A DNA stretch of 64,000 nucleotides from Coraliomargarita sp. (GTDB lineage: Bacteria; Verrucomicrobiota; Verrucomicrobiia; Opitutales; Coraliomargaritaceae). How positions within the stretch are numbered: the first letter of the stretch is position 1; every line of letters starts with the position of its first letter. A program made the translations under genes and the position numbers. Positions 1 through 64,000 of this stretch are shown here, piece after piece. The notes under the pieces were generated by a model. The model was not told the DNA's origin. It saw nothing but the letters and a program-made list of their open reading frames with translations, and ran no database searches. Where the stretch lies: the NCBI GenBank assembly GCA_965216325.1, contig OZ244160.1, forward strand, positions 2,368,001 to 2,432,000, given 5' to 3'.

Positions 1-252
1 CTCGAGGGTGATGGCATCGACAAGGTATGGGACTTGATTTGCGAGTTCCGTGAGCAACTCACTGCCAGCGGTGTGTTTGAACAGCGCCGCCGTGAGCAGA
101 ATGTGGATTGGTTCCACTCTTTGATGCAGCAGGCGGTGATGCAGCGCTTTACCCTGCAGAAAGCGGATCAAATTCAATCCATGGAAGCCGCGGTGGGGCA
201 GGGCGAACTGCCGGTTTCGGTCGCGCTAAATGAATTGCTGAAGGACGATTGA
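1..252 (+). CDS. meaB: 3' end of methylmalonyl-CoA mutase-associated GTPase (MeaB/ArgK), truncated by the window edge
   Basis: Frame is open from base 1 (LEGDGIDKVWDLICEFREQLTASGVFEQRRREQNVDWF...), resembling the MeaB/ArgK C-terminus. Confidence 0.75.
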   Translation, partial: LEGDGIDKVWDLICEFREQLTASGVFEQRRREQNVDWFHSLMQQAVMQRFTLQKADQIQSMEAAVGQGELPVSVALNELLKDD

Positions 253-257
253 TTCGT

Positions 258-377
258 CCGTAGGGGCGTTGCTTGCCGTTTCGACAGGCTCAAGGCCCCG
301 AGTCTATCGAGGGGCGGCGCCCGCTCAGAGCAAAAGCCCTTCAGCTTAGGCGGGCTTCGCAAGCAACGCCCCTACGG
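258..377. repeat. GTAG-type REP doublet with nested insert
   Basis: 19-bp perfect inverted repeat CCGTAGGGGCGTTGCTTGC (258-276) / GCAAGCAACGCCCCTACGG (359-377), just after a stop codon. Confidence 0.8.
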
Positions 378-428
378 AATGTCTGGCTCCCGTGTTGACC
401 CATTTGGTCAATTAGGGAAATTGAGCTT

Positions 429-1403
429 ATGCTCACTCCCGAATACCGTGGTGGACTGTATCTGCCGACTTGTGATCTGTGGTTGGACGCTCCCAAGCGT
501 AAACCATTTGCAGTGGTCTCGCATGCGCACGGTGACCACGTGGCCCGGCACGAGTGCTTTCTGGCAACGCCTGCAACGATTGATCTGATTCGTGTGCGCA
601 TGGGGGACTCGGTCGCGCAGCGCGGGGTGAAGTTGCCATTCGGTGAGACCTATCAAGGCAAGGGGTACACGGTGCGGCTCTTGCCTGCTGGTCACGTGCT
701 CGGATCCGCGATGGTCTTGATTGAAACTGAGCGCGGGGAGTCGCTGCTCTACACGGGCGACTTTAAAACCAAGCAGGGTCTTTCTGCGGAGGCATTACAA
801 GTGGTGCGCGCAGAGACCTTGATCATGGAAACGACCTTCGGGCGACCGAACTATGTATTTCCCTCTACGGAGGATCTACACGAGCGTATCCGCAGTTTTT
901 GTGCGGAGACCTTGAGTACGGGGCAAACGCCGGTGTTATTGGCTTATTCCTTGGGCAAGGCGCAGGAGGTGTTGAAGATACTCGAGGGGCATGGCTTTTC
1001 ACTAATGGCGCATGCGAAGGTGCGTGAATTGAATCAGGTTTACAGCTATCATGGTATCCAGATGCCGGATACGCGGCCACTGGACTTCTTGAATATGGAT
1101 GGCCAAGTGGTGGTCATGCCACCTGCGGTGTCGAAAAAACTGCCCAAGCAGAATTGCCACGTCGCGATGGTGAGTGGCTGGGGCTTGGATGGCTCCGCTC
1201 GCTATCGCTATGGGGTCGATATGATGCTACCACTGTCTGATCACGCAGACTATCCAGACTTGTTGGGCTTTGTGGAGCAGGTGAGCCCGAAGCAGGTCTA
1301 TACCATGCATGGCTACGACCAGGACTTCGCGGCAGATCTGCGTGCACTCGGCATTACTGCCTGGTCGCTCAAGGGGCGGGATCAGCTAGAGCTATCGCTT
1401 TAG
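429..1403 (+). CDS. Metallo-beta-lactamase-fold (beta-CASP-like) nuclease, similar to ligase-associated DNA damage exonucleases
   Basis: SHAHGDH, AGHVLGS, YTGD, METTFG, AYSLGKAQE and LSDHAD motifs. Confidence 0.8.
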   Translation: MLTPEYRGGLYLPTCDLWLDAPKRKPFAVVSHAHGDHVARHECFLATPATIDLIRVRMGDSVAQRGVKLPFGETYQGKGYTVRLLPAGHVLGSAMVLIETERGESLLYTGDFKTKQGLSAEALQVVRAETLIMETTFGRPNYVFPSTEDLHERIRSFCAETLSTGQTPVLLAYSLGKAQEVLKILEGHGFSLMAHAKVRELNQVYSYHGIQMPDTRPLDFLNMDGQVVVMPPAVSKKLPKQNCHVAMVSGWGLDGSARYRYGVDMMLPLSDHADYPDLLGFVEQVSPKQVYTMHGYDQDFAADLRALGITAWSLKGRDQLELSL

Positions 1404-1501
1404 CAATTGATTCTGACTGCTGACTGTCCCGGTTCTTTGTTGCACAAAGCCCGGTCTTCTTATCACTTCGTTCTTCGGAACTATCTTCTGACTCCTTAAA
1501 A

Positions 1502-1747
1502 ATGCATCATGAACAACCGAATAACCCGCTGCATGGCTACACGCTGGAGGCGATTGTGACCAACCTGCAGGAATACTACGGTTGGGAAGGGCTAGGTGAG
1601 CGCATCAATATTCGCTGCTTTCAGAATGACCCCTCAGTGAAGTCGAGCCTGAAGTTTTTACGCAAGACACCTTGGGCGCGCAAAGAGGTGGAAGACCTGT
1701 TTGTCTATACGCTGAAGAAGTATGGCGAATCGGAGTCTTCCTCATGA
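1502..1747 (+). CDS. VF530/DUF2132 family small protein
   Basis: [10 protein letters not shown]...YYGW...INIRCF...[17 protein letters not shown] signature. Confidence 0.9.
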
Positions 1748-1835
<88 letters not shown>

Positions 1836-1920
1836 TTTGACAGGATCCAAGCAGATCGTGAGAGCTGACTCTGTGAATAATTCAATTGACGCTGGTGGTG
1901 TGATCATGGACACAGGGGCC

Positions 1921-2676
1921 ATGATCGAAACTCCATCAGATGTAAATGGCATCCCAGCGGATGCAGCGGTAACCGCCAGCGGTCTGGCATCACGCGTGCT
2001 CGCAGCAGGCGAGGGCGGCGAGAGCCCCGCAGCAGCCGATACGGTGACTGTGCACTACAGTGGCTGGACCACGGACGGACAGCTGTTCGACAGCTCCGTA
2101 AAGCGCGGTCAGCCAGCAAGCTTCCCACTCAATCGCGTGATCAAGGGCTGGACCGAAGGTTTGCAGCTCATGGTGCCGGGCGAGAAGCGCCGCTTTTGGA
2201 TCCCAGCTGAGCTTGCGTATGGTGAGAATGCTGGTGGCGGCCGCCCGAGCGGCATGCTGGTTTTCGACGTGGAGCTCCTTTCCGTGCAAAAAGCACCTGA
2301 GCCACCGAAGACTCCGGAAGATGTTGCTGCAGCCCCAGCGGATGCTGAAGTGCGCGACAGCGGTCTTGCTTCCAAGGTGATCAAGGCGGGTTCTGGTAGC
2401 ACGAACCCGACCAAGGATAGCATGGTGACCGTTCACTACAGCGGTTGGACCACCGATGGTCAGCTGTTTGATAGCTCCGTTTTGCGCGGTGAACCCGCAA
2501 GCTTTGGCCTGTTTCAAGTGATCCCGGGTTGGACCGAAGGTGTGCAGCTGATGGTTGAAGGCGAAACCCGTCGCTTCTGGATCCCTGGCAAGCTTGCTTA
2601 CGGCGACAAGCCACAAGGCGGTGCACCAGCGGGCACACTGGTCTTCGATGTCGAGTTGATCAAAATCGGTCGTTAG
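1921..2676 (+). CDS. FKBP-type peptidyl-prolyl isomerase with two tandem FKBP domains (start 1921 or 1906; TTG at 1837 unlikely)
   Basis: Two copies of VTVHYSGWTTDGQLFDSS...VIxGWTEGxQLM...RRFWIPxxLAYG...LVFDVEL. Confidence 0.93.
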   Translation: MIETPSDVNGIPADAAVTASGLASRVLAAGEGGESPAAADTVTVHYSGWTTDGQLFDSSVKRGQPASFPLNRVIKGWTEGLQLMVPGEKRRFWIPAELAYGENAGGGRPSGMLVFDVELLSVQKAPEPPKTPEDVAAAPADAEVRDSGLASKVIKAGSGSTNPTKDSMVTVHYSGWTTDGQLFDSSVLRGEPASFGLFQVIPGWTEGVQLMVEGETRRFWIPGKLAYGDKPQGGAPAGTLVFDVELIKIGR

Positions 2677-2784
2677 ATAGAGCTTTCGCGAGGACTGAAA
2701 AATTCCTGCAAAGACTATTGACAAGGCAGGCGATCACGGAAGGATATGCCTCCTTCAATCGCCGAGCTGCCTAGGTAGTTCGCT

Positions 2785-2903
<119 letters not shown>

Positions 2904-2956
2904 TCGGATTTAGGGGTGTGAACTTGAAAGGGGAGAGCCTTTGAGCGATTGAGAGT

Positions 2957-4483
2957 TTATAGCGAGGGGGGCGCCCAGTTGGGAATGCCTGTCGTTGCTT
3001 TCTGCTGCTCATACTTGCCCAGATACTGTTTTTCGGCATCGAGTGGGGCGTCTTCATTGACCATGAGCGGGCGCACTTCGTCCCACCATTTGTCGTAAGC
3101 GGTGAGCATCGCTTCGGCGCGTTCGGGGTGTTTGGCTATCAGATCGTGTGCTTCGCCTGGGTCTTCTGTGGTCTTGTAGAGCTCTAGTGTGGGTTTGTTG
3201 GGAGTTTCGCCTGTGTTTCCAACCAAGCGCCATACTTCGCTGCGGACTGCGAACTGTTGATACTTAGCGCCGTCTGGCTCGAAGGGAGGAATGCTATGAA
3301 TGCCCTGGCCTTTCTCCGACCAGCGACCCAAATGGAAAAAGCTGAGGCGATCCGGCCATTCTATCTCGGGGCTCTCGATGAGTGGCAGTAAATTGCGGCC
3401 ATCGAGATCCAGCCCCTCGGGCAATTCGGCATCGGCGATTGCTGCGAAGGTGGGGAAAATGTCGTAGTGACGTGCGAATTGCTCGACGTCGACGCCTGCT
3501 TTAGTAACGCCGGGGAAACGAACGAAGAAGGGAACTCGGGTGGCCCCTTCGTAGTTTGTGGCTTTTCTGCCACGCATGCCAGCGTTGAAGATGTAGTCAC
3601 CGCGTGCAGTGCCATTGTCGGTCATGAAAATGAGAACGGTGTTCTCTGTCAGTTGCCACGCATCTAGCTTTTCCATGAGTAAGCCCATGTTATCGTCGAT
3701 GTTGGTGATCATGCCGAGGAAGTGGATGACTTCCTCTCGCTGTGCTTCGGGCACTTCGTCGCAGAGTTCCGCATAGATGGCGGCATATGCTTCGGGAGCG
3801 ATGAATGGACCGTGCGGAGCGTTGGTTGAAAGAAAGGCAAAGAAAGGCTGATCGTTTTTCTTAGCTTTGATCCATGCCAGGGCTTGTTGGAAAAACACAT
3901 CTGTGCAGTAACCCTCGGTTTGGACGAAGCGGTCGTTATGCTTCAGGATGGGGTTGAAATACGAGTTGCCTGGCACATCGGCTTGGCTTCCAGGATACAC
4001 TTGTCCGATGCCACCGGCACCATGAATGAAGACTTCATCGAAGCCCCGATTCTCGGGTTGATAGGCGTCGTCTTCGCCCAGGTGCCATTTCCCGAAAATA
4101 CCTGTGGTATAGCCTGCATTTTGAAGCACTTCGGCAATGGTTGTGGCCGAGAGTGCCATGCGCTCGCGCTCATAAATGGTATGGGTGATGCCAACTTTAA
4201 ATGGAGCCAGACCTGACATCAGGGCCCCACGTGTCGGCGCACAGGTCGGGCTGGTATGAAAGTCGGTAAAGCGTGTGCTTTGCGCATACAGCTTGTCTAG
4301 GTTTGGTGTTTTCAGAAACGGATGCCCGTGGCAGGCCAGATCGCCGTAGCCTTGGTCATCGGTCATAACCAAGATAATGTTCGGCGGGCTGTTCTCGTGT
4401 GCCCCGATGCTGGATGGCTCTGCGCCGTAACAGGCGGAGAGGAGTAGGGCGGGGGCTAGCAAAATGGCGGAGGGGACTTTCAT
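2957..4483 (-). CDS. Formylglycine-dependent (S1) sulfatase, exported (possible lipoprotein)
   Basis: PNIILVMTDDQGYGD, CAPTR, GKWHLG and TDNG motifs; N-terminal LLLSAC. Confidence 0.95.
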   Translation of the reverse strand: MKVPSAILLAPALLLSACYGAEPSSIGAHENSPPNIILVMTDDQGYGDLACHGHPFLKTPNLDKLYAQSTRFTDFHTSPTCAPTRGALMSGLAPFKVGITHTIYERERMALSATTIAEVLQNAGYTTGIFGKWHLGEDDAYQPENRGFDEVFIHGAGGIGQVYPGSQADVPGNSYFNPILKHNDRFVQTEGYCTDVFFQQALAWIKAKKNDQPFFAFLSTNAPHGPFIAPEAYAAIYAELCDEVPEAQREEVIHFLGMITNIDDNMGLLMEKLDAWQLTENTVLIFMTDNGTARGDYIFNAGMRGRKATNYEGATRVPFFVRFPGVTKAGVDVEQFARHYDIFPTFAAIADAELPEGLDLDGRNLLPLIESPEIEWPDRLSFFHLGRWSEKGQGIHSIPPFEPDGAKYQQFAVRSEVWRLVGNTGETPNKPTLELYKTTEDPGEAHDLIAKHPERAEAMLTAYDKWWDEVRPLMVNEDAPLDAEKQYLGKYEQQKATTGIPNWAPPSL

Positions 4484-4486
4484 GAT

Positions 4487-5863
4487 CTATTCGTTGGAGG
4501 CCATTGGATTTTCCAAGGCACCATGTTGTTCCAGTTCTTGATCCAGCTCTACCGGGATCAGCGCGAGTGCGTCGCCGGGCTCTAGAGTGATTTTGATGAC
4601 ACTGTGAACAGTGTGCTGCTTTTCACCTTTAAGTGTTACGGTGAGTGCATCGTCGGTCTGCTTTACGTCGACCTTCTCTCCGCCGAGTGCTTCCCAAGTC
4701 ACGACCTTGCGCGGAAGTGCAGGTAGCTTGAGTGCTCCGTTGGTCCACTGAAACACATGCAGGTATAGGCTGTCACCTTTCATATTGGATCCGCCCCATT
4801 GGCCGCTGATATAGGGGCCACCTTCAGTGCCATAGATGCTCTCTCCGTAGGTCTCGATCCATGGCTCGAACTGTTTGAGGTTCTCCAGTTCGGACGGGCG
4901 GATTGAGCCGTCGGCCATCGGGCCGATATTCAGGAGCAGATTCCCACAACCGGTGACGCATGCGGCCAGCATCTCTGCGCACTTCTCAAAACTGGCTGTA
5001 ATGGCTTCGGGCCGGTAAGACCAACCACCGTGACCGTTAGGGCCTTTCGACATTGGCATGCAGGTCTCCCAAGGGAAGTCCTTGTGGAAGACGCCAACCT
5101 TGCCTTCGGGGGTGAAGAAGTCGCCCTGCGTGAGCTCGACCATTCCGGGAGGTGGAGTGCCTGCGATGTCGGTTTTGATAAACTTGGCGGCGCGGTCGTT
5201 GATGATGATATTGGGCTGTAGTTCATAGATCATCTCGAAGAGTTCATCGAAACGATAGTCGTCCCAGGTGCCGGCTACGTGGTCGAACCACAGCATGTCA
5301 ACTTGGCCATAATCTGTTAGCAGTTCACGGATTTGTCCGTGATAGAAATCGTTATACTTGCTGTTGTCACCGACGAGGTAGTCCGGGTGATACCAGTCAC
5401 GAGTCGAGTAATACCAACCGAGTTTCAGGCCATGCTTGCGACAGGCATCGGCGAGCTCTTTGCAAATGTCGCGCTTAAAGGGCGTGTTGCTGATGTTGTA
5501 GTCTGATAGTTTCGTTGGCCACATGGCGAAGCCATCATGGTGCTTGGCGGTAAACACCAGATACTTCATGCCCGCCGCTTTTGCTGTCCGGACGATCTCA
5601 TCGGCATCGAAGTTTACCGGATTGAACTCTTTGTAGAGCTGGTCGTAAACCGCGTCGGGCACGACGTTCAGTTCACCGGGCCAGTCGAAGGGATGTGTTT
5701 TTCGTGCCCAGCTGATCTCAACGCCTTTGACGCTGGATGGACCCCAGTGGATGAACAAGCCGAACTTGGCGTCCTGCCACCAGTCCATCTTGTTTGCGTC
5801 GGATGCGGATGCACTCAGTGTGATGCCAAGTGCTCCGAGTATGCCTAGTAAAGCTCGTTTCAT
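4487..5863 (-). CDS. Alpha-L-fucosidase, GH29
   Basis: WWQDAKFGLFIHWG, AGMKYLVFTAKHHDGF, LWFD, INDR, WETC, GNLLLNIGP; signal peptide. Confidence 0.95.
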   Translation of the reverse strand: MKRALLGILGALGITLSASASDANKMDWWQDAKFGLFIHWGPSSVKGVEISWARKTHPFDWPGELNVVPDAVYDQLYKEFNPVNFDADEIVRTAKAAGMKYLVFTAKHHDGFAMWPTKLSDYNISNTPFKRDICKELADACRKHGLKLGWYYSTRDWYHPDYLVGDNSKYNDFYHGQIRELLTDYGQVDMLWFDHVAGTWDDYRFDELFEMIYELQPNIIINDRAAKFIKTDIAGTPPPGMVELTQGDFFTPEGKVGVFHKDFPWETCMPMSKGPNGHGGWSYRPEAITASFEKCAEMLAACVTGCGNLLLNIGPMADGSIRPSELENLKQFEPWIETYGESIYGTEGGPYISGQWGGSNMKGDSLYLHVFQWTNGALKLPALPRKVVTWEALGGEKVDVKQTDDALTVTLKGEKQHTVHSVIKITLEPGDALALIPVELDQELEQHGALENPMASNE

Positions 5864-5868
5864 TATGA

Positions 5869-8748
5869 TTACTTTTTAGAGATTCTGATTGGATCGCCTT
5901 CGACGACGCACTGGATTTCCATCCAAGGCTTCGCATCGTTATCCGCAGTGACGGATACAGTATGCCAGCCGGTGCCGGCAGCTTCGCCGGATTTCTGAAC
6001 CTTGAGTTCTTCGATTCGGTTCCAGTTGTTGTCATAGACAGTGGCGGTGTTGCCTCCGGTGTATTGGAGATACTGGCCTGTTTGAATCGTGCCGAGGACT
6101 TTGATGCTTTGTGTCCCACAGTGGATGACCGGATTGACGAGTTGTGACGCCTGCTCCTTGAGCGCCTTGATGCCTTCGACGGTGACATTGGCATGGGTGG
6201 AGGCGGGAACTTTGCCAAAGCCGATCTTGAGTGTGGGGTTCTTTGTGTAGTCGGCATGCTTCCAGGTCGCCATGCGCCAGCCCCACAAGCCTTCGGCCCA
6301 AGCGGCTTCGCCGTGCGGAATTTCGATGTAGCGGCGGCCCTTAAAGTTGATTGGCACGACGTAATCGCGCTTCGGCAGTTGAAGAACGAGCAATGCGTTG
6401 GAGCCATCGCCATCGACCCACATGCCGAGCGAGCGGTTTGCGCTGAGGTCGAGGGCTTCCTGCCACTTCGGTAGCGTGGACGTTTGCCATGATGGAGTTG
6501 CTTCGTTGTTGCGGTAGCTGAGCATCAAGGCAGCACCTTCGTCGGTGGCGACTGTGTCTTTGAGGTCTTGCAGCGTGTCTGCCGCAGGGCTCAGCGCGAG
6601 GTTGGATGCGTCATCATAATCCGTAGCCCAGAGCATTCGGATGGTGAATTGTATCTCTTGCGGTGCGAATGGGTTTTCAAGTTCAAGCTTGTCGCCCGGT
6701 TTGATGAATTGCTTCGGCGCGATACTGCCGTGCTCTTGACCAATGCTCCATTTAACGTCGCGGTTTTTTTCCTTTCGAGTCATGACCTTAGTCGGGTAGA
6801 TCGCATAGGAATCTGCTTCCTCTTTAAGCACCTGCACGAGGTCGGATTGTGTGTGGTTGCCGCCGAGGACGATTTGATCATGGGATTTATCGTCGACACG
6901 CAGGATGGCTTTGCGCTGCTCGTCAGTCATCAAGTCTGCAGCTTTTTTCCATGTGGCGACCAGCTTGCAGATTTCTTGAGACAGGCCGTGTGTGCGGAGG
7001 TCTTCGATACTGACGCCACGGTCCTGAGTTTTGATGCCGTAAACGGCACTCTTGGTTGCGGCGACTTGGCTCAACTGAAAGTTGGCATCCATAATCGTCG
7101 TGGCCGGACGTGAGGGATGCTCCGGCATCAGTGCGACGTAGTATTGGTGGCCTTTGATCGGCCCCACGATTTCTTTGGTCGCGTTAAACTTGTATTCGAA
7201 ATTACTTTCGGGCGGGCGCTCTGCGCTACTGTCGGCCATCACAGGGTGCTCGAGTTTTTCGTAAACCTTGGCCGCGAACTTATTATAGCCCCAGCCGATG
7301 GAGCGGGAGGGTCCCTCGTAGCAGTGGATTTCGCCGCCGTCGAACTCGGTGTTCTTCACTCCGGTTTCGTTGATCAGATCCGCAAAGTTGTGGGCGATCT
7401 CATCCAGTAGGGTGGAGCTGTTGTCCGGCAGGAAGTTGTGACCATAAGTGTCGATTAACCCCGCGGCATCGGTGCCTTCTGTATGTGCTGCGGCCAAAGT
7501 GGTGTATTTGCCGCGCTCGCAGTCCTTGAGAATCCAAACGTTTTGGTCGCTTTCCTCGAAGGATCCGACTTTGATGATCTCGTCACCAATACGCATGTGC
7601 TTGAAGTCATGGAAGAAGTGCATTGCCGGTGGAAGGGCATCGAAATTGTGCACGTTCGCACGCGGGATTTGATAGGGCAGCTCAACGCCGTAGTTTGGCT
7701 TGAAGTGAATGGTTGTTTGCGACGCATCAATGTCGCCGACGATGGTGCCGCCACCCCAGCTTGCGAGACGGCGATCCGGCTTAGTGCCGATATACTTTGG
7801 GTCGTGGTAGCCGATGCCACCACTAACATAGTGGAACAGCAGGCGCATGCCACGCTGTTGGAGGTATTCCGAGAACTCGGTGACATCCTTACGGCCCTGT
7901 GGGAAGATGTCCAAGTTGATGCCTTCGTTGGTCGTGTCGTTTGGCCAATAGTCACCACGCCAGATCCAGGGCATGAGATAGATGCCTTTGAGGCCAGCGG
8001 CTTCGGCATACTTGGAGCCCTCGTAGAGGTCTTCGAGCGAGTCCGCTTCGAACATCATACGGCTTTGGTCTGAGTATTCCTCCAGCCACGCGCGCATCCA
8101 CTGTTGAGCCGCTTCGTAGTTCCACTCGCCTTCGACAGCCGGGTGGGGGAGATCGAGTTCGCCCCACATGTGTAGCAGGGTGTCGTCTTCGTCGTGAGCA
8201 TCGCTTGGGCAGTAGAGTGCAAAGCCTCCGAGTGGATCATCTGCGTAGCGATGGTAGAGGAAGGGGAAGTTGACTTGGATGCGACCTTTCAGGCGATCCA
8301 GATGAGGCACCATGAAGTCGAGGGCGAGTGCTTTGACATTGCCCGTGGTGTTCATCTCGAAATGAAGCGTGAGGGCGCTGGATTGAGGGATGCCTTTAAG
8401 GCGCTCAATATTCAGCCCGACATACTTTTCTCCTTCGGTGATTTTGAAGATGATCTGCTGTGTGCCGTTGTCGGACTCAACGACGAGTTGCCCCGGTTCG
8501 CGAATCTCAACAACAGGCAGGTCGATCACTGCCTTGCTGGCATTGGCCAGATAGAAGCCTTTGCCGGGGGACGCGACATTCAAAAGCTCGGTGCCATCGG
8601 ATAGTTCAAAGGATGCCGGCTTGCCGTCTGCGGCGAAGCGTAGCGTGAAGCGTTCGTTTTCGAGTAAGGCAGATGCGAATGATAGTTGAGCCAACAGAAT
8701 GCTCCCCATGCATGTCGCGATCATTTTCTTCAGTCTATATGTTTTCAT
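5869..8748 (-). CDS. Large secreted hypothetical protein, possible glycoside hydrolase
   Basis: 959-aa ORF with signal peptide; barrel-like segments (AGLKGIYL, RGMRLLFHY, TEFDGGE); 5 bp upstream of the GH29 gene. Confidence 0.6.
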   Translation of the reverse strand: MKTYRLKKMIATCMGSILLAQLSFASALLENERFTLRFAADGKPASFELSDGTELLNVASPGKGFYLANASKAVIDLPVVEIREPGQLVVESDNGTQQIIFKITEGEKYVGLNIERLKGIPQSSALTLHFEMNTTGNVKALALDFMVPHLDRLKGRIQVNFPFLYHRYADDPLGGFALYCPSDAHDEDDTLLHMWGELDLPHPAVEGEWNYEAAQQWMRAWLEEYSDQSRMMFEADSLEDLYEGSKYAEAAGLKGIYLMPWIWRGDYWPNDTTNEGINLDIFPQGRKDVTEFSEYLQQRGMRLLFHYVSGGIGYHDPKYIGTKPDRRLASWGGGTIVGDIDASQTTIHFKPNYGVELPYQIPRANVHNFDALPPAMHFFHDFKHMRIGDEIIKVGSFEESDQNVWILKDCERGKYTTLAAAHTEGTDAAGLIDTYGHNFLPDNSSTLLDEIAHNFADLINETGVKNTEFDGGEIHCYEGPSRSIGWGYNKFAAKVYEKLEHPVMADSSAERPPESNFEYKFNATKEIVGPIKGHQYYVALMPEHPSRPATTIMDANFQLSQVAATKSAVYGIKTQDRGVSIEDLRTHGLSQEICKLVATWKKAADLMTDEQRKAILRVDDKSHDQIVLGGNHTQSDLVQVLKEEADSYAIYPTKVMTRKEKNRDVKWSIGQEHGSIAPKQFIKPGDKLELENPFAPQEIQFTIRMLWATDYDDASNLALSPAADTLQDLKDTVATDEGAALMLSYRNNEATPSWQTSTLPKWQEALDLSANRSLGMWVDGDGSNALLVLQLPKRDYVVPINFKGRRYIEIPHGEAAWAEGLWGWRMATWKHADYTKNPTLKIGFGKVPASTHANVTVEGIKALKEQASQLVNPVIHCGTQSIKVLGTIQTGQYLQYTGGNTATVYDNNWNRIEELKVQKSGEAAGTGWHTVSVTADNDAKPWMEIQCVVEGDPIRISKK

Positions 8749-8799
8749 AGATGTTTAAATGTATGGATAATGTAGATGGATACTAAAGTGAATCGTTAA

Positions 8800-10641
8800 C
8801 TAGTTCAGATCGTAGCCCTCTTGTTCGAGGTCGTCGCAGTGCTCCAGTTTGCTGTATAATTTAAAATAGGTGATGAATCCTGCTGCTGAAATGACGAGCA
8901 GCACCGCGCTCGTGCCCCATTGACAGGCGACGAGGTAGCCGATCGAAAAGAGCAGGACGAATAAACCGATCACGCCTGAAGCCCATGCCAATAGGATCAT
9001 GCTCAGTGGTGAAGGCTTTGGTAGATCGCCCTCGGCTTCGCAGAGTTTGCGGATTCGGTTCCAGCCCGGACCTGGTGGGATGGTGTGCTTGTAGAACTTC
9101 TTGAGCGTTTCGTCGTCTGCGGGCTTTGTCAGTAGAGTGACGATCACCCAGATGATGGTGGTAGCGACGAGCACGAGCACCATTTTGTGGCCGAAGAAGA
9201 CGAACCAGTTGTGGTCCGGGATCGCTTCGTTGGGCTCCCAGATGTGCAGCTTCGGAACCAGTATGAAGTCGATGAACAAGGCGACAATGATCGAGCCGAC
9301 CATGGCTGCGATTTCGGACCAGATGTTGGTGCGTGACCAAAGCCAGCGGAACACGAAGACCAGCACACCGCCGATCAGATAGAGTGGCATGCGCAGCAGG
9401 ATTTGGGTGATGCTATCAAATTGAAAGGCGAACCAGACGCCGAAGATCGCGAGTCCCAGCGAGAAGGCGCGTGATGCCCAGACATAGTGATGCTTACTGG
9501 CATCTTTGACTAAGAAGCGCTGGTAGAGGTCGTTCATCATTAGAGATGAGCCCCAGTTAAGGATGGTCGAGATGGTAGACATGAATGCGGCGATCATCGC
9601 TGCAGCCATGATGCCGAGCATCCCCACTGGCATGAGCTCCACGATCATTGCGGGATAGGTGCCGTCATAGTTTTCCAGGCCTGCAATCTGATTGGTTGGG
9701 CCAAGAATGATGAGTGATGCCAGTCCGGTAATGATCCATGGCCAACCATTCAGAACATAATAACAGAAGCCGAACCACATGAGCGAGAGCGATGCGTTCT
9801 TCTCATCCTTCGATGCGTAAACGCGTTGCCCCATGAAGCCACCGGATGTGGAGAGCTCGACACTGTAGATGAGTAGCCAGCCAAAGATCAGCATCCAGCT
9901 AAAGTTCGGGTTCCATGCGGATGGATCCGGGATGACTCGCATGGCATTGCCACTCCACTCGGGGATGGCCATCAACTGCTCCCGCATCGCGAGCAAGCCG
10001 CCGCACTCGTTGACCGCGACCACGGCAAGGTAGATCGTGCCGAAGGTTGCGACGAAATATTGAATGAAATCAGTCGCGACGACGCCCCATAAGCCCGAGC
10101 TGATGGAGTAGATCAAGACGATGCCCATGAAAATCATGGTGCCAGTGGTCCGATCGATGCCGAAGAGTGATTCTAAAATGACACCCATGGCGAGAGTGAC
10201 CCAACCTAAGGTGACGGCTGCTTTAAAGACGCCACCGTAAACTGCGTTGAAGCCGCGAAAGATCTTTGCCGCCTTGCCGGAGTAACGCATCTCCAGCAGT
10301 TCGATTTCGGTGACGACGCGCGCTCTGCGCCAGAGGCGGGCAAATAAGACCGCGGCCATGACGACCCCGAATCCGGGAATGAAAAACAGCCAGCCGGCAT
10401 CCAGGCCGAACTGCCGGACATTTCCTGTGTGGAACAGTGGCGTGTCGGCTGCGAACATCGTCGCAACGATCGAGGTGCCTGCGATCCACCATGGCAATTT
10501 TCGTCCAGCAAGGAAGTAATCGTCTGTGCTGCCGCTGGCTCTTTTCACAAAGAACAGCCCCACGGCAATACAGACTACAAAGTAAATGAGCACCACGATC
10601 CAGTCGATCAGGTGCAGGTTGCCAAAGCTAACATCAGGCAT
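8800..10641 (-). CDS. Sodium:solute symporter (SSS) family transporter
   Basis: DYFLAGRKLPWW, SIVATMFAADTP, GLWGVVATD, AAFMSTISTILNWGSS; many TM helices. Confidence 0.93.
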   Translation of the reverse strand: MPDVSFGNLHLIDWIVVLIYFVVCIAVGLFFVKRASGSTDDYFLAGRKLPWWIAGTSIVATMFAADTPLFHTGNVRQFGLDAGWLFFIPGFGVVMAAVLFARLWRRARVVTEIELLEMRYSGKAAKIFRGFNAVYGGVFKAAVTLGWVTLAMGVILESLFGIDRTTGTMIFMGIVLIYSISSGLWGVVATDFIQYFVATFGTIYLAVVAVNECGGLLAMREQLMAIPEWSGNAMRVIPDPSAWNPNFSWMLIFGWLLIYSVELSTSGGFMGQRVYASKDEKNASLSLMWFGFCYYVLNGWPWIITGLASLIILGPTNQIAGLENYDGTYPAMIVELMPVGMLGIMAAAMIAAFMSTISTILNWGSSLMMNDLYQRFLVKDASKHHYVWASRAFSLGLAIFGVWFAFQFDSITQILLRMPLYLIGGVLVFVFRWLWSRTNIWSEIAAMVGSIIVALFIDFILVPKLHIWEPNEAIPDHNWFVFFGHKMVLVLVATTIIWVIVTLLTKPADDETLKKFYKHTIPPGPGWNRIRKLCEAEGDLPKPSPLSMILLAWASGVIGLFVLLFSIGYLVACQWGTSAVLLVISAAGFITYFKLYSKLEHCDDLEQEGYDLN

Positions 10642-12640
10642 TCGTATTTGTCTCCTTATTTTCTAGTAATTCAAACCATGTGGCGTCAAAGGCAGGAACC
10701 GAGATTGGCAGCATGCCATTGGTCATCGTTCCTGTTTCGCCGGACTCGGCCTTGTAGTTCCATGTGGATTCCGCGGCATTGAAACTGTGCAGTATTAAGT
10801 GACACACGCGTTGCTGAGCATGGTCTGTAGGATTGAAGGCAACGACGAGGGCTCGTTTAATTGGCTCCCCATCGAGCACATGCACGACTGCATCGATCTG
10901 TTTGCCATCAGGCTCATAGATGTGCAGCATGTAGCCGTTTTTAAAATAGTCTCGATGTGCTTTCCAAAAGTTGAGCCAGCGTTGTACCGCAGCCTTGCTC
11001 TTGGGCCCTTCAAAGGGGACGCGGCAGAAGGGCTTTCCTTCGAATCCATAGCCATACACGTTGGCAAGATAAGCGTTATACTCTGGCGCATGCGCTTCCA
11101 TCGGCACGAGTAGATCCGGAGCAGCTTCGTCGGGGCTCCATGCCACGACGGGAAGGACTGTTGTTGCCTGCTCGGGGCGATAGACCTTGGTGAAGTGATA
11201 AGCGGCTTTTCGATTGGATAGAATCTGTTGGCGGATCGACTTATCTCCGAAGTCGCCCTCTTCGTAACCAGTTGTGGTGATGCGGCTCATGCCATGTGCG
11301 AACGCCTGGAAGCCTTGTGCGGCTTCACCATGGACGCCGGCCTGATGCATCGTCCGATAAAAAGACTTCTGATGTTCCCACGACAGCACTTGGTTCGGTC
11401 CGCCGGGTTTAACGGGGCGATTCTCTGCAACGGAGATGTCTCCGTAGTAGGGGCCGTCTAAATGCCAAGTGTCGAAGCCTCCTTGTTGGATCGCTTCGGG
11501 AAGCTTGCGGTTGACGACTTTGCCCCATCCGGATGCGGGGTCGAGAGTTGTTCCCCAGCGGCTACTGTCGTCATCATCGGCCCAGATTAGCTCCCAGTCG
11601 TGCTCTGTGTAGGCTTTCGGTGTGCTCGCGCCTTCCTCCATCCATGTGTTTACATAGATGGAGTAAAACGAAATTTTAAGGCCCTTTGAGTGCGCGTAGT
11701 CCGTCAGTTTTCTAACATCATCCCAGCCGTTGGGGAAGAGCTCCGTGCGCAACTCATAGTCGCTGTAGTTGGTGAACAAAGGAGAGGTCAGGACGCCTTT
11801 GATCCAGCCGTGGTTGAGATGAACCAGTTCAAACCCAGCCTCGGCGATCCGGTCGATTCCCCGGTAATACTCATTCACATCGTCGGCAGGTGCGAGGCTG
11901 CAACCCAGTGACTGCGCACGTGTCCATGGGAAGATGCTGCGTGTTGCTTTTCGAATCGCCAAGCCCGCTGCTTCGGGTGTGGTATTGGGAACCACAAACT
12001 CATACACTTTGAAGGATTCAAAGCGCGATCCAGTGTCGAGCGTCCAGTCCATCTCGACGGGGTAGGAGAAGGTCACCTCGTCTTCAAAGGAATTGAGGAA
12101 GGCTTCGATGTAGTGCTTGTGTCCTTCGATCCATGGGCTGTAAACGCGCTTGCCGTTCACCTTGATGGCATCTCGAACGTAATCGTCTTCGAGTAGTAAC
12201 TTGTGGCTGTTATCTTGTAGAGGCTTGATTGTCTCGACTTGGATGTGGTCGATGCGGATTGGCTTCGGCCCCTCGTTGCGCACGACGATCTGTTTGGTTA
12301 ATACTGGCGCGCTGTCGTATGCCAGATATATCAGCTGAATGGAAACGCCCGGGAGTCGGGGTTGTTCGGCACAAGTAATGACTAACTGCTGTCCTTCCGG
12401 GACTTGTTGTGTCGTGGCTGTGCAAACAGGAAAGCCTGCGGTATCCATAGTTCCGATACGATAGTCATCTCCGTTGATGGTGATGAATGCAGTATCGTCA
12501 ATGGATGTGTCTGCTACTGGCTCATTCGTCGGTCCAGCTGTGAAATGGAGGCTGCGTAGTGTGCCGCTGTCCCAACCCAGGACACGCTTAAGGTGCCTGG
12601 TTGCAAGGCTTGCTGTGTGTTCTGTCGTTGCAGTCTTCAT
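10634..12640 (-). CDS. Probable cytoplasmic glycoside hydrolase, GH36/clan-D-like
   Basis: IAEAGFELV, LTDYAHSKGLKISFY, GFDTWHLDGPYYGD; no signal peptide; 8-bp overlap with the symporter gene. Confidence 0.6.
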   Translation of the reverse strand: MKTATTEHTASLATRHLKRVLGWDSGTLRSLHFTAGPTNEPVADTSIDDTAFITINGDDYRIGTMDTAGFPVCTATTQQVPEGQQLVITCAEQPRLPGVSIQLIYLAYDSAPVLTKQIVVRNEGPKPIRIDHIQVETIKPLQDNSHKLLLEDDYVRDAIKVNGKRVYSPWIEGHKHYIEAFLNSFEDEVTFSYPVEMDWTLDTGSRFESFKVYEFVVPNTTPEAAGLAIRKATRSIFPWTRAQSLGCSLAPADDVNEYYRGIDRIAEAGFELVHLNHGWIKGVLTSPLFTNYSDYELRTELFPNGWDDVRKLTDYAHSKGLKISFYSIYVNTWMEEGASTPKAYTEHDWELIWADDDDSSRWGTTLDPASGWGKVVNRKLPEAIQQGGFDTWHLDGPYYGDISVAENRPVKPGGPNQVLSWEHQKSFYRTMHQAGVHGEAAQGFQAFAHGMSRITTTGYEEGDFGDKSIRQQILSNRKAAYHFTKVYRPEQATTVLPVVAWSPDEAAPDLLVPMEAHAPEYNAYLANVYGYGFEGKPFCRVPFEGPKSKAAVQRWLNFWKAHRDYFKNGYMLHIYEPDGKQIDAVVHVLDGEPIKRALVVAFNPTDHAQQRVCHLILHSFNAAESTWNYKAESGETGTMTNGMLPISVPAFDATWFELLENKETNTNA

Positions 12641-12646
12641 TGCAGG

Positions 12647-14851
12647 CTAGAAGCGAGGGTCTGTCGGGAAGCGGTTGATGAGTGGATGCTTGGACTGGGG
12701 GGCATCTGTGTTGCGAATTGCACGACGAAGCTTGCGTATGACGTCGCAGTAGGCCTCGTCGGAAAGATCCTGTGCAGAATAGGTGACCTCAGCAGCATGG
12801 ATGGCGGTGAGTAATTGTGAAGCGTCGGTGCAGGAGCTGGCGGCTTGCTTGCCCAGTTGTATGAGTGCATACAAGCCGGGGCGGAAGGCGAAGCCGTTTG
12901 CAAGCAGTGTTGAGTCCAGAACATGGTGGCCGACATCGGTGACGGCTGGCATCGGCTCTGAAGTAATCAGAAAACCATTGCTGTCGATCATACTGAAGGC
13001 TGCATAGGCTGCACCAGGAGGCATTGTCGCTTCGACGCGACCGTTTTGGATGGTTGCCGCCGCCGGTAGCCACTCTTCACGATGGCCTTTGAGGGTATCC
13101 ATCTGCGGCGGGTTGAGGGTATAGAGCAATTGGGCTTCGGCGATCTTTGCCTTGTCGGCACCGCTTTCTATTGTCACCCACACCTGATCTTTTTCGGAGC
13201 CAAATTCGAGAATGGCGGGCACTTGGGCTCGCTGTGCCGGGTCGATAAATTTTCCGGTGATGTTTTGATGGGGTGAGGGCGCATTGGCCGCTGCAAGTTG
13301 TTCTTCCAATTCTGCGAGCAGCTGATTCGTTAGCTCCGGAAACTGTAGGCTTAGGTCTTGTGTCTCGCCGAGATCTTTGGGCTCCCCGTCTTGATATAGG
13401 CGGAACAGCTGAGTGGCTTTTTTATCATCGGGCTTACCCCATGCACCGTAGCTGTGCACCAGTTTCCAGTCGCCTTTACGAATTGCAGAGGACATGTGTG
13501 CATCCCAAGGAAAATACCAAAAGAGCGATTCACGCACAGAGCCATCGGCGAAGACGACTTGTTCGGCATCGCCGTGGAAGAGCGGCAGCAAGTTGCCGCC
13601 ATCCAGTTCGAGACTTGGATCTGGATCCAGCCCGGCAAGCTCCATAAAGGTGGGAAACAAGTCGATCAGGTTAATTGGTGTTTCGCATGTCGATCCTGCT
13701 TCGACATTTGGCCCACGAACTAAGAAGGGGATGCGAATACCGCCTTCCCAGGTGTTCTGTTTACCACCCTTGAGTGGATTGTTTTCGGTGAAGCGAGCCA
13801 TGCCGCCGTTATCCGAGGAGAGGATGAGGTAAGTATTGTCGATGAGCTTGTGACCGGGATTGCGTGGGTCATCGGTTGCTTCGAGATAGCGCACGATGTC
13901 GCCGACCATCCAGTCGAGTTCATCGACCATACTCGCGTAATAGGGGTCGCTGTGGCCCGGCTGATCGTAGTAGGTTTTCTGTGGGTCTGATGGGAATTCG
14001 AGTCCCAACTTGTTTGCGTAGTGCTCCAGTCTTTCGCGGTTTCGCGTTTGGATCGGGCCGTGGACGTAGTAGGGGCAGTAGTTCAGGAAGAAGGGCTTGG
14101 CCTTGCTCTGCTCCATAAATCCGAGGGCGAGATCGTGTGGTTTGTCGAAGGGGCGGCCTTCTGCATTGAGCTGGTAAGGGTCGGTCGGGGCATCCGTTGC
14201 AAAGTCGGCCAGTCGATTCGGCTCCATGCGTGCCCAAGTGCCGAAGAACTGGTTTTTCGTGCCTTCATCCGCAGGCCAAAGCTCCGGATCGTTGTAGTAG
14301 CGATGACGCCCGTCTTTTTCTGTGAAGCCGAAATCGAAACCCTGATCGAGCGGAAAGGGGTAACCTGCGGATTTACCACCGGCATGCCATTTGCCAACAT
14401 GTCCTGAGAGGTATCCTGCTTTGGATAGCACTTCGGGAATCATCGGTTCTTCGACGGGGAGGCCATAGAGGTAGTAGGGGGCGACTCGATTGCTCTCAGG
14501 GTGCCAAGGGCGTGGAATACGCCCCCCTGAAACGTGATAGACGCCTGTGTTGACAACATGTTGACCACGTAGATACGCCACACGTGAAGGGGCGCAGCTG
14601 GGAGCGGGGGAATAGGCTTGCGTGAAGCGGCGGCCATTCTGTGTGAGTTGGTCCATGTGCGGCGTCTCATAGACAGGCTCGTCATCGAGCTTGTGGCTCG
14701 CGATATCCTGCCAACCAAGGTCGTCGACAAATATGTGGACGATATTTGGTTTCGACGAGCTCACCACAGGTGGCTTCGACGAGCCGAGTGCAGTTGAGAG
14801 GAGCGCACACAGCCCGATAGTAGTGGAGATCAATGTTTTAAAGGTGTTCAC
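12647..14851 (-). CDS. S1 sulfatase with ~200-aa C-terminal extension (start probably GTG 14851; the ORF track gives 14893)
   Basis: PNIVHIFVDDLGW, SCAPSR, GKWH, SSDNGG and WEGGIRIP motifs; signal peptide follows the GTG. Confidence 0.92.
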   Translation of the reverse strand: MNTFKTLISTTIGLCALLSTALGSSKPPVVSSSKPNIVHIFVDDLGWQDIASHKLDDEPVYETPHMDQLTQNGRRFTQAYSPAPSCAPSRVAYLRGQHVVNTGVYHVSGGRIPRPWHPESNRVAPYYLYGLPVEEPMIPEVLSKAGYLSGHVGKWHAGGKSAGYPFPLDQGFDFGFTEKDGRHRYYNDPELWPADEGTKNQFFGTWARMEPNRLADFATDAPTDPYQLNAEGRPFDKPHDLALGFMEQSKAKPFFLNYCPYYVHGPIQTRNRERLEHYANKLGLEFPSDPQKTYYDQPGHSDPYYASMVDELDWMVGDIVRYLEATDDPRNPGHKLIDNTYLILSSDNGGMARFTENNPLKGGKQNTWEGGIRIPFLVRGPNVEAGSTCETPINLIDLFPTFMELAGLDPDPSLELDGGNLLPLFHGDAEQVVFADGSVRESLFWYFPWDAHMSSAIRKGDWKLVHSYGAWGKPDDKKATQLFRLYQDGEPKDLGETQDLSLQFPELTNQLLAELEEQLAAANAPSPHQNITGKFIDPAQRAQVPAILEFGSEKDQVWVTIESGADKAKIAEAQLLYTLNPPQMDTLKGHREEWLPAAATIQNGRVEATMPPGAAYAAFSMIDSNGFLITSEPMPAVTDVGHHVLDSTLLANGFAFRPGLYALIQLGKQAASSCTDASQLLTAIHAAEVTYSAQDLSDEAYCDVIRKLRRAIRNTDAPQSKHPLINRFPTDPRF

Positions 14852-14921
14852 GATTGGATGCGTAGCTGCGTAGATCTGCTTATTGGGATGCATCAGACTA
14901 CCTCAATCCAATCGGCAGTGC

Positions 14922-14939
14922 ATCACTCGTTTGAGTGAT
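14922..14939. promoter_or_regulatory. 18-bp operator copy 1 (leftward sulfatase operon)
   Basis: ATCACTC-GTTT-GAGTGAT; minus-strand TAGTCT (14895-14900) lies 21 bp away. Confidence 0.75.
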
Positions 14940-14961
14940 GTTCACGAGGTGCTGGCGCAGC

Positions 14962-14979
14962 ATCGCACATATGAGGGAT
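14962..14979. promoter_or_regulatory. 18-bp operator copy 2 (SGNH operon)
   Basis: ATCGCAC-ATAT-GAGGGAT; TGc-TAAGCT at 15001, 21 bp away. Confidence 0.75.
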
Positions 14980-15019
14980 GTCGGCAGAGGGGGGCTATGC
15001 TAAGCTTGATTGCTTGAAA

Positions 15020-16450
15020 ATGATGTCTCGGAGATTTTTAAAGTTCTTGCTAACAAGGAGCTCGGCTAGCCTGCGTTGCTTCGGCGTCTGCGTGTTGCTA
15101 GCTGCTGGGCTTCAGGCGGCGGATGGGCGTTTGCCTACTGCGATGCAGCCACAGCGGCCGGCCGAGTGGTGGCATCAGCGGCATCTGGAGAAAGTGCAGG
15201 AGGCTCGCGCGGCTGATTATGATATCGTGCTGATTGGCGATTCGATCACCCAGTATGCAGAGCGAGACCCACTCTATGGCTATTATTTTGGCAACCGAAA
15301 GGTGCTGAACCTGGGGTTTGGTGGGGATCAACCCCAGCATGTTTTGTGGCGCTTGCGCAATGGGGAGCTGGAGGGTGTGCAGCCCAAACTGGTCTCCCTG
15401 ATGATTGGCACGAACAGCGCTAAGCGTGAAAGTGCCGAGGCAATTGTTGCCGGGATTGAGGCAGTGCTGGATGAATTGGAGGTTCGGGTGCCGGATGCTC
15501 AGGTGGTTCTGTTCTCGGTGTTTCCACGCAAGGCAGGCAAAGAGCAGACCACGCTGGAAGCGGTGAACCGAGAGCTGGCTCAATTTGCTGAGCGCGAGCA
15601 GGTCACTCTTGTGGATATCAACACGCAGTTCTATTTAGACAACGGCGAGCTGAATGCCGAACTTTACCATACGGACTTACTGCATCTCAGCACTGGCGGC
15701 TATCAGGTCTGGTGGGCTGCCTTGGAGCCATACATTTCTGAAGTGCTTAATGAGCCTGCGCTACCTGCGAATCCCCATCGGGCGGTGCAGTCGGCCTTGC
15801 GTGATGGACCTCGGCATCAGCAGAAATTACTCGAAGCTGCGAAGGGTGATTATGATCTGGTTTTCGTAGGTGACTCGATTACCCATTTCTGGGAGCGCGA
15901 TGGGGAGTTTGGACTTCCGGTGTGGGAGCGCTATTACGGGCATCGAAAGGCGCTGAATTTAGGCTTCGGAGGCGACCGAACCGAGTGGGTGAATTGGCGT
16001 CTGCAAAATGGTGAGATCGAAGGGCTTGATCCCAAAGTCGTGGTGCTGATGATCGGCACTAATAATACACATATTGGGGAGGATGCTCCTGAGGAAACAC
16101 TCGCGGGGATTTCCAGTAATTTGAAAACGATTCGCTCGCATCTGCCGAATAGCAAGGTTTTGCTCTTGTCGATTTTCCCACGCGGAGAGAGTCTAGAGGA
16201 TCCACTTCGTCAACTCAATGAGCAGGTGAATGCAGGCTTGCCCGAATTGGCAGCGGCGGATCCAGCGGTGATCCATTTGGATATCAACGATCATTTTCTC
16301 GATGAAGATGGGCGTTTGTCGCGTGAGATTATGCCCGATTTGTTGCATCCCAATACGCAAGGCTATGCTGTTTGGGCTGCGGCGATGGAGCCTGTGTTGA
16401 GTCAGATGCTCGATGATCAAATGATCGCAGTTGCGACCCCTTCTTTATGA
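15020..16450 (+). CDS. Tandem SGNH/GDSL acetylesterase (PAF-AH-like), secreted
   Basis: Two domains, each with GDSIT, NLGFGGD, IGTN and DLLH. Confidence 0.9.
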   Translation: MMSRRFLKFLLTRSSASLRCFGVCVLLAAGLQAADGRLPTAMQPQRPAEWWHQRHLEKVQEARAADYDIVLIGDSITQYAERDPLYGYYFGNRKVLNLGFGGDQPQHVLWRLRNGELEGVQPKLVSLMIGTNSAKRESAEAIVAGIEAVLDELEVRVPDAQVVLFSVFPRKAGKEQTTLEAVNRELAQFAEREQVTLVDINTQFYLDNGELNAELYHTDLLHLSTGGYQVWWAALEPYISEVLNEPALPANPHRAVQSALRDGPRHQQKLLEAAKGDYDLVFVGDSITHFWERDGEFGLPVWERYYGHRKALNLGFGGDRTEWVNWRLQNGEIEGLDPKVVVLMIGTNNTHIGEDAPEETLAGISSNLKTIRSHLPNSKVLLLSIFPRGESLEDPLRQLNEQVNAGLPELAAADPAVIHLDINDHFLDEDGRLSREIMPDLLHPNTQGYAVWAAAMEPVLSQMLDDQMIAVATPSL

Positions 16451-19263
16451 AACATTTCTTGAAGCGAAATCTTTGCCTTTGCTCGCTCGCGTGTTGCCTT
16501 TTGCAAGGGCTTGTTGCCGAGCATCGAACCACGCTTGCGCAGCCGCGCGATGACTGGTGGTTGCAACGCCATGAGGCGAAGTTGCAAGAAGTCGCCGCAG
16601 GTGCAGATGAGATCGACCTTGTGTTTGTCGGTGATTCGATAACGCATTTCATGGATGATAGCGCGCCGGGCTTAGTCGCAGAGACTTTCCCGGGAATGAC
16701 TCACTTGAACTTGGGGTATAGCGCCGATCGCACAGAGAATGTGCTCTGGCGTTTGCAGAATGGTGAACTGGACGGGCTGACTCCGAAACTTGTGGTGCTG
16801 ATGATTGGCACCAACAACACCGGTCACCGCCGAGACCCTGCAGCTGAAACAGTCGGCGGCATCCGGCTGATTGTTGATGAACTCCGGCAACAACTGCCTG
16901 GCACTAAGGTGCTCCTGCTCTCGATCTTTCCTCGGGGCGAGAGTGCAAACGATCCGTTGCGGAAACTCAATGAGCAGATCAATGCGCAGCTGCCGCGACT
17001 GGCTGATGGTCAGACCGTTTTTCATCTGAACATCAATGATGCCTTCCTCGATGCAGAGGGCCGTTTACCCAAAGAGGTGATGCCTGATCTGCTCCATCCA
17101 AACAAAGCGGGCTACGAAATTTGGTTGGCTGAGATTCAGCCGAAGGTGCAGGAGATTTTGGCGAGGCAGCAATTGCCGAGCCCGCCAGAGATCTGGGATG
17201 CCTATGATCCGGATGCAGGCGACTACAAGGAAGAGATTGTCCGAGAAGAAGTTCGTGATGGGATCTATTACCGAGATGCTTACATCAGTGCCTATATGCT
17301 GGGTGAGGAGATTCGGGTGTTTTGTAAGTATGCGGTGAAAGAGGGTGCGGTGAATGCACCGGGGCTGATGGATGTGCACGGCTGGATGTCGACCGCGAGC
17401 CCCTCGGCGGATTATGTTGCCGACGGTTGGGCGGTGATGGCGCACGACTATTGCGGTAAGGCTGGAAACCGAGTCGATTACACGCGTTACCCCGAGTCTT
17501 TGCGCCATGGAAACATGGATCGCGAGCTGGGGCCACCGCTCTGGTCACATGATAAGAACCGTGACTCGATTTCCGATTACAAGGAGACTTCCGATTACAT
17601 TTGGTATGCCATTCAACGACGTGTCTTGAGCTATCTACTTGACCAGAAGGAGGTCGATTCCAGTCGTATAGGAGCCAAAGGCTATTCTTATGGTGGCACG
17701 ATCATGTGGAACCTTGCAATGGATGAACGCGTGAAGGCGGTGGTTGCGTATTTTGGGATTGGTTGGAACGAATACTACCGGAGCAAGCACGTATGGATGT
17801 ATAATAATCCCTACCAAGCACCGGAGATGAGCCCAGGAGAGCAACTCTATCTTTCCGCGATCGCACCGCAGGCACATGCCCCATATATTCGCGCGGCAAG
17901 TCTCTGGTTGAACGGATCGAATGATCATCACGGTGGGCATGAGCGTGGCGCTGAAACCTTTAAAATGTTTCAGGAGGACGTTCCTTGGGATTTCGCGCAT
18001 CAGGCACGCGGGCATCATAATACCGAGAAGTTGGGCGATGATTGTAAGCTCTGGCTTGAAAAGCACGTGCTTGGAAAAGATCAATTTTGGCCGGAGCGTC
18101 CGCAGAGTGGTATTCGCTTGTCGAAGGAAGGTGTGCCGGAATTCTGGATACAACCTGATTCACCAGAAATGATTGAGTCGCTCAACATATATTACGCGCA
18201 GAAAAGTGCGGTCAGTTTCGCGCGCGCTTGGCGTGATGCTGAAGCCGTTCGGCAAGGAGATATGTGGACTGCGCAGTTACCAGTGCTGAACGTCGATGAT
18301 TATGTATTTGGGTTTTCAAATGTCCGCTATGCGGGCGACATCGTAGTTTCCTCGGACTTCGAAGCCGTCATTCCTGCCGCGCTTGGCAATGCAGTGGCTA
18401 CGGATCAGCCATCGAATCAGTTGTCGGAGGGCACGGGACTGTGGAGCGGTGTCGCTCCTGCCGAAGGGGTCGGTGGCATCAAGGGCTTTCGAGTGATTAA
18501 TCAACATCGTGGCACCACAAACGAACAGTTCAATGATCCGAAATGGGCGGCTCCTGAGAATGCAAAGCTGGCGTTTAAGTTCTATTGCACTCAGCCGCAG
18601 ACAGTCCTTGTGGTGGTCAATGGTCAGTATCAGCAAGAGCTAGAAATTACCGCATCAAATGAATGGCAGCGCATGGAGTTATCTGCAGCAGGCCTGATCA
18701 ATAAGCACACTGAGCAAGCGATGGCGATTTGGTCAGGCACCAAGAGTGTTTCCATTAAGCCAGTCGAGGGGGCTGATATTACCCAGATTATTTTTGCCGA
18801 TTTTGAATGGTCGGCTCCGGTGAAGGCGCTCACGACTCCTTTGGAGGACGGAAAACTGTATCTCACCGAATCGATCGCAGATGAAGTGGATAGTTTTTGG
18901 CGTGTGATGCAGGATCGCTCCGTATCCGGTGAGCCACTACGCATTGGTGGCGTGGAATATGCACGTGGACTAGGAGTGCATGCGGACTCAACACTGACCT
19001 ATCGTCTCGATGGCCAGTTCTCGGCCTTTCACGTTGTGCCCGGTCCGGATGATGCGCACCGTGGGCAGCTGGAGATGGTCATCCTTGTGGACGATACGGA
19101 AGTGTATCGATCCGGGGCTGTCAGTTCTCGAACAATTGGTGAGCCCAAGGCTTTGCAAATACCTGTTTCTGGAGCCCAAGAACTGAGCCTACGTGTTGAG
19201 TCCTCCGATGGCAATAATGGTGGTGATCATGCGAATTGGGCGGATGCGCACTTGATAAAATAA
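16447..19263 (+). CDS. SGNH esterase + alpha/beta-hydrolase + NPCBM multidomain protein
   Basis: GDSITH...DLLHPN; GYSYGG nucleophile elbow; C-terminal YARGLGVHADS...DHANWADA. Confidence 0.88.
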   Translation: MKHFLKRNLCLCSLACCLLQGLVAEHRTTLAQPRDDWWLQRHEAKLQEVAAGADEIDLVFVGDSITHFMDDSAPGLVAETFPGMTHLNLGYSADRTENVLWRLQNGELDGLTPKLVVLMIGTNNTGHRRDPAAETVGGIRLIVDELRQQLPGTKVLLLSIFPRGESANDPLRKLNEQINAQLPRLADGQTVFHLNINDAFLDAEGRLPKEVMPDLLHPNKAGYEIWLAEIQPKVQEILARQQLPSPPEIWDAYDPDAGDYKEEIVREEVRDGIYYRDAYISAYMLGEEIRVFCKYAVKEGAVNAPGLMDVHGWMSTASPSADYVADGWAVMAHDYCGKAGNRVDYTRYPESLRHGNMDRELGPPLWSHDKNRDSISDYKETSDYIWYAIQRRVLSYLLDQKEVDSSRIGAKGYSYGGTIMWNLAMDERVKAVVAYFGIGWNEYYRSKHVWMYNNPYQAPEMSPGEQLYLSAIAPQAHAPYIRAASLWLNGSNDHHGGHERGAETFKMFQEDVPWDFAHQARGHHNTEKLGDDCKLWLEKHVLGKDQFWPERPQSGIRLSKEGVPEFWIQPDSPEMIESLNIYYAQKSAVSFARAWRDAEAVRQGDMWTAQLPVLNVDDYVFGFSNVRYAGDIVVSSDFEAVIPAALGNAVATDQPSNQLSEGTGLWSGVAPAEGVGGIKGFRVINQHRGTTNEQFNDPKWAAPENAKLAFKFYCTQPQTVLVVVNGQYQQELEITASNEWQRMELSAAGLINKHTEQAMAIWSGTKSVSIKPVEGADITQIIFADFEWSAPVKALTTPLEDGKLYLTESIADEVDSFWRVMQDRSVSGEPLRIGGVEYARGLGVHADSTLTYRLDGQFSAFHVVPGPDDAHRGQLEMVILVDDTEVYRSGAVSSRTIGEPKALQIPVSGAQELSLRVESSDGNNGGDHANWADAHLIK

Positions 19264-19332
19264 CGTTAGGTTAGGTGTGGATGGATTGAGTGTCCATGTG
19301 CCAAAGTAGTTTATTGGGAATGGTTTAGTTGC

Positions 19333-19350
19333 ATCGCTCATACGTGCGAT
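19333..19350. promoter_or_regulatory. 18-bp operator copy 3
   Basis: ATCGCTC-ATAC-GTGCGAT; TATGGT at 19373, 22 bp away. Confidence 0.8.
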
Positions 19351-19386
19351 ATTCAAGATGGATTTTTGAGTGTATGGTATATGCTC

Positions 19387-22300
19387 ATGAAACTACCCCT
19401 GATTAACCTGAGTAAGGCTCTCAGTGTCTGTGCACTGCTTGCCTTGTCCTTGCAAACGCTTGCCCATGCGGCAGGCATTAACGTCTCGCTGGTGCAGAGT
19501 AATCACGGCACCTCTGGCAGCACCCCGATTGATCTGACCGCCGAAGGCGATATGGATTGGGGTGTTTTTGCGAATAGCACTTTAAGTCCGAGCACGCGTA
19601 TGAGCGGCGGTTCCGGACTTGCGAGTATCGCTTACCTCGGTGGTTCTGCCGATGCGTTCTATAATTTCTATTCGCAGAATAGCTACAACTGGACGAACGG
19701 GAACTCGCCGCCGACCGGTAGCAACAACCTGACAACCAATGCCAACATGACATCGGACGGTGACGGTCTGCGGATGTCATTTAACGTCGCCACACCCGGC
19801 ACCTATCGACTCAAGTTTTACGCGACCACTTCCGCGACCAATTTGCGTGCTACGGCAACGCTGAGCTCTGGGAACGTCAGCGATTCCGCTACCGGCACTG
19901 TGCCAGGCGGACTTGAGAAATACGAATTCACCGTGGATTTCACCGCGGACACAAGCGACACGCTTACCCTCGACGTCGCGAAGGATGGCGGCCAATCGAT
20001 TCTTGCCTACGAAGCCTTTTCCCTTTCTGCAGTCGATGTCACTCCGGTGCCGAACTTGAATGTCGATTCGAGTTTCACCTTTGAAAACGCATCGACTCCA
20101 GAGTCGTTCCAAATTCCCTATAGCAACAACGGTCAGCAGCCGCTTTCGATTTCGTCGGTCAACCTCGGTGGTGCCGATGCCCAATACTTTACGGTCAACT
20201 CCTATGCGTCATCCCTTGCAGTGGGTGCCAATGGCACGCTTGCACTGAACTTCAACCCATCGGGCGATCGCATCTATAACGCGACGCTGACGATTGCCTC
20301 CAATGACTCCGATTCACCGTCGACGGTGGTGAACATTTCGGTGAATTCCGGTAATGTCTCGCAGGAAATCGATATCTTCATTCTCGCTGGTCAGTCGAAC
20401 GCGAATGGCCAAGGCATGGTCAATAGCTTGACCCCGCAACAAGCCGGTCCGCACGACGCATTGATCTACACATCATGGCACACGCGCGCGGGCGATGCCT
20501 ATACCGATCAAAATCATTCGGGTTGGTTGGACGAGATCCTTGCAGGGGAAACCCGTTCCGACTGGCATACCAGTGTGAACTTTGGAGGCTCCCCTTGGTT
20601 TGGTCCGGAAGTTGGTTTTGTGGCACGTGCGAATGCGATTAACCTCACCAATGGCCGGCAGATTGCGATTATCAAGTATGCGGTCGACGGGTCGAATCTG
20701 AATCTGTGGCAGCCCGGCGGTATCTGCTGGAGCGGCTTAACAAATACACTCAACCTTGCAGTCGCTGGTCTCGAAAGCGAAGGCTACACGCCGAACTTCG
20801 CCGGTATGATCTGGTGGCAAGGCGAGAACGGCACCACGGTCGGCGGCTTGAATGGCTTCATTGGCCATGTGCGTAACCATTTGGCGAATACATTTGGTCT
20901 GCAGGATTCCGCGAACTTCCCGGTTGTCATTACGGGGAATGACGCGTGGGGCGCTGGTTTGAAGACCGGAGTCGCCGACAATGATGACGATGTCGAGTTC
21001 GTGAACTCTTACGAATACGGGCAGAACGTGATTGTCCACGTGGGCAGCAACGAAGGCCCGAACGATGTCACTGGCAACGGTGTGAACGACATGTATGACA
21101 TCGGTGAGGCTTATGCGGATCAACTGGCTTTGATCTTTGAGCCGAGCGAAGCGACGCCGCCTCCGACGGGTGGCGGTGACATTGTGGATGTCTTTATCGC
21201 GACCGGTCAGTCGAATGCGGTCTATCCGATGGATAACCAGTATGGATTTGGTCGCGGCATTCAGGATGCGCTGACCGCGTCCGGTCAGTTCTCAAATCCG
21301 ACGGTTGTCATGGACGGTGATGGCGGTCGTCCGATTGCGTATTGGTGGGCAGAGTTCTGGCCCGGTCCTTACACCGGCTACGACGACGATTTCTTTGACA
21401 CCAATGGAAGCGGCACCGGTAAACTGGAAGCGAAGCTCAATGAGATCATCGCCAATGGTGACACGCCACGTTTCCGCGGTGTCTTCTGGTGGCAGGGCGA
21501 GAGTGATGGTCTCGGTCCCTACGCAGACGCCAATACCTCACAGGCTGATTACGAGACCCGTTGGAACGGACTGCTTGCACAGCTGGATGCCGACCTTCAA
21601 GCAGCTGGTGTCAGCAGCAACGACTATAAGTTCGTCGTGAATACCGTCGCCGAGTCCGGCGATCAGATTAACAACATCCTGACTGCCATTGCGAATGGCG
21701 ATTCACGCGGTGCCATCTACGATGCACTCAACTCTCCATACCACGATCAGAACATCATCGTGGAGCCGAGCTACGGCAACCTGCATGACTACAACCACTT
21801 TGCAGTCGGGCAGGCGAACGTGCAGCTCTTTATCGACAGCTTCCTCGGCAACAGCGCGACTTACACCATAACCTTCATCAATGTCGATGGCTCGGTCACG
21901 ACCCAGACAGTCAACGAAGGTGTTGTGGCGACGCCACCAGCAGGGGTGAATACTGCAGACAAGACCTTCACTGCTTGGCCGACCGTGGTGCCTGCAACTG
22001 CGGATGCTACCTATACTGCGGAGTATACGCAAAACGGCGGAGGTGGCGACATCGTGGATGTCTTCATCGCAACCGGTCAGTCCAATGCCGCTTGGCCATG
22101 GGATAGTGTGAATCAAGTTGGCACCTTCCAATTTGGTGCAGGCGTGCAGGCTGCGTTGACTGCATCCGGACGCTTCTCGAACCCCACTGTGGTTCGCCAG
22201 GGCGAGCCAGGTATGGCGATCGAGAATTGGTTCAAGGATGGCGCGCCACAATGGGCCTATGGCAAAAACTTCTTCGGCACCTACCAAGGGGTGACTGCAG

Positions 22301-25300
22301 CACTTGAAGCCAAGATCGCCGAGATCGAGGCGGCGGGTAACACACCGCGCTTCCGAGGTGTCTTCTGGTTCCAAGGGGAAGCCGATGGTGTGGGAACCGC
22401 GCAACAGCTCAACACACCTGAGTCGGTCTACACCGAACGTTGGAATGGCTTGTTGAGTCAACTCACCTCCGATGTGGGGACGGGTGACTACTTCTTCGTC
22501 ATGAACACGGTCGGTAACTCTGGAAATTACATCAACAGTATCCTGACCAACATCACCAACGCGAATCCACGGGGTGCGCTCTTTAACACTCAGGTGGTTC
22601 CTTACCGCACGAACTTCCAGGATATCCACGGCTACGATCACTATGCAGTGGGCGAGGCGAATGTGCAGCTGTTCATCACGAACTTTGTGGACAACAATCC
22701 AGTGGGTGGGCCTTACACGATTACCTTCGTGAACGTGGATGACTCGATCACCACACAGGTCGTGAACGATGGCGTGATTCCGACCCCACCTCCGGGTGTC
22801 AATACGGCCAACCGCACCTTTACTGGATGGCCAACGATTGCAGTTGCTACGGAAGATGCGACTTACACTGCACTCTACACCAATTCAGGTAATGGTGCAT
22901 CCAGCATCGATGTCTCGCTGGCGCAAAGTGCACATGCGGGCTCTGCGACGACCGTTGACCTTACCGCAGAGGGTGCACTCGACTGGGGTGTCTTCTCCAA
23001 TAGCCCCTTGGCTCCAAGCACTCGCATGAGTGGTGGCGCAGGCTACACGGGGATGTCCTACATCGGTGGTTCGACTGAATCCTTCTATAACTTCTACTCG
23101 CAGAACAACTATAGCTGGACCAACGGCTCTCCAGATGCGACGGGCAGCAACAACCTCACCAGTAACGCCGACTTCGGCGCAAATGGCGATGGTGTTCGCC
23201 TGACCTTCAATGTGGATGCTGCTGGCACGTATCAGGTGAAGTTCTATGCAACCACATCGGATACCAATCTGTCCGCAACCGCATCGCTGCAAAACGGTAG
23301 TGTTTCAGACCTCGTGGACGGAACTCTCGAGACTGGGCTACAACGCTACGAATACACCGTGGAGTTCACCACCGATGGTGCCGACACACTGACGCTCGAT
23401 ATTGTGAAGTCCGGCGGAAGTGTGATCTTTGCCTACGAAGCCTATTCCTTTGCAGCGGTCACCTCCGATACACCTGCAAGCCTTGCGATTAGTTCGGAAG
23501 TTGAACTCTACAATGAAGTGTCCACGGAGACCTATCTGATTGACTTCAGTAACGATGGCCTCGGTGACGCATTGACCGTTTCTTCGGTGACACTAGGTGG
23601 TGCCGATGCAGCTTACTTTACAGTCGATTCATTCACGACACCAGTCGCTCAAGGTGAGGCCGGTGATATTGAACTTAGCTTCAATCCAACTGATGGTGAG
23701 CGCACATACGATGTGACCCTGACGATTGTCTCCAACGATCCGGAGTCTTCTTCGACTGTCGTCGATGTGATAGTTGATTCCGCAAGCCTCCGTCTTGGTA
23801 AGATTATCTGTATTGGAGATTCCATTACAGAAGGCTGGGCAGAGCGTCCGGCAGGAGACGGCAACTGGTCCTGGCGCTATGCGTTCTGGAAGCATCTGGT
23901 TGATCATAATGTGAGCCATGAATTTGTAGGCACACGCACGGGTAACTATCACCTGTCGCAGTCCGACGCAGTTTCAGTCTATCCCGACTATGCGGGTGAG
24001 TCCTTTGTCAATCGCCACGAAGCGATCTGGGGCCTCACCGCACTGGAGCGTGGCGACAGCGCACCGACCTATCTGGCTGCACTCAAGGATCTCGGCGAAA
24101 CGCCGGACACAGCGGTGGTCTTCCTTGGCGGCAATGATATCGGCTGGGACAGCTCAGTAACTGCGGAAACCGTTCGCGATCGCATCAAGGTGATCGTCGA
24201 CAACCTACAGGGAGACCTCGGCGATAGCGGCAATCCAGATATCCGCATCCTGCTTGTTTCAATTCTGCCGCGCTTCACACTGGATGGTGGCGGAGCCTAT
24301 ACGGTTCCGGTTGCGGAGAATACACACTACGCGGCGATTAACAGCTTGCTGCAGACACTTGCCACAGACGAAGCAACAGCGAGCTCCGAGGTGACCTACC
24401 TCGATCTGGCTACCAGTTTTAACAGTGCGAGCAATGTCTTCTACGATGGCGTGCACCCGAATGGCGCCGGCGAACAAATGGAGGCTGATGCGATCTTTGG
24501 CGCGCTCGTGGATGTGGCCAGCAGCTATACCATTACCTTCATCAATGTGGATGGCTCGCAAACCGTCCAGACCGTGGGTGAGGGCGAAGTCGCAACAGCA
24601 CCTCCGGGTGTCAACACTGCCGACCGCACCTTTACCGCATGGCCGACAATTGTTCCAGCAACCGCTGATGCAACCTACACGGCGCAGTATACGATCAATG
24701 TCTCCGCGAGCATCAGTGTTTCGCTGACACAAAGCGCAAGCGGTGGTCAGGGTTCGTCAGCAGTGGATCTCACTGCCGATGGTGGCCTAGATTGGGGCGC
24801 TTGGAATGGTGAGCTGACCGTTCCCGGCGAGACCATGGCAGGCGGCTACGGCCTCACGAGCCTGACTGCGATCGGTGCGACCAGTTTCGATGGTGGCTTC
24901 TTCAACGGTCAGAACAACTACAGCTGGTCCAATGGTAGCCCGACAACTGTGGGTAGCACGACGCTGGCCGGTAATGGAACAATCGCTGCACAAGGTGATG
25001 GCGTGCGCCTGACGGTGAACGTCGCAGCATCCGGTTCTTATCAGTTGAAATTCTATACCACGACTTACGATGTGAATTTGAATGCAACTGCAAGCCTCGC
25101 ATCCGGCGGTGTCTCCGATACCGTTGCTGGTAGCTATGTGGTCAACGGCACGGAGAAGTATGTATACACCGTGGACTTTACCACTGCAGGGCCGGACACA
25201 CTCTCACTCGACTTGGTAAAGAGTGGAGGTGCCAACGCGATTTTTGCTTATGAAGCATTCTCTCTGAAGTCCACTGACGGCGGCAATCCGCAGCCGACTA

Positions 25301-28300
25301 CCTATGAGATTACCTTCATCAATGTCGACGGCAGCCAAACGACTCAGACGGTCAATGCCGGTCAGGTCGCGACACCACCACCAGGTGTCAACACCGCTGA
25401 CAAGACCTTCACCGCGTGGCCAACAGTTGCGCCTGCGAATGCGGATGCGACCTACACCGCGCTCTATGAGGATGTGGTCAACACTTACGAAATTACCTTT
25501 ATCAATGTCGATGGCTCACAAAACACGCAGACGGTTGACGAGGGTGAGGTGGCAACTCCGCCGCCAGGTGTGAGCACTGCCGATAAGACCTTCACGGGGT
25601 GGCCGACGGTTGCGCCTGCGACCGCAGATGCGACTTACACGGCGCTCTACGAGGCTGTCGTGAACACTTACGAGATTACCTTTATCAATGTCGACGGCTC
25701 ACAAAGCTCTCAGACAGTCGATGAAGGTCAGGTTGCGACGCCACCGCCTGGCGTGAACGATGGGGACAAGATCTTCACTGATTGGCCGACAATTGCGCCT
25801 GCATCTGAAGACGCGACCTACACCGCCAACTATCAGGTGAATGTGGGTGCAGTTAACATCACATGGGACGGCGGCGCTGCCGATAACCTGTGGACCTCCG
25901 CTGCCAACTGGGATAGCGACCTGCTTCCAGTGAACGGCGATATCATCGCGATTGCGAATGGCGATACCGTTGATATCCCAGCCAACGATTGGTCGCTGGC
26001 TGGCGGCATCACCGTCAATGTTGCGGGCAACTCACAGATCACGAATAGCAGTGCGGCCGCTCGCCTCTACGGTGCGATGGTTTTTAACTTCGCAGCAGGC
26101 AGCGGTCTGTCCGGTGCATACATCGATCTCTATGATGGCACGCTGAACTTTGACGATGGCGCGACCTTTACGCCAAATAACATTCAGCATCGCGGCACGA
26201 CCACCTACGGACTCACGCTCTCGAGCACTGGTTTCACGACTCTGCTGCCTGGCACCTTGCATGATGCGGGTAACGAGGACTGGTCGGATGTGACCTTCAA
26301 TCTGGATGTCTCCAACTACGACACGGCCAATGGCCTCGTCGTTGAGTTGATCGACTATGCCGGTCACGCTGCGGCCTATGATGGCAGCTTCTCTCCAATC
26401 GTGAACGTGGAGGCGGGTGCATCCGGTCTGACCGGTGAGCTGAGCTTCGACACCGCGAGCTCGAAGGTGATCTACACCTTCGATACCACCTACGTGATTA
26501 CCTTCATCAACGTCGATGGTTCGCAAACCACGCAGACCGTTGTGCAAGGTGAGGTCGCTCAGCCACCAGCTGGTGTGAACTTCGGCGACCGCATCTTCGA
26601 TGGCTGGCCAACGGTTGCGCCAGCGAGCGCAGACGCCACTTACACGGCCAACTATCAAGTCGATGTTGGCGCGGTTGACCGCACATGGTCCGGTGGCGCA
26701 GGCGATAACCTTTGGACGACTGCGGCCAACTGGAGTGGCGGTATCGTGCCTGCGAACGGCGACGTGATCGCAGTCGCAAATGGCGGCACCATCGACATGC
26801 CGGCCAACGACTGGTCTCTGCCAACCGGCATTACGGTCAATGTCGCGGGTAACTCGCAGATCGATAACAGCAGTGCAGCTGCTCGCTTGTATGGTGCGAT
26901 GACCTTCAACTTCGCAGCGGGCAGTGGTCTGTCCGGTGCGTGGATCGATCTGGAAGGCGGCACGCTGAACTTCGAGGATGGTGCGACTTTTACTGCAAAC
27001 AATATTCAGCATCGTGGCACGACCACGTATGGCATCACGCTGTCCAACACCGGTTTCGCGACGCTGACTCCGGGAGCACTGCATAGCGGTGTCGATGAAG
27101 ACTGGTCCGATGTGACCTTCAACATTGATGCGTCCAACTATGACACCGCGAATGGCATGGTCCTCGAGTTGATTGACTTCGCAAGTCATGGCGCTGCCTA
27201 CGATGCGAACTTCAATCCGATCGTGAATCTCATTGACGGCGGTTCGGGTCTGACAGGTGTCTTGTTCTTCGATACCGCAAGTTCGAAAGTCATCTACACC
27301 TTCGATACCAAGTATGACATTACCTTCATCAATGTGGATGGTAGCCAGACGACTCAGACTGTGCTCGAAGGTGAAGTCGCAACACCACCAGCGGGTGTTG
27401 ACTTCGGTAACCGCTTCTTTACTGGATGGCCAAGCATTGCTCCGGCTACTGCGGATGCGACCTACACGGCAAACGACTACGAAGTCGTAGGTGGTGTGGA
27501 TAGCAGCTGGAGCGGTGGTGCAGGGGATGACCTCTGGACGACAGCGTCCAACTGGAGTGGGGCTGTCTTACCGGCAAGTGGTTCGACCATCGTGATCGCA
27601 CATGGCGGCACCGTGGACATCCCAGCCAACGACTGGTCACTTCCAAGCGGTATCACGGTGCATGTGATCGCGAACTCGCAGATCGGTAATAGCACTGCAG
27701 CTGCCCGCTTGTATGGAGCGATGAGCTTCAACTTCGCATCCGGTAGCGGCCTGTCCGGTGCGTGGATCGATCTGCAGGATGGCACGCTGTACTTCGAGGA
27801 TGGCGCGACCTTTACTGCAAATAACATTCAGCATCGTGGCACCACTACCTACGGACTCACACTTTCCGAAACTGGTTTCACCACGCTCACTCCGGGCAAC
27901 TTGTATAACGGAGTCGACGAAGACTGGTCGGATGTGACCTTCAATCTGGACGTCTCGGATTACGATCCAGCCAATGGCCTGACTATTGATTTGATCGATT
28001 ACTCCAGCCATGCGGCAGCCTATGGTGGCAGCTTCAATCCGACACTGAACCTCATCGATAACGGTAACGGACTCTCGGGTGCGCTGGTGTTCGATGCGGC
28101 GACATCCACGGTCTCCTTTGTGATCGATTACTACGTCGGTGCGGATGGCAGCAGCTTCCACTATGTGCTCGCACCATCTGGCTATGTCCCGATTCAAGAA
28201 GGGCAGCTTGCCAGCGGTGGCGGCACCTGGGCGGATGTCAGCTTCACGGTCGATATCTCGAACTACGATTACCAAGGCGATGTCTCGCTCGTGCTGTCGG

Positions 28301-29109
28301 ACTATAGCTCGCACGATGCCGTCTTCGATGGAGTCTTCAATCCGGCGATCAACATCGTGACCGGTGACACTGGCCTCACTGCCTTCGTGAGTTTCGACCC
28401 CGCGACTTCGGACGTGATCCTGACAATCGTTGAGGAGGTGCTCTGGGATGGCGAAGGGGGCGACAACTCCTGGCTCACCGCGGCCAACTGGAGTAGCGAC
28501 GCCGCACCAGCGGTTGACGACTGGCTCCGTGTTGGCAGTGGTGCAAGCGTGATCAACGCAGAACGCGATTTCACTTCGCTGCACATTGAATCCGGCGCAA
28601 GCGTAACCTTCAGCCAAGAGTTTCTCGATACCAACTACTTCGTCGTCGAGGGCAGCCTGGACAAGAGCGGCGTGTTCCGCTTGCAGAGTTCGGTGATCGA
28701 ACTGCATGGCAGTCTCGGTGCTTCGATTACCTTCCTCGATACCAATGGGGCGACCATTGATTTCTACGATGGTGCGGCCTTCGACAACAGCAACATGCAC
28801 TTCGAGCACAAAGGCTCGAATACCTTCGGCTATATCCTGTCAGAATCCGGTTTCACTACGCTCAATGCTGCCGGCCTCTGGGGCGCTGGCTGGACGGGTG
28901 TCACCTTCGACATCGATCTCTCCGCCTATGATATTAACAACGGCAGCACGATCGTGCTGGTCGATTACAGTTCGCATGCCGCAGCGTATGACGGAGCCTT
29001 CGATCCTGCCGCAGTGAATATCATCGCGGGCGACAGTGGATTGGATGCGACCCTAAGCTACGACGCCGTGAACTCCTCACTCGTGCTGACTGTTTTCTCC
29101 GCGAATTAA
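19387..29109 (+). CDS. Giant (~3240 aa) secreted modular protein: 3 SASA/CE6-like domains, 1 SGNH domain, beta-sandwich and ASH-like domains, ~60-aa stalk repeats and ~200-aa passenger-like repeats
   Basis: Signal peptide; three GQSN motifs each followed by WxQGE; GDSITEG...DGVHPN; repeats visible in the translation. Start ATG 19387 or 19381. Confidence 0.88.
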   Translation: MKLPLINLSKALSVCALLALSLQTLAHAAGINVSLVQSNHGTSGSTPIDLTAEGDMDWGVFANSTLSPSTRMSGGSGLASIAYLGGSADAFYNFYSQNSYNWTNGNSPPTGSNNLTTNANMTSDGDGLRMSFNVATPGTYRLKFYATTSATNLRATATLSSGNVSDSATGTVPGGLEKYEFTVDFTADTSDTLTLDVAKDGGQSILAYEAFSLSAVDVTPVPNLNVDSSFTFENASTPESFQIPYSNNGQQPLSISSVNLGGADAQYFTVNSYASSLAVGANGTLALNFNPSGDRIYNATLTIASNDSDSPSTVVNISVNSGNVSQEIDIFILAGQSNANGQGMVNSLTPQQAGPHDALIYTSWHTRAGDAYTDQNHSGWLDEILAGETRSDWHTSVNFGGSPWFGPEVGFVARANAINLTNGRQIAIIKYAVDGSNLNLWQPGGICWSGLTNTLNLAVAGLESEGYTPNFAGMIWWQGENGTTVGGLNGFIGHVRNHLANTFGLQDSANFPVVITGNDAWGAGLKTGVADNDDDVEFVNSYEYGQNVIVHVGSNEGPNDVTGNGVNDMYDIGEAYADQLALIFEPSEATPPPTGGGDIVDVFIATGQSNAVYPMDNQYGFGRGIQDALTASGQFSNPTVVMDGDGGRPIAYWWAEFWPGPYTGYDDDFFDTNGSGTGKLEAKLNEIIANGDTPRFRGVFWWQGESDGLGPYADANTSQADYETRWNGLLAQLDADLQAAGVSSNDYKFVVNTVAESGDQINNILTAIANGDSRGAIYDALNSPYHDQNIIVEPSYGNLHDYNHFAVGQANVQLFIDSFLGNSATYTITFINVDGSVTTQTVNEGVVATPPAGVNTADKTFTAWPTVVPATADATYTAEYTQNGGGGDIVDVFIATGQSNAAWPWDSVNQVGTFQFGAGVQAALTASGRFSNPTVVRQGEPGMAIENWFKDGAPQWAYGKNFFGTYQGVTAALEAKIAEIEAAGNTPRFRGVFWFQGEADGVGTAQQLNTPESVYTERWNGLLSQLTSDVGTGDYFFVMNTVGNSGNYINSILTNITNANPRGALFNTQVVPYRTNFQDIHGYDHYAVGEANVQLFITNFVDNNPVGGPYTITFVNVDDSITTQVVNDGVIPTPPPGVNTANRTFTGWPTIAVATEDATYTALYTNSGNGASSIDVSLAQSAHAGSATTVDLTAEGALDWGVFSNSPLAPSTRMSGGAGYTGMSYIGGSTESFYNFYSQNNYSWTNGSPDATGSNNLTSNADFGANGDGVRLTFNVDAAGTYQVKFYATTSDTNLSATASLQNGSVSDLVDGTLETGLQRYEYTVEFTTDGADTLTLDIVKSGGSVIFAYEAYSFAAVTSDTPASLAISSEVELYNEVSTETYLIDFSNDGLGDALTVSSVTLGGADAAYFTVDSFTTPVAQGEAGDIELSFNPTDGERTYDVTLTIVSNDPESSSTVVDVIVDSASLRLGKIICIGDSITEGWAERPAGDGNWSWRYAFWKHLVDHNVSHEFVGTRTGNYHLSQSDAVSVYPDYAGESFVNRHEAIWGLTALERGDSAPTYLAALKDLGETPDTAVVFLGGNDIGWDSSVTAETVRDRIKVIVDNLQGDLGDSGNPDIRILLVSILPRFTLDGGGAYTVPVAENTHYAAINSLLQTLATDEATASSEVTYLDLATSFNSASNVFYDGVHPNGAGEQMEADAIFGALVDVASSYTITFINVDGSQTVQTVGEGEVATAPPGVNTADRTFTAWPTIVPATADATYTAQYTINVSASISVSLTQSASGGQGSSAVDLTADGGLDWGAWNGELTVPGETMAGGYGLTSLTAIGATSFDGGFFNGQNNYSWSNGSPTTVGSTTLAGNGTIAAQGDGVRLTVNVAASGSYQLKFYTTTYDVNLNATASLASGGVSDTVAGSYVVNGTEKYVYTVDFTTAGPDTLSLDLVKSGGANAIFAYEAFSLKSTDGGNPQPTTYEITFINVDGSQTTQTVNAGQVATPPPGVNTADKTFTAWPTVAPANADATYTALYEDVVNTYEITFINVDGSQNTQTVDEGEVATPPPGVSTADKTFTGWPTVAPATADATYTALYEAVVNTYEITFINVDGSQSSQTVDEGQVATPPPGVNDGDKIFTDWPTIAPASEDATYTANYQVNVGAVNITWDGGAADNLWTSAANWDSDLLPVNGDIIAIANGDTVDIPANDWSLAGGITVNVAGNSQITNSSAAARLYGAMVFNFAAGSGLSGAYIDLYDGTLNFDDGATFTPNNIQHRGTTTYGLTLSSTGFTTLLPGTLHDAGNEDWSDVTFNLDVSNYDTANGLVVELIDYAGHAAAYDGSFSPIVNVEAGASGLTGELSFDTASSKVIYTFDTTYVITFINVDGSQTTQTVVQGEVAQPPAGVNFGDRIFDGWPTVAPASADATYTANYQVDVGAVDRTWSGGAGDNLWTTAANWSGGIVPANGDVIAVANGGTIDMPANDWSLPTGITVNVAGNSQIDNSSAAARLYGAMTFNFAAGSGLSGAWIDLEGGTLNFEDGATFTANNIQHRGTTTYGITLSNTGFATLTPGALHSGVDEDWSDVTFNIDASNYDTANGMVLELIDFASHGAAYDANFNPIVNLIDGGSGLTGVLFFDTASSKVIYTFDTKYDITFINVDGSQTTQTVLEGEVATPPAGVDFGNRFFTGWPSIAPATADATYTANDYEVVGGVDSSWSGGAGDDLWTTASNWSGAVLPASGSTIVIAHGGTVDIPANDWSLPSGITVHVIANSQIGNSTAAARLYGAMSFNFASGSGLSGAWIDLQDGTLYFEDGATFTANNIQHRGTTTYGLTLSETGFTTLTPGNLYNGVDEDWSDVTFNLDVSDYDPANGLTIDLIDYSSHAAAYGGSFNPTLNLIDNGNGLSGALVFDAATSTVSFVIDYYVGADGSSFHYVLAPSGYVPIQEGQLASGGGTWADVSFTVDISNYDYQGDVSLVLSDYSSHDAVFDGVFNPAINIVTGDTGLTAFVSFDPATSDVILTIVEEVLWDGEGGDNSWLTAANWSSDAAPAVDDWLRVGSGASVINAERDFTSLHIESGASVTFSQEFLDTNYFVVEGSLDKSGVFRLQSSVIELHGSLGASITFLDTNGATIDFYDGAAFDNSNMHFEHKGSNTFGYILSESGFTTLNAAGLWGAGWTGVTFDIDLSAYDINNGSTIVLVDYSSHAAAYDGAFDPAAVNIIAGDSGLDATLSYDAVNSSLVLTVFSAN
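25303..25851 (+). repeat. Three tandem 183-bp (61-aa) coding repeats
   Basis: YEITFINVDGSQ... units begin at 25303, 25486 and 25669; five more dispersed copies occur in the same gene. Confidence 0.9.
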
Positions 29110-29145
29110 GTTCTAGCAACGAATCTTGTCCAAAGAGATACAGCG

Positions 29146-29181
29146 CGCCCGGATCGATTCATCGGTCCGGGCGTTGTTTGT
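29146..29181 (+). terminator. Probable intrinsic terminator
   Basis: CGCCCGGATCGAT-tc-ATCGGTCCGGGCG followed by TTGTTTGT. Confidence 0.65.
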
Positions 29182-29372
29182 ATCCAGTGAGGAGCACTAT
29201 CGCGACTGAAACGTTGTGCGCGAAAGAAGTTGATTGCAGAAGTTGGGGCTAGCTAAGCCCATTCCTGATAGTGGTTCTTATTGTTGGTCTAGCGTGGAGG
29301 ACGAACGGATTGAAAGTGAAACTGAATGTGCGGCGCGGGACGCGCCGAGTCACTACCTTAAGGGGATTTTCT

Positions 29373-29523
29373 GGTAGGGCAGCCTCGCCGAGGCTGCCGT
29401 TCGCCCGCTTGTTACGAATGACTTAAAGCCTTAGGATGGCTGTTCTGTAGGGTTCGGTGATCCACATTGTCTGGGGTTTCGGTATTGTTTGCCGAACGGT
29501 CGCCTCGGCGAGGCGACCCTACC
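29373..29523. repeat. GTAG-type REP doublet
   Basis: GGTAG-GGCAGCCTC-GCC-GAGGCTGCC-GTTCG on +, and GGTAG-GGTCGCCTC-GCC-GAGGCGACC-GTTCG on -. Confidence 0.8.
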
Positions 29524-29706
29524 TTTTCATTAAGCTGAAATTAGGCTTCGCTGACGAGACTGTAGGACATGGAAGGAACGGCTATAGAGACAGAGTTGAG
29601 ATTTTCGCTTGGCAGCCGCTTTTGCAAAAGACACCAGAGGCATCCCCCTCTGATATTGTGTAAATGTATTGTAATACACTGTTTGGAAGAGGCTTTGCGG
29701 CCAAAT

Positions 29707-29724
29707 ATCGCACGTATGAGCGAT
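29707..29724. promoter_or_regulatory. 18-bp operator copy 4
   Basis: ATCGCAC-GTAT-GAGCGAT; TATGGT at 29746, 21 bp away. Confidence 0.8.
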
Positions 29725-29779
29725 GTGGGTAATGCAGCACTCTGGTATGGTTCGGCCTTTCAAAAACTCCCCCGATCTA

Positions 29780-32700
29780 ATGAGAAAGTCTCTATCTGTT
29801 TTCGCCTTATTTGTATGTCTGTCACTGCAGGCTCTGGTTCATGCGGCGGTTGTCGATGTCTTCGTCGCTACCGGGCAGTCCAATGCTGCGTGGCCTTGGG
29901 ATAGTGAGAACCAAGTCGGCACTTTCCAATTCGGTGTGGGTGTGCAGGACGCACTGGATGCCTCGGGGCTCTTCTCGAATCCGACCGTGGTGATTGGCGG
30001 TGTGCCCGGTCAGGAGATTGCTGCCTGGTATAATGACTCGGGCGCAAATGGTTTATATAATACCGAGTTTTTCGACACGACCGCAGTGGGAACGGGTGCT
30101 CTGGAAGCCAAGATCGCTGAGATTATTGGCAATGGCGATACGCCACGCTTTCGGGGTGTCTTCTGGTTCCAGGGCGAAGCGGATGGCTTGAACGGCACAG
30201 AGGCATCGTATACCTCGAGATGGAACGGCTTACTGGGGCAACTGGCGTCCGACGTTGGCAGCAACGATTTTAACTATGTGATGAATCGGGTTGGTAACTC
30301 TGGCACACTGATTAACGATACCTTAGCTGCGATCACCAATGCCGATGCTCGTGGTGCCTTGTTTGATACACAGGTCGCGCCGTATCGAACCAACACGGCC
30401 GACATTCATGGTTACGATCACTATGCGGTGGGACAGGCCAATGCACAGCTCTTCATCGATACCTTTGTGCGTCCGGTTGATATCTTTATTGTGGCAGGGC
30501 AGTCGAACGCGAATGGGCAGGGGCTCGTCAGTGAGTTAACTGTTCCGCAAAGCACGCAGGATGCGATGTTCTACAGTTCATGGCATTTGCAGGCCTTTAA
30601 CGCAGAGTCCACTCAGTATTATACAAACTGGCTAGCGCAGACGGTTGCGGGGCAAACTCGATCGACCGGTAATGTGAGCTCCACCTTTGGTAATAGTAGC
30701 TGGTTTGGCCCTGAGGTGGGCTTTGTGGCCAGAGCCAATGAAATCAATCTGACTGCAAATCCGATGGGTATTCTGAAGTATGCAGTAGATGGCTCTGCGT
30801 TAACCAGCGATGTGAATTTTTCAGACTGGGATTTATCGGCTGCGACCTTGAATGATGGAGACTGTTGGAGGGGCTTTCAGGCTGCGCTGAGCGATGCGGT
30901 GACCAAGCTGCAGAATGACGGGCACACTCCAAATTTCAAAGGCATGATTTGGTGGCAAGGTGAGAATGGCACCAATGCCACGGATTTGAACGCCTTTGTC
31001 GCAGCGGTGCGAAGTCACCTCGCAAGCAACTACGGCATTCAGAATGAATCGGAGTTCCCGATTGTGATTACTGGCAATGACTTCTGGGGGGCGGGCCTGA
31101 AAGCTGGAGTCTCGGATTTGGATGATGCGGTTGGTTTTATTGACTCGGTGACATATGGTCAAATTGCCGGTTACACGAATGTTCACCTTGGTAGCGGGCA
31201 AGGTGGCAATCTGACTGACGTTACCGGCAATGGCATCAACGATATGTATGACATCGGTGTGGCCTATGCCGATGAGATGGCTGTGCTATTGAGCGCTGCG
31301 GTGACACCTCCTCCAAGTGGGCCGGATGTGTCATGGGATGGTGGGGCCGGTGATGGCTTGTGGACTTCGGAGGTAAACTGGAGCGGTGATGCGCTGCCTG
31401 CCAGCGGCGATACGATTGAGATCAGTAATGGCGACACGGTGGATATGCCTGCGAATTTCTTTGCGCCGACAAATTCTACTACGGATGTATCCGGTGGATC
31501 ACAATTGACCAATTCGGGTGCAGCCGCCCGGCTAACTTCAGGTGCAGTGATCAATTTCGCCAGCGGCAGTGGTCTATCGGGCGCGTATATCGATCTCAAT
31601 TCTGGAACGATCAACTTTGTTGATGGCGCGACTTTAACTGTTGCGAATATACAACACCGTGGCGATGTGACTTACGGTATTACGTTTTCGAGCAATGGCT
31701 TCGCAACGCTGACTCCGGGGGCGCTGCACGATGCCGGAAATGAAGACTGGTCGAATGTGACCTTTAATCTCGATTTTGCGAACTACGATAGTGCGAACGG
31801 TGCAGTCGTAGAGTTGATCGACTATACCGGTCATGCGACAGTTTACAACGGCAGCTTCAATCCGACCGTAAACGTTGAGGCTGGGGATACCGGCCTGACA
31901 GGCACGCTGTCTTTCGATACTGCTAGCTCTAAAGTTATCTATACCTTCAATAGTGCGCCGACACCTCCTCCAAGTGGGCCGGATGTGTCATGGGATGGTG
32001 GGGCCGGTGATGGCTTGTGGACTTCGGAGTTAAACTGGAGCGGTAATGCGCTGCCTGCCAGCGGCGATACGATTGAGATCAGTAATGGTGACACGGTGGA
32101 TATGCCTGCGGATGATTGGTCACTGGCAACAGGTGTGACGATCCATGTAACTGGTAACTCACAGATCGACAGTAGCATGGGTGCGGCGCGTTTGCACTCC
32201 GGTATGGTCTTCAACTTTTCCGCAGGCAGTGGAATCGGTGGGCAGTGGATCCACTTCGAGAACTGCACATTCAACTTCGAAGATGGTGCGACGTTCACGC
32301 CGGGAACCGTTCAGCACCGTTTCAACGCGACGTACGGAATTACCTTCTCCAGTACGGGCTTTACGACGCTGACGCCTGGTGAGTTGAAGGTCTGGGACAC
32401 TGAAGATTGGTCGAATGTGACCTTCAATATCGAGCTGTCCGAGTATGATACGTCCAACGGATTGGTCGTCGAGTTGATCGATTTCGCGGGCCATGCGGAT
32501 GTCTTCAACGGCAGTTTTAATCCCACGATCAATGTCGAGGCCGGTGACTCCGGGCTGACGGGCACGCTATCCTTCGATACTACGAACTCCAAGGTGATCT
32601 ATACTTTTGATGGTGTCGTCATGCCGACGACCTACGAGATCACATTCATCAACGTGGATGACTCCGAAAGCACTGTGACGGTGAATGAGAATGAAGTGGC

Positions 32701-35700
32701 AACACCACCTACAGGAGTGGATACCGCAGAACGAACCTTTACCAACTGGCCGACTGTTGTTCCGGCTACAGCAGATGCGACTTACACTGCGCTCTACACG
32801 GTGAACCCAGCGGTCGCTGATGTTACCTGGGATGGCGGAGCAGGCGATGGACTTTGGACGTCGAATAACAACTGGAGTGGTGATGTAGCTCCTACAGACA
32901 GTGACAGTGTATTTGTCGGGGCACCTGCCAGCGTGACTGGAGCAACGACTGATTTTGACAGCTTGGAGATTGGAGCTGGTGCGACTGTGCGTTTGGCGGA
33001 GTATTTTCCATACAGTCAAATCTTCGTCATTCATGGGGTTCTTGGTAGCGATAATCCATATACGGTGCTGCGTCCTTATTCATGCGACCTGAGTCTGTCG
33101 TCTTCCGGGAGTATTGGTGCCAATATTACTTGGATCGACCTTGGTTCGAATGCCCGTTTGCGCTTTGAAGATGGTGCCAGTTTTGCGTCGGCTGCGACAC
33201 TGCAACTCGGGGGTGCGACGACGTTTGACTTTGCCTTGTCCGAATCCGGATTTGAGACACTCGAGTTAGGAACTCTAGCAAATAACAATGGTGGCACTGT
33301 TGTTTGGGCCGACGTGACTTTCAATGTGGATGTGTCTGCCTACGATACCAGCAATGGTCTATCCATCGTGTTGATGGACTTTAATTCTCAAGGGGCGAAC
33401 TTCGACGGCAGCTTTGATCCTACGGTGAATATTATCGACGGTGGAACCGGGATTGGAGCGGTGCTAAGTTACAACGCGTCGACCTTTGAGTTGATCCTTA
33501 CGATTGATCCTGCGGGGAATGATAAGCCAGTCGCCTTGGACAAGTCCTATGAGTTCGATGGCAGCTCTGCGGTTGCAGTTGCGCTGACAGGCTCGGACAT
33601 CGACGGGGATACCTTGAGCTTCGAAGTGGTCAATGGGCCTGCGAACGGAGTGTTGTCAGGCACTCCACCCAATCTGACCTATGCTTTTAATGGGAGTAGC
33701 CCGGATCATGATTCGTTTACTTTCAGAGTGAATGACGGTGAGCTTGATTCCGATAATGTTGCGACGGCATCGATTGTATATACGCCGCATAGCACTCCGG
33801 AGCTTTGGGGCTGGTTGCAAACTCGTATCGAAAATGAGGATACATTAAACGCCGCTACGGTGACGACTTGGACAGAGCCGCATAGTGATGGATCGGGCGA
33901 TACGATTACGATTTCGCGTGTGACCTATGACTTGGGCGAGTTAGTTGGCACGCAGCATACCGCGACGCCGGTGATTGCGGCTTATTATGCGCGGCCTACC
34001 GGCGGCACGAATTTGCCCGGACTGTTGCAGAATCATGGTGGCGGCCAGCGTGCAGAGAGCGTGATTGCCAAATTCTGGGCGGAGCAGGGCTATGCTGCGA
34101 TTTGTATGAATTGGGGCGGGCTGAATCTGCAGGCTGCGAATCCCAATGAACCCGCGCCTGCTCAGGGGCAACTCCACCCAAATACCAATTGGGACGGTGT
34201 GGCTGGAGGTTTTTCACGTATTTCGACGGTGAATGAGCCGATTGCGAATCCGGTAACTGAGGCGATTTTCTGGGCTTCGGTCGACCCTGCGGTCTTCAGC
34301 GATGGTCAAACACTCTTTGATATTCCGCACCCTTTGAATAGTAGCTGGGTGCTCAATGGCTACGCGGCGCGTCGTGCGATTACTTTCCTACAAAGCCAGC
34401 CTGAGGTGAACGATGCCAAGATCGGTGTGCTCGGTTGGAGTATGGGTGGTCGCACAACGATGATGTCATCGACTGATCCGCGCATTACTGTGCTTGGACC
34501 GTCTGTTGGCGGCACGGGGTATTTGTTCGATGACTTCTGGGGGCTGCCGAATACGGCACGCAATGCATCCGGATGGCAAGATCGCGATCTGTTCGATCGC
34601 ACCGTCGATGATCAAAGTTACTGGCCGCATGTTTCGGCGCCGGTGCTGTTCTTGAATGCCTCGAATGATTTCAATGCACCGTTTGATTTGGCTACCAAGA
34701 CCTTGTCTATTCATGAAACTGAGTTAAATGACGTGTCGCCGACGAACATCTTGGTGGCCGATCCGCATTATAACCATCGTGTAACGGATCCGGCCTTGGC
34801 TGCACGCGTGGTGTGGATGCGTCATTATTTGCACGGAGACGTTCAGTATCCTGAGATTTCAGATGCAGAGCTAGCCTTGGTCACTGCAGATGGTGTTCCC
34901 TTGTTCAAAGTTTACCCGGATACGTCGACTTTGTATCCGATCGTGAGCGTCGACATTTATTATGGTTCGGATCGTGATTCACGGACGCGTTTCTGGCGGG
35001 ACGCAGGTGCGGTGGATAAAGGGACTCATTGGGAGGCCCCGTTGCCGATCTTTGATGCCGAAGAAATGCTGGTTGCGCATGCCGTCATTACCTATGATCT
35101 CGGTTTCAATCAAAACGTGCCGTTTGGCTTGCCAACCAATCTAATGACGGTCGCTTCGAAGGTGCATACTTACTACCCAACGGGAGTCGATAGCACTGGC
35201 TATACCTTCCCACAAGAGTTGGACACCGACGTTCATCAAATCCACTTGCACGATTCAGCAGCGCTGGTTGCGAATGGTCTTCGTGAAACGGCTGAAATCA
35301 GCGATGTGATTGATGATCCGTCCAGTAGTCGTGGCTTTAAAGACTGGTATATGATCAATGGTACGAATCCTGCGAATTGGCAGTTCTACACACGGAAGAT
35401 CAGTGATGTGTGCTATCAGGGTGGTGCGGGCGCGCAGTTGACTTTTGACCTGACTGCAGATGCTGCGAATACGCTTTGGATTAAGATCGTTGCAGATGGT
35501 TGGGATGAGAACGAATCGACTACGTATTATGCGTCGACCTCGGTGTCTGTTGGTTTGAATCAAATGAGTCTGTCGGTTTCGGATTTTAAGCGAGTCGACA
35601 ATACAGTGCTGAGTTCGTGGGAGCGTGCGAAGATTCTCGGGTTTGGCTCAGGGCAGGCGTTTAAGATCGATGCAACAAGCTGGTCGGGGACGATCCCTGA

Positions 35701-36103
35701 GTTCGCAGACATTGCATGGAGCGGTGGCGTTCGGACCCTGGAGGGGGGCGTATCCACCACATGGTTGGATAGCTATGGGCTACCGCGTAGTCATGATGCC
35801 TTGTTGCAAGATAGCGACAGTGATGGTCAGCGCAATGGTGACGAACATGAGGCTGGCACCAATCCGGTTGATTCCGGTTCCGTGTTTAAGGTCGAATCGT
35901 CAACTGTGGTCGGAGGTGATTTCCTGCTGAGATGGCAAGCGGTTGCGGGGAAGACCTATGCGGTGGACTATAAGGAAAATCTTATGGATGACGATTGGAC
36001 TGAGCTGGATTCAGGTATCAGTGGCATCGAACCCACGACACAGCTGGATATTGAGCTGGATTCAGAGCAAACGGCTTGTTTCTTCCGTGTGCGTGTGGAG
36101 TAG
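29780..36103 (+). CDS. Large (~2107 aa) secreted modular esterase: 2 SASA-like domains, passenger-like repeats, cadherin-like domain, alpha/beta-hydrolase and a Verrucomicrobia-type C-terminal domain
   Basis: Signal peptide from MRKSLSV; two GQSN motifs; DSFTFRVNDG; GWSMGG; DSDSDGQRNGDEHEAGTNP...FFRVRVE. Confidence 0.88.
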   Translation: MRKSLSVFALFVCLSLQALVHAAVVDVFVATGQSNAAWPWDSENQVGTFQFGVGVQDALDASGLFSNPTVVIGGVPGQEIAAWYNDSGANGLYNTEFFDTTAVGTGALEAKIAEIIGNGDTPRFRGVFWFQGEADGLNGTEASYTSRWNGLLGQLASDVGSNDFNYVMNRVGNSGTLINDTLAAITNADARGALFDTQVAPYRTNTADIHGYDHYAVGQANAQLFIDTFVRPVDIFIVAGQSNANGQGLVSELTVPQSTQDAMFYSSWHLQAFNAESTQYYTNWLAQTVAGQTRSTGNVSSTFGNSSWFGPEVGFVARANEINLTANPMGILKYAVDGSALTSDVNFSDWDLSAATLNDGDCWRGFQAALSDAVTKLQNDGHTPNFKGMIWWQGENGTNATDLNAFVAAVRSHLASNYGIQNESEFPIVITGNDFWGAGLKAGVSDLDDAVGFIDSVTYGQIAGYTNVHLGSGQGGNLTDVTGNGINDMYDIGVAYADEMAVLLSAAVTPPPSGPDVSWDGGAGDGLWTSEVNWSGDALPASGDTIEISNGDTVDMPANFFAPTNSTTDVSGGSQLTNSGAAARLTSGAVINFASGSGLSGAYIDLNSGTINFVDGATLTVANIQHRGDVTYGITFSSNGFATLTPGALHDAGNEDWSNVTFNLDFANYDSANGAVVELIDYTGHATVYNGSFNPTVNVEAGDTGLTGTLSFDTASSKVIYTFNSAPTPPPSGPDVSWDGGAGDGLWTSELNWSGNALPASGDTIEISNGDTVDMPADDWSLATGVTIHVTGNSQIDSSMGAARLHSGMVFNFSAGSGIGGQWIHFENCTFNFEDGATFTPGTVQHRFNATYGITFSSTGFTTLTPGELKVWDTEDWSNVTFNIELSEYDTSNGLVVELIDFAGHADVFNGSFNPTINVEAGDSGLTGTLSFDTTNSKVIYTFDGVVMPTTYEITFINVDDSESTVTVNENEVATPPTGVDTAERTFTNWPTVVPATADATYTALYTVNPAVADVTWDGGAGDGLWTSNNNWSGDVAPTDSDSVFVGAPASVTGATTDFDSLEIGAGATVRLAEYFPYSQIFVIHGVLGSDNPYTVLRPYSCDLSLSSSGSIGANITWIDLGSNARLRFEDGASFASAATLQLGGATTFDFALSESGFETLELGTLANNNGGTVVWADVTFNVDVSAYDTSNGLSIVLMDFNSQGANFDGSFDPTVNIIDGGTGIGAVLSYNASTFELILTIDPAGNDKPVALDKSYEFDGSSAVAVALTGSDIDGDTLSFEVVNGPANGVLSGTPPNLTYAFNGSSPDHDSFTFRVNDGELDSDNVATASIVYTPHSTPELWGWLQTRIENEDTLNAATVTTWTEPHSDGSGDTITISRVTYDLGELVGTQHTATPVIAAYYARPTGGTNLPGLLQNHGGGQRAESVIAKFWAEQGYAAICMNWGGLNLQAANPNEPAPAQGQLHPNTNWDGVAGGFSRISTVNEPIANPVTEAIFWASVDPAVFSDGQTLFDIPHPLNSSWVLNGYAARRAITFLQSQPEVNDAKIGVLGWSMGGRTTMMSSTDPRITVLGPSVGGTGYLFDDFWGLPNTARNASGWQDRDLFDRTVDDQSYWPHVSAPVLFLNASNDFNAPFDLATKTLSIHETELNDVSPTNILVADPHYNHRVTDPALAARVVWMRHYLHGDVQYPEISDAELALVTADGVPLFKVYPDTSTLYPIVSVDIYYGSDRDSRTRFWRDAGAVDKGTHWEAPLPIFDAEEMLVAHAVITYDLGFNQNVPFGLPTNLMTVASKVHTYYPTGVDSTGYTFPQELDTDVHQIHLHDSAALVANGLRETAEISDVIDDPSSSRGFKDWYMINGTNPANWQFYTRKISDVCYQGGAGAQLTFDLTADAANTLWIKIVADGWDENESTTYYASTSVSVGLNQMSLSVSDFKRVDNTVLSSWERAKILGFGSGQAFKIDATSWSGTIPEFADIAWSGGVRTLEGGVSTTWLDSYGLPRSHDALLQDSDSDGQRNGDEHEAGTNPVDSGSVFKVESSTVVGGDFLLRWQAVAGKTYAVDYKENLMDDDWTELDSGISGIEPTTQLDIELDSEQTACFFRVRVE

Positions 36104-36117
36104 GTGGTGTGGTTTAA

Positions 36118-36197
36118 GGTAGGGAGGTCTGCCTCAGACCTCCGTTGCGGCGTTGTCAGTGTTGTGGAGCGGAGGCATTGGGGCATGCCTCCCTACC
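36118..36197. repeat. REP doublet (REPIN/BIME-like) downstream of RAYT
   Basis: GGTAG-GGAGGTCTG-cct-CAGACCTCC ... GGAGGCAT-tggggc-ATGCCTCC-CTACC. Confidence 0.9.
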
Positions 36198-36648
36198 TTT
36201 GAGGTTCCCATTGCCATTCCCAGTTTTCGGTATCCTTGCACAGACCTGCGCGTATCGGATTTTTGCGTATGTAGGTGGCTTTTTCGTCCCACGCATTCCG
36301 ACCACGTAAACGATGCTCGAAAAAGCCTTCTTGCCACTGAATCTTATGTTGTCGGGCGGTGAGGCGTTTCCAATTGGAGATCGATTGCTTCATCGAACTA
36401 AGCGGCTCGGGAAAACTCATAATCGCATGTAAATGATCCGGCATAAGCATCAGGAGATGCCCATACCAATCGCCTCGCTTATGCCCGAACTCAAATGAGT
36501 GTATTAACTTAGGTGCAATTGTTGGAAGTGTGAGCTGATCTGTGTGTCGTTGTTGGCAGCAAATGGTGAGAAAGAAACGTTCGTTCTCGGGGCGTATCCA
36601 ATTTGGCGTTTCATGGCGTAGCCATTTGCGACTCGGAAGCTCACTCAT
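36193..36648 (-). mobile_element. rayT: REP-associated tyrosine transposase (RAYT, Y1 HUH family)
   Basis: FFLTICC, MPDHLH (HUH), WQEGFFEHRLR, YIRKNPIRAGL; flanked by GTAG REPs. Confidence 0.9.
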
Positions 36649-36695
36649 TACGAATAGCGTATTGATGCATTAGTATTCAGCAAATGCATTTTGCG

Positions 36696-36803
36696 GGTAG
36701 GGAGGTCTGCCCCAACTCGACCTGAGCTCGTCGCAGGTCAGACCTCCGGTGTACAGTGTTGTCAGTGTTGTTGAGCGGAGGCATGGTGGCATGCCTCCCT
36801 ACC
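36696..36803. repeat. REP doublet upstream of RAYT, with a ~25-bp insert in the first loop
   Basis: Same arms and GTTGTCAGTGTTGT spacer as 36118-36197. Confidence 0.9.
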
Positions 36804-36812
36804 TCCTTGCGT

Positions 36813-37499
36813 TCAGTCTTCCTTCCTCTTGATGGGTAAGATGCCTGTTTTATAGGCTGTGGAAACGGCTGCGGGGGCATTGAGCACATTGAGTTTGTCG
36901 TAAACATGGCGGATGTGCGTCGAGACCGTGAAGAAGCTGATGCCCAGTTGCTCGGCGATTTCCTTCTTCACTAGGCCATCGCTGAGGAGCACGAGCACTT
37001 CCATCTCGCGGCTGGATAGAGTGGGCTGGTTGGCATCTTTAGTTGGAGCATTTTGTATCTGCTCCATGATGTATTTGGCCACCTTACTATCGAGGTGTGC
37101 ACCGCCATCGGCAACAGTATGAATGGCATCTTTGATTTGCTTTACGGTCGACGATTTCAGGAGGTAGCCTGTTGCTCCATTCTTAATCGCGGTGAGGACA
37201 TCGCTCTCTGCATCGGACTGGGTGATCACAATGATGGGTGTTTCGGGCAGGTATTCGCGAATCCACCGCATTGCTTCGAGGCCGGACATTTCGGGGAGAT
37301 TGAGATCCAGCAAAACGATATCGGGAGCGGCACCTTCAGACCCCTGTGCGGATTTCGGCTCCATCGCACGGAGTGCATGTTCGGCGGATCCAAAAATGCC
37401 GACGAGATTGATGTCGTCCTCAAACTCGAGGGCCATTTTGAGGACGTTGCGATACTCGGGATTATCTTCGACGACGATTACTTTGATGGGACTTGGCAT
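36813..37499 (-). CDS. NarL/LuxR-family response regulator
   Basis: REC domain (VVEDN, LLDLNLP, GATGYLLK) plus HTH (LSSREMEVL...KEIAEQLGISFFTVSTHIRHVYDKLNV). Confidence 0.95.
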   Translation of the reverse strand: MPSPIKVIVVEDNPEYRNVLKMALEFEDDINLVGIFGSAEHALRAMEPKSAQGSEGAAPDIVLLDLNLPEMSGLEAMRWIREYLPETPIIVITQSDAESDVLTAIKNGATGYLLKSSTVKQIKDAIHTVADGGAHLDSKVAKYIMEQIQNAPTKDANQPTLSSREMEVLVLLSDGLVKKEIAEQLGISFFTVSTHIRHVYDKLNVLNAPAAVSTAYKTGILPIKRKED

Positions 37500-37502
37500 T
37501 GG

Positions 37503-39494
37503 CTAATGGGAGAGAAAAAAGAATCTACGGCGTTTTAAGTGCAGGCAGATTCGTGTGCCGCCTTCGGCCGGGTGGGTTAAGTGTATTTGGCCGCGCATAA
37601 TTTGAGCGCGGCGTTTCAATGAGGGGGGCATGTCTGCGTCTGCGGTGGCGGTATAGCCTTGCCCATTATCCTCAATGCAAAGCCGTATTTGCTGCGAGGT
37701 TGCAAGTAGCTCGACGCTGAATGCAGTTGCTCCGGAATGGCGACTAATGTTGGCCAAGCATTCTTTGTAGAAGAGGAAGAGGTCGTTACGGGTGCGTAGC
37801 TTGAGTTCCTGTAAGAAGGCCTCTCCCTCTATCTGGATGGTATAGTCCAGATCATGCATCATGCGTTTTGCGATTCGGTGCATGTCCTCGCGTAAGGTGC
37901 CCATGGGGTCGCGTGCGAGTTGTGAGTTGGCGCAATAGCGCACGGCGTCGCTAGTGCGCTCGGTGACTGTGCGCACTTCTGTGACGATGCGTTGCAGTTT
38001 GTCCTTTTCATCCACTGCATCGTGCGCGAGGTCACTCAGTAGGCCGATGGCATGAAGGTTGGCTCCTAACTCGTCGTGCAGGTCGGCGGCAAAGCGCTTG
38101 CGGATGCGGGCGATTTCGCGCATCGAGCGCATACGGCCGATGAGGTAAATAATGATGATGCCTGCTGCAAGCGTGGCAGCCAGGTAGACCATGAGACGGA
38201 GGTTGGCTTTTTGGCGAGCGTAGCCCTTGCTGATGGCCTCTAGAATCTGTGGGCGTTCAACGGCAAGCTCGTGGCGTTGAGCGAGCTGCTCCATCCAGAG
38301 GTTGAATGGCAAGATGTTGCCGTAGTAATTGCGTCCATCGGTGAGGGCTTCCAAGTTGTTACCGCTTCCTTTGAGTTCTGCTTCGATGTAAACTTCTTTA
38401 TCTAAGGCGACATTTTGGTTGCCGGATAGAACCTCGATTTCAGCTAGCCCAAGGATGCCCAATTGAGTGTCGCCCGTTTGGTAGGTGATGTCCGATTCGA
38501 GCACCGTGAATCTTAAATAGCGAAAGTGCCCTTCGGCGAATCGGAGCGGAAGGATCGGGCCGCTGTCGTAAATACTTTGGATCTGATAGTCGACCAGTAG
38601 TGTGGCATCTGAGAAATCGATCGTATTGGATCCTTCAATACGCAGATGTCTGGGCATCCCATAGTCATCCGGGTTGGTTTGGGGGATGCTGTCGCTTAGC
38701 TCGAGTCCATGCACGTTGATTTGGTTGATGAGTTGACTGCTCTCTAAATCAATTGTGAGGACGGGCTGCACGCCAACTTCGAAAAGGCAGACATATGGAA
38801 GGCTTTGCGCGCCTTTATAGTCGTCCATCAAGTAGGGGAGGAATCCGTCAACCAGATAGTCTTGATTATGGGCGACGTATTTGAACTCAGGGCCGGGGGA
38901 ACTCGACGATGCGGCGACGGATTGACCGAGCGCGAGATTGCGACCCGCGCCGATGAGCATGACTTCAGCCAGCTCAAACACGTAGACATTGTCCCATGCG
39001 CGAATGCCGAGCTCTGTGGCGACGATTCGCACCCAGGAAGCTTGCAGGTCTTTGGTGGGGATGACCAAAGGTGCGGTGCGTGGCAGCAGTTGATCCGCAG
39101 GGCTGAAGCTGGCGATGATTTGACCTTCGGCTGCCTCGCCTGTGCCTGCGATGATATGAAAGCTTTGTGGGAATGCATCGGCCTGAATGCCTTCCTGTGG
39201 ACTGCGGCGCAAAGTTGGGACTAGAACGACCTGATCGATTGCATGTTGCTGCTGCAGATCAATCTGAATCCATTCAGTGTTGTCTGGGCTGGTGTGTGAC
39301 TCGGAACGATAACCAATGGCCCCAGAATCACTGCGCATCGCTAGCGTGGGGAGTTGTGCTAACTCGGTATCGACTTCACTCAGGCGTGCCTCGAGCTTGG
39401 ATAGGCTCCAACGCTGATAGTCGACATCTCCATTGCTTTGCTGGAGAGCAAAGCTAAGGAGAGCAATCAGACTAAGGTGGCGCTTGAATGGCAT
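37503..39494 (-). CDS. HisKA_3 sensor kinase with periplasmic discoidin (F5/8)-like domains
   Basis: Signal peptide; EWIQIDL...WVRIV...ELAEV...NLAL pattern occurs twice in related form; one TM helix; RFAADLHDELG; ECLANISRH; IEDNGQG. Confidence 0.88.
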   Translation of the reverse strand: MPFKRHLSLIALLSFALQQSNGDVDYQRWSLSKLEARLSEVDTELAQLPTLAMRSDSGAIGYRSESHTSPDNTEWIQIDLQQQHAIDQVVLVPTLRRSPQEGIQADAFPQSFHIIAGTGEAAEGQIIASFSPADQLLPRTAPLVIPTKDLQASWVRIVATELGIRAWDNVYVFELAEVMLIGAGRNLALGQSVAASSSSPGPEFKYVAHNQDYLVDGFLPYLMDDYKGAQSLPYVCLFEVGVQPVLTIDLESSQLINQINVHGLELSDSIPQTNPDDYGMPRHLRIEGSNTIDFSDATLLVDYQIQSIYDSGPILPLRFAEGHFRYLRFTVLESDITYQTGDTQLGILGLAEIEVLSGNQNVALDKEVYIEAELKGSGNNLEALTDGRNYYGNILPFNLWMEQLAQRHELAVERPQILEAISKGYARQKANLRLMVYLAATLAAGIIIIYLIGRMRSMREIARIRKRFAADLHDELGANLHAIGLLSDLAHDAVDEKDKLQRIVTEVRTVTERTSDAVRYCANSQLARDPMGTLREDMHRIAKRMMHDLDYTIQIEGEAFLQELKLRTRNDLFLFYKECLANISRHSGATAFSVELLATSQQIRLCIEDNGQGYTATADADMPPSLKRRAQIMRGQIHLTHPAEGGTRICLHLKRRRFFFLSH

Positions 39495-39545
39495 TCGTGT
39501 GAGTGGTCGAATATAGGGATAGGGGCTAGGAGCAGTCGAGATAAG

Positions 39546-39573
39546 AAAAAGGCCGCAGCCTTTCGGCTGCGGC
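39546..39573 (-). terminator. Intrinsic terminator after the PEP-CTERM gene
   Basis: Minus strand GGCCGCAGCC-GAAA-GGCTGCGGCC (loop shares a base) followed by TTTTT. Confidence 0.85.
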
Positions 39574-39609
39574 CCATCCCTATATTATATATCCCCTTAT
39601 AATGAAAAT

Positions 39610-40617
39610 TTAGCGACGGCGGCGCAGCATCACCGATCCGAGTGCAAGGAATCCACCGAGCAGAGCAAAGGAGGATGGCTCTGGAACGACGGTGATATTT
39701 TCGAGGGTGAGCACAGTGCCAAACCCATCTGCTGTGAACACGAAATTACCTGTTCCGTTGAGAACTTGAAGGTTTGCAAAGTCATCTTGATCCCAGCTGG
39801 AAAATTCTGTGTCAATCAATGTAATCGTGGTGCCGTTTGTGTTAACATCGTAATTCGCAACATCGACGTAGATGCTTTCGTTGAGAGCGGAGCCATCAAT
39901 ATTGTCGAATGAATTCGAGTTCAACACGCTAACACCGTCAGCATCTGCATTGAAGTTGAAGTTCAGATTACCAGTTCCGTTCATCGTGAAATTACCGAAG
40001 TCAAGTGACGCATCGGATCCGGTAATTGTGAAGTTGCTAGTGCCCCCACCTAGGAACCCTGTTTGAACTCTGACGCCGTTGCCGCCGCCATTATATTCAA
40101 CGCTGCCACCGGAGATATTGAATTCTGAATTACCACCCAGCTGGAAAAACGCCTGATTGCCTGAAGTTGTAGTCAACGTGCCGCTGCTAAGGTTTAATTT
40201 TGCAGATCCGGAACCAAATGCACCAAGATTATTTGCCCCAGACGTTTCATAGCGTCCGCCGTTGATGTTGAATGTGCCGGTTGCGTTGTCCGAGCCAGAG
40301 AGATTTGAACCAGCACTTGTTAATGTGCCACCAGAGAGGTTCAATGTGCCGCTCGATCCGGTGCCGACACCTATTGTCAGTGTGCCAGTTAGAGTGCTGT
40401 TTGCAGTGGTGGACGAATGTGTCACTACATCAGTCGTTCCTGCCTCACCAATTTCTACAGAAGCAGTCGGAGCAACATCCCAACCGGGGTTTCCTACATC
40501 ACTCCAGCTGCCTGTGCCGGAGTATCTGCTTACTTGCGCTTGCGCGATTGAACTAAAACCGACGAATCCTGCGAGTAGTGTAGACGCGGCAAGGAGTTTG
40601 CTAGGAGTATTTTGCAT
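39610..40617 (-). CDS. PEP-CTERM surface protein, G/S/T/N-rich passenger-like
   Basis: Signal peptide; C-terminus VPEPSSFALLGGFLALGSVMLRRRR. Confidence 0.93.
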   Translation of the reverse strand: MQNTPSKLLAASTLLAGFVGFSSIAQAQVSRYSGTGSWSDVGNPGWDVAPTASVEIGEAGTTDVVTHSSTTANSTLTGTLTIGVGTGSSGTLNLSGGTLTSAGSNLSGSDNATGTFNINGGRYETSGANNLGAFGSGSAKLNLSSGTLTTTSGNQAFFQLGGNSEFNISGGSVEYNGGGNGVRVQTGFLGGGTSNFTITGSDASLDFGNFTMNGTGNLNFNFNADADGVSVLNSNSFDNIDGSALNESIYVDVANYDVNTNGTTITLIDTEFSSWDQDDFANLQVLNGTGNFVFTADGFGTVLTLENITVVPEPSSFALLGGFLALGSVMLRRRR

Positions 40618-40720
40618 AATGTCTCGTATCTATGGGTTAGGAAGCCTTTTTGCTGGGGCAACTGAGTTGATGGGTAATTGATTTTGAGGCTGAGATTACA
40701 GGATGTGCTGTTTTTTGTCT

Positions 40721-40738
40721 ATCGCACGATTGTGCGAT
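40721..40738. promoter_or_regulatory. 18-bp operator copy 5
   Basis: ATCGCAC-GATT-GTGCGAT; minus-strand TAATCT (40693-40698), 22 bp away. Confidence 0.82.
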
Positions 40739-40765
40739 GGGTGTTTTTTTACATGTAAAGTCGCT

Positions 40766-41608
40766 TTAGAGACGTCGACGCCTCGACAAGGCTAGGCTGG
40801 CTGTTATGCCCGCGAAAATTAGAGCGTAAGTGTGTGGTTCAGGGATACCTACGGGAGCCCCTTTCTTACTTAAATTGGTGAGTGCAATCGCTGCTTGCCC
40901 CGAAACAGTGGTGTAGTGGTAGTCGATGTCGCCACTCCAACCTTCGCTGAGCTTAATCTCGCTAAAGCCGGTGCTTTGTGGTGGGTGTCGCAATTGTGTG
41001 AAGAGCACGAGGTCGGTGCCGTTTTCGAGCTGGTAGTGTTCCAAATCGACTTCGAGGCGGCCGCCACGAATAAAGGCCGAGTGGCTGACTTTGATGGGAC
41101 TGACTCCTGTTTGGTCGGCGATGAACTCGGTTGTGTGGTCCTGATTGTTGCCATTGTAGAATCCCGGGATAGCGACCTGTGCTCCTGCTTCTACAGTCAG
41201 GCGCATGGTGCCGCGACCTTCAGCAATCGTAAAGTTGCCTTGAGTTGCGAAGTCGAGCGTGCCGCCTTTGGCGACGATGAGGTGTCCGTTGTTGCTAATG
41301 CGCAGCACACCTTTGGAGTTGGCAGTGGAATCCATCCGTTGCCCATCGCCGATGATGAACGGTGCGTGCAGAGATGCATCGGTATGCTGGCCTGCTGGTT
41401 TGGATGGATCAGGCGCATGAAAACGGATTGAGTCGATACCGCTGCGTGGCGGGGTGTTATTGTTCCAGTTTTGGGCTTCTTCCCAGGATTGAGAGTAAGA
41501 GTGTGCGCCATTCCAGAGCGCAGTGCCGGCATGGGCCACAGAACAGAGGGTAGTCAATGCAAGTGTTGCTACCTTAAGTGAAGTAACATTGGAGAGGTGA
41601 CGATTCAT
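40766..41608 (-). CDS. PEP-CTERM surface protein
   Basis: Signal peptide; C-terminus IPEPHTYALIFAGITASLALSRRRRL. Confidence 0.92.
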   Translation of the reverse strand: MNRHLSNVTSLKVATLALTTLCSVAHAGTALWNGAHSYSQSWEEAQNWNNNTPPRSGIDSIRFHAPDPSKPAGQHTDASLHAPFIIGDGQRMDSTANSKGVLRISNNGHLIVAKGGTLDFATQGNFTIAEGRGTMRLTVEAGAQVAIPGFYNGNNQDHTTEFIADQTGVSPIKVSHSAFIRGGRLEVDLEHYQLENGTDLVLFTQLRHPPQSTGFSEIKLSEGWSGDIDYHYTTVSGQAAIALTNLSKKGAPVGIPEPHTYALIFAGITASLALSRRRRL

Positions 41609-41714
41609 TGACAGAATGATAGCTGACAGGGAGGGGGTGTTTCAGTTCGTATCGGTAATACGGCTTCTATTGAGTTGTTATTTAAAGGTATAGCATGGCT
41701 CAAGTGGCTGGGAT

Positions 41715-41732
41715 ATCGCACATATGTGTGAT
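41715..41732. promoter_or_regulatory. 18-bp operator copy 6
   Basis: ATCGCAC-ATAT-GTGTGAT; minus-strand TGc-TATACC (41687-41692), 22 bp away. Confidence 0.78.
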
Positions 41733-41853
41733 AACAGATGTATCAAATGGGGGATGCCGGAAATATCTGTGGATGATTTTGTGTAGTTGTCGGCGGATAA
41801 TCACGCAGATGGGCTGATGCTTATTTGTTGAGATCGGGAGTGTGTTGCGATCT

Positions 41854-41871
41854 ATCGCACATATGTGTGAT
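41854..41871. promoter_or_regulatory. 18-bp operator copy 7 (pilin-like gene)
   Basis: ATCGCAC-ATAT-GTGTGAT; TATGAT at 41893, 21 bp away. Confidence 0.8.
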
Positions 41872-42039
41872 GTGGCGATCTGTTCGGCCGTGTATGATCG
41901 TTCATCATTTCAATTGGGCCTATTAGTCGCGCCAGTCCGGATCGCGATCAATTGATCTAGGTCTAGTTTTCTCGAAAACGTCGCTTCGTTACTTGTCATC
42001 TGCTTACCCCTCTACTTTCTTTATTACTCCTGCTCCTCC

Positions 42040-45000
42040 ATGTCCTCTCCACTGATACCACGCCAACAAAACTCATCTGGAGGGTTTGCGCTTGTTCTTG
42101 CCCTGAGCCTGATGGCTTTTGTGCTGTTGCTGGTGCTTTCGATTAGCACCTTGGTGAGCGTGGAGTCCAAGTCGTCGTCGATGGTTTCGGCTCGCGCTGA
42201 AGCTGAGCAAGCCGCACTTGTGGGGCTACAGGTGGCGATTGGCGAATTGCAGAAGAGCGTCGGGCCGGATCAACGTGTAACCGCACGTGCAGACCGACTC
42301 CCTGCGCCGAATGCGAATCGTCAATATTATACCGGCGTGTGGGATAGCACGAATGGAGATTTCGTGCAGTGGCTAGCGAGTGCGGCGGATGCCAATGGCA
42401 TCCAAGATCCTACAGCGTTGAAGAATGAGGCAGATGTGAATGCGGCCTCGTTAGCTCCTGAGAGTATTGTTCTACACCGCTCGATTGATGGGACGGAGGA
42501 TGTCACTGCTGACAAGGTAGAGCTGGAGCCCTCGACGGCCTATGCCTATTGGGTTGCGGATGAGGGGGTAAAGGCGAAGGTGAATACCATCGCGGATGAA
42601 GACTATTATGCGATGGTGGCGGATGCGGACCCGACCGATCCCAAGTGGCTTTCTTCCATGGGGGCTGCGCCGACGGTTGGTGCTGAATTGATTCCGGAAC
42701 TGAATGCGGCCGTCGCTGCGAAACATATAGATCCAGCAATTCGTGAAAGCTTGAGGAAGTTACAAGCTGCCGATGATTTGAAGCTGCTTAATGTGGGTGC
42801 GGATGCACTTCGGCGATTGAAGCATGATATTACACACTATTCATACGGTCTATTAACGAATCCGGTGGATGGAGGCTTAAAGACGGACCTGTCGTTGGCC
42901 TTTGAACACGGGAATATGGATGCGGGGAATGTTTTCGTTGTTGAGGATTACACACATCCGGATGCTGGTTCCATCGATGTGCGTGGGCCGACGTGGTCGG
43001 TGTTTCAAGATCATTACAATCTCTATAAACAGATGTCGTTCAGTTCGGGTATTCCAAGCATCCAGACGACCGACCCTACATCGCATGGTGAGCTGACGGG
43101 AACTGGAGTCGGGAGCGATGCGGGCAATTTTTACGTGTTTCGTGGTGAGATCTTTTATCGTTTCTTAGATCCGAACGTTTACGAGGTTGCAGAGAATTTG
43201 AACAACGGCTCGTTTGATGGCTTTGAGTTGCCCCGGCCTGTTCTTGTGCAACGGCAACCAGTCTACCTTGGCCATATCATGGTAATCTCTATGTTCAATG
43301 ACGGTGGCATTCTTAAGACCGTGTTGAACCCGGTGGCGATCCTTTGGAACCCATATAATGTCCAGCTTGAGCTTGCCAGTGAGTCGAGGGTGAAAGTTCA
43401 GCCCTGTATCGCGGTTGAGTATCGATTCAATGGTGACACGGACCCATATAAGGGGCGTGCATCGGTTCCGATTATGCTACAGGAGCAACTTGGTGTGCGA
43501 CGCCCGGATCTTTATTTGACGATTCCAAGTGGTGATCAATTTGCTCCGGGGGAGTTGAAACTCTACTCTGCGGATGGTGTCGTGACGAGCCCTTTCGTTT
43601 CAACGACAACAACCTTTAATCCTGCTAGTGGGGTCTATTTGGATCGATGGTTGGATGCTTCCTTGATTGGTCGCAATGATATCCTGACGCTGAGCAATAC
43701 CGCGAATTATGTGCCTGATGGGCTTACGGTTCCGCCGGAAGTTACCTCAATCGACATTGCGATTTCTCCGTATCAGACGAATTTCAACGAGTCCTACTAC
43801 GAACTGCCAAGTTCACCAAATCACTATTATCAGAAGCTATACGCGTTTACCGGAGATATGGGGACCGGGCCGACTGGGCCACAAGGCACCTTCGATGTGA
43901 CGACAAGCGGCAAGGAGGGGTTGAGCTTTGTGTCGAGTCAACCGGTATCCGCGTTGGGGTCTCCGTATCCAATCGGTGTCTTCAATTGGACGACTGCGGC
44001 TGCGGATAACATCAACAATCATCTGTATGCTTCAGACCCGAACAAGGCGAGTGCAGTGGATATGTTTCTGGTGTCGAATCCGCGTGCACCGTTTTCCACC
44101 AGCGAGATTGGGACCTACTGGCACCAGCGTTCGAATGTTCATACAACACTGGAACCTTTGGCTTTTGCCGGAGGAATTACCGAGCTGGAGAATTTCTTTT
44201 TTAACTACGAACGCCCGCATTATGGAACTTCGTATAACACTGTTGGCAACGGGCAAAATCGTCCGATCGCTTGGGAGTTTCCTCTGGCACCACTGACATC
44301 GATTGCCCAGTTGCAGCATGTCTTCTTTAATGTCGATGGCTATGAGCCGTCATATGCAATTGGCAATTCATTCGCGTCTCCCTACCTGCGTAGAGATGAG
44401 TCGATTTCAACGGTTGGGCCGATCCAGTATTTAAACAATGGTGCAACATGGACCGGGTCTGCGGTTGATTTCTCATACCTTTTGAATGAGGCATTGTGGG
44501 ATGATTATTTCTTCTCGTCACTCTCGCCGACTTATGAGGACGGATCAGAGACTGAGGACATTGAAGAAGCGGTCGATGCCTTCTTGGATGGCAGCGGAAG
44601 GCTGAAGAATTCTCGCATGCATTTACATTTGCCTGCGACAACCGATGCCAATGGGCTTGCTGAGATATTGAAAGATCAGGACCCGGATAATGATCCAGAG
44701 AACGTCATTGCTGCTCACCTGATGGTCGAGGGTGCTTTTAATGTGAATTCGACCTCGGTTCCGTCCTGGAGAGCGTTTCTTGGCAGCGCGTATAACTTGC
44801 CTGCCGTTGGGATGGAACTCGAAGATGGCGGCGGAGAGTCTCTTGAGATTGAAACGAATACAGATGAGGCTGCCTTTTCCCGTTTCTCAATGCCGACCTT
44901 GGACAAAAGTCACCCGAGTGCTGCTACGATACAGAACAATCAGGGGAGTGGTTACCGGACATTGGACGCGGCTGAACTGGATGCGTTAGCTACTGAAGTC

Positions 45001-45525
45001 GTGGAGCAAGTTAAAGCGCGTGGCCCTTTCGTGTCGCTTTCTGACTTTATTAATCGAAAACTTTCGACTGGCGATGATGGCTTGGTGGGACCCTTGCAAC
45101 AGGCGATCAATGATGCGGGCTTAAACGATAACTATGAACTTGGATTGCCTGTTGATTATAGTGGTAGCTCGCCTTCATCGAGTCGGCGCCATGATGTTTT
45201 TCTCGATCCCGAAGCAGGCACGGGTAACTCATACGGCGCTGGTCCAGGGTATTTGCTCCAGGGAGACTTGTTGAATTCTTTGGGTTCCAGTATGACAGTG
45301 AAGTCGAATACCTTTACGATTCGAAGCTATGGGGAGTCGCGCAACCCTATTAGCGGTGCGAGTGCAGAGGTATATCTTGAGGCGACTGTGCAGCAGTTTC
45401 CTGATTTTGTCGATCGTAGTGAATCGGCGGATACAGAGCTGGCTGACTTGAGTCCGATAAACGAACGTTTTGGGCGACAGTTTAAAATTGTTCAAATACG
45501 CTACCTGAGTTCGGACGAAATATAG
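42040..45525 (+). CDS. Large PilX/GspK-like minor pilin protein (Verru_Chthon cassette protein A-like)
   Basis: SGG|FALVLALSLM prepilin-like N-terminus without Glu5; GELQKSVGPDQRVTA, AYWVADEGVKA, GAFNVNSTS, RGPFVSLSDFINR, SNTFTIRSYG, FGRQFKIV. Confidence 0.8.
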   Translation: MSSPLIPRQQNSSGGFALVLALSLMAFVLLLVLSISTLVSVESKSSSMVSARAEAEQAALVGLQVAIGELQKSVGPDQRVTARADRLPAPNANRQYYTGVWDSTNGDFVQWLASAADANGIQDPTALKNEADVNAASLAPESIVLHRSIDGTEDVTADKVELEPSTAYAYWVADEGVKAKVNTIADEDYYAMVADADPTDPKWLSSMGAAPTVGAELIPELNAAVAAKHIDPAIRESLRKLQAADDLKLLNVGADALRRLKHDITHYSYGLLTNPVDGGLKTDLSLAFEHGNMDAGNVFVVEDYTHPDAGSIDVRGPTWSVFQDHYNLYKQMSFSSGIPSIQTTDPTSHGELTGTGVGSDAGNFYVFRGEIFYRFLDPNVYEVAENLNNGSFDGFELPRPVLVQRQPVYLGHIMVISMFNDGGILKTVLNPVAILWNPYNVQLELASESRVKVQPCIAVEYRFNGDTDPYKGRASVPIMLQEQLGVRRPDLYLTIPSGDQFAPGELKLYSADGVVTSPFVSTTTTFNPASGVYLDRWLDASLIGRNDILTLSNTANYVPDGLTVPPEVTSIDIAISPYQTNFNESYYELPSSPNHYYQKLYAFTGDMGTGPTGPQGTFDVTTSGKEGLSFVSSQPVSALGSPYPIGVFNWTTAAADNINNHLYASDPNKASAVDMFLVSNPRAPFSTSEIGTYWHQRSNVHTTLEPLAFAGGITELENFFFNYERPHYGTSYNTVGNGQNRPIAWEFPLAPLTSIAQLQHVFFNVDGYEPSYAIGNSFASPYLRRDESISTVGPIQYLNNGATWTGSAVDFSYLLNEALWDDYFFSSLSPTYEDGSETEDIEEAVDAFLDGSGRLKNSRMHLHLPATTDANGLAEILKDQDPDNDPENVIAAHLMVEGAFNVNSTSVPSWRAFLGSAYNLPAVGMELEDGGGESLEIETNTDEAAFSRFSMPTLDKSHPSAATIQNNQGSGYRTLDAAELDALATEVVEQVKARGPFVSLSDFINRKLSTGDDGLVGPLQQAINDAGLNDNYELGLPVDYSGSSPSSSRRHDVFLDPEAGTGNSYGAGPGYLLQGDLLNSLGSSMTVKSNTFTIRSYGESRNPISGASAEVYLEATVQQFPDFVDRSESADTELADLSPINERFGRQFKIVQIRYLSSDEI

Positions 45526-45547
45526 ACGGTATCCTCCCTTAGTAGTT

Positions 45548-46243
45548 ATGAGATTATTTCGATATATTGCTTGTTTGTTTGCTCTAGTGCACTCGGTGGC
45601 TGCACAGCCTGACGAGGAAGTCGTGCGTTTTGACTTTCGTTGTTTGGCAATGTCGAAGGATCTTCGATTGATGAAGCTTTATGTTGGTGCTCCTGAGGGG
45701 AGCGAGCGCCAGCAAGTCCGCTTGAATGATTTGTCCAAGACTGAAACTTACAGCTACTCAGGAGCACCACTCTTGTATTTCTACGATCAGGCTCAGGGGG
45801 GGGCTGTCGTTGCAAGCTACCGCCATAATCCTATGCATGAAGCCCCTTTGCTCATTTTCGTCCAGAATGCAGAGGGCGCGATGCCAGCTTTCAGCGTGCT
45901 TGGAATTGAGGATAGTTGGTCAAAGGTTGGGGCTGGTTCCAGCTTATTGGTCAACCTTGCGAGTAAACCGCTCTACTGGCAGTTCGGAGATCAACGCTTT
46001 GAAATTCCATCAAAAGATCAGCGCCTAATTTCAGGAACAAAAGATGCTAAAACACCTGTTGTTGCTCTAGAGGTGGATCAGAATGGAAATCCGTTTCGTG
46101 TATATCGTGGACAGTGGCTGAATATTGAGAATATGCGCCGCCTAATCTTTGTGCGGGACACAACAGATTGTGAAGTTGGTTCTGTGCGTGTAAAAGTGAT
46201 TGAAGACTTTTACGTTCCTAAGGCTGAGGCCGAGGAGGACTAG
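45548..46243 (+). CDS. Secreted hypothetical protein, co-transcribed with the pilin-like gene
   Basis: 231-aa ORF with signal peptide, 22 bp downstream of the previous stop. Confidence 0.75.
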   Translation: MRLFRYIACLFALVHSVAAQPDEEVVRFDFRCLAMSKDLRLMKLYVGAPEGSERQQVRLNDLSKTETYSYSGAPLLYFYDQAQGGAVVASYRHNPMHEAPLLIFVQNAEGAMPAFSVLGIEDSWSKVGAGSSLLVNLASKPLYWQFGDQRFEIPSKDQRLISGTKDAKTPVVALEVDQNGNPFRVYRGQWLNIENMRRLIFVRDTTDCEVGSVRVKVIEDFYVPKAEAEED

Positions 46244-46256
46244 AGCATTGCAGAAA

Positions 46257-46337
46257 GGTAGGGAGGTCTGCCCTCAGACCTCTGATGCGGCGTTGTCAGT
46301 GTTGTCGAGCGGGGGCATGGGGGCATGCCTCCCTACC
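46257..46337. repeat. Third copy of the RAYT-associated REP doublet
   Basis: GGTAGGGAGGTCTGCCCTCAGACCTC...GCGGCGTTGTCAGTGTTGT...GGCATGCCTCCCTACC. Confidence 0.9.
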
Positions 46338-46409
46338 AATAAAAGTCACAGGGTAGTTGTCTGTTTCGGCGACAGATTACGAGGGCGAGCAATCGTTTGT
46401 TGAGTAAAA

Positions 46410-48911
46410 TTAATCAGTCCGGGAGGCGTCGAAGGCGATGGCATCCAGTGCGACTTGGTCGCCCTTGGTAGCGTCGACGCCGTTGACGCGGATACCGATC
46501 ACGATGCGCTCGAAGCCATCGGGAAGTTTAAAGGCTTCGGACTGGTAGGACTGCCACTCTGGATTATAGGTAGTCAAGGAGCCTGAGGCGATCAGGCTGC
46601 CTGTCTGCGGGAGTTCTTCAAGTGTGCCGAAGGCCCCGCCGTATGTAAGGCGATCATCGTTTGCTTCGGCTGTATAGCCCCAGACGGCCCATGAAATTTG
46701 GTTGGCTGGGCTGGCGTCGGCATCCTTGCTCTTGTATGCGAAACCGAAGGTGTAAGTGCCGGTGCTGGGAGCGGCGAGTGTTTGATAGAAGTTGGTGCCT
46801 TGCGTCATTCCTCCAGTGATGACGTAAGGTGGGCGTTGATCGTGTTCGACTAGGCGGAAGCGGTCACCGAAGAGCGGAATATACCAGAGATCCAGCTCAG
46901 AGCTTTGGACGGTGAACTCATCCCATTGAGCGGGTTGTTTCACGCCAGTTGAGAAATCGCCATTGCCGAGTAAGGCCGCGCTTGGACTTGTCTGTGCGGT
47001 AATTACGAGGTCGCCGGAGATGTTATCGAAGGAATGATCCCAGCCGTCAAAGGCCCAGCCATAGCCTGCTTGCACGATGGGTGCTTCGGCAGCTTTGCCC
47101 TCGGCAATGAGCTGTTCTAATGCACCTCCGCCCAGATGTTTTAGTGTGTCCGGAAGCACAAATTGGACGGTGCAGATTGTTTTATAGTTGGCAGTTATGC
47201 TGGCTGGCTCCGCGGGCATCCAGTAGAGCGTTGCTTCGGAGTCGGAGCTGTCGATGATTCCGGCAGAGCTTGTCCAGTTGTAGAACTTTTTGCCGTCTTT
47301 GTGCGTGGGGGCTTTGAGGGTTACGATGCTGCCACTGGCGTAAGCTGCAGTTCCATCAGCGTTGATGACCGTAAGCTGATGTTGCTCAGGCATCGGTGCT
47401 GTCACCGAGAGTATTGTCTCGCCTGCTGTTACCTGGTGTGAGATGCCATTAATGACCAAGTTAAAGGCTGCGTTGCTGGAGACGGTTACGGTGCCCGTTC
47501 CATCGTATAGGATGTCAGCAATGGTCTTGCCGAACTTGAAATTCTTCACGCCGTGGCGTTGCTGCTGGTGCAGGCGCCATTCGATGCGTTGTTGCTTTGC
47601 GTCAACGGTGTGGAAGCCGAGCACGTTTTCGATAAACATCGAGATCGGGCCAAGTGCGGACCAACCACAGAAGTCAGGGCGCACGATGTGGCCATTTCTG
47701 CGGACGACCGGATGGTCGCGACTGGGGCTGTAGCATTCCCAGATCGTGTTGGGCTCTACTGCATGGTAGGTGCGAAACATGTGAGCGAGTAGATTCTCCG
47801 CGGCTTCATCGGCTTCGGCGTGGTAGCCGTATCGCTCCAATGCCTTGGTGCCCATATAAGCGGTTGGCAGCCAAATGCCGCCACGCCAATAGTCGCCATC
47901 TCCACCGTGATAGTGAGGGTCGTTGCGGGCAATCGTGACCCAGGGGCGGATGCCGCCAAAGGTTTTCGGATCACTTAGGTGCTCGGCCATGCGTGCCGCT
48001 TGTTCGGGCGAGGCCATTTCGGCTAGTAGCGGCCAGTAGGAGGCGGGTGTCTTTACTTTGTGAAATTTGCTGCCGTCTTCGGAGATGTCGTAATAGAAGC
48101 CGTCTTCGTCATCCCAATAGTAGGTGTTGACCGTTTCTTTGAGCGCCTCGTATGTGGCTTTCCATTCGGTGGCGATCTCGGTTTCGCCGATACGCTCTGC
48201 CATCCGGTAAATCGCCAATGCCGAGAGCCCCTGTTGTGCGATCGCATCGATCCATAAGGCAGTTTGTGGGCGAGGCGTATTATCCATGCCACTGGAGCAA
48301 CCCGACCATTGAAAGCCGAGCTCTTTAGGCACAAGCGTCACTTCAGCGCTGGCCCCGTGTGTGGTGTGATGCTGCCAGCCGTATTCCAGATTGTTAAACC
48401 AATCGAAGTGGCGCTGGAGATATTGAGTTTCGGTTAAGAGTTGCCGTGCGTGCGCGTCGTCGCCGGTGAATAGGTAGTTGCCGTATTCAGCCCAGGCAAA
48501 GAGCGGGGGATTGTCTGGGTGTTGGATGCCGAGTGGGAAACTTCCGTCTTTAAATTGCTCTGCATGAAAGGCTTCGTAGAAGTTGTTCAGTGTCTCTACT
48601 CCGGGAAACTTTTCCGGGGAGTATTTACAGAATAAGACCATGAAGGCTGTATCCCAAATCCAAATACGACTCGAAGCAAAGGCCTCATCCATGTAGGGAC
48701 TTTGCGGTAAGCCTTCTTGAGTGGCTACGTGATCCCATGCCTGTTCCCAAGCGGTCCAGTAGAGGTCTACATAGCCGGGCTCTTTATCGAAAACAGGTTC
48801 TGGAACCCATTCTCGATTAAAGCGTTCTTTAACGGCGCTTTCCGCAGCCTGAGCGCCGATGCACAGGCTGGTTAGGGCCATGCAGCTAGCCAGAATTTGT
48901 GTGGTTTTCAT
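46410..48911 (-). CDS. (alpha/alpha)6 glycoside hydrolase (GH63/MGH1-like) with InlB-like repeats and a CBM-like tail
   Basis: IWIWDTAF, NPPLFAWAE, SGMDNTPR, YWRGGIW, IWECYSP; signal peptide. Confidence 0.85.
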   Translation of the reverse strand: MKTTQILASCMALTSLCIGAQAAESAVKERFNREWVPEPVFDKEPGYVDLYWTAWEQAWDHVATQEGLPQSPYMDEAFASSRIWIWDTAFMVLFCKYSPEKFPGVETLNNFYEAFHAEQFKDGSFPLGIQHPDNPPLFAWAEYGNYLFTGDDAHARQLLTETQYLQRHFDWFNNLEYGWQHHTTHGASAEVTLVPKELGFQWSGCSSGMDNTPRPQTALWIDAIAQQGLSALAIYRMAERIGETEIATEWKATYEALKETVNTYYWDDEDGFYYDISEDGSKFHKVKTPASYWPLLAEMASPEQAARMAEHLSDPKTFGGIRPWVTIARNDPHYHGGDGDYWRGGIWLPTAYMGTKALERYGYHAEADEAAENLLAHMFRTYHAVEPNTIWECYSPSRDHPVVRRNGHIVRPDFCGWSALGPISMFIENVLGFHTVDAKQQRIEWRLHQQQRHGVKNFKFGKTIADILYDGTGTVTVSSNAAFNLVINGISHQVTAGETILSVTAPMPEQHQLTVINADGTAAYASGSIVTLKAPTHKDGKKFYNWTSSAGIIDSSDSEATLYWMPAEPASITANYKTICTVQFVLPDTLKHLGGGALEQLIAEGKAAEAPIVQAGYGWAFDGWDHSFDNISGDLVITAQTSPSAALLGNGDFSTGVKQPAQWDEFTVQSSELDLWYIPLFGDRFRLVEHDQRPPYVITGGMTQGTNFYQTLAAPSTGTYTFGFAYKSKDADASPANQISWAVWGYTAEANDDRLTYGGAFGTLEELPQTGSLIASGSLTTYNPEWQSYQSEAFKLPDGFERIVIGIRVNGVDATKGDQVALDAIAFDASRTD

Positions 48912-48944
48912 CTTCAGAGTGTTCTGGAGGTTGTTAGGGGAGGC

Positions 48945-50975
48945 CTAGTTGGTCGCCTTTTTGACTCCATCGATCGTTTCTTCCAACTCGATCGAGACAT
49001 CGATCTGGTTGTTGAACTGCTGTTGATACTGGTCGGCCGTCAGTTCGAGGCCGCCTCCGTTCATGAGAATGGTTTGTGGATATTCGCCACCGAGCCACTG
49101 CAGTCTGCGCAGTTGTTGGCCGTTGCCGTGGTGTGCATTGCTGGTAAAGCTTTTTTGGGTGCCACCGACATTCACATCGAGCTTATGTGTGAAGATGAGG
49201 TGATCCAGAGTCTGCCAGTCGGTTGGTGTGCCGTTTTGGTTGTCTCTGGCTGGTTTTAAGTCGTCGATGCGAATTTCGACAGTTTGCCAGTCGGGGGAGG
49301 CTTCGATGGGCATGACGCAGTAGAACTCTCCGGACGGATACTCGCGCCCATACTTGGAATAGCTGTTGAAGGAGAATTCGAGGATCAGGTTTTCGCCGGC
49401 AGGATCCAACACATCGACTGCGAGTGTCGCACCAATTGGGCCGCGCCATTTCGGGTCACGAATCTTACGAGTGTTTAGTCGATTTTTTGAGTAGCGATAC
49501 CAGTCGGGGAGCCCGTCATTTTCAAAGCTCTCTTGAATCATTCGGGTCGTGACGTCGGTGACGGCAGGCTGTGCGGCTTGAACTTCAGGGATCTCAAACT
49601 TTTGCACGTTGGTGCTTAGGATGTAGCGATCCGCTGGATCTTTTCTCCACCAAGGGCCATGAAGGTTTAGGCCTTCGGGATGCTTGTAGTAAACGTTTGC
49701 CATCGCGAAGAACCCCAAATCGGTCGAGGTGATCGGTGCCGATGCAATGTAAAGATCACCCTGTTGTTTGACTTCGGCAGATCGGTTGAAGCGGAACTGT
49801 CCATTGGGATCCTGGGAGTAGAAGATTTCAACGCGGTCAATTTCCTGAGACGGATCCGGCTTGACGGTAATGACAGGGCCGATGGCGTTGCCCTTCAGAT
49901 CGACATGGATTTGTGGTGTTTGGGGAAGTTGATAGCTACCTTTGAGGTATTGCTCAAACATGAGCAGATCAACGAACTCGCTTTCCAGCGCATGGCGGTG
50001 ATTCATGTGCGGTGTAATGGAGAAGCGCACTGGTGTCTCGGCTGGAATGGCTGGCCAGTTGAAGGCCAAATTCGAGAGCAGGCCGTTGAAGTCATTTTGT
50101 GGGCCTTTATAGAGTATAGGGCAGGTGATGTATGGCAGCATCTTAGCATCGTCGATGAATTTTGCATAGAGTGGCTTGATCGCTTGAGGTCGGGCGGAGT
50201 TGCCCTTGCGCGCTTTGAGTGCTGCGGGTGCAGTGCCGGTGCCACCGCAAGAGGGCACGGCGACTTTCACGCGGTCATCTGTGCCAGCCAGCATCACGGA
50301 GAGCTTGCCGCCCATGGAGTGGCCGTGAACTCCGATCTTCTCAGGATCGACGAAGTCTAGCTGTTGCAAGAGAGTGATCGCGCGCTTGTTGGCGAGGTTG
50401 ATGAGAAACCAGTTGTTGTTACGCGGAGAGTCGAAGTCGTCGTAGGTGAGCTCGTCGGGCTCGGTGTTTGCAAACCAGCCATTGTGGTTTTGAGTTGCAT
50501 CGAGCGGTGCCCATTTGGTGCCAATTGTGCCTTCTCCGGGCTGGCCTGGTTCCTGATGTTCCATCAAGCGGCCGCCCCAGTTGGTTGCCAGCACCGCATA
50601 GCCGTTTTGTGCGATGCCGGAGGCATAGTCGGCCATGGCGCGCTGACCACCGCCGTGGATTTGCACGATGCCAGGTAGTTTGCCTTTGTATTCACTAGGG
50701 TGGGCGAGGTAGCCGCCCATGCGCACTTGTTCGCCCTTAAAGGTGCCCACGGCATAGGAAATCATCTGGATGGTGATGCCTTCGTGCTCATATTCGTGGA
50801 GCACTTCAATGTCGAGGGGGTCTTTGGAGGCATCAAAGCTTGCCCATAGTGCTGGAATGTCCGCGGGTATCGTCTCGGGGCTCATTGGTTGCAGGCTGTC
50901 CTTAGACTTGTCGGCAGCGATGGCCGAAATGCTGATGAACGCACCGAGTGTGCAGAATTTAAGTGATCGAATCAT
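48945..50975 (-). CDS. Secreted alpha/beta-hydrolase (esterase-like) with C-terminal beta domains
   Basis: PGIVQIHGGG, GHSMGG, PHMNH; start ATG 50975 precedes a signal peptide. Confidence 0.85.
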   Translation of the reverse strand: MIRSLKFCTLGAFISISAIAADKSKDSLQPMSPETIPADIPALWASFDASKDPLDIEVLHEYEHEGITIQMISYAVGTFKGEQVRMGGYLAHPSEYKGKLPGIVQIHGGGQRAMADYASGIAQNGYAVLATNWGGRLMEHQEPGQPGEGTIGTKWAPLDATQNHNGWFANTEPDELTYDDFDSPRNNNWFLINLANKRAITLLQQLDFVDPEKIGVHGHSMGGKLSVMLAGTDDRVKVAVPSCGGTGTAPAALKARKGNSARPQAIKPLYAKFIDDAKMLPYITCPILYKGPQNDFNGLLSNLAFNWPAIPAETPVRFSITPHMNHRHALESEFVDLLMFEQYLKGSYQLPQTPQIHVDLKGNAIGPVITVKPDPSQEIDRVEIFYSQDPNGQFRFNRSAEVKQQGDLYIASAPITSTDLGFFAMANVYYKHPEGLNLHGPWWRKDPADRYILSTNVQKFEIPEVQAAQPAVTDVTTRMIQESFENDGLPDWYRYSKNRLNTRKIRDPKWRGPIGATLAVDVLDPAGENLILEFSFNSYSKYGREYPSGEFYCVMPIEASPDWQTVEIRIDDLKPARDNQNGTPTDWQTLDHLIFTHKLDVNVGGTQKSFTSNAHHGNGQQLRRLQWLGGEYPQTILMNGGGLELTADQYQQQFNNQIDVSIELEETIDGVKKATN

Positions 50976-51056
50976 GATGTAAGTTTCTGGGGCGCGGTTT
51001 TTGGTCAATGCGCGTGGTAAAGAACCGATACTCTAGCAATAATCAATGGGTGTCGC

Positions 51057-51074
51057 ATCGCACAGACGTGCGAT
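51057..51074. promoter_or_regulatory. 18-bp operator copy 8 (divergent promoters)
   Basis: ATCGCAC-AGAC-GTGCGAT; TATATT at 51096 (+) and TGc-TAGAGT at 51030-51035 (-), each 21 bp away. Confidence 0.82.
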
Positions 51075-51187
51075 GATCGTGAGCGGTTTTATGCCTATAT
51101 TGTGGAGTTTTTAAGACGGATGTTGAGGCGCTCATAAAAGCATGGAAGTTATCAACAGCGTGCTGTCACTTATTAAGACCCCATAGT

Positions 51188-53131
51188 ATGACAAAGAGTT
51201 GCCAAATATTCACTTTTTTAGGCTGTTTCTGGCTGGCAGCAGTGCTCCATGCGGATGTTGTTCTGCCGCGTATATTAAGCGATGACATGGTGCTTCAACG
51301 CGAACGTGAGGTGCCTCTCTGGGGATGGGCTAAGCCGGGTGAGTCAGTGACCGTGTCTTTTGCCGGTCAGCAAGTGAGCACCGTTGCGGATGATGGCGGG
51401 CGTTGGAAGCTATATCTGGAGCCGCTACAGGCCTCGAAGGAGCCTCAGGATTTGCTGATTCGGGCGAACAATACGATCACCCTGCGCAATGTGCTGGTGG
51501 GGGAGGTCTGGTTGGCTTCGGGACAGTCCAATATGGAGTGGACCTTTAATCAATGCGTCAAAGCTGATCAGGAATACGCCGCCACGCAGCGGGAGAATCC
51601 GTATATTCGGGTTTTTCATGTGAATCAGCATTTGAGTGCCGGGGTCCCGCTGGATGATACGGTTGGTTCGTGGCAGGAGTGCTCGGACTTTCTTGCACCA
51701 CCAATGCACAGTGTTTCGGCGGTGGGCTTCTTCTTTGCACTGAAGTTACAGCAAGAACTGGACGTTCCCGTTGCGATTTTGGATGCCAATTGGGGTGGAC
51801 AACGAATCGAATCGTTCATTCCCCGTGAAGCGTATGAGGCGCATGGGCTGCATTATCGAGTCCATGGTGGGGAGCAGACGCTGCCACGCTTGATTGCCGA
51901 CTTGGAGAATCTGTCGGGGCAGGTGGACGCTGCGATTACTGCCGCTGAGCAGGGGCGCCGTATTCCGGTGACGATTGCCGGCAACTTGCATGGCTCGGCA
52001 GATAATTTCATTTACAATGCGATGATCGCGCCGCTGGCTCCCTATGGCCTCAGAGGGGCGATCTGGTATCAGGGTGAATCGAATCGTGGTGCTCCGGACT
52101 ATTACCATAAGCTGCAAGCGCTTGCTTCGGGATGGTCTTCGGCTTTTGAGGTGGAGCATTTACCACTGTATCAGGTGCAAATCGCACCGTTCGAGTATGA
52201 CCGTAGTGGGAACCCAAATACAACCTTGGCTGACAGCATTTGGAAAGCCCAGTATCGTGCTGCAGCGACGATTCCAAGTGTTGGCTTGGTGCCCATTCAC
52301 GATACGCAAATTCCGGTGAACGACATACATCCGCCACATAAGCGTCCGGTGGGCGAGCGCCTCGCAAACCTTGCACTCAAAGAGCGATATGGTTTCGACA
52401 TTCCTGCGTCCGGCCCCGTGTTTCAACGTGCTCGCTTGCTGGATAGCACGACTATAGTTGTCGAGTTCAGCGGGGTCGACCAAGGTTTACGCACGCATGA
52501 TGGCAAGGCACCATCATGGTTTGAGCTTGCCGAGACTGGGCAGCAATTTGTCGCAGCCAATGCTCGTTTAGTGGATGATGCCGTTCATTTGCAGATTCCC
52601 GATGGGATGCAACCGACCCGTGTGCGCATGGGCTGGGATGACATTGCACTGCCGAACTTATGTGACGCGAATGGTTGGCCGGTCTTTGCTTTTCCTTCGC
52701 GGCGGATTGCCGGTGGGGCGACTCGAGCTGCGTATTTAAGTGACATTGAACCAGATTTTATCAGTCAAAGCCATGGTGAGCTCATGCTGGATCGCTCGGC
52801 TGGGCGGGCTCCACTCACTTTGAATGCTGAAGTTTATAAGAAGGGACTCGGTGCACACGCGAATAGTGAAGTCGAATATTGGCTTGGTGGCAGCTACACG
52901 CGTTTTACGACAACGATTGGTGTCGACGATGGATGTGGAGGGAGTGTTACATTCAAAGTTCTCTGTGATGGAGAAGTCCGTTTTGAAAGTCCTGTGATGA
53001 CGCGCGCAAGTGAGCCGCTGTCTCTAGAACTTCCACTTTCTGGTGTGGATCGACTGCAGTTGATTGTTCGCGATGGGGGCGATGGAATAGGCTGTGATCA
53101 CGCAAACTGGGCGAATGCAAAAGTGGAGTAG
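51188..53131 (+). CDS. Sialate O-acetylesterase-family protein with NPCBM domain
   Basis: DDMVLQR, VGEVWLASGQSNME, IWYQGESN, DIHP; YKKGLGAHANS...DHANWA. Confidence 0.92.
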   Translation: MTKSCQIFTFLGCFWLAAVLHADVVLPRILSDDMVLQREREVPLWGWAKPGESVTVSFAGQQVSTVADDGGRWKLYLEPLQASKEPQDLLIRANNTITLRNVLVGEVWLASGQSNMEWTFNQCVKADQEYAATQRENPYIRVFHVNQHLSAGVPLDDTVGSWQECSDFLAPPMHSVSAVGFFFALKLQQELDVPVAILDANWGGQRIESFIPREAYEAHGLHYRVHGGEQTLPRLIADLENLSGQVDAAITAAEQGRRIPVTIAGNLHGSADNFIYNAMIAPLAPYGLRGAIWYQGESNRGAPDYYHKLQALASGWSSAFEVEHLPLYQVQIAPFEYDRSGNPNTTLADSIWKAQYRAAATIPSVGLVPIHDTQIPVNDIHPPHKRPVGERLANLALKERYGFDIPASGPVFQRARLLDSTTIVVEFSGVDQGLRTHDGKAPSWFELAETGQQFVAANARLVDDAVHLQIPDGMQPTRVRMGWDDIALPNLCDANGWPVFAFPSRRIAGGATRAAYLSDIEPDFISQSHGELMLDRSAGRAPLTLNAEVYKKGLGAHANSEVEYWLGGSYTRFTTTIGVDDGCGGSVTFKVLCDGEVRFESPVMTRASEPLSLELPLSGVDRLQLIVRDGGDGIGCDHANWANAKVE

Positions 53132-53133
53132 CC

Positions 53134-54045
53134 ATGGTGAGGAAGCCCTGTATTGTTGGAATTGTGTTCGCGATTAGCCTCATGCGTATCGACGGGGCAG
53201 AGCTGTCGCGGCCGATCATTCACTTGTGGCCGGAAGGCACTGCAGGTGTCGATGCCTCGGTCGCGGAGGAGATTGTTCCGCGCCACTTCGAGGTGGTTAA
53301 GAACATCCATAATCCGACTCTGACGGTCTTTCGGCCCGAGAAGCCCAATGGCACGGCAGTGGTGATTTGCCCCGGAGGTGCGTATTCGATCATTGCGACA
53401 GGGCTGGAGGGCTATCCGGTTGCGGAAAAACTTAATGAAGCTGGGGTTACGGCTTTTGTGCTCAAGTATCGCTTGCCCACAACAGAGGGTGCCGACTTTA
53501 AGCACCCGGTGCCGCTCTACGATGCCTTGCGGGCGATTCAGTGGGTGCGATACCATACTGTAGAGTATGAGCTTGAAGCTGATCGAATTGGCATCATGGG
53601 CTTTTCGGCCGGTGGGCATTTAGCTGCAAGTGTCGGGACTTTGTATTCAGAGTATAACTACGGAGAAGATGACATCTCAAAGGTCAGCTCCCGTCCTGAT
53701 TTCGTCTGTTTGGGCTATCCAGTGATTACTACTCGTGAGGGTGTTGCAAATGGCTGCATCTGGGCGCCATTGCCCGCAGAGCACTCCAATGAGCAATCGC
53801 AGGAATTGTCCTGCGAGCTGAATGTCAACGCGCAGACACCGCCGACTTTTCTGATGCATGCCAAGGACGACTCCGGAGTTTTGCCGGAGAACAGTGTGGT
53901 CCTGTATGAGGCCTTAAAACGGAACGGAGTCGTTACAGAGCTGAAGCTCTATGAGCAAGGTGGACATGGTTTCGGACTTGGGCGCCACGGCACAGACTCG
54001 ACTCAGTGGTTGGAGGACTTCCTGTATTGGCTACAGGAGCATTAG
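53134..54045 (+). CDS. Alpha/beta-hydrolase (BD-FAE-like carbohydrate esterase)
   Basis: VICPGGAY, GFSAGGH, TPPTFLMHAKDD, GGHGFG. Confidence 0.88.
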   Translation: MVRKPCIVGIVFAISLMRIDGAELSRPIIHLWPEGTAGVDASVAEEIVPRHFEVVKNIHNPTLTVFRPEKPNGTAVVICPGGAYSIIATGLEGYPVAEKLNEAGVTAFVLKYRLPTTEGADFKHPVPLYDALRAIQWVRYHTVEYELEADRIGIMGFSAGGHLAASVGTLYSEYNYGEDDISKVSSRPDFVCLGYPVITTREGVANGCIWAPLPAEHSNEQSQELSCELNVNAQTPPTFLMHAKDDSGVLPENSVVLYEALKRNGVVTELKLYEQGGHGFGLGRHGTDSTQWLEDFLYWLQEH

Positions 54046-54073
54046 ATTATTATTGAATCGGTATCTTAGAGCT

Positions 54074-55081
54074 ATGCGTATTGGAATTATAGGAACTGGT
54101 TGGATCGCAGAGAAGCATCTTGAATCTTTAACGGTGACCGAGGGGGCGGAGGTGGTCGCGGTGGCTGGCCGGAATCAGCAGCGTGCCGCTGAGTTGGCGG
54201 TTCCGCTTGGGGCCGCTGTTTATGAGGATTACCTGCCGATGTTGCAGAGGGAATCTTTGGACGCGGTTTTTATTCTGCTGCCTCCGCATCTACACGGAGA
54301 TGTGGAGCGTGCTTGCTCGGAGCATGTGGGGGCTGTGTTGGTGGAGAAGCCAATCACCACTTCGCTGGCGCAGGCGTGTGAGATCAACAGTTATTTCAAA
54401 GAGGCGGGCACAATTGTGTCGGTTGGTTATATGAACCGTTATCGTGATGCCGTTCAGGCGGCGCGGGCTGTTTTTTCAAATCCGGAGACACCTGGCGTGA
54501 TGGCGAACGGTTGGTGGATTACGCAGATGCCGCCGCCTAGCTGGTGGCGTTGTTTGGAGCAGTCCGGCGGCCAGTTTGTGGAGCAATGCACTCATTTGGT
54601 CGACTTGAGTCGTTATCTCTTTGGTGAGATCCAGGAAGTGAGTGCCTACAGTATGCGTGGATCCATGACCGAAGTGCCCGATTTTTCCGTGGATGATGGG
54701 ATGGCCGTGAATGTGCGCTTCGAGTCCGGCGCGCTGGGCTCCTTCTGCACGGGGTGCTTCCCTTTGGCCGGACATCCTGAGGAGCAGGGCGCTGGAATTA
54801 GCTTGAACCTTTCTTCGCGGAAGCAACGCGTGGTCTTTGAAGGCTCGAATTTTGAGGCCAAATTGTTCTCTGGAGCAAACGATGCTACCGAACTTCCGAT
54901 TGGGGCGGATCCCTTCCATCAGCAGACTCAGTCGTTCGTGAATGCTGTGCGTAATAAGGATACTCGGCAGATCCTATCCGACTATGAGGATGCCATGCGG
55001 ACTTTGGCAGTTACCTTGGCTGCGAACGAGTCGGCGCATGAGCGGGGTGGAGCGCCTGTTCGAGTTGAATCTATACTCTGA
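54074..55081 (+). CDS. Gfo/Idh/MocA family oxidoreductase
   Basis: MRIGIIGTGWIA Rossmann motif, VEKP, SGGQFVEQCTHLVD. Confidence 0.92.
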   Translation: MRIGIIGTGWIAEKHLESLTVTEGAEVVAVAGRNQQRAAELAVPLGAAVYEDYLPMLQRESLDAVFILLPPHLHGDVERACSEHVGAVLVEKPITTSLAQACEINSYFKEAGTIVSVGYMNRYRDAVQAARAVFSNPETPGVMANGWWITQMPPPSWWRCLEQSGGQFVEQCTHLVDLSRYLFGEIQEVSAYSMRGSMTEVPDFSVDDGMAVNVRFESGALGSFCTGCFPLAGHPEEQGAGISLNLSSRKQRVVFEGSNFEAKLFSGANDATELPIGADPFHQQTQSFVNAVRNKDTRQILSDYEDAMRTLAVTLAANESAHERGGAPVRVESIL

Positions 55082-55160
55082 ATTGCTCTCGTTATCAGGG
55101 CTGTCTCTTCTTCTCGCACAAGTCTTCAATGCTGACGGAGTTTTGTGTCGGATATCTGGG

Positions 55161-55178
55161 GTCGCACGTATGAGCGAT
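55161..55178. promoter_or_regulatory. 18-bp operator copy 9
   Basis: GTCGCAC-GTAT-GAGCGAT; TATGGT at 55201, 22 bp away. Confidence 0.8.
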
Positions 55179-55264
55179 GTTGCCCTTAGTTGGACTCCGC
55201 TATGGTATTGGTTTTTAAAGATGTGCTCTACAGATAACAACAGGGCTGCCGGACGATCTCATTT

Positions 55265-57451
55265 ATGACTATCAAAGACTATGAGCTGGGCTCGTTAACC
55301 GCGCGATTCCATACAGATGCTGAGACGCAGCTGACCTCGTTTGAGCTGTTGCCGACTGTGAAATTGGTGGATGTGGTTTCAAACCGAGAGACAATTGATG
55401 GCATTGAGCGCGAGGTATTGAATCCGAAGTGGCAGGATATGCCTGGGCTACAGCTTGGCTCCTGTGTTCAAGTTAAGTTGCGGGAAGATAATGGACCACG
55501 TGCCTTTGCGGCCGGACGCACTATGCGGGGGAGCTCGACCTCGCTTTCACTTCGGCTCGTGACCCAGCGAGTTTCGGAAAAGGAGAGCCTTAAACGTATC
55601 GAGACTGAGTTATTCTCTGAAGAGCATCAGGTCCGTGCGCTGTTTATAGTCGAATGGCTTTCGGGCACCGATTTTGTGACTGCGTGGACGGAGGTAACGA
55701 ATGTCGGAAAGGAGTCCTTTACGGTCGAGATGCTGTCAGCTTTCTCGTTGGACAATATTACGCCATTTCATCGGGGCGCTGCTCCTGAGCAACTCTACCT
55801 GCACCGGTTCCGTTCGAACTGGGCGCTTGAGGGACGCCATGAGCGTGTTTTATTGGAAGACTTGCACCTGGAGCGCTCGTGGGCTGGCTATAGTCTTGTT
55901 TCGGAGCGCTTCGGACAAGTCGGGTCTATGCCGGTGCGTGGCTTCTTTCCCTTTGCTGCGATGGAGGATCGTGAGGCGGACGTTCTATGGGGCGCGCAGC
56001 TCGCGGTCCCGGGCTCGTGGCAAATGGAGTGTTTCCGGAGTGCAGATAACGTGTCGCTCTCAGGTGGTTTGGCCGATCGTGAGTTTGGCCATTGGTGGAA
56101 GACCTTGGCTCCCGACGAGTCGTTTACGAGTCCACGGGCGACCTTGTCTGCTGTGGTGGGTGATATCGAGGATTTGTGTGATGTGATGTTGCAAGCCCAA
56201 GCGGCACAGTTCGAGCCGCTTGAGGAGGAAAGAAATCTCCCCATTATATTTAATGAGTGGTGTTCGACTTGGGGGAACCCGAATCATACGAATATCTTGA
56301 ATACCGTTGAAAGGTTGGCAGGAACGCCGACGCGTTACTTTGTGATTGATGATGGTTGGGCCGAGCGACCGGGCGACGAATTTCAGCAAAACGGTGATTG
56401 GAATCTGAATACAAAGGCATTTCCCGAAGGGCTCAAAGCGACGTGCAGTGCGATGCGCGAGCAGGGAATCATTCCGGGTATTTGGTTCGAGTTCGAAGTC
56501 TGTAATCCTGGAAGTCTGGCTTTTGAGCAGACAGCGCATCACTTGACGCGTGATGGTGCCATTGTGGAAATTGGTCCACGTCGTTTCTGGGACTTTCGTG
56601 ATCCGTGGGTTGTCGATTTTTTATCCGAGAAAGTCATTCAATTTTTGAAAGACAACGAGCTCGGCTACATGAAGGTCGATTACAATGAAACACTGGGGCT
56701 CGGGTGTGACGAATGGGGAGGACAGGCGCCGGGCTCGCCCGGAGAAGGCTTGCGCCAGCACTTGGAGGCTGTGCAGAGTTTCTTTAGAAAAATCCGGAGT
56801 GAGCTGCCGGAGCTGGTGATCGAGATTTGTTCATCCGGTGGGCATCGCCTTGATCCGTCCTTCCTCGCTCTCGGGGCGATGGGCTCGTTTTCAGATGCAC
56901 ATGAGACGATTGAAATTCCGATTATTGCTGCGAATTTGCAGCGACTGATCTTGCCGCGTCAAAGCCAAGTGTGGGCGGTGCTACAGCCGCAGGATTCCAT
57001 TGATCGTGTGCGTTTCTCGCTGGCGGCGACTTTCCTCGGGCGCATGTGTATTTCCGGGAATCTAGATGAGCTCAGCGCCGCAGTGCTCGATGAACTGAAG
57101 CTGGCTCAGGAGTTCTATACCGAGGCTGCGCCAATTATTGCGGAAGGTAAAAGCCGTTGTGTGCGTGAGCTGAGCAAGAGCTGGCGCACCCCCAAGGGCT
57201 GGCAGGCGGTGGTGCGCGAAGGCCGTGGCGCGGCGAAGGGGCAATGTCTTATCGTGTTGCACAGTTTTGCTGATGTGCCAGGCCGCATCGAAGTCCCGCT
57301 GCCCGAGGGGGCGTGGGCCTTGGGGAATGGCTTTAATTTTATAGATACTATCGAAGTGATGGATGGGCATCTAATACTGGAGTGCTGTCCTGAGTATTAT
57401 GGAGGCAGCATTGTTTTGAATTCGCAGGATCAACTGTCCAGCGTTGATTAG
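55265..57451 (+). CDS. Alpha-galactosidase, GH36, cytoplasmic
   Basis: FNEW, FVIDDGW, GDW, FPEGL, PGIWFEFE, YMKVDYN, IEICSSGGHR. Confidence 0.92.
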   Translation: MTIKDYELGSLTARFHTDAETQLTSFELLPTVKLVDVVSNRETIDGIEREVLNPKWQDMPGLQLGSCVQVKLREDNGPRAFAAGRTMRGSSTSLSLRLVTQRVSEKESLKRIETELFSEEHQVRALFIVEWLSGTDFVTAWTEVTNVGKESFTVEMLSAFSLDNITPFHRGAAPEQLYLHRFRSNWALEGRHERVLLEDLHLERSWAGYSLVSERFGQVGSMPVRGFFPFAAMEDREADVLWGAQLAVPGSWQMECFRSADNVSLSGGLADREFGHWWKTLAPDESFTSPRATLSAVVGDIEDLCDVMLQAQAAQFEPLEEERNLPIIFNEWCSTWGNPNHTNILNTVERLAGTPTRYFVIDDGWAERPGDEFQQNGDWNLNTKAFPEGLKATCSAMREQGIIPGIWFEFEVCNPGSLAFEQTAHHLTRDGAIVEIGPRRFWDFRDPWVVDFLSEKVIQFLKDNELGYMKVDYNETLGLGCDEWGGQAPGSPGEGLRQHLEAVQSFFRKIRSELPELVIEICSSGGHRLDPSFLALGAMGSFSDAHETIEIPIIAANLQRLILPRQSQVWAVLQPQDSIDRVRFSLAATFLGRMCISGNLDELSAAVLDELKLAQEFYTEAAPIIAEGKSRCVRELSKSWRTPKGWQAVVREGRGAAKGQCLIVLHSFADVPGRIEVPLPEGAWALGNGFNFIDTIEVMDGHLILECCPEYYGGSIVLNSQDQLSSVD

Positions 57452-57990
57452 TTGGTATCTGCCCATCTCTTGCCGGAAGAAGTGCTAAATTAGGGAAGGT
57501 TTTATATATGTCGGATCACAATAAACATGAACTCGGGCGCCCGCTCCGAAATAAGAAAAAGCGCAGCGCAATTTTTGTAGTTATTATAGCTAGTAACCCC
57601 ACGGGCCAACCAAAGCACGGCGATAGACGGCGTGCCAAGTTCTTTGAAAATTTAGCGCAATAAGCAGCTTCTGGGCTATGAACCAATAGACTTAAACGAG
57701 CATGCTCCTTGGTTCTAATGCCGAGCAGAGTGTGCTTCACTCAACGGCTCGGTATCATCGGCAAGTCTCATGTAATCTCGCTTGTGTAAAAGACATCTTC
57801 AAACTTCGCCTACGTTGAGCACATTCAAATGACTAGCCCTCCTCGTGCCACTTGTCCCTGTTGACCTCATCCGACGCTCTTGCATTTTTCAGCCTATGTG
57901 CGAACTAGACTACGGTATGAATGCGACTGCTCATGCTATGTATTGACAAGAATGAGTGGCAGATCAGTTTGAGGGGCAAGAGCTGAGTCC

Positions 57991-58572
57991 ATGAATGAAT
58001 ACAATTATCAACGCCAAGTGATCGCCTATCATGGTTGTGATCGTTCTGTTGTCGATAAGGTCTTGCTCAAAGGTTCGGCACTCGCTCCGAGCGAGAAAAA
58101 CTACGATTGGCTGGGGAAGGGAATTTACTTTTGGGAACATGGCCCTCAGCGAGCTTTTGATTGGGCAGTCCAGCGTCAGAAAATGGGTAAGATTTCTGAA
58201 CCAGCGGTCGTTGGCGCAATTATTCAGCTTGGGAATTGTTTCGATTTGTTGGATACTCGTTACACGGAAGCTTTGCAGCGGATGTGGCCATTTTTCGTTG
58301 AGGCAAGAGTTCCTGATGCCAAGAGCATCCCTGCAAACCGTTCGCCAAAACAAGAACCTGAAGTCGATAAATTGCTTCGTTATCGAGATTGTGCAGTCAT
58401 TAATTGGACACTTTCGCAACTTGAGGAAAGCGAGCCTGCGTATGATTCGGTCCGAGGCGTGTTCCAAGAGGACGAACCTGTATACGAAGGATCGGAAATT
58501 CGCTTGAAGTCCCATATTCAAATTGCGATCCGCAATCCTGCTTGCATCATTGGATATTTCAGACCATCTTGA
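57991..58572 (+). CDS. Hypothetical protein, probable ADP-ribosyltransferase-like fold
   Basis: AYHGC, DWLGKGIYFWE and HIQIAIRN motifs. Confidence 0.6.
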   Translation: MNEYNYQRQVIAYHGCDRSVVDKVLLKGSALAPSEKNYDWLGKGIYFWEHGPQRAFDWAVQRQKMGKISEPAVVGAIIQLGNCFDLLDTRYTEALQRMWPFFVEARVPDAKSIPANRSPKQEPEVDKLLRYRDCAVINWTLSQLEESEPAYDSVRGVFQEDEPVYEGSEIRLKSHIQIAIRNPACIIGYFRPS

Positions 58573-58578
58573 TTTTTA

Positions 58579-58764
58579 ATGAAGACCAGTAGCCCAGTTT
58601 TATCAGCAGATCCTCGTAAGTTGGTGGATCGCTTTGAACGCCGATTCAAGAGAATGAGCGCAAAAGAAAAGGCGCAGACTCTTGTGGATGCTGGAATTAT
58701 GACCCCGAAGCACCGAATCAAAGCTCCTTACCGTGAAGCTCTTGCCGGAGTGGGACAGCAATAA
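58579..58764 (+). CDS. Small basic protein, possible antitoxin
   Basis: 61 aa, 6 bp after the previous stop; LVDAGIMTP...PY motif. Confidence 0.55.
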   Translation: MKTSSPVLSADPRKLVDRFERRFKRMSAKEKAQTLVDAGIMTPKHRIKAPYREALAGVGQQ

Positions 58765-59562
58765 TCCTCGCACTGAGTCACTAAGTCCCGAAATTTAGCC
58801 GAAAAGTTCGAAGAGAGATTCGTTTGGCGACCAGACTCGATAGAATCGGTTCGAAGACGGGTATGATCGGCACCCCACGGCCTTTGCTGCGCAAAGAACC
58901 GTGTTCTACACCTCGGGCGGTGTTTATATTTTCAGAGGGTATTGCCGTTCCGGTAATGTTGTAGGACGTGCCTCTCGCAGGGGGCGGAGTTTCCCAAAAA
59001 AACTCCCACCGTGTCGATCCCGCTGGCTTGGCAGGATACACTACTTGTCTTTTTTCATCACCCCAGAAACAAAGTAATGCCGATTCGTATTGCGAAAATC
59101 AATGCCAGCGCGGGCGTCTTCAATCCCGGTAATTCTACTGGATTAATCTGAGTGAGGTCGCAGTTGGAGGGACCGTAGGCGGAAAGAAGCTTCGACTTCC
59201 TCCTCAAAAAACGCGTATCATGAAATGCCCTGTAGATCGCAGCGAATGTGCTGTGAAGTTGGATTTTGTCGTGCCGGGGGAAACCGCCCGGTGTGCTCTG
59301 ATTCGACAAATGTGGAGCGTCGACAAGCAGACCCGTCAGGTTGTATTCATCCTCAATAGACCTGCTCCCCAAATGGCTGGCTATTATGTTCTGCCAATCA
59401 AAGAACCTTAGCCGAATGTAGAGTCAGGTATTTGAGATATCGGTAATGCCCTGATGGCCTTTGTGTTGAGTTGATTGCGGGGTATAGCTCTTTGTTTAAA
59501 AGCGCTAGGGAGGGGTGAATTTCCCATCTGAGTTAAGTTGCAGATGCTTCGTTGCTTCTGGT

Positions 59563-60060
59563 TTAGTAAAATATCAGTGCTAGGTAAAAGATGGCGACGA
59601 CGCAGACGCTCAGTCCGAACTTCAAGGCAAAGGCGAAGGCTCCACCAAGTAGGGTGCCGATACCGGCCTTGCTGCCGGATTTGATGTCGCGGCCGGCAAT
59701 GAGCTCGCCGATAACTGCGCCGAGAATCGGTCCGACGATCAGCCAGAACAGTTGAGGTGGAATAAACAGTGCGATGAATGCGCCGAGCAGAGCACCGACC
59801 GCGCCTTTCCAAGTCGCACCAAAGGTCTTGGCACCCCAGTAGCCGAACAGCAGGTCGCCGATCAGTCCAAAGGCGGTGATGCCTCCGGTCAGAGTCACGA
59901 TTTGCCAGCTCACTGAAGCATCGCCCATCCACAGCTTGTGCGTCAGCACGCCCAGCCAGACGATCACACTGCCTGGGATCACCGGCAAGAGCGCGGTCAC
60001 CAAGCCGATGAGGAAGATGAGGGCGATGACGCCGTGTGCGGTTAGGTCGAGCCAATTCAT
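59563..60060 (-). CDS. DUF456 family membrane protein
   Basis: LLPVIPG, GAKTFGATWKGAVGALLG, GPILGAVIGEL. Confidence 0.9.
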   Translation of the reverse strand: MNWLDLTAHGVIALIFLIGLVTALLPVIPGSVIVWLGVLTHKLWMGDASVSWQIVTLTGGITAFGLIGDLLFGYWGAKTFGATWKGAVGALLGAFIALFIPPQLFWLIVGPILGAVIGELIAGRDIKSGSKAGIGTLLGGAFAFALKFGLSVCVVAIFYLALIFY

Positions 60061-60061
60061 T

Positions 60062-60296
60062 GAATCCGGATGCTGTAAACGAGTTTTCCGATTTGGGAAA
60101 TTACTGAGGGTCTGTGCTTAGTCAGCGCCATTTGAAATGCGTTGCATCTAAAATGGCGGACGTTTTGGAAATCGGAAAACGCTTAGGCGACGTGCGTACT
60201 TTGCTGCATGTCAGCCCTGCAGTCACGTATCGCTATACGCGCCTTGGGGCTGCAATTGCAAAGCACACACCTCATTCCATTACAGCATCCGGATTC
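60062..60296. repeat. 235-bp element with 17-bp terminal inverted repeats and internal hairpins (MITE or structured RNA)
   Basis: GAATCCGGATGCTGTAA (60062-60078) / TTACAGCATCCGGATTC (60280-60296). Confidence 0.65.
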
Positions 60297-60400
60297 CTTA
60301 GCATCGGATCGAAGGCGAAAGGTTCCGTTTTGCCGATCATTAAAGAGTCGAATTTGCATTTGCCATTTTCGGCGCTCAACACATTTTCGCCTGCTTCGTT

Positions 60401-61918
<1,518 letters not shown>

Positions 61919-61942
61919 GGCTTAGTCAAGTGAAGTTTCACC

Positions 61943-61981
61943 AACGCCCGAATTCGGAAACGAGTTCGGGCGTTTTTTTTT
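61943..61981 (+). terminator. Intrinsic terminator of lysS
   Basis: AACGCCCGAATTCG-GAAA-CGAGTTCGGGCG followed by a run of Ts. Confidence 0.9.
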
Positions 61982-61984
61982 GTG

Positions 61985-62098
61985 ACCACCTCGGTCGGCA
62001 AGCCGACCACTCCTCCTTGAAAAGGAGGAGAATTAACGAACAATAGAAAGCTCCTCCCCTGCGAAGGGGAGGTCACCTGCTTGTCAGGTGGGAGGGGT
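61985..62098. repeat. Inverted pair of double-hairpin intergenic repeats (non-GTAG)
   Basis: ACCACCTC-GGTCGGCAAGCCGACC-ACTCCTCCTTGAAAAGGAGGAG on +, and ACCCCTCC-CACCTGACAAGCAGGTG-ACCTCCCCTTCGCAGGGGAGGAG on -. Confidence 0.6.
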
Positions 62099-62499
62099 TA
62101 CCCTTCAAACGGATTAAACAGCGCAATGCCGGTGCCTTCGAAGTCGCGAGTGTTACGCGTAGCGAGAGGCAATCCATGTGCCCATGCAGTGGCAGCGATC
62201 AACATGTCGGCTTGCGAACGACTAATGCCGTCTGAGGCGAGTTGACCTCGAACTTCTGCCGCGCGCCGCGCGATTTTGGCATCCACATCCAGAACGATGC
62301 ACTTTGTCACGACGAAGGTGTCGAACCATTCAATGTGTTTGATCATGGAGCGCTGATAGAGACCAAAGAGGATTTCGTTGATCGTGATGACGCTTATGTG
62401 AACCATGTCTCGATCATGCAGCCATTCTCGAACGGCAGGGTTCGGGCGTTTACGCATTTCCTCGCTAATGACGTTCGAATCACAGAGCCAGTGTTCCAT
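62098..62499 (-). CDS. vapC: PIN-domain toxin
   Basis: [36 protein letters not shown]. Confidence 0.92.
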
Positions 62500-62504
62500 A
62501 TCGC

Positions 62505-62777
62505 TTAGTCGAAGTCGGGGAGTGGGCGGTCGACACGAGGCGGCAACTCAAAATCGCCCGGTTCTTGCTTTTTGATCTCGTCTAGCTCGGCGAAAAGCTC
62601 GGCCATCGTCTTCTTGCGCTTCGACTGCTTGTATTCGAGGAATTGCTCGTATTCGTCCATGTCGATCAGCGCGGCGACTGGCTTCTTACGGTTATACAAG
62701 ACCTGTGGTTCGTCCACGCAGGAGCTTACGACTTCCGATAGCCGCGCCTTCGCTTCCGATATCTTCCACTCTTTCAT
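62505..62777 (-). CDS. Phd/YefM family antitoxin
   Basis: WKISEAKARLSEVV...EPQVLYNRKKPVAALI; directly upstream of vapC. Confidence 0.9.
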   Translation of the reverse strand: MKEWKISEAKARLSEVVSSCVDEPQVLYNRKKPVAALIDMDEYEQFLEYKQSKRKKTMAELFAELDEIKKQEPGDFELPPRVDRPLPDFD

Positions 62778-62892
62778 GACTATAAAAAGTAGTCATTATG
62801 ACTATTTATACAAGTCATGAAAGAGTGGAAGTTGAGAATTCGTTTAAAAGATTGCATCTGCTTAAGTTATGGTGTGTCGTGATGGTATGGCG

Positions 62893-63153
62893 ATGATGAC
62901 ACACCGGACAACCTTTGCCTTGGACGAGGAGACCGCTCAGCGCCTGAAGCGACTCTCTGCGAAGTGGAACGTTTCGCAAGCGGAGGTAGTCCGGCGCTCA
63001 CTCAAGCAAGCCGAGACCGAGAGGGAGCCCGACAAGGATCCAGTTGAGATGCTCCGCCAGCTACACGAGCAGGGTGGTGGGCTGGTCGCTGAGGAGGCGG
63101 CGAGCTACCTGAGTGAGATGCGTGAGGATCGCAAACAATGGCGTCGGCAATGA
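62893..63153 (+). CDS. Ribbon-helix-helix (CopG-like) antitoxin; exact start uncertain (62888-62896 region)
   Basis: RTTFALDEETAQRLKRLS...VSQAEVVRRSL; ATGA overlap with the PIN gene. Confidence 0.85.
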   Translation: MMTHRTTFALDEETAQRLKRLSAKWNVSQAEVVRRSLKQAETEREPDKDPVEMLRQLHEQGGGLVAEEAASYLSEMREDRKQWRRQ

Positions 63154-63521
63154 TTTGTCTGGATACGAACTATTTGATTCTGGGCTTGGTTTCGGATTCA
63201 CGTGAAGCGCAGCAGCTCATCGAGTGGCATCGGATGGGTGAGGTGTTAGTTACTGCGATGCCGGCGTGGTATGAGTTTATCTGTGGCCCCGTTTCTGAGG
63301 TTGAAATTGAAATCATGCGGGCCTTTCTTGCTGAGATCATTCCCTTCGGTGAAACTCAGGCGGGCAAGGCGGCAGAGTTGTTTGCCGTATCTGGCCGTAA
63401 GCGAAGTATCAAGGTCGACGCGATGATTGCAGCAACTGCTGTTTGCGCGGGAGCGCATCTAGCGACCAACAATCGTCAGGACTTTGTCCTGTTCGAGGCG
63501 AGTGGTTTGCGGCTTGTCTGA
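63150..63521 (+). CDS. vapC: PIN-domain toxin
   Basis: ICLDTNYLI, AWYEF, VDAMIAATA, LATNNRQDF. Confidence 0.9.
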   Translation: MICLDTNYLILGLVSDSREAQQLIEWHRMGEVLVTAMPAWYEFICGPVSEVEIEIMRAFLAEIIPFGETQAGKAAELFAVSGRKRSIKVDAMIAATAVCAGAHLATNNRQDFVLFEASGLRLV

Positions 63522-63571
63522 TGTGAAAGGCCCCATTGACCCAAATGATTTATCGATCCATTGTTCATGAG

Positions 63572-64000
63572 ATGAGGAAATTCTTAAAGTTGGCAGCGAC
63601 TGTATTCTTATTGCTCACGTCAACATACGCAGAGATCGTGATTAATAATTTTCTCAGTTTTGAGGGCTTTGATGAAGGCCCGAAGGATTGGAACGTGTTG
63701 TATGTTTCGAGGCAGCGGCCGTTGTTTGCTACTGCTTCAAGTATCTACTTCCAACTGTATCTCGATCAGAAGGAAATTTTCGGTTATCATCGGGATGGAG
63801 AGAGTGAGTTAAGTTTTATCCAACCGAATGATCACTATCTTGTATCAACCTCATCGAAAGGTGGCGAGTTGGATACGATTGAAGTTAGGGGGAAAGAGGA
63901 AGGGCAGCTTGTTTATCGAGTTAAAGTCGAGGGGCGGAAAGTATCAGTTGTGTTCGCTCCTGAGGGCTATGTAGATCCGCTCAAAATGATGGATGTCAGC
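63572..64000 (+). CDS. Secreted hypothetical protein, runs off the window end
   Basis: Frame MRKFLKLAATVFLLLTSTYA... stays open for 143 codons to the window end; signal peptide. Confidence 0.7.
   Translation, partial: MRKFLKLAATVFLLLTSTYAEIVINNFLSFEGFDEGPKDWNVLYVSRQRPLFATASSIYFQLYLDQKEIFGYHRDGESELSFIQPNDHYLVSTSSKGGELDTIEVRGKEEGQLVYRVKVEGRKVSVVFAPEGYVDPLKMMDVS

Follow-up and report, generated by a model that had tools for sequence, protein, structure and literature searches.

A large glycan locus in a Coraliomargarita genome raises the question of how its many operons would be switched on together. The locus lies in a 64,000-nt window (contig OZ244160.1, positions 2,368,001 to 2,432,000 of the forward strand; coordinates below count from the first letter of the window unless marked as genome positions), where a sequence-only reading had proposed that copies of an 18-bp palindrome, ATCGCAC-N4-GTGCGAT, mark the promoters of a regulon activated by a response regulator encoded in the same locus. 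Marine Verrucomicrobia play an important part in breaking down sulfated, acetylated algal glycans, and full-text searches found no published account of how they switch on large enzyme loci. The genes of the predicted regulon encode sulfatases, GH29, GH36-like, and GH63-like enzymes, an SSF symporter, many GDSL, SASA, and alpha-beta esterases, and two PEP-CTERM proteins (Table 1).

Distribution of the palindrome

The palindrome has a 7-4-7 organization, and the window contains eight copies with at most two mismatches (sites 2–9, Table 1), including two exact copies against 0.00 expected from 100 shuffles. At a threshold of at most three mismatches there are nine matches in the window against 4.08 expected from shuffles, and this threshold, taken alone, says little. 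It misses the copy at 14922 (site 1), which has four mismatches to the strict consensus; these are symmetrically placed, every variant is present in other copies, and the site has no mismatch to the degenerate form ATCRCWC-N4-GWGYGAT. The earlier count of nine copies therefore stands as eight at two mismatches or fewer plus a ninth that matches only the degenerate form. A three-mismatch match at 50598, absent from the earlier list, falls within esterase coding sequence and was discarded.

Copies of the palindrome with at most one mismatch are exclusive to the glycan locus. Specifically, the whole 3.06-Mb genome contains 27 matches with at most two mismatches, 8 of them in the window; six with at most one mismatch, all in the window; and seven exact matches to the degenerate form, again all in the window. 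The genome was also scanned with a weight matrix, which gave 22.3–28.7 bits for the nine sites, a circular score as the matrix was built from these same sites; elsewhere the top match scored 22.3 bits (genome position 2147759) and the next 18.2 bits. The match at 2147759 was rejected as a site, being within a coding 3′ end and lacking a −10 hexamer. All nine sites are wholly intergenic once gene starts are corrected, in a window that is 9.8% intergenic. As the earlier reading had suspected, the two listed open reading frames whose starts overlap sites (14978 and 29723) probably carry spurious 5′ extensions, and signal-peptide-like starts are present at 15020 and 29780. The description of the regulon as one "of the locus" is right.

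Table 1. Palindrome sites with the genes they would serve, −10-like hexamers, and features of the kinase–regulator operon
Feature	Position in window	Strand	Description	Match or basis
Site 1	14922..14939	.	operon of six minus-strand genes, the first and last encoding sulfatases, 14851 down to 2957	22.3 bits
Promoter 1	14895..14900	-	TAGTCT, 21 nt from site 1	
Site 2	14962..14979	.	plus-strand operon, two GDSL esterases	2 mismatches
Promoter 2	15001..15006	+	TAAGCT, 21 nt from site 2, TGn before	
Site 3	19333..19350	.	3247-aa multidomain esterase gene	1 mismatch
Promoter 3	19373..19378	+	TATGGT, 22 nt from site 3	
Site 4	29707..29724	.	2126-aa SASA-domain esterase gene	1 mismatch
Promoter 4	29746..29751	+	TATGGT, 21 nt from site 4, TGn before	
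Site 5	40721..40738	.	minus-strand 335-aa PEP-CTERM protein gene	perfect, 0 mismatches
Promoter 5	40693..40698	-	TAATCT, 22 nt from site 5	
Site 6	41715..41732	.	minus-strand 280-aa PEP-CTERM protein gene	1 mismatch
Promoter 6	41687..41692	-	TATACC, 22 nt from site 6, TGn before	
Site 7	41854..41871	.	plus-strand operon, 1161-aa and 231-aa proteins	1 mismatch
Promoter 7	41893..41898	+	TATGAT, 21 nt from site 7	
Site 8	51057..51074	.	two divergent operons	perfect, 0 mismatches
Promoter 8	51096..51101	+	TATATT, 21 nt from site 8	
Promoter 9	51030..51035	-	TAGAGT, 21 nt from site 8	
Site 9	55161..55178	.	GH36-like (melibiase family) gene	2 mismatches
Promoter 10	55201..55206	+	TATGGT, 22 nt from site 9	
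Predicted regulon extent	2957..57451	.	ten transcription units, ~20 genes	Pfam, NCBIfam, ORF list, starts
Response regulator, proposed binding protein	36813..37499	-	228 aa; receiver domain and GerE/LuxR-type HTH	
Sensor histidine kinase	37503..39494	-	663 aa; HisKA_3 (PF07730) and ATPase domains	
Intrinsic terminator, gap between PEP-CTERM and kinase genes	39550..39575	-	11-pair stem, 9 G-C pairs, then T run	
Sigma-70-like promoter of kinase–regulator operon	39510..39539	-	TCGACT, 18 nt, TATATT	9/12; consensus match only

Promoter geometry

In all ten directions a −10-like hexamer is present 21–22 nt past the site toward the served gene, and each of the ten hexamers named in the sequence-only reading was confirmed. 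All begin with TA, and nine conform to TAnnnT (exception, TATACC); the "several" extended TGn elements of that reading are seen at four of the ten. The same geometry separates the locus from the remainder of the genome: among palindromes of a strict class, defined by ATC...GAT ends and at least three of four inner pairs, TAnnnT at 21–22 nt accompanies 6 of 7 in the window versus 1 of 104 elsewhere. Class II activator sites are centred about −41.5 to −43.5 from the transcription start. Assuming a start 7 nt past the hexamer, the present sites would be centred at about −42.5 or −43.5, near the proposed −42/−43 over the −35 region, a geometry measured against −10-like hexamers rather than mapped starts. 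Of 12 sequencing runs on record, four cover the stretch, and none of these four is recorded as RNA. For the 3247-aa esterase gene, an ATG at 19387 would make a near-leaderless message.

The ten promoters have no recognisable −35 element, doing no better than background: the mean best match to TTGACA is 2.9 of 6, versus 2.31 at 538 background TAnnnT sites, with at most 3 of 6 in nine promoters and 5 of 6 in one (promoter 5). The absence of a −35 element fits activator-dependent promoters. We consider it probable that the NarL/FixJ-family regulator of the locus binds the palindrome as a dimer, and it would act as an activator at the ten promoters. Binding, start sites, the ligand, and activation rather than repression are inferred from sequence.

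An unlikely alternative is that the same regulator binds but represses, occupying the −35 region and blocking RNA polymerase until a signal releases it. NarL-family regulators can repress. Two observations count against activation: the −35 position covered by the site is also a place where repressors bind, and at promoter 5 the site overlaps or adjoins the 5-of-6 match to the −35 consensus. On the other side, the background-level −35 matches of the other nine promoters imply that these should be weak without help. Moreover, the 21–22-nt spacing is held in every direction and also in orthologues and paralogues, which speaks against occlusion because activation needs phasing and occlusion does not, and site 8 stands 21 nt from each of the two divergent promoters that it serves, like the tra box of TraR.

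The kinase–regulator pair and its relatives

Activation by the regulator of the locus presupposes a suitable protein, and the predicted product of 36813–37499 has the expected domains. In particular, its receiver domain (PF00072, 1.7e-23) aligns to NarL and VraR, and its C-terminal segment is a GerE/LuxR-type helix-turn-helix (PF00196, 2.3e-16, residues 160–214); VraR and NarL are also the nearest solved structures, NarL aligning over residues 3–207 with an E value of 3e-28. Residues E11, D12, D65, T93, and K115 occupy conserved receiver-domain positions, which we take to be those of the acidic pocket, phospho-acceptor Asp, Thr/Ser, and Lys. The kinase open reading frame is 4 bp upstream, forming an adjacent HisKA_3-type pair. 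Its predicted layout comprises a signal peptide, a periplasmic part of ~410 aa, and one membrane helix (hydropathy profile), and the periplasmic part was modelled (pLDDT 87) as two beta-sandwiches matching tandem CBM32 / F5-8 type C domains. On its domain content and adjacent kinase, the protein classifies as a NarL/FixJ response regulator with a LuxR-type helix-turn-helix. Pfam and NCBIfam annotation found no other DNA-binding regulator among the locus ORFs, the remaining unknowns being PEP-CTERM proteins, a REP-associated transposase, or ORFs without a family, and Pfam found no sigma-factor gene in the locus.

The site is conserved in orthologous promoters beside orthologous kinase–regulator pairs. 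The exact degenerate pattern has no match in the same-genus genome G002 and zero or one match in each of 60 relatives; the orthologous sites of G002 are weak half-palindromes that emerged only by matrix scan. The contig concerned, G002:C22, is syntenic with the locus (tblastn identities of 61% for the kinase and 58% for the regulator; 63% for the regulator in another search) and has these weaker sites, with a −10 hexamer at 21–23 nt, in four orthologous promoters. Among individual sites, site 5 is retained in G002 together with TATTCT at 22 nt, site 6 is retained in G002 and L079, and a counterpart of site 2 is kept in G002, G081, and G085. In G081:C77 (kinase 67%, regulator 72–79% identical) a site stands ahead of the GDSL operon. 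Regulators 76–77% identical are encoded on three metagenome contigs of 10 kb or more, two of which contain five sites in total; on the 12.9-kb metagenome contig L078, where the regulator is 76% identical, no match reaches 9 bits. A scan of orthologous loci, proposed as a check on the motif, thus recovered sites in G002 (weak), G081, G085, and two metagenome contigs.

Comparison with paralogues suggests that the same architecture, with different half-sites, recurs in many loci. A first de novo search of paralogue loci for palindrome families (at least three copies, both halves with at most one mismatch each) gave nothing convincing, and the sites surfaced once −10 spacing was added as a criterion. 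In 509 kb around family members with regulators 45–58% identical, 15 of 28 strict-class palindromes have a −10 hexamer (~3 per 100 kb). The remainder of the present genome (G000) has 0.03 per 100 kb, and in 152 kb around more distant regulators the count is 0 of 3 palindromes. Most paralogous kinase–regulator loci examined contain 7-4-7 palindromes of their own, equally far from a −10 hexamer, and about a third of roughly 33 show no convincing palindrome, several of these being contigs of only 3–7 kb. The kinase–regulator pair is kept together in every orthologous and paralogous locus checked. A strict-class site with a different half-site is present at genome position 2903499, and no matching family regulator was found in G000.

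Regulators that share a recognition helix also share the half-site, one or two cases aside. The pairings are ATCGCAC with FFTVSTHIRH (4 of 4 loci), ATCACGC with F[A/S]TVDTHIRH (5 of 5), ATCGCGC with YRTVDTH[I/V]RH (2 of 2), ATCCCCC with LETV[S/N]THIKN (2 of 2), and ATAGGTA with [S/P]KTVAIHAGH (2 of 2); these are counts without a statistic, and they are not independent, as orthologous loci share both elements by descent. The exceptions are L065 and L097, where ATCACGC-like sites accompany regulators with other helices, and L027 versus L065, where near-identical helices accompany differing sites. Among the helix positions that vary are the counterparts of NarL residues 188 and 192, which presumably touch bases in NarL. 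Dimers of NarL/FixJ regulators bind inverted heptamers; for the present family the evidence on this point is indirect, consisting of the 7-4-7 dyads beside family members and the covariation of site and helix.

These comparisons bear on a second alternative, also unlikely and ranked below repression, in which the palindrome belongs to another DNA-binding protein, whose gene lies outside the locus, and the local regulator is merely nearby. The assignment to the local regulator is comparative, the kinase–regulator operon has no site of its own (which counts against our preferred explanation), the orphan site at 2903499 has no matching regulator, and the L065 and L097 sites mismatch the helix group of the neighbouring regulator. 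Against such a protein, in at least 20 loci from several genera and metagenome contigs the constant neighbour of the architecture is one kinase–regulator family while the target genes differ, the half-site shifts when the recognition helix shifts, and no second regulator gene was found in the locus. The earlier assignment of the palindrome to the product of 36813–37499 thus gains support from comparison: this is the only DNA-binding regulator found in the locus, orthologous pairs lie beside the site, and paralogue palindromes track the helix.

It is highly improbable that the palindromes are repeats of a structural or mobile kind (REP-like hairpins, terminators) or that they serve an alternative sigma factor as a −35-type element. 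In favour of such readings, site 5 and an adjoining T run look terminator-like when the plus strand is scored, and the window does contain true REP-like hairpins, which differ in sequence. Against them, the T run occurs at one of nine sites, on the strand without a gene; the sites are upstream of genes, three of them in divergent gaps that require no terminator; they are, unlike REP elements, absent from the other 3.0 Mb; the dyad symmetry and two-way use of site 8 do not suit a directional sigma element; and no sigma-factor gene was found in the locus. These readings were rejected. Terminators are hairpins with a T run at gene 3′ ends and REP elements are dispersed in many genomic copies, and the present sites instead precede genes in a single locus.

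Proposed mechanism and comparison with known systems

In the mechanism we favour, the kinase would sense a periplasmic glycan fragment through its two CBM32-like domains and phosphorylate the regulator, probably on D65. The regulator would then bind the palindrome ~42.5–43.5 bp upstream of the start, in place of a −35 element, and recruit RNA polymerase to ten promoters with a −10 (often extended) and no −35. The ~20 genes so switched on would de-esterify, desulfate, and cleave a fucose-containing, acetylated, sulfated glycan and import the products. SsrB, a NarL-family member in Salmonella, also works by countering silencing, of which the present locus gave no sign. Conceptually this proposed switch is an ordinary NarL/LuxR-type two-component regulon, in a poorly studied bacterial group, and the locus offers a complete circuit that can be tested, made up of one sensor kinase, one regulator, ten promoters, and ~20 genes.

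Published accounts describe four related systems. At the E. coli yeaR promoter, NarL acts from an inverted heptamer pair centred at −43.5, one dimer being enough for activation; it likewise combines a receiver domain, a GerE helix-turn-helix, a HisKA_3 kinase partner, and a site just upstream of or over the −35 position, but NarL sites are 7-2-7 (16 bp) rather than 7-4-7 (18 bp) with unrelated half-site sequences, its signal is nitrate via NarX rather than one received by a tandem CBM32-like periplasmic module, and it is a global regulator, whereas a single locus is apparently controlled here (PMC10853779). TraR of Agrobacterium Ti plasmids uses an 18-bp inverted repeat, the tra box, ~45 nt upstream and partly overlapping the −35 element in a class II-type arrangement, and one tra box drives divergent operons, as site 8 would; TraR differs in being activated by an acyl-homoserine lactone, without a receiver domain or kinase, and its box sequence is unrelated (PMC3907764). 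SsrB, of the NarL family, has an 18-bp degenerate 7-4-7 palindrome before every operon of one horizontally structured locus, Salmonella SPI-2, and can pair one well-kept heptamer with a degenerate partner, as happens in the orthologous promoters of G002; the heptamer sequence, the biology (a virulence island), and the host differ (PMC2837388). Finally, the regulators of Bacteroidota polysaccharide loci (PULs), hybrid two-component systems and SusR, are alike in providing each glycan locus with its own sensor–regulator from a family expanded in the genome, with private operators; they differ in being single-polypeptide hybrid kinases with AraC-type output, SusR, or ECF/anti-sigma pairs (PMC3878776). 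In the present locus two polypeptides share the task, a 663-aa kinase and a 228-aa regulator with GerE-type output, so the pair is not a hybrid, and Pfam annotation of the window ORFs found no SusC or SusD genes.

More broadly, we regard as evenly balanced the possibility that the pair belongs to a lineage-specific, expanded two-component family (a tandem CBM32-like sensor kinase with a NarL-type regulator), each member having a private 7-4-7 palindrome, usually ATC-NNNN-N4-NNNN-GAT, 21–22 bp before a −10 hexamer. Such a family would act as a switchboard for the glycan loci of marine Opitutales and of certain other Verrucomicrobiota, with the inner four bases read by a few recognition-helix residues. 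If the architecture is recurrent, regulons would be readable in genomic and metagenomic sequence, and a single substrate could be assigned to the esterases, sulfatases, and glycosidases under joint control; if the family is as proposed, regulons, and perhaps a simple protein–DNA recognition code, would be predictable from sequence for unculturable or genetically intractable organisms.

Direct positive autoregulation was considered and rejected for this genome: the palindrome is absent upstream of the kinase–regulator operon, which is set off by a strong terminator and has a separate promoter of its own (Table 1). In several paralogue loci the palindrome does face the kinase gene.

Palindrome copies and promoter spacing

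The sequence-only reading had placed nine copies of an 18-bp palindrome, ATCGCAC-N4-GTGCGAT (two heptamers with a 4-nt spacer; 7-4-7), ahead of transcription units of the locus, and genome-wide and degenerate-pattern counts in the source genome (G000; a single contig of 3,064,510 bases) bear out the nine positions. Specifically, the exact palindrome occurs twice in the window (40721 and 51057; 0 expected from 100 shuffles), all six genomic matches with at most one mismatch lie inside the window, and 8 of the 27 with at most two mismatches do so. At up to three mismatches the window holds nine matches against 4.08 expected, so this threshold alone is uninformative; it adds a coding match at 50598 and omits the copy at 14922, which differs at four positions, symmetrically and only by variants present in other copies. 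The degenerate form ATCRCWC-N4-GWGYGAT has seven exact matches in the genome, all in the window; 12 others carry one mismatch and include the two copies left over, 14962 and 55161. A weight matrix, circular in that it was derived from the nine copies themselves, scores them at 22.3–28.7 bits and gives 22.3 and then 18.2 bits as the top scores elsewhere in the genome. The outside match of 22.3 bits was rejected as a site: it falls inside a coding frame, at the 3′ end, and lacks a −10 element. All nine copies are wholly intergenic, and intergenic DNA makes up 9.8% of the window once start codons are corrected.

A −10-like hexamer lies 21 or 22 nt past every copy in the direction of the served gene, and the proposed spacing holds for all ten named hexamers, nine of which read TAnnnT and one TATACC. 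At 51057, hexamers flank the copy on both sides at a distance of 21 nt. TGn precedes four of the ten. Best matches to TTGACA, sought 16–18 nt from the hexamer, have a mean of 2.9 of 6 positions, versus 2.31 at 538 background TAnnnT positions, and 5/6 is reached by the promoter at 40721 only. If transcription starts 7 nt past the hexamer, the palindrome would span about −51 to −34, with its centre at −42.5 or −43.5. Two ORF-list starts overlap sites; both are probably spurious extensions, a reasonable earlier judgement, because signal-peptide-like starts follow downstream (Table). Leaderless or nearly leaderless messages are predicted for several of the proposed regulated promoters, where the ATG is 9–14 nt past the −10 hexamer (9 nt for ATG 19387).

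In mode of working, the predicted system would resemble three known ones: NarL at the yeaR promoter, where a single 7-2-7 site with its centre at −43.5 supports a non-canonical class II mode of activation (PMC10853779); TraR, whose 18-bp tra boxes lie ~45 nt upstream, partly over the −35 element, with two divergent operons served from one box (PMC3907764); and SsrB, with a degenerate 18-bp 7-4-7 palindrome before each SPI-2 operon and one poor heptamer tolerated (PMC2837388). The site sequence, sensor and host group are new here. A search of full-text literature, which covers few subscription journals, returned no description of the motif or regulator family in Verrucomicrobia.

Regulator, sensor kinase and predicted regulon

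Annotation with Pfam and NCBIfam identifies a single regulator in the locus, a receiver-plus-GerE response regulator that qualifies as NarL/FixJ type by its domains and kinase partner, with a HisKA_3 kinase gene 4 bp upstream. The kinase-regulator operon has no palindrome and is preceded by a strong terminator and a sigma-70-like promoter match; the predicted regulon therefore excludes it, unless read-through, which is possible, brings it in.

The predicted regulon would comprise about 20 genes in ten transcription units, served by ten promoters. The locus encodes two sulfatases, one GH29 fucosidase, one sodium:solute symporter, GH36-like and GH63-like enzymes, many esterases (GDSL, SASA, alpha/beta hydrolases), one oxidoreductase, two PEP-CTERM proteins and one protein with a weak Verrucomicrobia-cassette match. 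Two esterases are secreted giants, each with its own predicted regulated promoter. Two copies of a G+C-rich hairpin palindrome, unlike the sites in sequence, flank a transposase gene, with a third 10 kb off; the orthologous G002 locus has hairpins of a similar kind. Two PIN-domain genes just beyond the regulon, possibly toxin-antitoxin toxins, adjoin a lysyl-tRNA synthetase gene.

The kinase has a signal peptide and a single membrane helix, and ~410 aa of it lie in the periplasm. The periplasmic part, modelled from an alignment of 21 family members, forms two beta-sandwiches (mean pLDDT 87, pTM 0.84). Foldseek matches (E ~1e-6) are tandem CBM32 modules, F-type lectin, CBM32 modules of GH29 fucosidases and discoidin (F5/8 type C) pairs, with low whole-model TM-scores (~0.2) and target-normalised scores of 0.5–0.63 for single CBM32 modules. 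From these fold matches, direct sensing of a glycan fragment by the kinase is plausible.

Table. Coordinates of features in the window and in compared loci
Feature	Coordinates	Strand	Remark
Palindrome copies (starts)	14922, 14962, 19333, 29707, 40721, 41715, 41854, 51057, 55161		
Predicted regulon	2957-57451		
ORF-list starts over sites	14978, 29723		
Signal-peptide-like starts	15020, 29780		
Promoters predicted leaderless or nearly so	14895-15023, 19373-19389		
Giant esterases	19366-29109, 29723-36103		3247 and 2126 aa; SASA + GDSL domains, Ig-like + Listeria-Bacteroides repeats
REP-associated tyrosine transposase	36193-36648	-	151 aa; NF047646, 1.8e-22
G+C-rich hairpins	36173-36190, 36779-36796, 46313-46330		
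Response regulator	36813-37499	-	
Sensor kinase	37503-39494	-	
Terminator	39575-39550		
PIN-domain gene	62098-62499	-	
PIN-domain gene	63138-63521	+	
Palindrome outside window	G000:C1:2903499-2903516		L110 ~4500
Regulator gene, G081:C77	L058 10330-11149		
Palindrome, metagenome contig	L078 1063-1080		
Hairpin-like repeats, G026:C2	L031 7747, 7937, 8137, 10716		

Orthologous and paralogous loci

Comparison of orthologues, paralogues and helix/half-site pairs supports the proposal that the palindrome is the binding site, and presumably the activator site, of the locus-encoded NarL/FixJ regulator. Among relatives from Coraliomargarita and Opitutia (Verrucomicrobiota), a congeneric genome (G002, contig C22) is syntenic, with the kinase 61% and the regulator 58% identical by tblastn (63% for the regulator in another comparison) and esterase, GH63-like, PEP-CTERM and other genes 42–82% identical. 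G002 has no exact match to the degenerate pattern; a matrix scan of its locus finds weaker sites, 21–23 nt from the −10, at four orthologous promoters, where the promoter-proximal half-site and hexamer position are kept and flanking DNA has diverged. In another genus (G081, contig C77; kinase 67%, regulator 72–79% identical), a GDSL operon adjoins the kinase-regulator pair and has a site ahead of it, with the −10 at 22 nt. The regulator gene there reads in two frames, with residues 102–141 unmatched, which could reflect a frameshift, an assembly error or a divergent linker. More copies with equal −10 spacing occur in G085 and G086. Six metagenome contigs encode regulators 75–77% identical; among the three of 10 kb or longer, two carry five sites in all (−10 at 21–22 nt) and the third (L078) has no match of at least 9 bits in the matrix scan. 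L078 has a perfect palindrome of a different kind, with a CRP/FNR-like TGTGC...GCACA core, 21 nt ahead of TAnnnT and a short way upstream of the orthologous kinase gene. Predicted targets that recur across these genomes include genes for GDSL esterases, PEP-CTERM proteins and GH36-like proteins.

The regulator family is expanded in related genomes. Sampling across the phylum found the kinase sensor domain in 14 of 301 genomes, and within the same family in 10 of 20, with up to six or more copies scored in one genome. A search around family regulators 45–58% identical, for 7-4-7 dyads with TAnnnT 21–22 nt beyond, showed that many paralogue loci hold their own dyads, often intergenic beside the kinase gene and facing both ways. 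For strict-class palindromes (ATC/GAT ends, at least three of four inner pairs), a −10 at 21–22 nt is present in 6/7 in the window (64 kb), 1/104 in the rest of G000 (3.0 Mb), 10/18 and 5/10 in two batches of paralogue loci (347 and 162 kb) and 0/3 around more distant regulators (152 kb). About one-third of about 33 paralogue loci lack a convincing palindrome, several of these being contigs of 3–7 kb.

Elsewhere in G000, a perfect 7-4-7 palindrome with an ATCCCGT-type half-site lies 21 nt ahead of TACAAT, upstream of SSF symporter and GH95 genes and beside a sulfatase and an esterase; it looks orphaned, since the searched part of G000 holds one kinase and one regulator of the family. Near a paralogous kinase-regulator pair, another hairpin-like repeat of 18 bp occurs four times in a 3-kb stretch of locus L031.

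Recognition helices and half-sites

The helix region (residues 187–203 of the window regulator) is identical in all regulators beside ATCGCAC-type sites, which are only 72–79% identical overall. Five helix groups with at least two members each have a single half-site, with counts that are not independent because members are orthologues: FFTVSTHIRH with ATCGCAC (4/4 loci), F[A/S]TVDTHIRH with ATCACGC (5/5), YRTVDTH[I/V]RH with ATCGCGC (2/2), LETV[S/N]THIKN with ATCCCCC (2/2) and [S/P]KTVAIHAGH with ATAGGTA (2/2); further pairs come from single loci. The value added is this family-wide architecture with private half-sites, which puts regulon prediction and a recognition-code experiment within reach. 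Exceptions are L065 and L097, whose ATCACGC-like sites adjoin regulators with other types of helix (ATCACGC-type regulators are found elsewhere in their genomes or genus relatives), and L027, which has a helix near-identical to that of L065 and an unlike site. The variable helix positions include those aligned to residues 188 and 192 of NarL, which have a role in base contact in that protein.

Follow-up and report, generated by a model that had tools for sequence, protein, structure and literature searches.

A putative giant cap-like pseudopilin and its secreted partner share an operator with the enzymes of a verrucomicrobial glycan locus

Gene content of the locus

The window analyzed here, a stretch of 64 kb from a 3.06-Mb Coraliomargarita genome, holds a locus encoding esterases, sulfatases and glycosidases, including two very large secreted enzymes of 3247 and 2126 aa. 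Positions 36813-46243 encode a sensor kinase and a response regulator, two PEP-CTERM proteins, a giant pilin-like protein and a secreted partner (Table 1). All the genes that an earlier note on this DNA had listed for this region were confirmed in place. A REP-associated tyrosine transposase was also observed at 36193-36648.

No TonB-dependent receptor domain was detected in the window, the eight PF00593 matches of the genome all falling outside it, and a scan of 28 large ORFs of the window returned no SusC/D-type Pfam family. Both searches agree with the earlier description of the locus as one without TonB-dependent transporter or SusD. A Bacteroidota-type PUL was discarded on the same results, since no adjacent pair of SusC-like and SusD-like genes was found. 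The genes described here have no homology to SusC/SusD and resemble them by position only, as a surface module amid the enzymes of a glycan locus, for which substrate induction is here a proposal.

Both PEP-CTERM proteins were identified with TIGR02595 and score under the cut-off of Pfam PF07589. Together with three Exosortase_EpsH matches in the host genome, this places them in a PEP-CTERM/exosortase system, and the closest Atlas clusters to the 280-aa protein are verrucomicrobial PEP-CTERM proteins. A terminator-like hairpin lies 3' of the 335-aa PEP-CTERM gene and parts it from the kinase/regulator operon.

The Response_reg, GerE and HisKA_3 domains all exceed their cut-offs, identifying the kinase and regulator as a NarL/LuxR-type two-component system; the HATPase_c domain of the kinase, at 18.8 bits, lies under its own. 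The periplasmic part of the kinase (~400 aa) presents sub-threshold discoidin (F5/8 type C) signatures, with 27.2 bits for F5_F8_type_C_2 (PF22633, cut-off 27.8) and 18.9 bits for PF00754 (cut-off 28.2). The kinase and regulator proposed earlier were hence recovered, with the discoidin label falling marginally under the Pfam cut-off. A related kinase in another locus, L041 (phmmer E 4e-127), comes similarly close (F5_F8_type_C E 2.7e-6, 28.0 bits against 28.2), and the sole match of the kinase among PDB sequences was a fucolectin-related protein (E 0.19). Relatives of the kinase adjoin giants in L041 and in two further loci, L055 (E 3e-186) and L096 (1e-150), as do relatives of the regulator in L041, L096 and L030. 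A transposase interrupts L030, which is the locus of the closest relative.

Table 1. Features of the locus, with positions in the 64-kb window
Feature	Position	Strand	Evidence or remarks
Operator copies 14922-14939 and 14962-14979, separating a divergent sulfatase/GH36-like/SSF/GH29 operon from a GDSL esterase operon	14922-14979		pattern/matrix and promoter geometry
Operator copy preceding the gene for the 3247-aa multidomain esterase (SASA/GDSL)	19333-19350		pattern, matrix, hexamer
Operator copy preceding the gene for the 2126-aa multidomain protein (SASA)	29707-29724		pattern, matrix, hexamer
NarL/LuxR-family response regulator, 228 aa	36813-37499	-	Response_reg 83.3 bits, GerE 59.6 bits
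HisKA_3 sensor kinase, 663 aa	37503-39494	-	HisKA_3 30.3 bits, cut-off 24
Terminator-like hairpin	39550-39575	-	11-bp stem, 9 G-C pairs, then T run
PEP-CTERM protein, 335 aa, with repeats rich in Gly/Thr/Ser; sole gene of its unit	39610-40617	-	TIGR02595 17.2 bits, cut-off 16
Operator copy ATCGCACGATTGTGCGAT, preceding the gene for the 335-aa PEP-CTERM protein	40721-40738		TAATCT 22 nt downstream, - strand
PEP-CTERM protein, 280 aa	40766-41608	-	TIGR02595 19.0 bits, cut-off 16
Operator copy preceding the gene for the 280-aa PEP-CTERM protein	41715-41732		strict pattern and matrix; hexamer TATACC
Operator copy preceding the gene for the giant	41854-41871		TATGAT 21 nt downstream
Giant GspK-like cap pseudopilin (predicted), 1161 aa	42040-45525	+	N-terminus, predicted structure, family alignment
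Secreted partner (231 aa) with two beta-sandwich domains, of no recognized family	45548-46243	+	signal-peptide-like N-terminal helix
Operator copy between an esterase/GH63-like operon (-) and a SASA-NPCBM/esterase/GFO operon (+)	51057-51074		pattern, matrix, hexamer; -10-like hexamer 21 nt off on both sides
Operator copy preceding the gene for the GH36 enzyme (melibiase)	55161-55178		relaxed pattern, matrix, hexamer

A palindromic operator common to enzymes and surface genes

An 18-bp palindrome, ATCGCAC-N4-GTGCGAT, is present in nine copies in the window, every one of them intergenic. These copies serve ten transcription units, namely the operons of the enzymes, the two PEP-CTERM genes and the gene for the giant. 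The strict form of the pattern yielded six sites, against 0.05 expected; a relaxed form added the sites at 40721 and 55161, and a weight matrix the one at 14922. In a genome-wide scan with this matrix, the nine window sites scored 20-29 bits and the best match outside the window 22.7 bits, at a junction of coding genes. No comparable intergenic site was found in the rest of the genome.

At nine of the ten promoters, a TAnnnT hexamer resembling a -10 element lies 21-22 nt downstream of the operator (background 1.5%; binomial P ~3e-16), the promoter of the 280-aa PEP-CTERM gene being the sole one to deviate from this pattern. Class II activators have this geometry. In class II activation by LuxR/NarL-type proteins, lux-box-like sites are centred near -42. 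The locus shares with these systems an 18-bp palindrome with 7-bp arms, an adjoining gene for a GerE-type regulator and, as read here from sequence, operators ending 21-22 nt before the hexamer. To our knowledge the palindrome matches no familiar binding site, and the NarL/LuxR regulator encoded in the locus is the candidate for binding it.

The same palindrome was identified on the unrelated contig of L096, with a score of 27.8 bits and an estimated ~0.01 occurrences expected in 1.37 Mb. It precedes there an operon encoding a related kinase, a related regulator, a giant and a partner, with a PEP-CTERM gene in divergent orientation, and a second copy of 15.4 bits lies directly upstream of the giant. 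No palindrome of at least 17 bits was detected in L030, L031, L041 or L055, which are loci harboring related kinases or the closest giants.

The nine intergenic copies, those at 40721, 41715 and 41854 among them, bear out the claim of the earlier note that the PEP-CTERM and pilin genes carry the operator of the enzymes. The giant, which has its own operator copy and the same hexamer geometry as the enzyme genes, was likewise upheld as part of a locus-specific regulon. It is likely that the giant and its partner are switched on, together with the esterases, sulfatases, glycosidases and PEP-CTERM proteins, by the adjacent kinase and LuxR-type regulator.

A GspK-like giant and its secreted partner

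The N-terminus of the giant (...SSGG/FALVLALSLM) is of the prepilin type, with G15 and F16 flanking the predicted cleavage site and position +5 occupied by Leu instead of Glu. The motif is conserved in the family. Among full-length relatives, the Gly-x motif was present in 71 of 76; Phe occupies +1 in 67 of them and none has Glu at +5, and the non-gap rows of alignment A1 showed G in 34/35 and F in 35/35 sequences at the predicted cleavage motif. A helix spans residues 16-74, and conserved ends enclose a large and variable middle insert, or head (~330-750).

An AF2 model of the giant (pLDDT 82.5, pTM 0.86) was compared with 48,161 chains using VIA-align. The best matches were the type II secretion system (T2SS) cap proteins GspK (3ci0_K; Z 11.8, rmsd 3.1, 240/280 residues aligned) and XcpX (5vtm_X; Z 11.5), followed by ComZ (6qvi; Z 7.2, 111 residues aligned) and then by matches of at most 5.5. 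Foldseek also ranked GspK first, yet with an E-value of only 0.054. Homology to GspK was not detectable at the sequence level, where NF037980, with its cut-off of 130 bits, scored 14.4 over the N-terminal 71 residues only, and where hhalign gave a probability of 1.8% for alignment with the GspK of the same genome. Some databases label relatives of the giant as 'PilX family'; the giant itself matched no PilX model of Pfam or NCBIfam, and no Pfam family at all at E-values up to 0.01. The predicted structure and the N-terminal motif without Glu5 support the reading of the giant as a cap pilin of the GspK type, and the PilX/GspK-type assignment made earlier fits with the Leu at +5 and with the ranking of GspK and XcpX.

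As predicted by the model, the giant shares with GspK and XcpX a prepilin-like N-terminal helix devoid of Glu5 and a pilin core built from N- and C-terminal parts around an inserted domain. It differs from them in being three to four times larger, with its variable middle, and in lying outside gsp genes, with no pilin gene adjoining it in the window; GspK itself is encoded behind GspH-I-J in gsp operons and makes up the tip complex with GspI/J. Giants also number from 4 to 20 or more per genome, are nearly always followed by a secreted partner that is not a pilin and, here, fall under an operator common to glycan enzymes. With ComZ of Thermus thermophilus, a large competence pilin located at the tip, the likeness is that of a minor-pilin fold with a large inserted beta domain; the ComZ insert shows no similarity to that of the giant, and its genomic context is another. 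ComZ reportedly acts in DNA uptake and pairs with the pilin PilA2.

Verru_Chthon cassette protein A (TIGR02600) is likewise a verrucomicrobial pilin-like protein, of ~1300 aa, and the first 59-78 positions of its profile match all four giants of the genome with 14-35 bits. The giant was nonetheless rejected as a member, scoring 16 bits (hmmscan) against a cut-off of 332.3. The Verru_Chthon cassette is a set of four genes, combining A with the prepilin-type proteins B, C and D, whereas genes for B, C and D are not found beside the giant and the window contains no N_methyl pilin. A literature search found no paper on this cassette.

The partner matched no Pfam family. It was considered as AlgF (PF11182) on the basis of the fold of its second domain (6d10, Z 8.8) and an Atlas lead of 0.79, and this candidate was dismissed given the absence of a Pfam match. 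A same-strand ORF of 218-290 aa follows the giant in 62 of 73 copies of related loci, and in 62-68 of 73 overall, the upper count including six partner ORFs hidden by an ORF-overlap filter. Profiles of the partner and of the partner of a paralogue aligned with a probability of 96% (hhalign). The giant and its partner are hence a conserved pair, and literature searches found no paper describing either the giant family or this pair.

Family context, filament machinery and proposed role

Because its operator is common with the enzymes, the giant-partner pair is likely a switchable pilus tip for a sugar polymer. In its full form, which we place at a probability of about 0.45, this reading holds that the pair provides a switchable, substrate-induced cap, with a locus-specific head capturing glycan, on a filament of pilins encoded elsewhere. 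The distribution of the giant family, which comprises 4348 clusters at 50% identity, bears on this reading in both directions. In the host genome, three of the four full copies lie in glycan-degradation regions. Across 52 related loci, a clear CAZyme or sulfatase was present within 3 kb of the giant in 20 and none was clear in the remaining 32, and the neighbors of several copies are housekeeping genes, among them rpoC and those encoding tRNA synthetases. Sulfatases occur near giants at ~3.5 per 100 kb, against an upper-bound background of 1.55 per 100 kb taken from 33 of the same genomes. The family-wide link between giants and CAZymes is thus partial. Of the co-occurrences that the earlier note proposed to test, that with the partner was corroborated, while those with enzymes and with a NarL-type two-component system (~11 of 78 loci) extend to a fraction of the loci.

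The pair could instead be a surface module that is widespread, mobile or quick to evolve, has no bearing on glycan use and happened to land here. The majority of loci lacking a nearby enzyme, the mere ~2-fold enrichment in sulfatases and the transposases near the regulator gene and in L030 favor this explanation. It is made very improbable by the locus-specific operator copy of the giant, with the promoter geometry of the enzyme genes, and by the recurrence of operator, related kinase and regulator at the giant of L096. A paralogue in the same genome points the same way, starting 5 nt past the upstream gene within a same-strand row of sulfatase, GH63-like, epimerase and oxidoreductase genes.

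The switchable cap requires a filament, and candidate machinery was identified elsewhere in the genome: one prepilin peptidase (Peptidase_A24), five PilB/GspE-type ATPases, one PilC and PilT-type ATPases sitting with the PilB/PilC cluster. A G-G-H-I-J-like pilin operon devoid of a K gene was found once in each of the six Opitutales-type genomes examined (this genome and five related ones); no giant or K gene follows it in any of them, and the 8-27 giant matches of each of the five related genomes are dispersed. Solely in L076, H-, I- and J-like pilin genes directly precede a giant and its partner, placing the giant in the position of K, an order not encountered in the window. The three pilins of L076 and the five-gene pilin operon of this genome, at 88-91.7 kb, gave weak matches to D-, B- and C-type Verru_Chthon proteins. 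Against a link of the giant to the K-less operon, the genome further encodes a full T2SS set that includes a GspK and two other pilin sets, each of these two with a PilX-like member lacking Glu5 and matching no family. The earlier idea of a tip plugging into shared machinery is sustained as regards the presence of that machinery elsewhere in the genome, and the K-less operon in 6/6 genomes fits it circumstantially.

The giant and its partner could instead top a type II-like pseudopilus dedicated to exporting the 3247- and 2126-aa enzymes, or the PEP-CTERM proteins, across the outer membrane, with no capture of glycan. The nearest folds are T2SS caps, the K-less operon opens with two GspG-like pilins, the regulon is dominated by giant esterases bearing signal peptides and in need of export, and a dedicated cap for each set of enzymes would account for the abundance of paralogues. 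Nevertheless, the genome already encodes a full set of T2SS pilins, including a GspK of 397 aa, many family members reside in loci without secreted enzymes close by, and PilT-type retraction ATPases suit a retractile fibre. We consider this explanation rather unlikely.

Pilus-like fibres have been proposed to bind or pull in glycans in PVC bacteria lacking SusC/D, in passages of PMC13174399 and of PMC12078418 (citing Boedeker 2017), and the former proposes a type IV-like pilus for attachment of Akkermansiaceae to fucose-rich glycans. As far as these passages describe them, the type IV-like pilus of Akkermansia MUL2 (amuc_1099-1102) and the planctomycete 'fishing rod' pilin are likewise proposed glycan-handling fibres in PVC, and differ in consisting of small pilins with PilM at a conserved housekeeping position, without giant GspK-like caps and partners in enzyme loci. 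The passages matched by term search in both sources make no mention of a giant cap pilin or its partner.

The capped filament might serve purely as an adhesin on glycan-rich particles or algal surfaces, with free enzymes performing degradation and no role in import. The Akkermansiaceae proposal, the operator shared with two PEP-CTERM surface proteins and the fold match to ComZ agree with this. ComZ-like tip pilins bind ligands. On the other hand, a sodium:solute symporter and enzymes of periplasmic type belong to the regulon, and product import is therefore part of the programme. The head matched no carbohydrate-binding, adhesin or lectin Pfam family, with only generic Ig/C2-like fold matches (Z <=5.5), and the partner, too, matched no family of adhesins or lectins. 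A role limited to attachment hence appears improbable.

In the preferred reading, that of a substrate-induced, glycan-capturing cap, the kinase would sense a breakdown product of the glycan, and the regulator would bind the palindrome and activate from about -42. The prepilin peptidase would cut the giant between G15 and F16, and the giant would join the I/J-like pilins of the K-less operon; at the cell surface, the variable head and the partner would bind the polymer, with a PilT-type ATPase retracting the filament. A broader version, which we advance only tentatively, envisions one constitutive G-G-H-I-J pseudopilus stem serving interchangeable substrate-induced giant caps (4 to >20 per genome), each with its own variable head and partner and many belonging to particular glycan-locus regulons. 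Such a system would be a pilus-based counterpart of SusC/D, both recognizing the polymer and reeling it in toward 'selfish' breakdown in the periplasm.

The means by which Verrucomicrobia and related bacteria take hold of large polysaccharides, sulfated or acetylated, and import them in the absence of SusC/D-type transporters are a question for marine carbon cycling and for gut mucin use. The locus offers a concrete candidate, with a defined operator, a candidate regulator, a cap-pilin/partner pair under a promoter of its own and, encoded apart from these, a candidate operon for the stem. A switchable pilus tip, if confirmed, would help explain life without the usual outer-membrane importers, would provide a role for thousands of 'hypothetical' genes and would supply a marker for substrate-specific glycan loci in the Verrucomicrobia phylum.

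Operator, putative promoters and sensing genes of the glycan-degradation region

The glycan-degradation region occupies about 2.9 to 57.5 kb of the window, which sits in a complete 3.06-Mb genome. It encodes three sulfatases, several glycosidases (a GH29 fucosidase, GH36 and GH36-like enzymes and a GH63/MGH1-like enzyme) and numerous carbohydrate esterases of the SASA, GDSL, AXE1/DLH-like and BD-FAE types, some of them within proteins of 3247 and 2126 aa, together with NPCBM modules, a GFO/IDH/MocA oxidoreductase and a sodium:solute symporter. The genes that the earlier note listed for the module at 36813-46243 (regulator, kinase, two PEP-CTERM genes, a giant prepilin-like gene and its secreted partner) are all present, and its statement that the locus lacks a TonB-dependent transporter or SusD was borne out, with no TonB-dependent receptor domain in the window and no SusC/D-type family among the 28 large ORFs scanned there. 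The discoidin-domain kinase it described is present as a kinase, and the discoidin signatures in its 400-aa periplasmic part remain just below threshold (27.2 versus a Pfam cut-off of 27.8 bits). A related kinase on contig L041, which also holds a giant, gave a likewise borderline discoidin score, and the best match of the sensor domain to PDB sequences had an E-value of only 0.19. Both PEP-CTERM proteins exceed the TIGR02595 cut-off, and the first of their genes is set off from the kinase operon by a strong hairpin resembling a terminator.

Coordinates of features in the window, in the rest of its genome and on related contigs
Feature	Position	Strand	Description
Transposase	window 36193-36648	-	151 aa, REP-associated tyrosine transposase (NF047646, 79.8 vs cut-off 80 bits), adjoining regulator gene
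Regulator	window 36813-37499	-	NarL/LuxR-type
Kinase	window 37503-39494	-	HisKA_3
Giant	window 42040-45525	+	1161 aa, prepilin-like
Partner	window 45548-46243	+	231 aa, secreted
Operator copies	window 14922, 14962, 19333, 29707, 40721, 41715, 41854, 51057, 55161
Longest-ORF starts near operators	window 14978, 19366, 29723		three enzyme genes
Five-gene pilin operon	genome 88.0-91.7 kb
Paralogous giant	genome 416947-421405 (L009:11947-16405)
Paralogous kinase locus	genome 445697-466457		outside the window
PilB-PilT-PilB-PilC cluster	genome about 1330-1336 kb (L026:4047-9902)
Best operator-like site outside window	genome 2147759
C-terminal giant fragment	genome 2895671-2896291 (L013:9671-10291)		206-aa ORF
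Operator in related locus	L096:6974		27.8 bits
Exosortase gene	L069:3106-4116	-	Exosortase_EpsH, E 3e-49

The operator, an 18-bp palindrome (ATCGCAC-N4-GTGCGAT), is intergenic in all nine of its copies; shuffled sequence would be expected to contain its strict pattern 0.05 times. A weight-matrix scan of the whole genome scored the nine window sites at 20-29 bits; the best site outside the window (22.7 bits), situated where coding genes meet, was put down to chance. Reading each operator towards the gene downstream, and the copy at 51057 in both directions, defined ten putative promoters. In nine of them a TAnnnT hexamer (mostly TATGGT) begins 21-22 nt past the operator, and the tenth has TATACC instead; with a background frequency of 1.5% for TAnnnT, the binomial P is about 3e-16. 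From this geometry we infer promoters at the operator copies and, taking the hexamer as the -10 element, place the operator at about -51 to -34. Class II activators such as LuxR occupy this position.

The putative regulon joins the surface genes to the enzymes under one operator, in agreement with the earlier note. Seven of its ten units encode enzymes: the sulfatase/GH36-like/symporter/GH29, GDSL, esterase/GH63-like and SASA-NPCBM/esterase/GFO operons, the GH36 gene and the two genes for giant esterases. The remaining three are the PEP-CTERM genes, each a unit of its own, and the giant with its partner. The kinase/regulator operon itself has no operator in front of it in the window. ORFs in the window were called mechanically, and several enzyme starts that overlap the operator were probably called too long. 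For three enzyme genes the longest-ORF start falls inside or just past the operator, before the -10-like hexamer; their true starts are probably downstream ATGs that open typical signal peptides, leaving very short leaders.

A matrix scan of 1.37 Mb of related loci returned a single site of at least 17 bits, on contig L096, where by our own estimate about 0.01 sites of this grade are expected by chance. It is flanked by a divergent PEP-CTERM gene and by an operon whose products are a kinase (E 1e-150 to that of the window) and a regulator (E 3e-62), along with a giant of 1114 aa and its partner of 238 aa. The other side of the site is occupied by sulfatase-like genes, and a second, weaker operator (15.4 bits) stands directly ahead of the giant. 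Coming from a different genome, this arrangement lends the putative regulon independent support. Related kinases adjoin giants on contigs L055, L041 and L030 as well; as a point against, the weight matrix found no operator of at least 17 bits in these three or in L031.

The genome that contains the window also encodes a kinase paralog of 655 aa (E 2e-38 to that of the window). Next to it are a 215-aa regulator-like gene, a gene for a 2712-aa protein and a number of small genes whose N-termini resemble signal peptides; one of these weakly matches P0003. No giant pilin was found at this locus, which may represent a second sensing and surface module of similar style.

Predicted structure of the giant and its partner

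The giant opens with the sequence SSGG/FALVLALSLM and matched no Pfam family. Against NCBIfam, its matches were confined to the first 59 profile positions of TIGR02600 (Verru_Chthon cassette protein A; 16 versus 332 bits) and likewise to the N-terminal part of GspK (14.4 versus 130 bits). Matches of the paralogs in the same genome and of the scanned relatives were equally confined to the N-terminus, with three relatives giving none. The Gly-Phe junction is nearly invariant among relatives, and none carries Glu at +5.

A confident AlphaFold2 model built from a 41-sequence alignment (pLDDT 82.5, pTM 0.86) begins with a 59-residue helix. Foldseek searches of this model against the PDB gave no match at E ≤0.001, with GspK on top at E 0.054. 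VIA-align against 48,161 chains placed GspK first (3ci0_K; Z 11.8, rmsd 3.1, 240 of 280 residues, model range 44-1158), followed by XcpX (Z 11.5) and ComZ (Z 7.2), all other chains scoring 5.5 or less, so the N- and C-terminal parts would jointly form a GspK-like core in the predicted fold. The middle part is modeled to contain Ig/C2-like beta sandwiches. Residues 1-120, 271-330 and 750-1161 are highly conserved, whereas the stretch at about 330-750 is the least conserved. The hhalign comparison of the giant family with the GspK of the same genome detected nothing. Sequence homology being undetectable, it is the fold of the model, the motif at the N-terminus and the gene order on contig L076 that support the GspK assignment; on L076, H-, I- and J-like pilins directly precede giant and partner. 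The likeness to ComZ is confined to the pilin core, and a ComZ-like role in DNA uptake was set aside on these grounds and because the gene is wired to the glycan regulon.

The partner gene starts 22 nt downstream of the giant gene. Its product had no Pfam match and no family membership, and its sequence relatives are all close (22 proteins, 45-77% identical). The predicted structure (pLDDT 91.7) consists of two beta-sandwich domains with generic matches, the best to the PepT2 extracellular domain (Z 12.6); the second domain resembles pneumolysin D4, the AlgF C-terminal domain and TssJ. Among its 30 nearest Atlas neighbors, only unnamed verrucomicrobial clusters were found; AlgF, at 0.79, offers no more than a lead. 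No partner paralog was detected in the genome by phmmer; hhalign with the partner profile linked it to the partner of one paralogous giant (probability 96%) and weakly to three others (5-43%).

Distribution of the cassette and its tie to glycan loci

The giant family comprises 4348 clusters at 50% identity (E up to 1e-3), or 2084 at E up to 1e-30, with members from Opitutales, Verrucomicrobiales, Chthoniobacter and a Kiritimatiellota genome. Pairing was assessed in 78 related loci from genome_contigs, drawn from at least 674 relatives. Enough downstream sequence was available for 73 full-length giants, of which 62 are followed by a same-strand ORF of 218-290 aa at a distance of -62 to +126 nt. 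For six of the other 11, the ORF-overlap filter had masked an ORF of this kind, and all four full-length giants of the genome under study carry one. In some Verrucomicrobiales genomes (contigs L037, L061, L099 and L102) the pairs form tandem arrays of two or three copies. The 206-aa ORF with similarity (E 7e-14) to just the C-terminal end of the giant adjoins a LacI regulator and two sulfatases; it is probably what is left of a fifth cassette.

The earlier note proposed testing whether paralogs co-occur with CAZyme clusters, the partner and a two-component system. This held for the partner, and the tie of the family to glycan loci is only partial. Of the four full giants in the genome, three have sulfatases, GH63-like or GH95 enzymes, or giant surface proteins around them; the fourth adjoins a sigma-54 regulator and housekeeping genes. 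One of these paralogs (on L009) begins 5 nt past a 1014-aa gene of no known family, in a long same-strand row with a GFO oxidoreductase, a sulfatase, a GH63-like/sulfatase/discoidin fusion and an aldose epimerase, with which enzymes it is probably co-transcribed. In a scan of neighboring ORFs of at least 180 aa within 3 kb (186 of 280 selected ORFs, 52 of the 78 loci, the E-value being tightened for the second batch), 20 loci had at least one clear CAZyme or sulfatase (13 of 26 plus 7 of 26), and these enzymes made up 30 of the ORFs scanned. The sulfatase HMM found 36 sulfatases in 25 of the 78 loci, about 3.5 per 100 kb of flank; measured against the upper-bound background of 1.55 per 100 kb (2295 first-look candidates in 148 Mb from 33 of the same genomes), the enrichment is about 2-fold. 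LacI-, AraC- or GntR-type regulators are often nearby, and a NarL-type two-component system lies within 10 kb in about 11 of the 78 loci. Other giants adjoin rpoC, tRNA synthetases or efflux pumps. On a Luteolibacter contig, an exosortase gene within 3 kb of a giant provides a further link of the cassette to PEP-CTERM sorting.

A possible shared filament and the proposed role of the giant

The genome encodes one prepilin peptidase, five PilB/GspE-type and several PilT-type ATPases, a PilB-PilT-PilB-PilC cluster and 17 N-methyl pilin genes. The latter include a complete T2SS set (G-H-I-J-K-L-M, with a K of 397 aa), two sets each with a PilX-like member lacking Glu5 (465 or 623 aa), assigned by N-terminal motif only and matching no family, and a five-gene operon of two GspG-like genes followed by weak D/H-, B/I- and C/J-type matches. 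No K-type gene follows this operon. Five related genomes each contain one J-like counterpart within an identical five-gene arrangement, with neither a giant nor a K-type gene at its end, and 8-27 matches to the C-terminal part of the giant. This pattern of one stem and many caps is circumstantial support for the proposal of the earlier note that a substrate-induced, locus-specific tip subunit plugs into shared type IV filament machinery. The PilB-PilT-PilB-PilC cluster has Rho and dephospho-CoA kinase genes at its flanks, neighbors that it shares with the Akkermansia MUL2 pilus locus (PMC13174399).

In the mechanism we consider most likely, the kinase would sense a product of the target glycan and the regulator would activate the ten promoters through the palindrome. 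Production of the giant would then accompany that of the enzymes and of the two surface proteins sorted by exosortase. The giant may cap a pseudopilus or type IV-like fiber in a locus-specific manner, and its variable head, with the partner, would handle the polymer. Capture or uptake of the glycan is our first choice, with a probability of about 0.45. The GspK-like core would also suit a cap for cargo-specific secretion, which we consider rather unlikely, and a role in attachment only appears less likely still; no result separates these three. That the giant is an incidental neighbor in the locus we regard as very improbable.

Pilus-based glycan acquisition has been proposed for Akkermansiaceae (MUL2; PMC13174399) and for Planctomycetes (PMC12078418). 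In the literature searched, neither giant GspK-like caps with partners nor the 'Verru_Chthon cassette' were the subject of any paper; there was nothing on Lentimonas, fucoidan and a pilus, and, judged by title and abstract, nothing relevant joining GspK and Verrucomicrobi. The term pseudopilin was not found in the verrucomicrobial polysaccharide and sulfatase literature searched, and the terms pilus, pilin, secretion system and transcriptome are all absent from the Thalassobacterium paper (PMC11980603). What the present analysis adds is a regulon-level link with its promoter geometry, the recurrence of this arrangement in L096 and a conserved stem operon without a K gene.
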